Assembly (NCBI GenBank): GCA_041288095.1
Contig: JBGGMJ010000198.1
Location: forward strand, 1-26,981
Direction: 5' to 3'
DNA from: Myxococcota bacterium
Lineage (GTDB): Bacteria > Myxococcota > XYA12-FULL-58-9 > JALHOP01
DNA length: 26,981 bases
Under the pieces are notes generated by a model. The model searched no databases. It was not told the origin of the DNA and was given only the letters and a program-made list of their open reading frames with translations. Made by a program: the position numbers and the translations under genes. Numbering within the stretch: the first letter of the stretch is position 1; every line of letters begins with the position of its first letter. Positions 1-26,981 of the stretch are shown here, piece after piece.

Positions 1-1
1 A

Positions 2-1051
2 CGTGCGCTGAAAACCCGAGTCATCGCCTTCGTGGCGATCGCGGCGGCCTTGATGCTGGCCCTCGTGTGGTGGGTCGGCGACTTCAGCCTGTCGCGCCGT
101 GACGAGCTGCTCGTCGACTTCGGTTACACCGGCGCGCTGCAAGTGGGCGGACCGGTCCGCGTCAGCGGCGTCAACGTCGGCAAGGTCCAAGACATCCGTT
201 TTCTCGGTGCTGGCGAGACTCCCGAGGTCGCCGAGCGCCCCTCTCTGGGGCAAACCCTGCCGCCGCTGGTGCGGGTGCGCATGACCGTCGATCATGACCT
301 GCACGGCCGCCTGCGACGGGATGCCATGGTGTACGTCGCCATGCAGGGCTTCATCGGGGAGTCGTATGTCGAGATTTCCCCCGGCACGGCGAGCGAAGCG
401 CTGGTCACCGGCCGAGCGGTGCGGGGAGTCGATGCGCCGCGTTTGCACGTCGTCATGCTGCAGGCGGGCTATGCGCTCGAGGTCATCACGACGTTGTTGT
501 CGCAGTTCCTGCCCGCCGAGACCCTGCGCAGCGACGGCGTCGCGGCCAAGAGCGGTGGCAGCGGCTCGGGCGACTTTTTCGCGGCGCTCACCGAGTTGGT
601 CCGCGGGAACAGTCAAAACGTCGGCAAGCTCCTGGACGAGCATGTGGCCTTGGCCGGCGATCTGCGGGTTGTCGTGGCGCGCGTACGCGAGGCCACCGAA
701 AACGGCGAGCTGGCGACACTTCTCGACAACGGTAACGCCGTGGCAGTTGTCCTGCGGCGCGAGCTCCCGCATATTCTCGAACGGACGCAGACGAGCTTGG
801 ACGACTTGCACGTCTTGGCGTCATCTCTGAAGAGCTCCGCCGTCAAAGCCCCCGAGATTGTGGCGCGGGTCGATCAGATGACGCAGGCCATGCAACTCAC
901 GGTGGCCGACGTGCAAGCGATGGTGCACAACGTCCGGCGCGGCGAGGGCACCATTGGTGGGTTCGTGAACGATGCGCAGATCTATGATGATGTGAAAGAG
1001 TTGATGCGGGACCTGCGTCGCAACCCGTGGAAGTTCTTCTGGAGGGATTGA
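2..1051 (+). CDS. MlaD/MCE family protein (5'-truncated by window edge)
   Basis: N-terminal TM helix followed by MCE motif (GALQVGGPVRVSGVNVGKV...GFIGESYVEISPG) and a helical C-tail ending GEGTIGGFVND...RRNPWKFF. Frame is open back to position 2 (RALKTRVIAFVAI), so the true start lies upstream. Confidence 0.9.
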   Translation, partial: RALKTRVIAFVAIAAALMLALVWWVGDFSLSRRDELLVDFGYTGALQVGGPVRVSGVNVGKVQDIRFLGAGETPEVAERPSLGQTLPPLVRVRMTVDHDLHGRLRRDAMVYVAMQGFIGESYVEISPGTASEALVTGRAVRGVDAPRLHVVMLQAGYALEVITTLLSQFLPAETLRSDGVAAKSGGSGSGDFFAALTELVRGNSQNVGKLLDEHVALAGDLRVVVARVREATENGELATLLDNGNAVAVVLRRELPHILERTQTSLDDLHVLASSLKSSAVKAPEIVARVDQMTQAMQLTVADVQAMVHNVRRGEGTIGGFVNDAQIYDDVKELMRDLRRNPWKFFWRD

Positions 1052-1057
1052 GTAATC

Positions 1058-1510
1058 GTGGCTGTAACCGCGCCGTACAAGACGCTGATCGGCAAGTCGA
1101 CCGAGCCGGTCACCATGGAAGTGGAGAAGGGCCAGATCCGCCGTTTCTCCGCCTCGATCGGTGAAGACGCCAACATCCACTACGACGAGGATGCGGCCAA
1201 AGCGGCCGGCTTCCCGTCGCTGGTTGGTCCGCCCACCTTCCCCGCCGCATTGCACGCGACGCGCGAGCTCTACGACGAGCTCGGCCTCGACGACAGCAAC
1301 ATCATGCACGCGGAGGAGGAGTACGAGTACTTCCGAGCGATCTGCGCCGGCGACCTCATCACCGTGACGCACGCCATCGCGGACATCTACGACAAGAAGA
1401 CCCCGACCGGGGCCCTGGTCTTCGTGGTCATCGAAACGCGCGGCAACGACGCCAAGGACCGCCCGGTGTTCAAGGGCCGTCGGGTCCTCGTCGAGCTCAA
1501 GAGAGATTAG
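1058..1510 (+). CDS. MaoC-like dehydratase N-terminal domain protein (HadA-like hotdog fold)
   Basis: VEKGQIRRFS..IGE.ANIHYDE..AK.AGF...PPTF and MHAEEEYEYFRAI.AGD match the MaoC_dehydrat_N pattern. Confidence 0.85.
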   Translation: MAVTAPYKTLIGKSTEPVTMEVEKGQIRRFSASIGEDANIHYDEDAAKAAGFPSLVGPPTFPAALHATRELYDELGLDDSNIMHAEEEYEYFRAICAGDLITVTHAIADIYDKKTPTGALVFVVIETRGNDAKDRPVFKGRRVLVELKRD

Positions 1511-1514
1511 ACAA

Positions 1515-2048
1515 ATGCCCCTCGATTTCGAAACCATCGACAAAGGCATGCCGCTCGAGGGCATCTCGATCCCCGCGCTCACCCGCGCCACGTTGGCCCG
1601 CTTCGCCGGCGCCATCGACGACTACAATCCGATGCACCTCGACGACAAGGTCGCGACCGCGGCCGGCAAGGCCTCGGTGTTCGCGCCGTCGCAGCTCGTC
1701 ATGGGCTACATCGGCCGCATGGTCGAGACGCAGTTCAAGGGCTGTGCGCTGCGGCGGTACGGTCTGCGCGTCCTGAAGCTGGTGTGGCCCGGCGACGTGC
1801 TCACGTGCCGCGGCGTGGTCATCGACAAGCGCGAGGAGAACGGCGAGCACGTCATCGACGCGGACGTTTGGGCGGATAACCAGCGTGGCGAGACCGTGGC
1901 CAAGGGCCGGGTCCTGATCGTCGTGCCAGCGAGCGGCGCCAAGGGTCTGACGAAGAGCGAGGCATCGGTCGGCGTCGTCTACGTCGACATGGGACTGCGC
2001 CCCGGCGGCAAGGCGCCGGCGCCCGCGAAGACGCGCAAGAAGCGCTGA
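1515..2048 (+). CDS. MaoC family dehydratase (HadB-like)
   Basis: FAGAIDDYNPMHLD hydratase-2 motif and VWPGDVL; 4 nt downstream of the previous gene; basic C-terminal tail. Confidence 0.85.
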   Translation: MPLDFETIDKGMPLEGISIPALTRATLARFAGAIDDYNPMHLDDKVATAAGKASVFAPSQLVMGYIGRMVETQFKGCALRRYGLRVLKLVWPGDVLTCRGVVIDKREENGEHVIDADVWADNQRGETVAKGRVLIVVPASGAKGLTKSEASVGVVYVDMGLRPGGKAPAPAKTRKKR

Positions 2049-2081
2049 TCACCGCGAGCCCTGACGAAAGCGACAGGCGCC

Positions 2082-2108
2082 GCAACCGCCTCGAAACTCC
2101 GGCGATAA
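2082..2108 (+). promoter_or_regulatory. Putative sigma28 (FliA/WhiG)-like promoter of the GH13 gene
   Basis: GCAA(2082-85)-N15-GGCGATAA(2101-08), compared with canonical TAAA-N15-GCCGATAA. The motif recurs upstream of three other genes in the window. Confidence 0.65.
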
Positions 2109-2136
2109 CTGGCACATCCCAGTCCGGAGCAGTCGG

Positions 2137-4995
2137 TTGCCCATCAACGAGGTGCGTTTTCGCCACCTTGTCTCGGCGGAAGTACCCGCCGGCAAGGCCT
2201 TTCCGCGCGAAGCTCCGACCGCGCGGCGGATGCACCGGCCTGCCACGGCCGCACCCGGCGACGGGCTCTCGGTCAAGACGAGGGCCACGCTTCCCACCCG
2301 CGACGTGACCTTCATCTACGACGCCGGCCCCCAGCGCGACGTCGGCAACGTCCGTCTCAACGGCAGCTGGGACAAGACGACCGGCCGCTACAGCCCCGAG
2401 TGGGGGAACGCCACCGTCCCCATGCGCTACCTCGGCGACGGCCGCTGGTCGGCAACCGTGCGCGTGGTCGACGACGGTGCCGCGCATCCGTGGGAGTGGG
2501 GTGTGCTCGCGGACACGCCGGCGAAGAAGGGCGCCTGGGTCGTCCACGCCGGCAACAACCTGCGCTTCGACCCCGGTCTCGGCCAGGCCGTGTATAGCCC
2601 GACCACCTATCACGCGATGGGTGCGCGCAAGGGTCCTCAGGGCGATCTGAATTTCAAGGTCTGGCTGCCGCACGCGAGCGAAGTCACGGCGCGGGTCACC
2701 GGCCGCGACGGCACGACCGCGCATTATCCGCTGAAGCGGACCGGCGAAGACTGGGTCGCCTCGGTCCCGGCGGCTTTCGCTCGTCATGTCGGCTCGAGCT
2801 ACATGTACGAGATCGTCGACTCGAAGGGTGAGCGGCGGACCATTCCCGATCCCTACGCGCTCGAGGTCACTGGTGAGCAGCTCGGGCTGTCGCGGGCGTG
2901 GTTCGACCCAGTGAACGGCGCCGAGGTGCACCAGTACATCACACCTCACCGGCAGTTCATGCGCTTCGAATTGCGCGACGACACCGGCGCCGAACGAGCC
3001 TGGGTGGTGCTGAAAGACGACAGCGGCAGAGCCTTGAGCAAGAGCGACGTGGAGGCGCGGCTCGGCCCTCTCGATGGCGGGCTGCGGTCCGCTATCGCGG
3101 GGCATCGCAAGATCGACGATCTGGCCGCCATCGACGACCAGGGCCGCCTCGCCATGCGCTTTACCGACGGCACCTGGACGACGCTCGTGCACAACCCGGA
3201 AGCCCTGCACGGGTTGCGCTACGAGATGGTGCTGTCGAACGGCGGCCGTGCCCAGGACCCGTGGAGCGACCGCATCACCGCCGACAGCGGCGTGTCGTTC
3301 CGCGAGTCGCTCATCGTCGACGGCATCCGCTCATCGCAGCGGGTGACCACCCCGCCCACGCCCTGGAACAAAGCGGTCATCTATCAGATCCACGTGGGCA
3401 GCTTCTTCTCGTCGGCGAACAACTCACGACGGTCCACGTTCGCGGACGTGTGCGAGAAGCTCGACTATCTCGAATGGCTCGGCATCAACGCCGTCGAGCT
3501 CCTGCCGGTCACCGAAGAGCAAGGTGTGCGCGGCTGGGGCTACGCCATGGGTGTGGTCAATTTCGCGACCGAAAGTGGTCTCGGCTTCATGCACGAGGGT
3601 CGTTGGGTTTCCGGCCGCGAGGCGCTGCGCTTGCTGCGCGCCGAGATGCAGAAGCGCCGCATGAATCTCATCGCCGACGTCGTCTATAATCACGCGCTCG
3701 ACAAAGAGAACCCGCTCGCCGACGTCGACCCCGCCAATCCGTACTACAACTGGGGCAGCGTCGAGCAGCCGCAGCTGCGCAAGACGCCGTGGGGACCGAT
3801 CCCGGCGTTCAACAATCCGCGCGTGCGCCAGTTCCTCATCGATCACGCGGTGGCGCAGATCCTCGAAAACGGCTTCGACGGTCTACGCCTCGACTTCACC
3901 CAGCCCATCTACCAGGAGGGTGGCCATGAGGGGCGCGCCTTCCTCGTCGAGCTGGTCTCGCAGATCCGCGAGGTCGCGCCGCACGCGCTGCTCATCCCCG
4001 AGGACTTCTCGTACCAGCCGTGGATCGTCGAGCTGATGGGGACGCTCTGGTACACCGAGTTCCAGCACCGTCTCGTGCATGACCACAACCCGGATCGACC
4101 GGGTCTCGTGCAAGCGGCCGCGCTCGGCAAGCCCACGAACGTCGACGCGTTCTTGAAGCTGCTGACGAGCCCGATTGGGCTGCACGCGCTGACGCAGGCG
4201 ATCACGATGATCTCGAACCACGACGAGGTCGGAAACGCCAACCGCACACCGATCGTGGCGCAGGGCACGAGCCCCACGGCGGACCCGCCGCAGTGGGCGC
4301 GCGACGTCTCGCGTCTCACCATGCTCATCGGCCTCATGAGCCCGGGCGTACCGTTCATGTTCATGGGCGACGAGTTCCTCGCCACCAACGGCTTTCGCTG
4401 GGGCAAGCCGTCGACGTGGGACATGGGCTGGACGTGGTTTCGGCTGGGCAAGAGCTGGGACTGGAGTGCGCTGCGCTACGACGACGACGTGCGCAAGGTC
4501 TACGAGCGGCTGTTCACGTTGGGCGACGCGGCCTTCGCCGACCCCGAGTTCATGAAGCTCGCCGAAGCGGACAAGAAGGTCTACCGCGACCTGCACGCCA
4601 TGAGCCCCGAGCAGCGCGCCACCGCACTCGTCGATATCTCGCGCAAGCTCGCCACAATCTTTGCCAAGGACGCCATCGCCCTGCGCCACGCCAGCGACGG
4701 CCTCGCCGCTGACGTGCCAGCGAAACCGCTCTACGCGCACAACGACGATGGTGTCTTCGCCTTCACGCGTGGCGAGCACGGTCCCGACTTCGTGGTGGTG
4801 GCCAACGTCTCCAAGGAGATCCGTCGCGGTTACCGCATGCCGCTGCCCGAGGGCAGATTTCGTCAAGTGCTGAGCAGCGATGATGTCCGGTATGGCGGAC
4901 GTGGCGTGGGGCCGAGCGCGGCTATCCTCGTGGATGGCGCGACGCTCGACTTGCCAGCGGGTGGCGCTCTCTTGCTGCAGCGCCTCCCCGATTGA
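2137..4995 (+). CDS. GH13 alpha-amylase family enzyme (TreZ/GlgB-like) with N-terminal CBM48-like domains
   Basis: GH13 regions DVVYNH, GFDGLRLDF (nucleophile Asp), LIPEDF (acid/base Glu) and SNHDE; IYQIHVGSF; CBM48-like MGA...FKVWLPHASEV. TTG start preceded by GGAG. Confidence 0.88.
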   Translation: MPINEVRFRHLVSAEVPAGKAFPREAPTARRMHRPATAAPGDGLSVKTRATLPTRDVTFIYDAGPQRDVGNVRLNGSWDKTTGRYSPEWGNATVPMRYLGDGRWSATVRVVDDGAAHPWEWGVLADTPAKKGAWVVHAGNNLRFDPGLGQAVYSPTTYHAMGARKGPQGDLNFKVWLPHASEVTARVTGRDGTTAHYPLKRTGEDWVASVPAAFARHVGSSYMYEIVDSKGERRTIPDPYALEVTGEQLGLSRAWFDPVNGAEVHQYITPHRQFMRFELRDDTGAERAWVVLKDDSGRALSKSDVEARLGPLDGGLRSAIAGHRKIDDLAAIDDQGRLAMRFTDGTWTTLVHNPEALHGLRYEMVLSNGGRAQDPWSDRITADSGVSFRESLIVDGIRSSQRVTTPPTPWNKAVIYQIHVGSFFSSANNSRRSTFADVCEKLDYLEWLGINAVELLPVTEEQGVRGWGYAMGVVNFATESGLGFMHEGRWVSGREALRLLRAEMQKRRMNLIADVVYNHALDKENPLADVDPANPYYNWGSVEQPQLRKTPWGPIPAFNNPRVRQFLIDHAVAQILENGFDGLRLDFTQPIYQEGGHEGRAFLVELVSQIREVAPHALLIPEDFSYQPWIVELMGTLWYTEFQHRLVHDHNPDRPGLVQAAALGKPTNVDAFLKLLTSPIGLHALTQAITMISNHDEVGNANRTPIVAQGTSPTADPPQWARDVSRLTMLIGLMSPGVPFMFMGDEFLATNGFRWGKPSTWDMGWTWFRLGKSWDWSALRYDDDVRKVYERLFTLGDAAFADPEFMKLAEADKKVYRDLHAMSPEQRATALVDISRKLATIFAKDAIALRHASDGLAADVPAKPLYAHNDDGVFAFTRGEHGPDFVVVANVSKEIRRGYRMPLPEGRFRQVLSSDDVRYGGRGVGPSAAILVDGATLDLPAGGALLLQRLPD

Positions 4996-4998
4996 CGG

Positions 4999-6651
4999 TT
5001 ACAACGACGCGGCAAGCGCGTCGACAGCATCACACTGTTCGCTGCGAAGCCCGGCTGCCGCGGTGATGTCTTCACCGAACGTGAGATAGGGATCGCTCGT
5101 GTCGTAGCGCGGCCAGGTGATGTCGCCGGGGCCGTTCACGTCGCCGCCGCCGGCAAGGCGCGTCCAGTAGCGCTGGGTGGCCTCGGACAACACGAGATCG
5201 TCGGGTGTGGGGCTGTAGCCGAAGGCCTCGAACTCGCGGAACACGAAGGGTAGCTCGATGCCGTGCGTCGCCCCGACGATGGCTCCGCCAATGCCCGGCC
5301 CATGCCACGTGAAGTAGTAGCGGTAGACCGGCTCGCTCTGATGCGTCGCGGCCGCGAGCGCGAGCGAGCGCGCGGGACAGGTCCAGATGACGTCGGTCGT
5401 CAGGCGCACCAAGGCATAGCGCGGCGATGGGTAGTCGGCGGCCGGGTAGATGGCCAGGAGCTGGTTACCGAGCGTCAACCCATACTGGGCACGCACCGCC
5501 GCGGCGTATTGCTCCGGCGTCTCGACCGCGGCGACCATGCGCGAGGTCTCTTCGGCGTTGGTGCCGATGACCAGGGGGACGTGATTGTGCGTGCCCGAGG
5601 CGAGGGCGTCGGCGGCGTTCATCGGCAGCACGTAGCCGTCGACCACGGGGCCGTAGCGCATGCCTTCGCCTTCGAGCGGACCGATGGCGCTGGGCACGCC
5701 GACGATAGAGTCGACCGTCCGCCCGCGCATACAAGCCACTTCGTCGATGGCGTCGTCACAGTCCACCGCGGCGACGAGCTCCTGCATCGCGGCTTGGGCG
5801 TCTTCGATGGTCGTGCGGTAGACGCCGCCACTCTCGACGATAGCGGCATGGAACAAGCCCGCCGACAGCGGCGACGCGATGTGCACCAACGTATTCTGGC
5901 CGCCGGCCGACTCACCGAACAGGAGGACATGCGTCGGCGAGCCGCCGAAGGCCGCGACATTGGCCTGCACCCAACGCAGCGCCGCTTGCTGGTCGAGGAT
6001 GCCGTAGTTACCGGAGACCGCGTGCGTGCTCTCGGCGTCGAGGCCGCGATGCGTGAAGTACCCGAGCGCGCCCAGACGGTAGGCAATCGTCACGACGACG
6101 GCCCCGGTGCGGGTCGCGAGCTCGTGACCATCGTAGAGGGGGTCGGAGGCCGTGCCCTGCGCGTTGCCACCGCCATGCACGAAGAACAGCACCGGCGCGT
6201 CGTGCGCGTCTTCGCGTGCCCAGACATTCAGCGTGAGGCAATCCTCGTTGCCGATGACCGTGCCGTCGGAGAGCTGCGGACAAGTCGGGCCGAAGGCGCT
6301 CGCGAAGACTTCGGTTGCGACGCAGCTCGCGGGCACCGGTGGCTTCCAGCGCAGCTCGCCTACCGGTGGTTCGGCATAGCGGACACCCTTCCACGACCAC
6401 GTCGTGTCGGTCTTCTGGCCGGTGACGGCGCCGCTCGTCGTGATCACGGTGCCCGGACGCGCCGCGACGGTGGTGCACGCAGGTTGGTCATCGTCGGCCG
6501 GGGCGTCGTCGTCGCCATCGTCCACGTCGTCGTCATCGCCCCGCAGCGTGTCTTCGTCGCTGGGCGGCGGCCCGTCGGCCTCGTTGCGGCCGCAGGCGCT
6601 GGTCGCGAGGGCGAAGGTGCAAAGGGTCAACGCGCAAGTGAACCGCCGCAT
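4999..6651 (-). CDS. Type-B carboxylesterase/lipase, lipoprotein
   Basis: EDCLTLNVW, HGGG oxyanion hole, GESAGG nucleophile, TNAEE and ATHG; lipobox-like ATSAC followed by an Asp-rich linker. Confidence 0.92.
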   Translation of the reverse strand: MRRFTCALTLCTFALATSACGRNEADGPPPSDEDTLRGDDDDVDDGDDDAPADDDQPACTTVAARPGTVITTSGAVTGQKTDTTWSWKGVRYAEPPVGELRWKPPVPASCVATEVFASAFGPTCPQLSDGTVIGNEDCLTLNVWAREDAHDAPVLFFVHGGGNAQGTASDPLYDGHELATRTGAVVVTIAYRLGALGYFTHRGLDAESTHAVSGNYGILDQQAALRWVQANVAAFGGSPTHVLLFGESAGGQNTLVHIASPLSAGLFHAAIVESGGVYRTTIEDAQAAMQELVAAVDCDDAIDEVACMRGRTVDSIVGVPSAIGPLEGEGMRYGPVVDGYVLPMNAADALASGTHNHVPLVIGTNAEETSRMVAAVETPEQYAAAVRAQYGLTLGNQLLAIYPAADYPSPRYALVRLTTDVIWTCPARSLALAAATHQSEPVYRYYFTWHGPGIGGAIVGATHGIELPFVFREFEAFGYSPTPDDLVLSEATQRYWTRLAGGGDVNGPGDITWPRYDTSDPYLTFGEDITAAAGLRSEQCDAVDALAASL

Positions 6652-6734
6652 GATGATCTCCCTCGATTGGTGCTTCCTGGAGGGAGAAACCGGGGTCGCT
6701 TACGCGGGTTGCGATGCGGGGGCCTGACGCCTTG

Positions 6735-8459
6735 TCAGCGCCGGTTCTTCTTGCGCGCCTTCTTCTCGGCTTTACGCTTGTCTTTCGACTTCTGCTTGGT
6801 CTGGCTGTCGACCTGGCGCGGCGCCATCTGACCCATGCGGGCCTTCAGGAACTGCTGGTACTGCTGCATCGAGACGCCTGGCGGTAGGCCACCGGGAGGC
6901 AGAGGCATGCCACCGGGCGCGCCACCACCCATGCCGGGCAAACCGCCGGCGCCACCGAGCCCGGGCAGACCACCCGGGGGCATTCCGGGCATTCCCGGCA
7001 TGCCGCCGCCCAGGCCCATCTTCTGAGCCATCTGGCCGAGGTCGCCCATGCCCATGCCGCCCATGACGTCGTTCATGTTCATGCCCTTGAGCTTGCGCAG
7101 GGCACCCAGCTGCTTGAAGCCGGGGAGGTTGCCGAGCAGGCCGGGCTGGGCCACGAGGTTTTGCATCAGGCCTTGCATCATGCCGAAGCGCTGCACGAGG
7201 TCCTTGACGTCCTCGGGCTTGCGTCCGCTGCCGCGGGCAATGCGCTTGGCGCGGCTGTCATCGATGATCGCGGGCTTTTCGCGCTCGGCTTTGGTCATCG
7301 AGTGGATCAGCGACTCCATGGCAACGAACGCTTTGTCGTCGACCTGCGCACCGTCCGGGAGAGAGTCGCCGAAGATCGGAAACTTCTCGTAGATGTCCTT
7401 CATCGAGCCGACCTTCTGCAGCATCTTCAATTGCTGCAGAAAATCGTCGAGCGTGAACTGGCCGCGCAGGAGCTTCTTGGTGTCGCGCTCGGCTTGCTTC
7501 TCGTCGACGACCTGCTCGAAGTCCTGCATGAGGCCGACGATGTCGCCCATGCCGAGGATGCGGCTCGCGAGACCTTCCGGACGGAAGCGCTCGAGCTTGT
7601 CGAGACCTTCACCTTGGCCGAGGAACTTGATCGGCTTACCGGTGATCTCCTTGATGGAGAGCGCCGCGCCACCGCGGGCGTCGCCGTCCATCTTGGTCAT
7701 GATGAAGCCGGAGATATCGAGTCGGCGGTTGAACTCGGCGGCGGTGCGCACCGTGTCCTGACCCGCCATGGCGTCGCAGACCAAGAAGATGTTGTCCGGC
7801 TTGGTCTTCTGCTTGATTTGCTCGAGCTCTTGCATGAGCGCGTCGTCAATCGCGAGGCGGCCCGCGGTGTCGAAGATGACGACGTCGCGCTTCTTCTTCT
7901 TGGCTTCTTGCAGGGCGTCGGCGCAGAGCTGCGGCGGCGAAAGCCCGGGCTGCGCGAACACCGGCACACCCAAGCGCTCTCCCAAGATCTTGAGCTGCTC
8001 GACGGCGGCGGGGCGGTAGATGTCGGCGGCGACGAGGAGCGGTCTGCGCTTGTCCGCTAAAAGATACTGAGCGAGCTTGCCGGTGGTCGTCGTCTTACCA
8101 GTACCCTGGAGGCCGACCATCATGATGGTGGTGAAAGGGCGCTTGAACTTGATCGGCGCTTCCTCGACCGGCCCCATGAGCTTCTCGAGCTCGTTGTGGC
8201 AGATGAGGATGAAATGTTCGCCCGGCGTCGCCTCCCGCTTCTTGCCGTCCTTCTGCGTCGCGAGCTGGACAACCTCGCCCAGGGCGCGTTGCTTCACCCG
8301 GTCGACGAAGGTGCGTACGACGCCGAGCTCGACGTCGCCTTCGAGGAGCGAGACGCGGATCTGGCGGACCGCCTCGTCGATGTTTTCTTCGGTGAGCTCG
8401 GCCTTACCGGTGAGCGCGTTCTTGGCGGACTTGAAGCCCTTGGAGACAATCTCCAGCAT
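6735..8459 (-). CDS. ffh: Signal recognition particle protein Ffh
   Basis: GLQGTGKTTT, DTAGR, TKMDGDARGG, PEGLASRILGMGD and M-domain SMT..ER...SRAKRIARGSG. Confidence 0.97.
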   Translation of the reverse strand: MLEIVSKGFKSAKNALTGKAELTEENIDEAVRQIRVSLLEGDVELGVVRTFVDRVKQRALGEVVQLATQKDGKKREATPGEHFILICHNELEKLMGPVEEAPIKFKRPFTTIMMVGLQGTGKTTTTGKLAQYLLADKRRPLLVAADIYRPAAVEQLKILGERLGVPVFAQPGLSPPQLCADALQEAKKKKRDVVIFDTAGRLAIDDALMQELEQIKQKTKPDNIFLVCDAMAGQDTVRTAAEFNRRLDISGFIMTKMDGDARGGAALSIKEITGKPIKFLGQGEGLDKLERFRPEGLASRILGMGDIVGLMQDFEQVVDEKQAERDTKKLLRGQFTLDDFLQQLKMLQKVGSMKDIYEKFPIFGDSLPDGAQVDDKAFVAMESLIHSMTKAEREKPAIIDDSRAKRIARGSGRKPEDVKDLVQRFGMMQGLMQNLVAQPGLLGNLPGFKQLGALRKLKGMNMNDVMGGMGMGDLGQMAQKMGLGGGMPGMPGMPPGGLPGLGGAGGLPGMGGGAPGGMPLPPGGLPPGVSMQQYQQFLKARMGQMAPRQVDSQTKQKSKDKRKAEKKARKKNRR

Positions 8460-8566
8460 GGCGCGCTCTCTAGCTTTTAGTGTCCGAGAAGGGAAGCCCG
8501 GTTGGCAGGTCGGATCGTCGTGCTTAGGTTGCCGACCGGACGCAGTACTTTTGGTGGGGGACGATC

Positions 8567-9043
8567 ATGGGGATGTTCGATTCGATGCTCGGTAACATGG
8601 CGAAGAAGTCGCAGGCGACGCAGGGCTCGCAAGAGCGCTTCACAACGCTCAAGCAGAAATACCAGCCGGTCTTGAACAAGATCGAGCAGAGCGGTGTGCA
8701 GCTGCAGAATCTCCACGTGGAGAACGACAAGCTCTTCGTTCGTGGCATCGCGCCGTCCGAGACGGTGAAGAACCAGATCTGGGACGAAGTGAAGCGTATC
8801 GATGCGCGCTGGGCGGACCTGCAACTCGAGCTGACGACGAGCGGTGGTGGCGCGCAGACCGAGGCGAAGTTCGAGCGCTATACGGTCAAGGCGGGCGACA
8901 CGCTCTCCAAGATTGCCCAGCAGTTCTACGGCGACAAGATGGCCTATCAGCGCATCTTCGAAGCCAACCGCGACATCCTGAAGGACCCGGACAAGATCGA
9001 GGTCGGTCAGGTGATCAAGGTGCCGAAGCTGGCGATGGCCTAA
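8567..9043 (+). CDS. LysM peptidoglycan-binding protein with BON-like N-domain (Kbp/YgaU-like)
   Basis: C-terminal YTVKAGDTLSKIAQQFYG...IFEANRDILKDPDKIEVGQVIKVP; SD-like GGGGA upstream. Confidence 0.88.
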   Translation: MGMFDSMLGNMAKKSQATQGSQERFTTLKQKYQPVLNKIEQSGVQLQNLHVENDKLFVRGIAPSETVKNQIWDEVKRIDARWADLQLELTTSGGGAQTEAKFERYTVKAGDTLSKIAQQFYGDKMAYQRIFEANRDILKDPDKIEVGQVIKVPKLAMA

Positions 9044-9053
9044 AGAGCCACGG

Positions 9054-9084
9054 GCGGGCACGCGTCGTAAAAGCGCGTGTCCGC
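9054..9084. terminator. Stem-loop between convergent genes
   Basis: GCGGGCACGCG / CGCGTGTCCGC form an 11-bp stem (one G-U) with a 9-nt loop; no clear U-tract. Confidence 0.5.
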
Positions 9085-9085
9085 T

Positions 9086-9661
9086 TCAGCTTCGCAGGAA
9101 GATCAGCATGATGTGGCTGGTCACGCCGAGCAGACCCCACAACAAGAGGTACAGGGTCACATAGCCGCCGACCGTCGCGCCGACGACGAGGTGCCGCGAG
9201 GGGACCTGCAGCTCCTCGAGCCCGACGTGCAGCAAGTAGATGCCGTAGCTCGCCGCCGCCACCACCGCGAGGCGCGAGATGATGAACAGCCAGAGAAACT
9301 CGTCCGGCGCGAGATAGAGACAGCCCGCGAGCCAGAGCGGAATGGATGCATAGGCCGCGAGCAAGAAGCTCTGGGTCTCGGTGAGCGCGCCGTGGAACTG
9401 GCGGACCACGGTCGGCAGGATGAGGGCGAGGCCGATGAGGCAGCCGACCTGCAAGACGAAGCCGCTGGTGCCGAGGACCATTGCCGCGATGGGATGACCC
9501 GTCATCACGGAGGCGAGGAAGTCGGCGATCGGTCGGATGATGATCAGCGGCAGGATGATCATGACCACGAAGGCCGGCCACGATGGCGGACTCGTCAGCC
9601 GCTCGCGCAGGAGATCGCGTGGGCCCTGGACCAGAGCGACGACGTCGTGTTTCAGGCTCAT
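9086..9661 (-). CDS. Yip1-like multi-pass membrane protein
   Basis: About 5 hydrophobic helices; AAYASIPLWLAG and YGIYLLHVGL resemble Yip1. The ATG at 9661 overlaps the upstream stop (ATGA). Confidence 0.7.
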   Translation of the reverse strand: MSLKHDVVALVQGPRDLLRERLTSPPSWPAFVVMIILPLIIIRPIADFLASVMTGHPIAAMVLGTSGFVLQVGCLIGLALILPTVVRQFHGALTETQSFLLAAYASIPLWLAGCLYLAPDEFLWLFIISRLAVVAAASYGIYLLHVGLEELQVPSRHLVVGATVGGYVTLYLLLWGLLGVTSHIMLIFLRS

Positions 9662-10248
9662 GATGTGCTCCGTGGCTCGAGGGCGTTGAAGCACAGGGTC
9701 AGGAACGTGAGGGTGAGCGGCACGGTGATGAGGGCGCCGACGAAGGTGAGGAGCCCCACGAGGTTCACGAGCACCGCCACCAGCGCAACGACGAGCACGA
9801 CCCCGGGCGCGCGTCGGGTCAATGCGAGCGCGTTTTTCAGGCTCTGGGCCGCGAGATCATCGGTGAGCGCGAGGTACCAGAACGCGAACATGCAGGCGAT
9901 CGCGAGGAGCACTCCCGGCAAGACGAAGGCGACCATGAGGATGAGCACGCCCAAGCCATAGACCAGCCAAGCCAGGATCGCTGCCGCCGGCCGGTCGAAG
10001 CCCAGCCCGAGGTGCTGAAAGTCGATGGGCTCGCCGGCGAGCGCCCGGCGCACCATGCGGATGTAGCCGATCAGCAGGGGCGCTGTGAGGATCGTCAGCG
10101 AGACCACTGATCCAGCGACCAAAAGTACGCCGGCGCCGATGTGAACCAACGGGTCTGAGAGGACCAGGGAGATGGCACGGCGGCCCAACGCGACGATGTC
10201 GACGTGGGTTCCGATCGCGCCCGGCTGGTTTTCGCCCAAGTTGGCCAT
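9658..10248 (-). CDS. Integral membrane protein (4-5 TM), unknown function
   Basis: Hydrophobic helices with PLLIGYIRM and VLPGVLL; start taken at MANLGENQ (10248); translationally coupled to the Yip1-like gene. Confidence 0.75.
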   Translation of the reverse strand: MANLGENQPGAIGTHVDIVALGRRAISLVLSDPLVHIGAGVLLVAGSVVSLTILTAPLLIGYIRMVRRALAGEPIDFQHLGLGFDRPAAAILAWLVYGLGVLILMVAFVLPGVLLAIACMFAFWYLALTDDLAAQSLKNALALTRRAPGVVLVVALVAVLVNLVGLLTFVGALITVPLTLTFLTLCFNALEPRSTS

Positions 10249-10314
10249 GTGCTGAGGCAATTTTCCGTTACAGGGGTGTGGCTTGTAAAACTTTTTTGAG
10301 TGTAGGCTAGGTGG

Positions 10315-10854
10315 GTGATGAGAGCTGCCATCCTTCTGACCGTCCTGTCTGCCGTTGCGTGCAAGTCGGAGTGGTACGGCACGAGTAACGTGTACGCCTG
10401 GAACGGCACCGACCAGATCGTGAAGCTTCAGCTCGAGGGCACCGATGACCTCGACTTGACGCTGCGGCCCCAAAGCGGGGAGCTGCTACGCGACGTCGTT
10501 GCCGGACCCTATACGATCGTCACCAAGCGAGAGGGGCAACCGGATGCTTCGGCCCGCACCGAGATTCGCAAAGGTGACCTTACCGTGCTCAACGTCGACG
10601 GTCTCGGGTGCTTTGCCCGCGCCGACGTCGCCGGCAAGTACTCCGCCAACATGCGCTTTCCAGTGCAGGTGGTGAGCGAATACTCGAAGGACCAGGTCAT
10701 TCGCATCGACACCGCGATCGACGTGTTGCCTGGTGAGATTCTGCCGAAGAACCGGCCGAAATCCGCGTACGGCTTCTACCGGGTCAGTCAGATTCCTTGT
10801 GAGCTCATCGGTGACCGCAACAAGATGGCGGAACACCTGAAGGAGCAGCGGTAA
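10315..10854 (+). CDS. Hypothetical lipoprotein
   Basis: Signal MRAAILLTVLSAVAC (lipobox); beta-rich mature part. Confidence 0.75.
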   Translation: MMRAAILLTVLSAVACKSEWYGTSNVYAWNGTDQIVKLQLEGTDDLDLTLRPQSGELLRDVVAGPYTIVTKREGQPDASARTEIRKGDLTVLNVDGLGCFARADVAGKYSANMRFPVQVVSEYSKDQVIRIDTAIDVLPGEILPKNRPKSAYGFYRVSQIPCELIGDRNKMAEHLKEQR

Positions 10855-10883
10855 GCTCAGTTGCGTCACGGCCGGTTCGAGCA

Positions 10884-12050
10884 TTGGTCTTGTCGGGCGG
10901 CGGTGCGCGCGGGGCGTACGAAGCCGGCGTGCTCGCCTACATTTTCCAGGAGCTGCCTCCTCGGCTCCTCGCAAACGCGCCCGTGAAGGTCCTGTGCGGC
11001 ACCTCGGTGGGCGCGGTCACGGCCTGTTTCCTCGCCGGTAACGCGCACTTGCCGCACATGAACACGGCGCGCCTGCTCGACCTGTGGCGCCGGTTGCGGC
11101 TCGACAAGACCATGCGCTTGTCGATTACCGACCTCCTGCGCATGCCCTTGGAGCTGCGCGCGACGTTCCGCCAGGAGGCCGCGGGCGTGCTCCTCAACTC
11201 GGCGGTCCTGCAAGAGATCGTGGTCCGCGAAACCCCGTGGGTGCAGATCCGCCATAACATCCGAGCCGGCGTGCTGTCCGCGTTGACGGTCAGTGCCACG
11301 CACATCGCTTCGGGCCGCACCGTGGTCTTCGTCGATCGGACCGACGGTACGACGCCACCCTGGTCACGTGATACGCGCGTCGCGGCGCGGCCGACCCGTA
11401 TCCGCCCCGCGCATGCCATGGCATCCGCCGCGATTCCCTACCTGTTCGCGCCCATCGCCATCGACGGCGCTTGGTACTGCGACGGCAGCGTCCGCCAAAA
11501 TACGCCCCTCTCGCCGGCGCTGCGTTTGGGCGCCGACCGCGTGCTGGTCTTGGGCCTCCGCTATGACGGACCGGATCAGGATTGGCCGCCGAAGCTCGAG
11601 GAGCCGGCGCCGCAGCCCTTCGAGTACATGGGCAAGCTCCTGAACTCGTTGATGCTCGACAACCTCGACTACGATTTGAAGACGCTTCAGGGCTTCAACG
11701 AGCTGCTCAAGGCCGGCAAGCTGACCTTCGGTGACGCGTTCCTGCCGCACATCAACGAGACGACCACGCGGTATCGCGGAGCGGGGTACCGAGAGGTGCA
11801 GGCGGTGTTCATCCGGCCGTCACGCGACATCGCCGAGCTGGCGAACGAGTTCGTCAGGCTCGTGCACCCCAACATCGGTGGTCTGCCGGGCTGGATTCTC
11901 TCGAAGATCGCGCAGACCCAGGTGCAGCGGTCGGACATCTTGAGCTACCTGCTCTTCGACGGCCGCTACGCGCAGACCCTCATCGAGCTGGGCATGCGCG
12001 ATGCCGACGCGAATCGTGAGCGGCTCATCGCCTTCTTCCGGGACGATTGA
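10884..12050 (+). CDS. Patatin-like phospholipase (start uncertain)
   Basis: LSGGGARG, GTSVG (GxSxG), ASAAIP and DGS catalytic Asp motif. Confidence 0.92.
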   Translation: MVLSGGGARGAYEAGVLAYIFQELPPRLLANAPVKVLCGTSVGAVTACFLAGNAHLPHMNTARLLDLWRRLRLDKTMRLSITDLLRMPLELRATFRQEAAGVLLNSAVLQEIVVRETPWVQIRHNIRAGVLSALTVSATHIASGRTVVFVDRTDGTTPPWSRDTRVAARPTRIRPAHAMASAAIPYLFAPIAIDGAWYCDGSVRQNTPLSPALRLGADRVLVLGLRYDGPDQDWPPKLEEPAPQPFEYMGKLLNSLMLDNLDYDLKTLQGFNELLKAGKLTFGDAFLPHINETTTRYRGAGYREVQAVFIRPSRDIAELANEFVRLVHPNIGGLPGWILSKIAQTQVQRSDILSYLLFDGRYAQTLIELGMRDADANRERLIAFFRDD

Positions 12051-12106
12051 GCCGGGGTCTGTGCGCGTGGCCACACTGGGCGGGTCGCCCTGGCTCTGGC
12101 CCCGGC

Positions 12107-12134
12107 GCAACTCGGGGGAGGAGGCTGCCGAGAC
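12107..12134 (+). promoter_or_regulatory. Putative sigma28-like promoter of the M20 peptidase
   Basis: GCAA(12107-10)-N16-GCCGAGAC(12127-34), 6 nt before ATG 12141. Confidence 0.6.
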
Positions 12135-12140
12135 GTGGGC

Positions 12141-13496
12141 ATGCTTCCTCGCCTGAACAGCAGTGCCGCCGCCGAGCATTTGGCCGCGGCCCTCCGTTTC
12201 AAGACCATCGTCGTAAGCCCCGAGGGCCCGGTGCCGAAGGCCGAGCTCCAGGGCCTGCGGGACTACCTCGCGAAGACCTTCCCGCTGGTGCACCGGCACC
12301 TCGCGGTCGAGCAGGTCAACGAGAGCCTGCTGTTCACCTGGAAACCCGCTCAGCCCTCGAGCGAAGGCGGCCTGCTCTTGATGGCCCACATGGACGTGGT
12401 GCCGATCGAGCCGGGCACCGAGACGAAGTGGACGCATCCGCCGTTCGCCGGCGTCATCGACCAGGACCTCATCTATGGGCGCGGCGCCATCGACGACAAG
12501 GCGCGGCTGGTCGGTACCCTCGAGGCCGTCGAGAGCCTGCTCGCGGCCGGAGTCACGCCCAAGCGCACCGTGTATCTTTCCTTCGGAGCGGACGAGGAAG
12601 TCGGCGGCGCCACCGGCGCGAAGGTCATCGCCAAGACGCTGCAAGAACGCGGCGTCAAGCTCGACATCGTGCTCGACGAAGCCGGCGCCGTGACGCAAGG
12701 CGTGAATCCCAACGTCCAGAAGCCGATTGCCAGCATCGGCATCGCCGAGAAGGGCTACGTCTCGTTCGAGCTGACGGCGAAGGGGCCGCCGGGCCATGCC
12801 GCCTTCCCGGCCAAGAACACCGCGATAGCGGTCTTGTCCTCGGTCATCGACGATCTCAACAGCAACCAGATGCGGGCGCGCATGACCCCGCTCTTGCGCA
12901 ACACCTTGAAGGCGCTGGGTCCGCACATGCCGTGGCCCCAACGGCTCGCCGTGCGCGCCGGCAAGTTGGGTGAGTGGCTGCTTCTGCGGACGATGGACGC
13001 GACCCCGACCACGGCGGCGCAGATCCGTACGACCTTCGCGCCCACCATCCTCAAGGCGGGCATCAAGGACAACCTGGTGCCGTCGATGGCGACGGCGGTG
13101 GTGAACTTCCGCATCTTGCCCGGTGAGACCGTCGCCGACGTGGAGGCGCACGTGAAGCGCGCCATCGGTAACGCGCCGGTGGCCGTGAAGGTGCTGGCCG
13201 GCGCTCATGATCCTCCGGGAGTTTCGTCGTCCGCCGACGCGGGCTTTCTCGCCATGGCGGAGGCGGTGCGCGCGACCTTCGGCGAAGACGTGGTCATCGC
13301 GCCGACCCTGGTCGCTGGCATCACCGATTCGCGCCACTTCGACGCCATCGCCAAGAACACCTACCGCTTCACCCCCGTGCGGCTGACCGCGCGCGACGTC
13401 GCGACCATTCACGGTACCGACGAGAAGATCAGCGTGAACGCTTTCGCGGACTTGGTGCGCTTCTATCAGCGCATCATCACGAAGCTAGCGCTCTAG
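12141..13496 (+). CDS. M20 family metallopeptidase (CPS1/PM20D1-like carboxypeptidase)
   Basis: AHMDVVP, GRGAIDDK, DEE, LDE, AEKGY and IHGTDE metal-ligand motifs. Start is ATG 12141 or GTG 12135. Confidence 0.92.
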   Translation: MLPRLNSSAAAEHLAAALRFKTIVVSPEGPVPKAELQGLRDYLAKTFPLVHRHLAVEQVNESLLFTWKPAQPSSEGGLLLMAHMDVVPIEPGTETKWTHPPFAGVIDQDLIYGRGAIDDKARLVGTLEAVESLLAAGVTPKRTVYLSFGADEEVGGATGAKVIAKTLQERGVKLDIVLDEAGAVTQGVNPNVQKPIASIGIAEKGYVSFELTAKGPPGHAAFPAKNTAIAVLSSVIDDLNSNQMRARMTPLLRNTLKALGPHMPWPQRLAVRAGKLGEWLLLRTMDATPTTAAQIRTTFAPTILKAGIKDNLVPSMATAVVNFRILPGETVADVEAHVKRAIGNAPVAVKVLAGAHDPPGVSSSADAGFLAMAEAVRATFGEDVVIAPTLVAGITDSRHFDAIAKNTYRFTPVRLTARDVATIHGTDEKISVNAFADLVRFYQRIITKLAL

Positions 13497-14353
13497 CGGC
13501 AGACGTAGTCCGCGGGCATCGTCGAGGCGATGCCGCTCGCGGCGATGTTCTTCAACGTCTGCGGGTGCACGGCGCCGCCGATGAATGGGCTCTTGAAATC
13601 GTAGCTGCCGGCGTAGACCAGGTCTTTGCCGCGCACGAAGGGCGCGTCTTCGAGGCGGTAGCGGCTGCCGAGGCGCGCCGGGAGTCCTCGGCCAAGGTCG
13701 AAGATCTCGAGGTCGCCCTTGGCGAGATCCATTTCGGGGCTCACGACCCACCAGCGGCCGTCCTTGGGGTAGGCGACCATGGTGTGAACGATGGGACGCT
13801 GGGGACCGGCGGGTTCCGCGCTCGGTCCACGCGGGCACATGGTCTGGTAGCCGGCGACGTCCATGACCACGAAGAAGCGAAGCTCGAGCGACGGGTCACG
13901 CAGCCAAGCGCGATGCGCCGTGGCCTTGGCGTAGTCCAGGCAGTTGAGGAAGGTGCGCTCGGCGAAGGCCTGTTCGCCGGTGCGCGCGAGCTGCATGCCG
14001 GGCAGATCCTTGGTCGCGGCGCGCGGCGCGGCTCGACTCACGGCCTGTTCGTAGCGGCGGACGCTCGCGGGCGCGAGGAGGCGCTCGACGTCGTGGCCCG
14101 CCGCGGCGAGGGCCTTGCGGATCGCCGCTTGCTCGCGCTCGCGGACCACGGGGTCGGCGGTGAAGAGGTTGTGGTACGCGAAAGCGTACACCTCGCGAAC
14201 CGGCACCTCGTTGTGCGCTTGGGCGTTGCGAACGTCGCGCAGTGCTTCGAGCAACGCAGGCGGAAGCTTCGCGGCGGACGCTCTGCTGATCGGCGTGACG
14301 CACGTACCCGATACCGCACGCATCCCGCCGGCGCTGGTGACGCTGATGCTCAT
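13493..14353 (-). CDS. Hypothetical protein, possible transglutaminase/papain-like Cys protease fold
   Basis: NCLDYA...IVHTMVAY..DGRWWVVSP spacing resembles transglutaminase-like C-H-D cores; ATGA overlap with the upstream gene. Confidence 0.55.
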   Translation of the reverse strand: MSISVTSAGGMRAVSGTCVTPISRASAAKLPPALLEALRDVRNAQAHNEVPVREVYAFAYHNLFTADPVVREREQAAIRKALAAAGHDVERLLAPASVRRYEQAVSRAAPRAATKDLPGMQLARTGEQAFAERTFLNCLDYAKATAHRAWLRDPSLELRFFVVMDVAGYQTMCPRGPSAEPAGPQRPIVHTMVAYPKDGRWWVVSPEMDLAKGDLEIFDLGRGLPARLGSRYRLEDAPFVRGKDLVYAGSYDFKSPFIGGAVHPQTLKNIAASGIASTMPADYVCR

Positions 14354-15648
14354 CGTTTGGCGCGCTCGCGCTCGACTGCTTGCATGATGCGACCGGCGAG
14401 GAGGCCGGCGCGGTCCCCATAGTGGCGCTCGCCCCAGTTGTAGCGGCGGATGGTGATGGCGTTGGGTCCGCTAAAAAAGGCTTCGGGATTGGCCTCGGTG
14501 CCGAAGCGAAAGACACGGCCACGGGCGCTAGCGGGGAACGAGCTCGGGATGCTGAACCCGGCGGCGCGGAGCTGCGCCACCGTCATTTCTCGGTCATCCT
14601 GCAGGCCGCGGATCGCCGCGGGCGTGCCTCGCAGCTCGACTCCGATGGGTTGACCTTGAGTGTAGCGCTCGCCCGGACGGTCGCGGCCGACGTTCGCATA
14701 GAAACGCGCCGCGAGCTCGGCGCTCTGCACCGGGTGCCAGGGGTCGAGGTCGCCGGCGAGCAGCACCAGATTCGAGGGCATGAACTGGCACCAGCCGAGC
14801 GCTCCAGCGGACGAGCCACCGAGCGTTGCGAGATCCCAGTTGCGCTCACGCGCGACCCGCACCAGCGCGCGTAGCTCACCGCGGAAGAACTCGGTGCGCT
14901 CGCCGTCGAAGGCGCCGCGCACGATTTGTTGGAAGGCGTTGTGGCCGCCGGAGAAGCCACCCATGTTGGTCTCGCCGCGTAACGTGCCGTAGATGGCCGC
15001 TACGTCGATGCCGTGCCTCCTGGCCGCTTCCTCGGCCTGCGGTCCGAACTCGAGGGCGTACGCCGTGCCCCGCTGAATGCCCGATTCGAGATAGGGCCGC
15101 ACCGAACGCTCGAACGAGGTGCGCGTGTCTGGTGGACGTGCGCCGGGGGCGACGTTAGCCGTGGCCCGCGGCAAGGCAACGCGCTCGACCAGCGCCATGA
15201 GCCGCTGCTGCTCCGCCTGGTCGCCGCCGGCGATGTCGCGGATGAGCCGCTGGACTTCGGGGCGCTGGTGGTACGGGCGCCCGACTCCTGGCTGGCGCTG
15301 CGCTTCGGCTTCGGCCTCGCGCCAAGCCTGCAGGCGGCGCTCTTGCTCGACGGGATCATTCGAGCGCGGCGGGAAGGGCACCAGCTGGCCGACCTCGACG
15401 CGCGGAGGTTGCATGGCGGCGGCCCAATCGAACGCCGGAAGCGCTTCGCGGGGCGCTTCGGTCACGGCCCGCTCGGGTGGGGGCAGGGCGAGCGGTGCGG
15501 TCACCGGGCCTTGGCTCAAGCGCGTTGGGCCCGCCGTCAGACGGTCGCGGTCGTCGGTCGGAGACACGGGCGGCAAGACGGCCTCGTGCTCGGCCGTTGG
15601 GACGGCGATTTCCTGGCCCGCTTGGACCGCTCGGACGGTTGTGCTCAT
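14350..15648 (-). CDS. Lytic murein transglycosylase (MltB/SLT_2-like) with Pro-rich N-terminal extension
   Basis: GETNMG (catalytic Glu), FFRGELRAL, GSSAGALGWCQFMPSN and ITIRRYN; no signal peptide. Confidence 0.85.
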   Translation of the reverse strand: MSTTVRAVQAGQEIAVPTAEHEAVLPPVSPTDDRDRLTAGPTRLSQGPVTAPLALPPPERAVTEAPREALPAFDWAAAMQPPRVEVGQLVPFPPRSNDPVEQERRLQAWREAEAEAQRQPGVGRPYHQRPEVQRLIRDIAGGDQAEQQRLMALVERVALPRATANVAPGARPPDTRTSFERSVRPYLESGIQRGTAYALEFGPQAEEAARRHGIDVAAIYGTLRGETNMGGFSGGHNAFQQIVRGAFDGERTEFFRGELRALVRVARERNWDLATLGGSSAGALGWCQFMPSNLVLLAGDLDPWHPVQSAELAARFYANVGRDRPGERYTQGQPIGVELRGTPAAIRGLQDDREMTVAQLRAAGFSIPSSFPASARGRVFRFGTEANPEAFFSGPNAITIRRYNWGERHYGDRAGLLAGRIMQAVERERAKR

Positions 15649-15657
15649 GCCCAGCCG

Positions 15658-15685
15658 TTATCGCCGTGCAGGCCATTCGAATTGC
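15658..15685 (-). promoter_or_regulatory. Putative sigma28-like promoter of the lytic transglycosylase operon
   Basis: On the minus strand, GCAA-N16-GGCGATAA lies 9 nt before ATG 15648. Confidence 0.65.
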
Positions 15686-15719
15686 TCCGGAAGGACTGAA
15701 CGCCTGGCAAGTCGCCCGA

Positions 15720-18700
15720 TTAGCGGCGGTGCTCGAGCCTCCAGCTCGTGAGCGTGCCGGTGGTGCCGGCGACCCGGTCGGCGACCTCGAGCTGCCAGGT
15801 GCCGGCGACCGGGTCGCCGTGCAGGCCAAAAAGGGTAGGCGCGTTCTCGACCGTGTAGGTGACATCCACGACGCCGGCGACACCGGTGACGCTCGAGGAC
15901 AGGATGAGGCGCTCCCCGGCGGGGCTCACCAAGCGCAGCTCGAGCTGGCTGGGGACCGCGTGGGTGACCCGTACGTGGACGCGCAGGTCCTCGACGCGCT
16001 GCCAGGGCGGGGCGGCGAGCGTGGCGCTGTTCGTGAAGGTGCCGTTGTCGACGAGCGCAAGTCCGGTGCCGCCGACGGCGGTGTCGAAGGGCGTATCGAC
16101 CGGCATGAGTCCGCCGCCCGAGGCGGTGACCTCACCATCGAACCAGCCCACGTTCGCGTCCCAGTTCGCGCACGCGTCTCCACAAGCACGTGGCGTGATG
16201 TTGGCCGGACGGTGGCGGACGATGTCATCGCTGGTGCCGAAGGCGAGGTCGGGGCCGCGGTTCACAACGAAAACCCCAAAGATGCCGAGGACGCCATCCA
16301 GGGTCGGCGTCGGCTGCTCGGCGTAGTACGCCAAAGAGTCGCCGACGAGCACGGGCAAGCGCTCGTCGGTTGGGCTGGCCGTGATCGAGACAGTTGCCCC
16401 GCCGAGCGTGTGCATGCGCACGTCCCAGTCGCCGTTGAGCTCGGAGTAGAGCACGATATTGCCTTCGATGCGCAGGTCGGCGCGGGACATGCCGCCTGCC
16501 GCGATGACGGTGCGCGCTCCGCCAATGGGGAACGTGGCGATGGAGGGCATGCAATTCGTGTCGGGCGCGCTGCCGCGCGTGCCGTCGCATAGGTCATTCG
16601 GATCATCGGCATAGTCGGCGTAGACGATGTTCCCGAGCGAGATGTCCGGGCTCACCGCGCGCGTGCCGGCCACAGTGAAGTCGTAGGGCGTGTCATCGCC
16701 GCCACCGACCCACCCGTCGGGCCCGAGTGCTACGCCCTTCAGGCGACTGTCGAGGTTACCGTCGAACCAGTTGCCACTGGGATCGAGAGACAGATCTCCC
16801 CACACCACGACACCGGCGTCGACGCGCGGCCAGTGGAACGTCCCCGGACCCGCGAGCTGCGTCGGCCCTTTGTCGTCGCTCGTGCCCGGAATACCGTCCG
16901 CTCCGGCGTAGTAGATCATGACCGTGCCACCAGGTTGATCGATCCATACGAAGTAGCCGTCGTCATCGACGTCCATGTCCGCTAAAGTGGTCACGTTCGG
17001 CTCGAGGCGCAGAAAGCCACCGGCCTCGGCATTGAGGAAGACGGGGCGGCGCTCGTTGGCGTCGAGGAAGGCGTAGAACCTGCCGGCGAGCGTTCCGCTG
17101 GGACCGCCCTCGCCGGAGCTATCCGCGACCTGGAAGGTGAGTGGCTCGCCATGGACGGAGTAGGTCGCCGGCCGTGCCTGCAGGCCGGGATAGGTCAGGC
17201 CTCCTATGATCATCGTGCCGCTCGCCGAGACACTGCCGAGGTCGCCACCGGTGAAGGCAGCGTTGGTGAGCGGCAGCGTCGTCCCCGTCGTCAGATCGCG
17301 CATGCCGTCGGCGGTCGATGTGAATGACGTGAAAAACGCCTTGTCGCCGTTGGCGGCCGTGAGGGTCGGGATGTCGTACAGGTGCACGACCGGAAGGTCG
17401 TCGCCATTGCCGAACACGTGGTCTGGGCCGGTGTCGTAGATGTCCCAGTCACCACCACCGACGTCGATGAGGATGCGGTCGTCGCCGAGCAGGACGTTGT
17501 CTCCCGGTGGAATCAACCACTCGCCGCCATCATAGCCGCCGCCCGGTTTGCCGTCGTTGCCGAGGTTGAACACGTAGTCGCGTGTCCCGGAGCGCTGATC
17601 GGTCCACAGCACGTGACGCGCGCTCGCTTGCAGCTTGCACGGGTGGAAGCCGAAGACGGATGAGGCAGCGGAGACCACGACGGCTCCCTGGCCGGCGTCC
17701 ATGATGTCGGGCCGTCGATCCGCGCCGTAGTTGTAGAAGGTGAGGCGGTTGGCGTTGCTGCCGTTGCCGAAGAATACGCCGGTCGGCGTGCCGGTTTGGC
17801 ACGTGCTCCCAACGATGCCGTTCCCGATGGTGACGATGGCGCCGTCGTCTACCGTCGAGAGCGCCTCGTCCGCTCCAACGTACATGGCCTTGATGACCGG
17901 CGAGAGCTGAGTGCTCAGGTCCGCGAACGCGAGCACGAGGCCGCCCATGTTCGGTGCCTGGAGCATGAAGTTGCCGGACCTGTTGGTGTAGACGATCTTG
18001 CTGCTGCACTCGAGCGCGTCCGCGCTCGCGCGCCTGCAGAGGTTGAGCTCGTGATTGCGGCAGACCTCGGGCGCCGACCCACACGCCGGCTGCGTCTGGT
18101 TGGTGGTGAAATTCTGCGTCGTAAACGTCGCCAGGCCCGAGCCGGCGTGGAAATCGCTGTACGTGCAGTTGACGCAGGCGTTGGGGAGGGCCCGGAGGGG
18201 AGTGTCGGCGACGGTGACGGTAACGCCGGTGCTGGGGTTGCCGGCGCGATCCACACCGCGGATGACGTAGACCGTGCTGCTGCCCGAAGCCGCGCCTGGC
18301 AAGACGATGCGGGGCTCGGTGGCGACCGCGGTGTAGTCGGCGTATGGGCCGCCCAGGATCTCGTACGTTACGAGACCCCCTCCGGGCTCGCGCGATGCGC
18401 CGAGTAGGACACCAACCTCGCTGGTGAGCAACCCGGAGACAATCTCGGTGAACGCGTGCGGCGCGCTCGGCGGCTGCGAGTCCTCGTGGATGCTGAGAAC
18501 GCCTTGCGCGGCCGGCGACGTCATGTTGCCGAAGACGTCGCGCTCGCGGATCCACAGGGTCGTCGTCGCGTCCTGCGCGAGCGTCGCCAGCGCCAAGGCA
18601 CCCAAGGTCGACGTGGACGTCCACGTGGTGCCGTCGGTCGAATAGACGTAGCCGTCGAAGTCGTCCGGCACCGGCACCATCGAGTGGAAGAACACCGTGA

Positions 18701-19535
18701 GGCTGGAGGCGTTGACGAAGACCTCGGGTGGCGTCGGCGTGTCGATGACGACGTTGCCCGACGGCGTTTGCGTGTCGAGCGCGAGAGCCAGTGGGACGGC
18801 TGCGACGTTGCCCGCGGCGTCGGCGAGCAGAATCTGAAGCAGCTTGGAGCCGTCGCCCGGGGTCAGCGTCACCGGCAGCGTTTCGGCATAGGAGACCTCG
18901 AGGGTCGCTGGCAGATCGCCGCTCACCGTGGCACTCGCCGGCACCTCGCCGCCGGCGGGGAGGATCGGCCGCAGGGTGATCGCCAAAACATCCACCCAGG
19001 TAACGCCGCTCGCCACGACCGCTTCGTCGACATCGATGCCGTCGACGATCGGCGCGGTGTAGTCGAGCGTGACGGTGCCGATGGTGGCATCGCGGGTGAC
19101 GCGACCCTGCGCATCGGCGAAGGTGCCGCGGATCGTGGCGTCGCCCTCCGCTTCGCCGCCCGTGGTCTCGTACGAGAAGACGAAAGGCCCGGTTGAGCCG
19201 CCGGATTCGTAAACGAGCGCGCCCGCGAAGGCGCCGCTCACGATGCTCAACGTCGGCGCTCCGATGAGCGCGTGATCCGTCGAGAACTCGACCCTGATGC
19301 GGCGGTTGGCGCCGGCGACCGGAGGGGTGATCGACGGAGTGCCCGCGACCTGCGCCCCGTCACCGGTCGCTGGCGTCGTCGGCAAGCACAGACCCAGTCC
19401 GCCATCGCAGACATAGCCGTTGGGACAAGCCGGGGTTTGGACGCTACAGGTCACCAGCGCGGAGCTGGGGACACCGAGGTCGGCAAGACAGGCGGGGAGG
19501 GTAAGTAAAGCGAGGACCGGGGCGCGTAATCGCAT
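15720..19535 (-). CDS. Large surface lipoprotein: Cys-rich N-terminus, Ig-like repeats, beta-propeller-like region, C-terminal proprotein convertase P-domain
   Basis: Lipobox in MRLRAPVLALLTLPAC (start 19535); DxxGN Ig-like ends; PxxxGxxVVW-type repeats; C-terminal LRVHVRVTH...L.LVSPAG...GTWQLEVAD...GTLTSWRL. Confidence 0.8.
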   Translation of the reverse strand: MRLRAPVLALLTLPACLADLGVPSSALVTCSVQTPACPNGYVCDGGLGLCLPTTPATGDGAQVAGTPSITPPVAGANRRIRVEFSTDHALIGAPTLSIVSGAFAGALVYESGGSTGPFVFSYETTGGEAEGDATIRGTFADAQGRVTRDATIGTVTLDYTAPIVDGIDVDEAVVASGVTWVDVLAITLRPILPAGGEVPASATVSGDLPATLEVSYAETLPVTLTPGDGSKLLQILLADAAGNVAAVPLALALDTQTPSGNVVIDTPTPPEVFVNASSLTVFFHSMVPVPDDFDGYVYSTDGTTWTSTSTLGALALATLAQDATTTLWIRERDVFGNMTSPAAQGVLSIHEDSQPPSAPHAFTEIVSGLLTSEVGVLLGASREPGGGLVTYEILGGPYADYTAVATEPRIVLPGAASGSSTVYVIRGVDRAGNPSTGVTVTVADTPLRALPNACVNCTYSDFHAGSGLATFTTQNFTTNQTQPACGSAPEVCRNHELNLCRRASADALECSSKIVYTNRSGNFMLQAPNMGGLVLAFADLSTQLSPVIKAMYVGADEALSTVDDGAIVTIGNGIVGSTCQTGTPTGVFFGNGSNANRLTFYNYGADRRPDIMDAGQGAVVVSAASSVFGFHPCKLQASARHVLWTDQRSGTRDYVFNLGNDGKPGGGYDGGEWLIPPGDNVLLGDDRILIDVGGGDWDIYDTGPDHVFGNGDDLPVVHLYDIPTLTAANGDKAFFTSFTSTADGMRDLTTGTTLPLTNAAFTGGDLGSVSASGTMIIGGLTYPGLQARPATYSVHGEPLTFQVADSSGEGGPSGTLAGRFYAFLDANERRPVFLNAEAGGFLRLEPNVTTLADMDVDDDGYFVWIDQPGGTVMIYYAGADGIPGTSDDKGPTQLAGPGTFHWPRVDAGVVVWGDLSLDPSGNWFDGNLDSRLKGVALGPDGWVGGGDDTPYDFTVAGTRAVSPDISLGNIVYADYADDPNDLCDGTRGSAPDTNCMPSIATFPIGGARTVIAAGGMSRADLRIEGNIVLYSELNGDWDVRMHTLGGATVSITASPTDERLPVLVGDSLAYYAEQPTPTLDGVLGIFGVFVVNRGPDLAFGTSDDIVRHRPANITPRACGDACANWDANVGWFDGEVTASGGGLMPVDTPFDTAVGGTGLALVDNGTFTNSATLAAPPWQRVEDLRVHVRVTHAVPSQLELRLVSPAGERLILSSSVTGVAGVVDVTYTVENAPTLFGLHGDPVAGTWQLEVADRVAGTTGTLTSWRLEHRR

Positions 19536-19585
19536 GCGGCGGGGAGCATGCGCGCAGGGGCGGGGGCTCCGCAATGACCAGCGTC

Positions 19586-19621
19586 ACACCGGGCGTCGCG
19601 TTTGCCGCGACGCCCGGGTGT
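19586..19621 (-). terminator. Strong GC hairpin downstream of the OmpA/MotB gene
   Basis: CCGGGCGTCGCG (19589-600) / CGCGACGCCCGG (19606-17) form a perfect 12-bp stem, loop GCAAA on the minus strand; no U-tract. Confidence 0.55.
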
Positions 19622-19632
19622 AAGCGCTCGAG

Positions 19633-20445
19633 CTACTTGCCGACGTTTTCGAAGCCGGGCAGCTCGTCGAGCTTCGGCATGAAGACGATCTCGACGCGGC
19701 GGTTCTGCGTCTTGTTCTCCACCGTGTCGTTGGCGACCAGCGGGTCGAACTCGCCGTTACCCGCGGCGGAGATATTCGCCGCCGGGACGCCGGCTTGCAC
19801 CATCAGCTTGGTGACCTCGACGGCGCGCTGGGTCGAAAGCTCCCAGTTCGACGGGAAGCGGGCGGTCTTGATGGGCGCACCGTCCGTGTGACCCACGACC
19901 TGGAACTTACGGTCCGGGAACTCCTTGATCGTCTGTGCGAGCTGCTCGATCGCGGCCTTGGCTTCGGGCTTGATGATGATGCCGCCCGGTGGGAAGACGA
20001 CGTCGCTCGACATCTGCACGACCATGCGGCCGTTGCGGATCTTCACCTGCAGGGTGCCGGCGTCGATCATCTTGTTCAGCTTCTCCATGACCTTGCGGTA
20101 CTCGGCGTTGCACTGCTCGGCGCTGGCGCGCAGGCGGCGGAGCTCTTCGACTTCCTTGGCCAGGGCGGCCTTCTCGTCACTGACGGCCGCCTTGGAGGCG
20201 GTGAGCTCTTCGACGTTCTGACCGAGGGCCGTGAGCTTCGAGACCATCTGCGCGTTTTGATCGCGCGTCTTCACCAGGTCGGCATCGCAGGCGCCGCTCT
20301 TCGTCTGGCAGCCGGCGAGATCGTTTTTGAGCTGATCGCGCTCTTTGACGACGGCTTCGTGGGTGCCGCTGCCTACGCACGCGGTTGCAAGGATGGCAGC
20401 AAGGCCGAAAGCGCTGCCGGAAAGGACATTTGAACGGATCTTCAC
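19633..20445 (-). CDS. OmpA/MotB-like peptidoglycan-binding lipoprotein with coiled coil
   Basis: GHTD, FPSNWELSTQRA and NRRVEI; lipobox LATAC; GTG start at 20445 with GGGAGG SD. Confidence 0.9.
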   Translation of the reverse strand: MKIRSNVLSGSAFGLAAILATACVGSGTHEAVVKERDQLKNDLAGCQTKSGACDADLVKTRDQNAQMVSKLTALGQNVEELTASKAAVSDEKAALAKEVEELRRLRASAEQCNAEYRKVMEKLNKMIDAGTLQVKIRNGRMVVQMSSDVVFPPGGIIIKPEAKAAIEQLAQTIKEFPDRKFQVVGHTDGAPIKTARFPSNWELSTQRAVEVTKLMVQAGVPAANISAAGNGEFDPLVANDTVENKTQNRRVEIVFMPKLDELPGFENVGK

Positions 20446-20499
20446 AGTGCCTCCCAAAGGGGTTTGTAGGGCGTCAACTAACGAAGTTGCGAGAGCCGC

Positions 20500-20527
20500 G
20501 CAACTTCGATGGGGGTGTTGCCGATAG
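20500..20527 (+). promoter_or_regulatory. Putative sigma28-like promoter of the orphan helical gene
   Basis: GCAA(20500-03)-N16-GCCGATAG(20520-27); the -35 lies inside a perfect 10-bp inverted repeat. Confidence 0.65.
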
Positions 20528-20563
20528 TGAGATCAAGAAAGACGAACACGGGGGAGTATTGCC

Positions 20564-21106
20564 ATGTCGGCACTCGCACACGAAACGCGCAACGCAGAAG
20601 CAGCCCAGAACATTGGGGCGGCACAAGCCCGTGCAGTCGACAACTACATGTCGGCGGTGTCGTCCGCCTCCCAGCTCGCGGACATCGGTGAGCTCGAAAA
20701 GGCGATACGCCTCCTGCGCCGCAGCCTCACCTCGGCCAAGAAGGCCGGCTGCATGCTCGACTACGCGGCGCTCGAACATCGCGCCCTCATCATGCAGCGC
20801 GAAGGGTACATCGCGGCCGTCGATCGCCAGCTCGATCGCGCCGAACGCCGAGCCGCCAAGGGTGAGCTTGCCGAGGTCGAATCGTCGGTCACGTTGCTGG
20901 AAGAGTACGCGGTCAAGGCACGTGAGCTGGGTGGCGTCGTCGTCATCGACAGCGCGCGCGTCGACGCGGCGCTCGCCAAGGCACGTCAGCTCGCCGCCGT
21001 CACCGCGGAGCGCGATCGCATCATCTCCGAGCACCTGAACAAGGTCGGCGAAGCCTTCTTGTCGCTCTACGAAGCGGCGACCGGCGATCCTTCTTCCGAC
21101 AAGTAA
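20564..21106 (+). CDS. Hypothetical all-alpha/coiled-coil protein
   Basis: GGGGAG SD; Ala/Glu/Arg-rich helical sequence; no recognised family. Confidence 0.75.
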   Translation: MSALAHETRNAEAAQNIGAAQARAVDNYMSAVSSASQLADIGELEKAIRLLRRSLTSAKKAGCMLDYAALEHRALIMQREGYIAAVDRQLDRAERRAAKGELAEVESSVTLLEEYAVKARELGGVVVIDSARVDAALAKARQLAAVTAERDRIISEHLNKVGEAFLSLYEAATGDPSSDK

Positions 21107-21133
21107 ACCCGTTTGCGGCTATAACCGGGTCCC

Positions 21134-22384
21134 GTGAGCGACAGCACCTTCCATCCGTTTCGCGCGGTACCGCGCACCGGCGTCATCTTCGTTAGCGAGG
21201 AAGCCGCCAAGCGTGGCTTCCGCCCAGGCGACGCGACCTGGAGCAATCTCGGCCAAGGTCAGCCGGAGAGCGGTCCGCTGGACGGCGCCCCCGAGAGGCC
21301 GAGCTCGTTGCCGCTGCTCGCCGACGATTTCGAGTACGCACCGGTCGGCGGCCTGCGCGAGCTGCGTGAGGCGGTGGCCAACCTCTACAACACGATCTAC
21401 CGGCCGAACGCGCGCTCGAAATACAGCGCGGAGAACGTCGCAATCGCGGGCGGCGGCCGTGTGGCGCTGACGCGCGTGTTGAGCGCGGTCGGGCAAGTGA
21501 ACGTCGGCCATTTCCTCCCGGACTACACGGCGTACGAAGAGCTGCTCGACGTCTTTCGCGCCTTTCATCCGACGCCGATCATGCTGGAGCCCAAGGCTCA
21601 GTATGTGTTCGGAGCCAACGAGCTCGAGCGTGAGATCATGGGCCGCGGCTTGGGCGCGGTGTTGCTGTCGAACCCCTGCAACCCCACGGGGCGCGTCATC
21701 GCTGGGTCCGCGCTGGCGGACTACGTGCGGGTCTCACGCGAGACCGGGTGCGCTCTCATCGCCGACGAGTTTTACGGCAACTACATCTATTCGCAGGACG
21801 GCGCGACGCGGACCGTTAGCGCCGCCGAGTTCGTCGACGACGTCGATCGCGACCCAATCGTCATCTTGAACGGCCTCACCAAGTGTTGGCGCTTTCCCGG
21901 CTGGCGCGTCAGCTGGGTCATCGGGCCACGGCCGCTCATCGAAGCGGTCAACAGCGCCGGCAGCTTCCTCGACGGCGGCGGGGCGCGTCCGCTACAGCGG
22001 GCAGCGATCGAGCTGGTGTCGCCGGAGCGCTTCTCGCGCGAGACCGAGGTCGTGCAGAAGGTCTTCGGCGCCAAGCGTGCGTTGGTCCTCGACGCGCTCC
22101 AGTCGATGGGCGTGCAGGTCGAAGCGCCGCCACAAGGCACCTTCTACGTTTGGGCGAGCCTTGCCTCGTTACCGGGGCCGCTGGCGGATGGCATGGAATT
22201 GTTCCGCCGTGCCTTGGCGCGCAACGTCATCGTCATCCCTGGGGAGTTCTTCGACGTGAATCCCGGCAAGCGACGCAACCGCCGCCGTTTCCAGAACTAC
22301 GTGCGCATTTCGTTCGGGCCCGCCAAAGCGGAGGTCGAACGCGGCCTCTCGGTGCTGGGCGATCTCATCCGTGAGCACCGCTGA
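21134..22384 (+). CDS. PLP-dependent aminotransferase class I/II
   Basis: NLGQGQPE, SNPCNPTG, ADEFY, GLTKCWRFPGWR (PLP Lys) and YVRISFG. Confidence 0.92.
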   Translation: MSDSTFHPFRAVPRTGVIFVSEEAAKRGFRPGDATWSNLGQGQPESGPLDGAPERPSSLPLLADDFEYAPVGGLRELREAVANLYNTIYRPNARSKYSAENVAIAGGGRVALTRVLSAVGQVNVGHFLPDYTAYEELLDVFRAFHPTPIMLEPKAQYVFGANELEREIMGRGLGAVLLSNPCNPTGRVIAGSALADYVRVSRETGCALIADEFYGNYIYSQDGATRTVSAAEFVDDVDRDPIVILNGLTKCWRFPGWRVSWVIGPRPLIEAVNSAGSFLDGGGARPLQRAAIELVSPERFSRETEVVQKVFGAKRALVLDALQSMGVQVEAPPQGTFYVWASLASLPGPLADGMELFRRALARNVIVIPGEFFDVNPGKRRNRRRFQNYVRISFGPAKAEVERGLSVLGDLIREHR

Positions 22385-22387
22385 GCC

Positions 22388-23971
22388 ATGGTCCGCACAC
22401 TCGCCGTCTTCCTGCTCGTCCTCCAGGCTGCTTGCGCCGGAGGCATGCGTCAATCTCGGCAGGCCGAGGCCGACGCGGCTCCGATCCTCGGTTACATCAA
22501 GGACGGTTGGCGCACGCTGACGCGCACGCACAAGGACATCGTCGCGGCGGCTGAAGATCCGAAGCTCAGCCACGGCGCCCCCTGGTTGGTCTACGCCCCG
22601 GAGGGTGACCTCGAAGCGGCGAGCACGCTGGTACGCGCGGCCTTGGGGGAGAAGAGCGGTCAAATCGAGGTGCGCGCTCTCGGCAGCGAGGTCACCGAGC
22701 CGGGGCTCTTGTATCTGCCCAATCCGTACGTCGTTCCCGGCGGCCGCTTCAACGAGATGTACGGCTGGGACAGCTACTTCATCCTCTTGGGCCTGCTCCG
22801 CGATAACGAAGTGGATCTGGCGCGGGGCATGGTCGAGAACTTCGTCTACCAGATCGATCACTACGGCACGATCCTCAACGCCAACCGCACCTACTATCTG
22901 ACGCGCTCGCAGCCGCCATTCCTGACGCGCATGGTCCTCGAGATCTACGCGCGCACGCAGGACCGCGCTTGGCTCGCCGCGACGATGCCCGCGATTCAGA
23001 AGTACTACGACTTCTGGACGGCGCCGCCACACGCGATCCCCGGGCTGGGGTTGTCGCGATACTACGATCGCGGCATTGGCCCAGCGCCCGAGGTCGTGTC
23101 GGGCGAGATCGAGAACGGCCTCACGCACTACGAGCGCGTCCGCGCCGAGTACAAGGCGCATCCGGAGCTGGTGGAAGGTTATCCTCTGGCCGACATGTAC
23201 GACGCGGCGACCGATACGCTCTTGCCGGAGTTCTACGTGGGCGACCGCTCGATGCGCGAGTCCGGCTTCGACCCCTCGGGCCGCTTCGGCACCTTCAACA
23301 TCGGGGTGACCCGCTACGCGCCGGTCTGTCTCAACACCTTGCTCTGGCAGATGGAGCGCGACACCGCCGACATCGCCGAGATCGTGGGCGCCGACCCAAC
23401 GCCATGGCGGACACTCGCGGACCAGCGCCGCGCCGCCATCGATGCGACGCTCTGGGACGAGGCCCGCGGCTTGTACTTCGACGCCGATGTCAGCAACGGC
23501 CAGCGCCGCGACTATCCCTTCGCCACCGCGTTTTTTCCGCTCTGGGCCGGCGTCGCGAGCCAAGCGCAGGCCGACAAGGTGGTCGGAAACCTCGCGATCT
23601 TCGAGCGCGCGGGCGGCATCGTCACCAGTCCCAAAAACACCGGTGCCCAGTGGGACGCGCCTTTCGGCTGGGCACCGCTACAGATCGTCGCCATCGAGGG
23701 CCTGCGGCGCTACGGCTACATCGCCGAAGCAGACCGCCTGAGCGTCGCCTTCCTGTCGCTCGTGCTGCAGGAGTTCAAGGAGCACGACGCCATCTTCGAG
23801 AAATACGATGTCGAGGCCCGCGACTCGGCCGTCGCCGCCAACGTCAAGTTCGGCTACAGCGCCAACGTCATCGGCTTCGGTTGGACCAACGCCGCCTGGA
23901 CGACTCTTTGGGACAAGCTCAGCACGGGCGCGAAGAAGAAAGTCATCGCAGCGGCCGGTGGTTCCCGCTAG
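22388..23971 (+). CDS. Alpha,alpha-trehalase (GH37), exported/lipoprotein
   Basis: PYVVPGGRFNEMYGWDSYF, NANRTYYLTRSQPP, RESGFD, QWDAPFGWAP, EKYD and GFGWTN; signal ending LQAAC. Confidence 0.95.
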   Translation: MVRTLAVFLLVLQAACAGGMRQSRQAEADAAPILGYIKDGWRTLTRTHKDIVAAAEDPKLSHGAPWLVYAPEGDLEAASTLVRAALGEKSGQIEVRALGSEVTEPGLLYLPNPYVVPGGRFNEMYGWDSYFILLGLLRDNEVDLARGMVENFVYQIDHYGTILNANRTYYLTRSQPPFLTRMVLEIYARTQDRAWLAATMPAIQKYYDFWTAPPHAIPGLGLSRYYDRGIGPAPEVVSGEIENGLTHYERVRAEYKAHPELVEGYPLADMYDAATDTLLPEFYVGDRSMRESGFDPSGRFGTFNIGVTRYAPVCLNTLLWQMERDTADIAEIVGADPTPWRTLADQRRAAIDATLWDEARGLYFDADVSNGQRRDYPFATAFFPLWAGVASQAQADKVVGNLAIFERAGGIVTSPKNTGAQWDAPFGWAPLQIVAIEGLRRYGYIAEADRLSVAFLSLVLQEFKEHDAIFEKYDVEARDSAVAANVKFGYSANVIGFGWTNAAWTTLWDKLSTGAKKKVIAAAGGSR

Positions 23972-23978
23972 CTGTACC

Positions 23979-24014
23979 GAAGTGAGTGACCCCAACGGGA
24001 ATCGAACCCGTGTT
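23979..24014 (-). repeat. 36-nt direct repeat of the tRNA-Glu 3' end plus 8 nt of trailer
   Basis: GAAGTGAGTGACCCCAACGGGAATCGAACCCGTGTT is identical at 23979-24014 and 24063-24098 (84-nt offset). Confidence 0.95.
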
Positions 24015-24070
24015 GTCGACGCGAAGCGGAGACGAAAGAAAACGTCGCCACGCGAAAACACGGAAGTGAG

Positions 24071-24143
24071 TGACCCCAACGGGAATCGAACCCGTGTTTT
24101 CGCCGTGAGAGGGCGACGTCCTAGACCGCTAGACGATGGGGCC
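24071..24143 (-). tRNA. tRNA-Glu (anticodon CTC), CCA not encoded
   Basis: GGCCCCA/TGGGGTC acceptor stem, TCGCC-CTCTCAC-GGCGA anticodon arm and GGTTCGATTCC T-loop; 73 nt. Confidence 0.96.
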
Positions 24144-24158
24144 TGAAACGGAGCCGGC

Positions 24159-24187
24159 TTGCTAACATCCCGGAGCGGGGCTGTAAA
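24159..24187 (-). promoter_or_regulatory. Putative sigma70 promoter of the tRNA
   Basis: On the minus strand, TTTACA-N17-TAGCAA with a TG extended -10, a GC-rich discriminator and an upstream T-tract. Confidence 0.55.
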
Positions 24188-24214
24188 TCCAAAAAAAGCC
24201 GGGCTTCGTTTTGC

Positions 24215-25105
24215 CTAGAGCTTCGTGCCTTGGGCCTCGTCGTACAGGCGTCCGCGGTCGGACATGCCGAGACCCAGGCGGAAGCTGCTGTTACCGCGCT
24301 CGTAGCGCGAGAGCATCTCGCCGTAGCCGGTGAAGTACTGCGCGTACAGGTAGACGTTGAGCGGCCAGATCATCGCCGCCAGGGAGCCACGGCTCGGGTG
24401 CCACTTCGCGTCGATCTGCATGGCCCCCTTGTCGAGGCCACCCTTGAAGCCCTTGCGGACCATCACGTTGATGTCGCCGTAGCCGTACCAGCGCCCGGTA
24501 TCTTCACGGCCGGCCGTCAAGGTCAGCTCTCCGGGGCCCGTGAAATCGGGCTGCGACGGGTTTTCGCTGATGCCCCACGGGTAACCCCAGACATGTAGCG
24601 TCGCGCCGATGTAGTTGCCGTCCGCGAAAGCGCACAGGCCGGTGACTTCGGCGTAGGTGCGGTTCAACGACTTCGACGTGCGGTCGGCCTTGCCGTTCGA
24701 CTCGTGCTCGACCGCGATGCGCTCGCGGTACAAGCCGCACCCCGGGCGCAGCTCTTCATCGGGCGCGTAGTGCATGTGCGCGTAGAAGAGCTCCGGGTTG
24801 TAGTTCGCCTCCTCGAAAGGAAACGACTTGTCGTAGAGCCGCCACAGCGACCGCTCGCTGAACGCCAAGTAGACGGCGTGCGGGCCGCCGGTTTCGTCGT
24901 TGCTCGCCCACAGCTCGTACTTCAGGCTGATCTGGAATTTGACCTGATCGTTCTCGTTGAAGCCGAGCAAGAAGTAGTTTGGCTTGTAGGCCGACAAGAA
25001 CTGGTGCCACGGCCGCTTTAGCGGCGCGGGCTCGACCTCCTGTGCGCGCGCGGGCTCGACCGCGCCGAGCAGTCCGACAAGGAGGGATAACGCGATGACT
25101 TTCAT
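24215..25105 (-). CDS. pldA: Outer membrane phospholipase A1 (OMPLA/PldA family)
   Basis: Signal MKVIALSLL...ARA; YKPNYF, VKFQISLK, NYNPELFY, HESNG...SKSLNR catalytic motif and QYFTGYGE. Confidence 0.9.
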   Translation of the reverse strand: MKVIALSLLVGLLGAVEPARAQEVEPAPLKRPWHQFLSAYKPNYFLLGFNENDQVKFQISLKYELWASNDETGGPHAVYLAFSERSLWRLYDKSFPFEEANYNPELFYAHMHYAPDEELRPGCGLYRERIAVEHESNGKADRTSKSLNRTYAEVTGLCAFADGNYIGATLHVWGYPWGISENPSQPDFTGPGELTLTAGREDTGRWYGYGDINVMVRKGFKGGLDKGAMQIDAKWHPSRGSLAAMIWPLNVYLYAQYFTGYGEMLSRYERGNSSFRLGLGMSDRGRLYDEAQGTKL

Positions 25106-25145
25106 GCGGGGGTGGCGGGAGATACCACTACCGCGCCGCGGGGCT

Positions 25146-26039
25146 CTAGTCGCTGGGGCCGCGGCCCATGAGAGCGTCGACGATGTCTTCCACCTCGGCG
25201 CCGCTGCTGATCGGGCGCGCGTCGGCATGCGGTAGGCGCCCGTAAGGGTCTAGCTTGTTGAACACGAGCCGTTGCTTGTCCGCGAGCGTCGGGAGGACCG
25301 CGAGCGGCGCGAGCGCGGCACAGTCGCCCGTCGCCGGCTTTGCGGGGTCGTCGAAGGCGTAGACCGCGAACCTGTAGCCGATGAGGGCCAGCTTGGCGAG
25401 GCGGTCCTCGATGCTGGCGCGGCGGGCGCCGCTGATGTCTTTCAGGTCGTCGCGGAAGGTGGCGCGCTTCTTCTCGACCTCGGCCGCGGCCCGCGTTGCT
25501 CTTTCGGCTTCGTCCTTCGCTTCGGCGTGACGCGTCTGCGCCGCGGTTCGGAGGCTCGAGCACTCCGCGTCGGCGGATTGGATGTTGGTCACGGCTTCGG
25601 CGAAGCGGGCACGGCTGGGGGCCGACAGAGCCGCCGTCGCACCCGCCAGCGCCGCGGTGTCGAGTCGCGTCTTCAAGCCCGCGAGTATCGCAATAGCGGA
25701 GGCGCGCGCCGCGTCGTAGGGTGTGAACAGCTCCTCCCAGCGATGCGGTGCCAACTGCAGAAGGTAAGAGTTGTTCGGGAGCCTGCGGTGCACGTCCTTC
25801 AGCGTTTCGAGGAGCAGTGCGCTCTGGGCGAAGGCGCGGTTCGCCTCCACGATGTTGGGATCGACCGGCGTCGGTGGCGTCTTGTCGAACCACGAAGCCC
25901 AGAAACCGCGCTGCGGTGCCTCGGTGGTGACCAGCGCCGTGCTCGACGTGGGCAGTGGCTCGAGCGCGGGCACCGCTTCGGACGAGCTTCCGACCGGCAC
26001 GAGCGCTTGTGCCCTCACGGTGTCTGCGATGCTGGCCAT
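25146..26039 (-). CDS. Hypothetical protein, paralog of the adjacent upstream gene
   Basis: Start MASIADTV overlaps the upstream stop (TAATG), with AGGAG upstream; shares several sequence blocks with 26039..26981. Confidence 0.75.
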   Translation of the reverse strand: MASIADTVRAQALVPVGSSSEAVPALEPLPTSSTALVTTEAPQRGFWASWFDKTPPTPVDPNIVEANRAFAQSALLLETLKDVHRRLPNNSYLLQLAPHRWEELFTPYDAARASAIAILAGLKTRLDTAALAGATAALSAPSRARFAEAVTNIQSADAECSSLRTAAQTRHAEAKDEAERATRAAAEVEKKRATFRDDLKDISGARRASIEDRLAKLALIGYRFAVYAFDDPAKPATGDCAALAPLAVLPTLADKQRLVFNKLDPYGRLPHADARPISSGAEVEDIVDALMGRGPSD

Positions 26040-26980
26040 TACTCGCGGCTCCTGTCTGGGCCACGACCCAGGATGGTGTCGAGAACGTCCTCGAGCTCGG
26101 CGCGCGAGGTGAGGCGCTTCCAGCCGCCGAACTGGAGGTAGACGGTGTTGTTCGGGAAGCGGGCGTTGAAGTCGACCGCGCCTCGGAGGCCGAGGGTGGG
26201 GATGACCATGTTCGCCGGCAGCGCCTCGTGGTCGGCGTTCTCTTTCCAACCCGGCGCCGTGTGGCAGCAACGCGCGAAGCCAAAACCAAGCGCTGAGACC
26301 GCCTCGATGCGCTCCACCAGTTTGTCGCGTTCGTCGGGACTGAGCCCCCTGATCTCCTCGAGCTTGCGGGTGGCGGCGTGGGCGAGCTCTTCGGCCTCCC
26401 GCGCCGACTTGTGGGCGGCCTCTTCGGCCTCGCGCGCGGATTTGTCGGCGGCGGCTTTGATGCTCGCGTGACGCTCGCTGGCTGTCTTCTCCAGCGGACG
26501 ACGTTCCGCGTCCATGGCGCGGAGCTCGACGACGATGCGGGTGAACTCGCGCCGGCTGTGACCGAAGGTCGTCGCCGTCGCGCCAGAGGCCGCGGCGACA
26601 TCGAGGCGATGCTTGCGCCCGCTGAGCGAGGCGACGAGAGAGGCGCGGAGCACGTCTGGCGCGGTGAATACGTCGCTGGCTTGCGGCAGCGTTACGAGCC
26701 ACGCCGCGTTGTTCAGATTCGCGTGGACGTAGGTGAGCTGATTGCGCAGGCTATTGAGCTGCCCGCAAGCCCGGAGCACGTCCGGCCAATACGGCTCATC
26801 GGTCGCCTTGGGCGTGGCCGCATTGGAGCTCCAGACCTTCCACCAGGGCGCGGTCTGCTGCGCGTTCACCGGCGCCAAGGCGCGCGACGCGCTTTCCGGC
26901 AGGGGCTCGAGCTCGGGGATGTCGTCCGCGGGCCGCGGCGAGGCGCCGGGCAGGGGAGCAGAGGAGGCCGCGACGGGTCG
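26039..26980 (-). CDS. Hypothetical protein (5'-truncated by window edge), paralog of the downstream gene
   Basis: Frame is open to the window end (RPVAASSAPLPGASPRPADDIPELEPLPESASRALAPV...); coiled-coil middle; C-terminus ELEDVLDTILGRGP. Confidence 0.75.
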   Translation of the reverse strand, partial: RPVAASSAPLPGASPRPADDIPELEPLPESASRALAPVNAQQTAPWWKVWSSNAATPKATDEPYWPDVLRACGQLNSLRNQLTYVHANLNNAAWLVTLPQASDVFTAPDVLRASLVASLSGRKHRLDVAAASGATATTFGHSRREFTRIVVELRAMDAERRPLEKTASERHASIKAAADKSAREAEEAAHKSAREAEELAHAATRKLEEIRGLSPDERDKLVERIEAVSALGFGFARCCHTAPGWKENADHEALPANMVIPTLGLRGAVDFNARFPNNTVYLQFGGWKRLTSRAELEDVLDTILGRGPDRSRE

Positions 26981-26981
26981 A

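Follow-up and report, generated by a model that had tools for sequence, protein, structure and literature searches.

The question raised by this locus is whether four similar promoter-like sites in front of scattered genes belong to a larger regulon, and which sigma factor would read it. The window, i.e. the whole stretch of DNA that was analysed, comprises 26,981 nt of an uncultured Myxococcota genome (G000), which we compared with its congeners G001, G002 and G003. The original prediction had described the sites as sigma-28-like promoters with a GCAA -35 box, lying 6-36 nt before start codons. All four were confirmed in position, strand and spacer (N15, N16, N16 and N16), at distances of 28, 6, 9 and 36 nt from the starts.

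Promoter sites and genes in the window

Promoter 1 (2082..2108, plus strand) combines a GCAAC -35 box, a 14-nt spacer and the -10 box GGCGATAA, and scores 20.6 bits with the genome-wide matrix described below (20.8 held out). All three congeners keep it (19.8-21.5 bits), with spacers that have diverged. The gene behind it starts with TTG 2137, 28 nt after the site, and encodes a GH13 glycoside hydrolase (2137..4995, plus strand; 952 aa) with CBM48 and alpha-amylase domains. This protein is TreZ/GlgB-like, with matches to TreZ/GlgB-type models that fall under the NCBIfam cut-offs; GH13 enzymes of this type are normally cytoplasmic. It has no signal peptide and a variable N-terminal stretch of about 50 aa, and its N-terminus, taken from an internal ATG, lies at the 75th percentile of non-target genes in our composition classifier.

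Promoter 2 (12107..12134, plus strand; GCAAC, 15-nt spacer, GCCGAGAC; 17.6 bits, held out 16.4) precedes an M20 peptidase gene (12141..13496, plus strand; 451 aa, PRK08262-like), whose transcript is probably leaderless because ATG 12141 is only 6 nt past the site. The site is retained in G002, and the M20 gene was not found at the corresponding locus of G001 and G003. The M20 match begins at model position 49-57, so the N-terminal region of the family is missing. Both of the two promoter-less M20 paralogues have signal-like N-termini, and a 54% paralogue on contig C61 carries a weak site of 9.9 bits. The N-terminus of the window peptidase is unremarkable in the composition classifier (63rd percentile).

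Promoter 3 lies on the minus strand (15658..15685; GCAAT, 15-nt spacer, GGCGATAA; 16.0 bits, held out 14.9) and has counterparts of 15.7-21.2 bits in all three congeners. It belongs to a gene for an MltB-like lytic transglycosylase (14350..15648, minus strand; 432 aa) with SLT_2 at residues 130-405; ATG 15648 sits 9 nt from the site and this transcript, too, is probably leaderless. The N-terminal stretch is Pro/Ala/Thr-rich (96th percentile in the classifier), signal and lipoprotein peptides are absent, and the protein is the best local candidate for an effector acting on the prey cell wall. A 286-aa orphan (13493..14353, minus strand; N-terminus at the 86th percentile) overlaps the transglycosylase stop codon and is probably the second gene on the same transcript, with no Pfam family and no promoter site of its own.

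Promoter 4 (20500..20527, plus strand; GCAAC, 15-nt spacer, GCCGATAG; 22.0 bits, also 22.0 held out) lies 36 nt before ATG 20564, and the leader between them carries a Shine-Dalgarno sequence. The site is retained in G001 and G002, while G003 was excluded from scoring by a contig end. The gene encodes a 180-aa orphan (20564..21106, plus strand) without signal peptide and with an N-terminus at the 93rd percentile; no Pfam family was found, and the structure atlas gave only weak TPR-like leads (<0.9, TM <0.5).

All other genes in the window, including the Sec and lipoprotein genes before which no motif had been seen by eye, do not exceed 8.5 bits. GCAA-N15/16-GSCGAKA, a pattern derived from the four window sites themselves, occurs four times in the window compared with 0.14 in 100 shuffles. 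The genome-wide density predicts 1.4 sites in the window (P for four or more = 0.055), and the window is no special cluster of motif sites.

A genome-wide promoter class

We built a position weight matrix, seeded from the motif of the original prediction and then refined on upstream matches, and scanned G000 with it. The upstream enrichment anticipated for such a scan was found: 306 of the 4834 genes score at least 16 bits, compared with 6 and 9 at wrong spacings, and 408 score at least 12 bits, compared with 55 and 74 at control spacers. With a matrix trained solely on odd-numbered contigs, 155 of the 2434 held-out genes reach 16 bits against 4 and 4 at control spacers. The exact pattern GCAA-N15-G[CG]CGATA is upstream of genes in 52 of 65 occurrences and its N16 form in 23 of 29, with 0-3 for each of nine other spacers; upstream positions make up 4.4% of the sequence. 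At 16 bits, 215 of 241 matches (N15) and 92 of 117 (N16) are upstream, and other spacers give 0-5.

The class consensus is GCAAC-N14/15-gcCGATAa, with about 350 promoters in G000, corresponding to about 7% of its genes. The predicted GCAA -35 box is indeed non-canonical, but comprises five bases: GCAAC is present in 212 of 307 sites, and the fifth position is C in 99%. The -10 matrix consensus is gcCGATAa and the commonest 8-mer is GCCGATAA (43 of 307). Canonical FliA/SigD class-3 promoters (reference sequences: P. aeruginosa FliA and B. velezensis SigD) have the -35 consensus TAAA(G), a spacing of 15-16 nt and the -10 box GCCGATAA, so that the -10 box and the spacing of our class match sigma-28 and the -35 box does not. 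TAAA-N15-G[CG]CGATA occurs once in G000, antisense inside a gene, and TTAAG-N16/17-CGATA does not occur in it. The distance to the first in-frame ATG is bimodal, with 54 sites at 5-11 nt and 141 at 20-60 nt; a Shine-Dalgarno sequence is present in 1 of the 54 and 84 of the 141, respectively. Among the congeners the boxes are conserved while the spacer sequence drifts. These sequence patterns support the assignment of the motif to a sigma-28-family promoter class with a non-canonical -35 box.

Candidate sigma factor and type III secretion loci

The search for a FliA/WhiG-type sigma and type III genes, proposed together with the four sites, yielded two FliA/WhiG-like sigma genes in G000, on contigs C92 and C127 (164-166 bits, next best 110), one of them within a gene cluster for type III secretion (T3SS). 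TIGR02479 is the best-scoring family for both, with 163.7 bits for the C92 sigma and 166.1 for the C127 sigma, both under the curated cut-off of 189.6. The C127 sigma gene (C127:21744-22571) is followed by a FlgM-family gene (31.3 vs the Pfam cut-off of 25). The C92 sigma shares its contig with SctI (weak), J, L, N, O, P, Q, R, S and T, while SctV is on C31 and SctU on C41, so that the T3SS genes are spread over at least three contigs.

All of SctJ, L, N, Q, R, S, T, U and V were found; SctV, R, Q and S exceed their model cut-offs, and J, L, N and T fall short of theirs. SctS and SctT score slightly higher on flagellar models. SctV reaches 851 bits on its own model, over the cut-off, compared with 695 for FlhA, under the cut-off. 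TPR chaperones are among the T3SS-associated genes, and the Tad component RcpC is encoded in G000 as well. Secretins were found on C40, C29 and C197 and none at the T3SS loci on C92, C31 and C41, the last of which is just 5 kb long. The missing secretin and a needle gene that could not be confirmed were counted against reading the targets as T3SS cargo.

For the C-terminal helix encoded by a conserved gene of 185 aa, the atlas gave leads to PF09392 (0.88, 19% of members), and 2 of 29 members match HrpA (E 0.0027), but there is no PDB match and the model is poor; at E values up to 0.001, the last 65 residues find 1463 representatives, none of them named. A 159-aa gene upstream of the sigma gene, a candidate anti-sigma, has no Pfam, NCBIfam or PDB match. 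Its predicted complex with the sigma is weakly supported, scoring 0.55 (runs 0.77, 0.55 and 0.09; best of three controls 0.00). Of 157 solved complexes, 18 reached the mark with a score of 0.60 or less, as did both of the mismatches that passed among 215. The agreement is at least 0% of contacts and the partner pLDDT at least 59.

The region 4.2 helix is LSKSWTSRLH in the C92 sigma and VSESRVSQLH in FliA. Orthologues of the C92 sigma form one clade (SH-aLRT 100, quick tree) with S-K-S-W in 30 of 30 rows and S-K-S-W-T-S-R as the clade sequence, whereas the C127 sigma keeps the FliA-like T-D-S-R-V-C-Q (FliA: S-E-S-R-V-S-Q). A M. xanthus protein belongs to the same clade, with the helix Q-S-K-S-W-A-S-R-L-H. 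The motif stands at 16 bits or more before the first gene of the sigma operon in 19 of 27 scored Myxococcota loci, with an antisense control maximum of 7.2 bits. In G000 it is found before sctV (18.4 bits) and the sctI-sctJ operon (13.6 bits), and a 35-kb T3SS region of G029 holds six sites of at least 16 bits compared with none at control spacers. A distinct C127 sigma promoter was also searched for: T[AC]AAG patterns are not enriched at any spacer, and no other 5-mer stands out upstream of residual -10 boxes. The sigma encoded in the C92 T3SS cluster, to which we refer as sigma-T3, very probably binds the GCAAC motif, and its changed region 4.2 helix would explain why GCAAC replaces TAAAG.

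Distribution across Myxococcota

The motif largely tracks the sigma across 40 genomes, which share ancestry, so that these co-occurrence counts are not independent. Among the 32 genomes with a sigma orthologue, N16 matches outnumber N19 matches in all 32 and by at least twofold in 28; in G007, G012, G021, G030 and G047 the enrichment is small. Four genomes without the sigma and without a SctV orthologue have 3, 1, 0 and 0 matches. G031 has 10 vs 2 matches although the sigma was not found, and two genomes with no clear orthologue nevertheless have matches (G016 22 vs 9, G023 21 vs 12). The family to which Stigmatella belongs has 410 exact matches in 40 published genomes, compared with 40 for reversed-pattern controls. 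Contrary to the original proposal, the motif and the candidate sigma are not lineage-specific but occur across many Myxococcota, this family included; the regulon is expanded in the source genus.

The proposal of a dispersed, non-flagellar sigma-28-type regulon held, and the motif is in none of 14 flagellin upstream regions in relatives (best 5.1 bits); T[AC]AAG-type sites were seen by eye in five of the 14. No flagellin or rod match was found in G000, which is 90% complete, and flagellin and FlhA are present in all three congeners. A non-flagellated lineage was considered and rejected, given the flagellin of the congeners.

Target genes

The predicted bias to genes without signal peptides extends to the whole regulon: signal-like N-termini occur in 24 of 283 targets compared with 840 of 2460 first-in-operon genes. 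The call is a crude hydrophobicity rule with a false rate of about 3%, which the target fraction exceeds, and two further missed signals were seen by eye. Among paralogues, 4 of 39 with the promoter and 47 of 144 without it have signal-like N-termini.

Most targets are orphans or hydrolases, and components of the T3SS are among them. Pfam families match 55 of 201 targets compared with 44 of 60 neighbours; by our own reading, degradative hydrolases account for about 25 of the 55 but for 3 of the 44, and the first domain begins within 25 residues in 3 of 55 and 14 of 44, respectively. Flp pilin, UbiA, a desaturase, a class IV aminotransferase and AAA ATPases are targets that do not resemble cargo.

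Type III substrates lack a Sec/Tat signal and have an N-terminus that is Ser/Thr/Pro-rich and poor in Leu and acidic residues. Most target N-termini are rich in Ser/Thr/Pro/Asn/Gln, and these substrate features fit the targets as a population trend, not gene by gene. The N-terminal composition classifier reached a cross-validated AUC of 0.77 (mid-protein 0.61) and, carried to a distant family, 0.83 on 11 vs 27 genes. Ser/Thr/Pro-rich N-termini also occur in young or disordered orphans. The normally cytoplasmic GH13 type, the unremarkable M20 N-terminus and the impurity of the regulon were counted against the cargo reading.

Proposed mechanism and rival explanations

We propose, with a probability of roughly 0.58, that the T3SS*-cluster sigma reads this regulon and that most targets are cargo of T3SS*, the needle-less type III system described in M. 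xanthus, many of them digesting prey. The FliA/WhiG-like sigma encoded in the T3SS cluster would read GCAAC promoters, its altered region 4.2 helix shifting the -35 box from TAAAG to GCAAC while the sigma-28 -10 box is retained. It would drive its own operon, the other T3SS loci and, in the source genus, about 350 scattered genes. Given sigma binding, most targets are probably exported by T3SS*, the Ser/Thr/Pro/Asn/Gln-rich starts of the Sec/Tat-less targets acting as type III export signals, and the cargo would include many lytic or digestive enzymes directed at prey. By analogy with M. xanthus, the role of the regulon would be predation. The type III link drawn in the original prediction would thus stand as an export route, leading to the non-flagellar T3SS* instead of the flagellum.

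The same sigma and promoter could instead serve a general programme of predation or life stage that has T3SS* as one member and resembles the attack-phase FliA regulon of Bdellovibrio, with signal-less targets mostly cytoplasmic or released by lysis, vesicles or another route. A regulon of about 7% of genes with a pilin, signal-bearing proteins and metabolic enzymes would suit such a programme, as would T3SS loci without an outer-membrane channel, and a FliA site in 92 of 140 Bdellovibrio attack-phase promoters is a reported precedent (PMC3627812). We consider it unlikely: it would not predict the fourfold loss of signal peptides, repeated within paralogue families (4 of 39 vs 47 of 144), nor N-terminal extensions on otherwise secreted enzymes, nor an N-terminal style shared with a distant family, and the Bdellovibrio set is described as containing flagellar, surface-anchor and chemotaxis genes (PMC3627812).

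That the reader is the C127 sigma or the flagellar FliA of the congeners, with cargo perhaps leaving through the flagellar export gate, appears quite improbable, although the C127 sigma reaches as high a TIGR02479 score (166 bits), lies next to a FlgM-family gene that passes the Pfam cut-off and is carried by all four most motif-rich genomes. Flagellin and FlhA in all congeners also mean that G000, at 90% completeness, may lack flagellar genes by assembly alone. Yet close orthologues of the C127 sigma occur in just 7 of 61 genomes, the motif-rich G004 (58 vs 4) and G015 (66 vs 11) have neither this sigma nor flagellin, and it retains the FliA-like helix. Moreover, 14 of 14 flagellin promoters lack the motif, and the flagellated genomes without sigma-T3 (G032, G038 and G059) have 3, 1 and 0 matches. 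The motif is barely credible as an operator, as a dispersed repeat or as an artefact of composition; the matrix was seeded and refined on motif matches, but the strict orientation, the 15/16-nt spacing with free spacer sequence, the held-out result (155 vs 4 and 4), the sigma-28-type -10 box and leaderless starts 5-11 nt downstream all argue for a promoter.

In the T3SS* cargo reading, the motif may list prey-digesting proteins that are delivered through the myxobacterial type III system. A box tied to the T3SS* sigma provides a short list of effector candidates in culturable genera. Cell-wall enzymes that lack signal peptides are among them, in line with the local breakdown of peptidoglycan that has been reported (PMC12428579). 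If true, an early-branching injectisome would have taken over a sigma-28-type factor of the flagellum, with its -35 box rewritten, and hundreds of orphans would be a source of antibacterial enzymes. A further-reaching version, which we regard as somewhat doubtful, makes this a T3SS*-dedicated sigma-28-like factor in myxobacteria and the GCAAC/CGATA promoter a label that addresses all of the T3SS* cargo. In the source genus this cargo would comprise lytic enzymes and orphan effectors, a few hundred in all, many of which arose from ordinary secreted enzymes when a type III N-terminus took the place of the signal peptide. The small gene immediately upstream of the sigma gene would then perhaps be an exported anti-sigma through which the regulon is coupled to secretion on contact with prey, and the operon's first gene perhaps encodes a needle or filament subunit that has been overlooked in the 'needle-less' system.

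Comparison with known systems

Thiery et al. 2022 is reportedly the original T3SS* paper. Our literature search, which covered it via citations, found no report of a T3SS*-cluster sigma or of the GCAAC motif, and no paper on MXAN_2437. The M. xanthus T3SS* (MXAN_2434-2464) resembles the loci of G000 in export apparatus, ATPase, C-ring, SctJ/SctI, TPR chaperones and the lack of an adjacent secretin. It is reported to be required for prey lysis, with effectors given as unknown (PMC10433427, PMC12075869, PMC12428579), and the passages covered by our search name no sigma factor, promoter or effector for it. The pairing of Tad with T3SS* is called restricted to Cystobacterineae (PMC12075869, PMC10433427, PMC10849154, PMC12428579, PMC3459982), yet the distant, uncultured source lineage with its flagellated congeners has a T3SS and the Tad protein RcpC.

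The attack-phase regulon of Bdellovibrio bacteriovorus FliA is likewise a large regulon of a sigma-28-family factor in a predator, with a CCGATA -10 box and, among its targets, many uncharacterised genes and proteases; its -35 box is TTAAG, and the factor is the flagellar FliA, with flagellar genes included (PMC3627812). G000 differs in the GCAAC -35 box, in a sigma that forms a clade of its own and is linked to a non-flagellar T3SS, and in flagellin genes of relatives that lack the motif. Export of non-flagellar, Sec-less proteins by an N-terminal type III signal is reported for the Campylobacter flagellum (PMC2764114). Unlike canonical FliA/SigD class 3, our class has a different -35 box and recognition helix, an injectisome-type SctV and hundreds of targets.

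HrpL of Pseudomonas syringae (hrp box) and BtrS of Bordetella are T3SS-encoded sigmas whose box marks the apparatus and scattered effector genes, and a HrpL-type promoter box can be used to find effectors. Both are ECF-type sigmas of plant or animal pathogens, whereas the candidate here is of the FliA/WhiG type and found in bacteria preying on bacteria.

Genome-wide promoter class

The genome of the window (contig C198) comprises 5.85 Mb at 66% G+C and 90% completeness, and our own dicodon model called 5,011 genes with approximate starts. Of 65 GCAA-N15-G[CG]CGATA matches, 52 are located upstream of a gene, as are 23 of the 29 GCAA-N16-G[CG]CGATA matches, upstream positions making up 4.4% of the sequence, and nine other spacers gave 0-3 each. 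The iterated matrix, rcGCAAC-N14/15-gcCGATAa (spacer counted after GCAAC), yielded 307 sites before 306 genes, spread over 123 of the 212 contigs. At a threshold of at least 16 bits, the motif was found before 306 out of 4,834 genes versus 6 and 9 at control spacers of wrong length; at 12 bits or more there were 408 genes versus 55 and 74, from which we estimate some 340-360 real ones. A matrix trained on odd-numbered contigs recovered 155 of the 2,434 held-out genes, against 4 and 4 at control spacers, and scored the four window sites at 20.8, 16.4, 14.9 and 22.0 bits.

Measured to the first in-frame ATG, site distances are bimodal, with 54 sites at 5-11 nt, one of them with a Shine-Dalgarno sequence, and 141 sites at 20-60 nt, 84 of them with one. 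These two peaks fit a promoter at which transcription would start about 6-11 nt downstream. The motif is almost certainly a real, large and conserved promoter class, and our searches of the openly accessible literature found no report of it. It is sigma-28-like by its -10 box and lies outside the flagellar FliA class by its -35 box, sigma helix and targets.

Candidate sigma factors

Two genes stand out as sigma factors of the FliA/WhiG type supposed for these sites, with TIGR02479 scores of 166 bits (C127 sigma) and 164 bits (C92 sigma, named after their contigs), both under the cut-off. The C127 sigma retains a FliA-like region 4.2 helix and is followed by a FlgM-family gene (Pfam: PF04316, 31.3 bits, cut-off 25); close orthologues were found in 7 of the 61 genomes. 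A search for a target motif of this pair found none. The pair (C127:21744-22853; L011:9745-10851) stands alone, outside any flagellar cluster. Genes for a 185-aa protein, a TPR chaperone and a 159-aa protein precede the C92 sigma, whose orthologues group as a single clade in a quick tree. All 30 rows of this clade have S-K-S-W where FliA has S-E-S-R, positions that, judging from sigma region 4 structures, presumably face the -35 box.

In the window's genome, a 17-bit motif site lies before the first gene of the C92 sigma operon. We found 29 such operon loci, two of them at contig ends; in 19 of the 27 scored, the upstream motif reaches at least 16 bits, with an antisense control of at most 7.2. 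It is also found before sctV (18.4 bits) and the sctI-sctJ operon (13.6 bits), and is absent upstream of sctU. In the relative G029, 35 kb of type III secretion genes hold six sites of at least 16 bits and none at control spacers.

We further compared GCAAC-N16-CGATA with an N19 control across 40 genomes, which are kin and not independent. N16 exceeds N19 in all 32 genomes with a C92 orthologue, at least twofold in 28 of them, with 133 versus 7 matches in the window's genome and 116-168 versus 4-17 in its congeners. Four genomes without C92 and SctV orthologues (G032, G038, G045 and G059) have 3, 1, 0 and 0 matches. Four genomes are discordant: G005 (54 versus 4), where the sigma would run off the contig because its upstream neighbour stops 150 nt from the end; G016 (22 versus 9), a fragmented assembly in which the chaperone was also not found; G023 (21 versus 12), with a sigma match of only 32%; and G031 (10 versus 2), in which this sigma was not found.

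Flagellin and FlhA are present in all three congeners and in none of the contigs of the window's genome, which has either lost the flagellar cluster or lacks it through an assembly gap. In the congeners, this cluster carries a third FliA (G001:C2, G002:C2, G003:C59; L273-L275). None of 14 flagellin upstream regions contains the motif (best 5.1 bits), and five show, by eye, T[AC]AAG-N14/15-GnCGAT. Moreover, G004 and G015 are rich in the motif, with neither flagellin nor the C127 sigma. The motif at the sigma operon, the co-distribution and the mismatch between flagellin and motif together point to the C92 sigma as the reader, with a probability of roughly 0.85 on these sequence comparisons.

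Occurrence in other myxobacteria

The sigma orthologue of the relative G052 falls in the cluster labelled Stigmatella aurantiaca sigma-28 (WP_075004955.1), with named relatives in Myxococcus, Corallococcus, Pyxidicoccus, Archangium and other genera; a M. xanthus member retains the helix. Among 40 published genomes of the Stigmatella family, GCAAC-N16/17-CGATAA has 410 matches versus 40 for the reversed pattern, with two genomes lacking any match. The predicted regulon holds as sigma-28-like in its -10 box, dispersed and non-flagellar, and its supposed restriction to one lineage does not. We inspected 30 of the 58 matches in G052 and G029: by our reading, 13 stand before genes that lack a signal peptide and begin with a Ser/Thr/Pro-rich stretch, among them repeated 73-aa genes of the secretion cluster, and six lie inside long frames.

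Type III secretion loci

The C92 contig encodes SctI (weak), SctJ, a FliG-like protein, SctL, SctN, SctO, SctP, SctQ, a FliO-like protein, SctR, SctS and SctT of the non-flagellar type III system of myxobacteria (T3SS*); C31 carries SctV, and C41 carries SctU. There is no secretin in these loci, and an RcpC match is present in the genome. The stretch between sctN and sctO (C92:10570-16749; L015) is taken up by inserted orphans, an HD-domain gene and a DUF4781 gene that weakly matches RelA/SpoT.

The 185-aa gene at the head of the sigma operon (C92:37386-37943; L009:17390-17944) has a conserved 65-residue C-terminal helix, with 1,463 relatives and variable N-termini. Three tandem 73-aa genes of G029 (L270:9900-11029) have similar ends and a promoter each. 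Both might be overlooked needle or filament subunits, a filament role of the 185-aa protein being speculative. The 159-aa gene directly upstream of the sigma (C92:36185-36664; L009:16189-16665) is conserved in position and has a low-complexity N-terminus. Its predicted complex with the sigma scored 0.55 versus 0.00 for the best control, with disagreeing runs and a partner pLDDT of at least 59; the protein is, speculatively, an exported anti-sigma candidate.

Target genes

The scarcity of signal peptides noticed in the window extends to the targets genome-wide: a crude hydrophobicity rule marks 24 of 283 as having a signal-like N-terminus, versus 840 of 2,460 first-in-operon genes (p = 5e-22). 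Target paralogues behave likewise, with 4 of 39 signal-like with the promoter and 47 of 144 without it (p = 0.005). Residues 2-26 of signal-less proteins contain 25.7% Ser+Thr+Pro in targets versus 20.2%, and less Leu, Asp and Glu. A classifier on the composition of the first 40 residues separates targets with an AUC of 0.77 when tested across contigs, compared with 0.61 for a mid-protein control; applied without change to a distant family, it reached 0.83 (11 promoter genes versus 27 others).

Pfam was run on 201 of the 306 targets (in fetched regions, within 150 nt, <2000 aa, window excluded) and on 60 random neighbours from 471. Matches were obtained for 55 targets versus 44 neighbours, or 49/123 versus 38/44 for proteins of at least 200 aa, and the first domain begins within 25 residues in 3/55 versus 14/44. 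Degradative hydrolases make up about 25 of these 55 targets, namely 17 of peptidase type (among them three subtilases, two prolyl oligopeptidases, thermolysin, calpain, clostripain, M14, M64, S41 and a VanY with three peptidoglycan-binding repeats), five lipase/esterase types, two nuclease types and one GH97. Another target of 4,157 aa (C190:4574-17047; L267) combines two dynein-related AAA domains with VWA domains.

The C92-type sigma holoenzyme would initiate transcription at the GCAAC/CGATA boxes, including those of its own operon in a positive loop. The products would be made unfolded-first, traverse the SctRSTUV gate via their N-termini and be delivered to prey where the cells are in contact. 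PMC10849154, PMC12075869, PMC10433427 and PMC12428579 describe the M. xanthus T3SS* as gathering, together with the Tad-like Kil pilus, at sites of contact with prey and as required for lysis, its effectors being unknown. The motif makes this effector question testable in culturable myxobacteria. We lean modestly towards most targets being T3SS* cargo. Signal-bearing proteins, a Flp pilin, membrane and metabolic enzymes and the window M20 and GH13 count against a pure cargo reading. The lone Flp-type pilin gene (C23:7871-8122; L265) scores 30.6 bits with PF04964, just under the cut-off, has a 20-bit site and is a possible link to the Tad/Kil pilus.

Promoter sites in the window

The four window sites agree in sequence and position with the original prediction. 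They lie 28 nt before the GH13 hydrolase (2137-4995), 6 nt before the M20 peptidase (12141-13496), 9 nt before the MltB-like transglycosylase (15648-14350, minus strand), with a 286-aa orphan after it, and 36 nt before another orphan, of 180 aa (20564-21106). Both boxes are kept with a drifted or changed spacer in all three congeners for the GH13 and the transglycosylase, in both scorable congeners for the 180-aa orphan and in the one congener where the M20 was found. The N-termini of the M20 and of the GH13, a normally cytoplasmic enzyme type, rank at the 63rd and 75th percentile of the classifier. Like the M20 itself, its closest paralogue (C61:11230-12764; L266) has no signal peptide; a weak site lies 6 nt from the ATG of this paralogue, on the upstream side.

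Two adjoining orphans (25146-26039 and 26039-26981, minus strand) have effector-like N-termini (98th percentile for the first) and no Pfam family; their promoter would fall past the contig end. A tRNA-Glu is located at 24070-24143 (minus strand). A 12-residue stretch is repeated in a reading frame that crosses it, which suggests that the 3' part of the tRNA is present a second time (about 23980-24060), in the manner of an old integration site.

Follow-up and report, generated by a model that had tools for sequence, protein, structure and literature searches.

A signal-less, fast-evolving family of predicted SLT_2-type lytic transglycosylases in one uncultured Myxococcota genus

Textbooks describe lytic transglycosylases of family 3 as periplasmic enzymes or lipoproteins, with an EF-hand as their mark. 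The window analysed here, a stretch of 26,981 nucleotides from a Myxococcota bacterium, encodes on its minus strand (14350..15648) a 432-residue protein with the catalytic residues of this family, a shortened Ca2+ loop and no recognisable export signal. The locus raises the question of how such an enzyme would reach a cell wall, and whether it does so at all.

The protein was assigned by the open reading frame list, Pfam, an alignment with Slt35 from the PDB and an orthologue alignment. Pfam SLT_2 (PF13406) matched at 2.3e-27, scoring 96.4 bits where the cut-off is 24.3, the match spanning residues 130-405 (14434..15261, minus strand) and profile positions 4-279 of 292. Slt35, SltB1 and SltB3 were the best PDB sequence matches, and HMMER aligned residues 124-411 with Slt35 (1d0k) at an E-value of 4.7e-15. 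In this alignment E226, encoded by the GAG codon at 14971..14973 (minus strand) within RGETNMG, falls on the catalytic Glu of Slt35 (chain index 123, Glu162 by index count). The active-site motif GSSAGALGWCQFMPS (residues 278-292; 14773..14817, minus strand) is invariant in all seven rows of the orthologue alignment A1, the first row of which, the cluster representative P0001, is one residue apart from the protein of the window (T for A in LPAFDW). Both motifs were re-read from the DNA. E226, S279, Q288, F289, M290, Y403, N404 and Y410 are likewise invariant in the seven rows and align with Slt35 residues 162, 216, 225-227, 338, 339 and 344 by index count; the active-site residues are unchanged among orthologues down to 59% identity. 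The original assignment of the gene to an MltB-like lytic transglycosylase with intact catalytic motifs is thus borne out, although the protein lies far under the NCBIfam MltB cut-offs (NF008029 / TIGR02282 and MltB_2, TIGR02283), scoring 72.5 vs 449, 65.7 vs 281.4 and 53.7 vs 248.45 bits. An AlphaFold2 model built from A1 was too poor to serve for fold comparison (mean pLDDT 46.7, pTM 0.29). These comparisons identify the predicted protein as a very divergent SLT_2 (MltB/Slt35-type) lytic transglycosylase with its catalytic residues kept. It is likely still active on peptidoglycan, which it would be expected to cleave into 1,6-anhydro products.

In the DNA, GSSAGALGWCQFMPS is followed directly by NLVLLAGDLDP(W), of which NLVLLAGDLDP (14740..14772, minus strand) is what is left of the EF-hand Ca2+ loop. 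Opposite VDFSGDGHINLWD of Slt35 the HMMER alignment has 4+2 gap columns, and the loop is therefore six residues shorter than that of Slt35. By index count on this alignment, the EF-hand positions 237, 239 and 243 of Slt35 are deleted, that is three of the five ligand positions, and position 248 is His. A published account gives the EF-hand Ca2+ loop as the distinguishing mark of family 3 lytic transglycosylases (PMC12547810), and this mark is absent from the enzyme. Note that 87 of 138 related representatives have an EF-like loop by a crude pattern match, so that loss of the Ca2+ loop is not unique to the enzyme family.

No start codon would give the protein a Sec, Tat or lipoprotein signal: the reading frame is closed by a TAA 12 nt ahead of the ATG, and the first 200 codons hold 10 internal ATG/GTG/TTG codons, none of them with a hydrophobic stretch after it. 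The peak 15-residue Kyte-Doolittle mean was 1.18, centred on residue 284 inside the catalytic motif, vs 1.9-2.3 for signal-bearing neighbour proteins in the same scan; the missing signal was thus judged by a hydropathy heuristic and a start-codon check. All six full-length orthologues are also signal-less, starting MS.TV/MAGPL with no hydrophobic stretch, and they are therefore not ordinary lipoproteins. On these points the preliminary description, which had the protein lacking both a lipoprotein signal and an EF-hand loop and unable to use the Sec route, proved accurate. It had further described 130-190 residues of Pro/Gln/Arg-rich sequence in place of the signal. Such an extension is present, but it spans only about 125-129 residues ahead of the SLT_2 fold, and its composition is Ala/Pro-rich in residues 1-85 and Pro/Arg/Gln/Glu-rich in residues 86-125.

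The two parts of the extension differ. Residues 1-85 (15394..15648, minus strand) are variable, with 35-61% identity among orthologues vs 66-89% in the catalytic part, and have a GC3 of 0.79. By composition, hydropathy and model they are predicted to be disordered with no hydrophobic core (pLDDT 25-31), a short helix at residues 75-78 being their sole secondary structure in the otherwise poor model. Residues 86-128 (15265..15393, minus strand) make up a conserved linker (GQLVPFPPRSNDP) with invariant columns in the orthologue alignment (G87...R129) and a predicted helix at residues 99-118 (pLDDT 81-86). Ser, Thr, Pro, Gln, Gly or Ala fill 13-16 of the first 25 positions and acidic or large hydrophobic residues are few, a composition that is compatible with type III signals though not specific to them. 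An HMM built from 6 rows over residues 1-128 was run against the own genome in 38,868 stop-to-stop frames and recovered only itself (next E 0.084), and an exhaustive search of 1.84 billion representatives gave no match to the N-terminal part outside the family. As this region is unique to the enzyme, a shared delivery domain was rejected.

Upstream of the gene, a CGATAAC box (15657..15663, minus strand) lies 9 nt from the ATG and contains the in-frame TAA. Its CGATAA, placed 8-10 nt ahead of the ATG, is invariant in all four genomes of the genus, against a mean column identity of 53%. The box may be a -10-like element, and a sigma-70 scan of 13300-16000 returned no sites. Given an invariant box so close to the ATG, a leaderless mRNA is possible.

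The family is narrow. At E<=1e-30 the enzyme's own cluster was the sole match among the 1.84 billion representatives. The enzyme is found, with an open frame, in all four genomes of one uncultured Myxococcota genus, and in 4 of 41 related genomes. Predicted signal loss is rare among its relatives: 126 cluster representatives drawn from the 149 next-best matches were assessable, and 117 of these have a signal- or TM-like stretch, six a weaker visible one and three none. Classic signals were read in six of eight other Myxococcota SLT_2 loci. Of the three signal-less representatives, P0034 falls elsewhere, whereas P0020 and the genus paralogue P0016 join the enzyme family. In a quick tree of 51 rows the stem of the enzyme family (support 100*) measures 2.18 changes per column, and the family groups with P0020 (91) and two signal-less genus paralogues (95*), the P0020 join being a meeting of long branches; the placement of one row (G005), only 18% filled, carries no meaning. 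The closest relative outside the family, with 34% identity and an E-value of 1.4e-20, is the genus paralogue (P0016, and G002 L015:10404-11552). Like the enzyme, it has no signal peptide, a Pro/Ala/Ser-rich N-terminal tail and an EF-hand whose acidic ligands are replaced (VRYRGEGRPNLWEP), and it belongs to the same clade (95*). Unlike the enzyme, it keeps the length of the EF-hand loop, and it is canonical by SLT_2 score, with 238 bits over a full-length match. This paralogue adjoins a che gene cluster; in the genome of the window (90% complete) it was not found.

The locus of the enzyme, where OmpA-like, P-domain, M20 and patatin genes are its neighbours, is syntenic in 4/4 genomes of the genus and is conserved chromosomal backbone, not an island. 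Within this backbone the enzyme evolves much faster than the flanking genes: its identity to the G002, G001 and G003 orthologues is 80, 79 and 71%, vs 97, 95 and 92% for the flanking OmpA-like protein and 99, 98 and 95% for the patatin. Downstream lies a facultative partner gene of an orphan family (286 aa; 13493..14353, minus strand), the ATG of which overlaps the TGA of the enzyme gene (ATGA). Its product matched nothing in Pfam, NCBIfam or PHROG, has six homologues with C138, H190 and D198 invariant, and lacks a signal peptide in the hydropathy scan. With a model of pLDDT 74.9, the top rows of a wide VIA-align fold comparison were LapG (the best, at Z 7.6, a value within the range that VIA-align treats as common), TglA, arylamine N-acetyltransferases and vasohibin; a Foldseek search of the PDB had no match at E<=0.001 (best 0.12). 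Because these weak fold rows are consistent with one another and the Cys, His and Asp are invariant, the protein probably has a transglutaminase-like Cys-His-Asp fold. The gene adjoins that of the enzyme in two of the four genomes; in G001 it has another location, and in G003 (84% complete) the query did not recover it. For this reason a role as obligate operon partner or immunity protein was rejected.

Secretion machinery is encoded elsewhere in the genome. FHIPEP (799 bits) is on contig C31 and a cluster of SctJ, SctN, SctO and FliK-like genes on contig C92, and no flagellin was found in the own genome; these genes show that it carries a predicted non-flagellar type III secretion system (T3SS) core. 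A Tad CpaB/RcpC marker is also present, and a VirB4 marker was not found. The enzyme gene is on C198, a different contig, and shares no cluster with the T3SS genes nor has it an evident chaperone gene; the Tad marker is likewise without a tie to it. Note that FHIPEP occurs in 39 of the 41 related genomes vs four for the enzyme. Co-occurrence with the T3SS is therefore uninformative and was rejected as evidence.

The explanation that we favour, tentatively, is that of an active wall-cleaving enzyme which leaves the cytoplasm independently of Sec and Tat by means of its disordered N-terminus, most plausibly through a type III-like apparatus. The lasting conservation of the catalytic residues suggests that the enzyme still meets its substrate and hence that it must be exported. 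The N-terminal extension would then be the export signal and the T3SS the export route, and the target would be either the cell's own wall, cut locally as is done by the wall enzymes exported through the flagellar T3SS, or the wall of prey. Against this explanation stand the lack of linkage to the T3SS genes (C198 vs C31 and C92) and of an evident chaperone gene, and an N-terminus that is unique rather than a shared delivery domain. Moreover, the long branch and the losses of Ca2+ loop and signal could mark a changed function.

These last features also bear on a less likely reading, to which we still give an appreciable minor chance, in which the missing signal simply means missing export: the enzyme would stay cytoplasmic, either in a new role (on a cytoplasmic glycan or wall precursor) or in decay. 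The stem of 2.18 changes per column, the lost Ca2+ loop, the 96 bits to SLT_2 vs 238 for the genus paralogue and the scores far under the NCBIfam MltB cut-offs all fit such a change, and the 12 SLT (PF01464) matches of the genome can cover housekeeping. However, orthologues as distant as 59% identity still agree at the catalytic Glu and at the aligned active-site positions, and the frame is open in 4/4 genomes. In addition, we know of no cytoplasmic MurNAc-GlcNAc polymer that could serve as substrate.

The preliminary description had seen in the gene an antibacterial effector. In its fuller form this would be a contact-dependent effector, harmless in the cytoplasm of the producer, that is injected by a type VI secretion system (T6SS) or another injector and lyses the target wall. 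We consider it improbable. Intact catalytic residues without a Sec signal, fast evolution relative to neighbouring genes and a narrow distribution are all in its favour, and myxobacteria are predators: one report has the needleless T3SS* of Myxococcus as essential for prey lysis and gives its effectors as unknown (PMC12075869). However, TssC sheath genes (PF05943) had no matches in the own genome or in the other three of the genus (G000-G003, completeness 84-97%), Hcp had none in the own genome (90% complete), and the VirB4 marker was also not found. The enzyme has no PAAR, VgrG or shared N-terminal domain, no exported immunity-like gene adjoins it, the signal-less downstream gene is not adjoining in 2/4 genomes, and the site is conserved backbone. 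The signal-less, EF-hand-less MltB-like enzyme thus stands, but the context lends no support to the antibacterial step, as T6SS markers and an exported immunity gene were not found. A non-Sec route to a wall, be it the cell's own or that of another cell, would still be needed, so that the core of the effector idea would survive.

It is equally improbable that the enzyme accumulates as a cytoplasmic store, to be freed by lysis or through a holin-like pore in the manner of endolysins or type 10 secretion and to act on own or neighbouring walls. Wall enzymes that lack a signal are typified in diderms by the endolysins, which the missing signal of the enzyme would match. The endolysin of lambda belongs to the lytic transglycosylases, as a member of family 4 (PMC12547810). 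However, PHROG had no match for the enzyme and matched only one of the seven neighbours tested, the OmpA-like protein, which over its OmpA-like part hit PHROGs of unknown function. No small membrane protein gene adjoins the enzyme gene within the window, and the chromosomal site is syntenic in 4/4 genomes. To our knowledge, a disordered extension of 125 residues is not an endolysin feature. Least probable is a crossing in folded form as passenger of a signal-bearing partner (Tat hitch-hiking, in the way that signal-less subunits of some enzymes are exported with a Tat partner) or by a weak signal hidden from the hydropathy scan, as the only RR pair in the first 128 residues, R105-R106, has by eye no hydrophobic run behind it, the downstream partner is signal-less and the signal-bearing neighbours differ between genomes of the genus.

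Returning to export by a type III-like apparatus, its prey-directed form would go further, and we regard it as quite improbable: the enzyme and its signal-less paralogue would be the first cargo to be recognised for the needleless T3SS of myxobacteria, an MltB-type enzyme having shed its Sec signal and Ca2+ loop and exiting through the T3SS export gate to dissolve the wall of contacted prey. If true, this would account for the T3SS being needed in prey lysis but not in killing. Whichever reading holds, the family is a clade that lacks export signal and Ca2+ loop while selection keeps its catalytic residues, and it belongs to a diderm phylum in which SLT_2 proteins of the ordinary kind are exported by Sec. 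If active and exported, the enzyme would show that a wall enzyme of Myxococcota can travel without Sec and would be a candidate lysis effector of the needleless T3SS, with an N-terminal tag usable in a tractable myxobacterium. If cytoplasmic, it would be a lysozyme-like fold re-used inside the cell. The reach of either outcome is modest, since the family does not extend beyond a single uncultured genus.

In titles and abstract openings of the literature, nothing relevant was seen on signal-less lytic transglycosylases in myxobacteria or on MltB-type T6SS effectors. Among characterised systems, by sequence its best solved relative is E. coli MltB/Slt35 (1D0K, 1QUS, 1LTM; family 3A), at an identity of about 25-30% as estimated by eye. 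The two share the order of the SLT_2 domain, the catalytic Glu, G-S-x-A-G-A-x-G-x-x-Q-F-M-P-S and R-Y-N ... Y near the C-terminus; in the enzyme, however, the 125-residue disordered extension replaces the lipoprotein signal and the EF-hand loop is six residues shorter. The second-best solved relative is P. aeruginosa SltB1, a soluble family 3A enzyme (4ANR, 5O8X; 1.4e-14 and 2.2e-14). SltB1 is periplasmic and keeps the Ca2+ EF-hand, and Ca-dependent binding to PBP2 is reported for it (PMC12547810). With neither signal nor Ca2+ loop, the enzyme is unlikely to have a SltB1-type (PBP2) tie to the elongation machinery.

Systems that handle wall enzymes without a Sec signal give a second set of comparisons. 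The peptidoglycan glycoside-hydrolase effectors of T6SS (Tge/Tse3, VgrG3) are signal-less and harmless in the cytoplasm of the producer; they are accompanied by T6SS genes and by an immunity protein in the periplasm, whereas for the enzyme neither T6SS markers nor such an immunity gene was found. Proteobacterial FlgJ and B. subtilis CwlQ are wall enzymes that the flagellar type III apparatus exports; they cross the membrane without a Sec signal via the type III export gate. CwlQ is reported to be a lytic transglycosylase that the flagellar T3SS secretes (bioRxiv 10.1101/2021.01.13.426625). Both enzymes belong to flagellar regulons and to other fold families, whereas the genome of the enzyme studied here has a non-flagellar T3SS, no flagellin that could be found and no genetic link between that T3SS and the enzyme. 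HrpH of P. syringae, in work attributed to Oh et al. in 2007, is said to be a lytic transglycosylase that lacks a Sec signal and serves as a T3SS substrate. HrpH is of the SLT (family 1) type, whereas the enzyme is of the SLT_2 type, and it is encoded in a T3SS pathogenicity island under HrpL regulation, whereas the gene of the enzyme is unlinked to the T3SS. The hrpH gene itself is given as a known T3SS-associated, HrpL-dependent gene in PMC2745422.

The enzyme gene occupies 14350-15648 on the minus strand of the ORF list and encodes 432 residues, of which 130-405 matched the Pfam SLT_2 domain (2.3e-27; 96.4 bits versus a cut-off of 24.3). Its scores against three NCBIfam MltB models were all far under the cut-offs (72.5/449, 65.7/281.4, and 53.7/248.45 bits). 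A sequence search gave E. coli Slt35 (1d0k, 4.7e-15) and P. aeruginosa SltB1 and SltB3 as the closest solved structures. In the Slt35 alignment E226, which lies within RGETNMG, falls on the catalytic Glu of Slt35, and GSSAGALGWCQFMPS is aligned over Slt35 GSFAGAMGYGQFMPS. By chain-index count S279, Q288, F289, M290, Y403, N404, and Y410 correspond to Slt35 residues 216, 225-227, 338, 339, and 344; these residues, E226, and the motif are invariant across seven family rows. The profile match and the aligned E226 and motif bear out the preliminary description of an MltB-like enzyme with intact catalytic motifs. The proposed lack of an EF-hand loop was also confirmed: 4+2 gap columns lie opposite Slt35 VDFSGDGHINLWD, leaving the loop six residues short, and an index count on the same alignment found three of the five ligand positions missing.

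The claim that the enzyme has no lipoprotein signal likewise held. The top 15-residue hydropathy of the entire protein is 1.18, located within the catalytic motif, compared with 1.9-2.3 by the same measure for four neighbours having evident signals. An in-frame TAA lies 12 nt 5' of the ATG, so the frame cannot be extended upstream, and a scan of the internal start codons found none that precedes a hydrophobic run. Residues 1-85 are Ala/Pro-rich and predicted to be disordered save for one short helix (75-78), and residues 99-118 form a confident predicted helix in a structure model that is otherwise poor. Judged from its sequence, the N-terminal region is coding, given its GC3 of 0.79, conserved length among orthologues, and 35-61% orthologue identity (versus 66-89% for the catalytic part).

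Nine proteins came out of a word-indexed search across 5.8 billion clusters, seven close (59-100% identity, one a fragment) and two distant. All six full-length close relatives share the signal-less build, and thus the orthologues are not ordinary lipoproteins. Of the 1148 matches that exhaustive HMMER searching of 1.84 billion representatives gave at E<=1e-3, 47 remained at a threshold of 1e-10 and a single one, the family's own cluster, at 1e-30; the next-best was P0016, a paralogue from the same genus (34% identity, 1.4e-20). Residues 1-111 matched nothing in that set, and only three weak domain matches extend back to residues 112-114. Within 41 related genomes the enzyme is present in all four of the genus, where the query also matches paralogues in two (G001 and G002), and two further relatives, G004 and G022, give only weak domain matches. 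In GTDB (one genome per species) an orthologue occurs in three records, each a metagenome-assembled Myxococcota genome, and one carries the label Bdellovibrionales.

Signal loss was surveyed by a hydropathy heuristic rather than a trained predictor in the 149 next-best representatives; 11 without the motif patterns and 12 fragments left 126 assessable. A signal- or TM-like stretch was seen in 117 and a weaker one in six; the three lacking one were P0016, P0020, and P0034. P0020, an SLT_2 protein of 366 aa, has an N-terminus of 70 aa rich in Pro/Ala/Ser/Thr and neither signal nor EF-hand ligands. An SLT_2 relative was found in 29 of 301 genomes, a count that includes one unpublished genome (G195). 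The eight Myxococcota loci inspected from that search comprised six classic signals, one domain within a longer fused protein, and one borderline case in G004, suggesting that Myxococcota SLT_2 genes other than the enzyme mostly carry classic signals. The best SLT_2 match among relatives (318 bits), L044 (G004:C343:1429-2301), has two in-frame TAG codons, which could reflect a pseudogene, sequencing error, or read-through. The second signal-less paralogue of the genus, at L015:10404-11552 (+) in G002 and L008:1249-2421 (+) in G001, encodes 382-390 aa (238 bits to SLT_2) with its acidic EF-hand ligands replaced (VRYRGEGRPNLWEP). It stands where a cheA-cheW-cheR-cheB cluster ends, in convergent orientation to cheB, and a search of the window's own genome (90% complete) did not find it.

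A quick tree of 51 rows was built from six family members, two paralogues, P0020, P0034, a poorly extracted G005 row, and 40 signal-bearing matches shorter than 450 aa within P0017-P0063, omitting fragments, any longer protein, and every lower match. The family had support of 100*, its stem measured 2.18 changes per column, and it clustered with P0020 (91) and the genus paralogues (95*), although the tool warned that long branches meet there. The simplest reading is that a signal-less lineage duplicated and one copy then diverged very fast. Across the genus the enzyme retains 80/79/71% identity versus 97/95/92% for the OmpA-like protein and 99/98/95% for patatin. The gene is a real, conserved, fast-evolving SLT_2 gene without signal or EF-hand.

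All four genus genomes keep a backbone of aminotransferase, orf186, OmpA-like lipoprotein, enzyme, patatin, orf162, and orf271, except that the first two are unseen in G003, where the contig stops short of both. Variable inserted genes occupy both flanks of the enzyme. The window's genome and G002 have a 1284-aa P-domain lipoprotein upstream and, on the downstream side, a 286-aa gene together with an M20 peptidase; G001 has a different upstream gene and G003 a 356-aa downstream gene. The predicted lipoprotein (15720-19574, minus strand) has an LPAC lipobox and a C-terminal proprotein-convertase P-domain, is only 57% identical to its G002 counterpart, lies between the OmpA-like gene and the enzyme, and is missing at the site in G001 and G003. 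Elsewhere in the window, a 158-aa LysM-domain protein (8567-9043, plus strand) lacks a hydrophobic N-terminus, and its gene is overlapped by a longer opposite-strand ORF (8477-9061) with no family match. A CGATAAC box (15657-15663, minus strand) precedes the enzyme ATG by 9 nt. CGATAA, 8-10 nt before the ATG, is invariant in all four genomes whatever the upstream gene, whereas the intergenic DNA otherwise differs; a sigma-70 scan of 13300-16000 found no site, and the box may be the -10 element of a leaderless mRNA.

The invariance of the catalytic residues while the rest diverges argues that the enzyme would still meet peptidoglycan, and hence would have to traverse the inner membrane without using Sec. 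The type III core would serve as the export apparatus and the disordered polar N-terminus as the signal; that N-terminus is compatible with a type III signal but is no proof of one. We put this whole chain forward tentatively. Re-use of the enzyme in the cytoplasm seems unlikely, and release by lysis or a holin less likely again.

Equally improbable is the injected antibacterial effector of the preliminary description, which was only partly supported. The signal-less, EF-hand-less enzyme is catalytically intact by sequence, but neither a T6SS sheath and Hcp (own genome, 90% complete) nor VirB4 was found, and the three other genus genomes likewise yielded no T6SS sheath. The 286-aa gene (13493-14353, minus strand), whose ATG overlaps the enzyme stop (ATGA), indicating translational coupling in the window's genome and G002, was ruled out as an obligate partner because it is sited elsewhere in G001 and was not found in G003 (84% complete). 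Its product has no signal peptide and no Pfam, NCBIfam, or PHROG match, and belongs to an orphan family of only six homologues with invariant C138, H190, and D198 and a C-terminal Cys. Its fold is probably transglutaminase-like: comparison of the model (pLDDT 74.9) gave weak but consistent rows (LapG, Z 7.6; TglA; N-acetyltransferases; vasohibin; SseI) with which the Atlas leads agree, the best Foldseek E being 0.12. Hitch-hiking export of the enzyme is the least probable alternative.

As an export apparatus for such a non-Sec route, only the type III core was found in the genome. FHIPEP lies on contig C31 (L011:3248-5395), apart from the rest and near PP2C phosphatase and sigma-70-family genes; SctJ, FliG_M-like, SctN, SctO, and FliK-like genes lie on C92, and no flagellin was found. 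In the C92 non-flagellar cluster (L013:668-15601) a DUF4781 protein also occurs, as do large unknown ORFs. The genome further carries a Tad CpaB/RcpC marker, and none of its 12 SLT (PF01464) matches is on the T3SS contigs. FHIPEP occurs in 39 of 41 related genomes, too widely for any correlation with the enzyme to be drawn.

Slt35 and family 3 carry the EF-hand loop that is shortened in the enzyme; a 2025 paper takes the EF-hand as what sets family 3 apart, and suggests that it mediates Ca-dependent SltB1-PBP2 binding (PMC12547810). The needleless Myxococcus system, T3SS*, is described as lacking secretin, needle, and translocon, and as essential for lysing prey but dispensable for killing, with effectors unknown (PMC12075869). 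A preprint reports that the flagellar T3SS of B. subtilis secretes CwlQ, a lytic transglycosylase (bioRxiv 10.1101/2021.01.13.426625).
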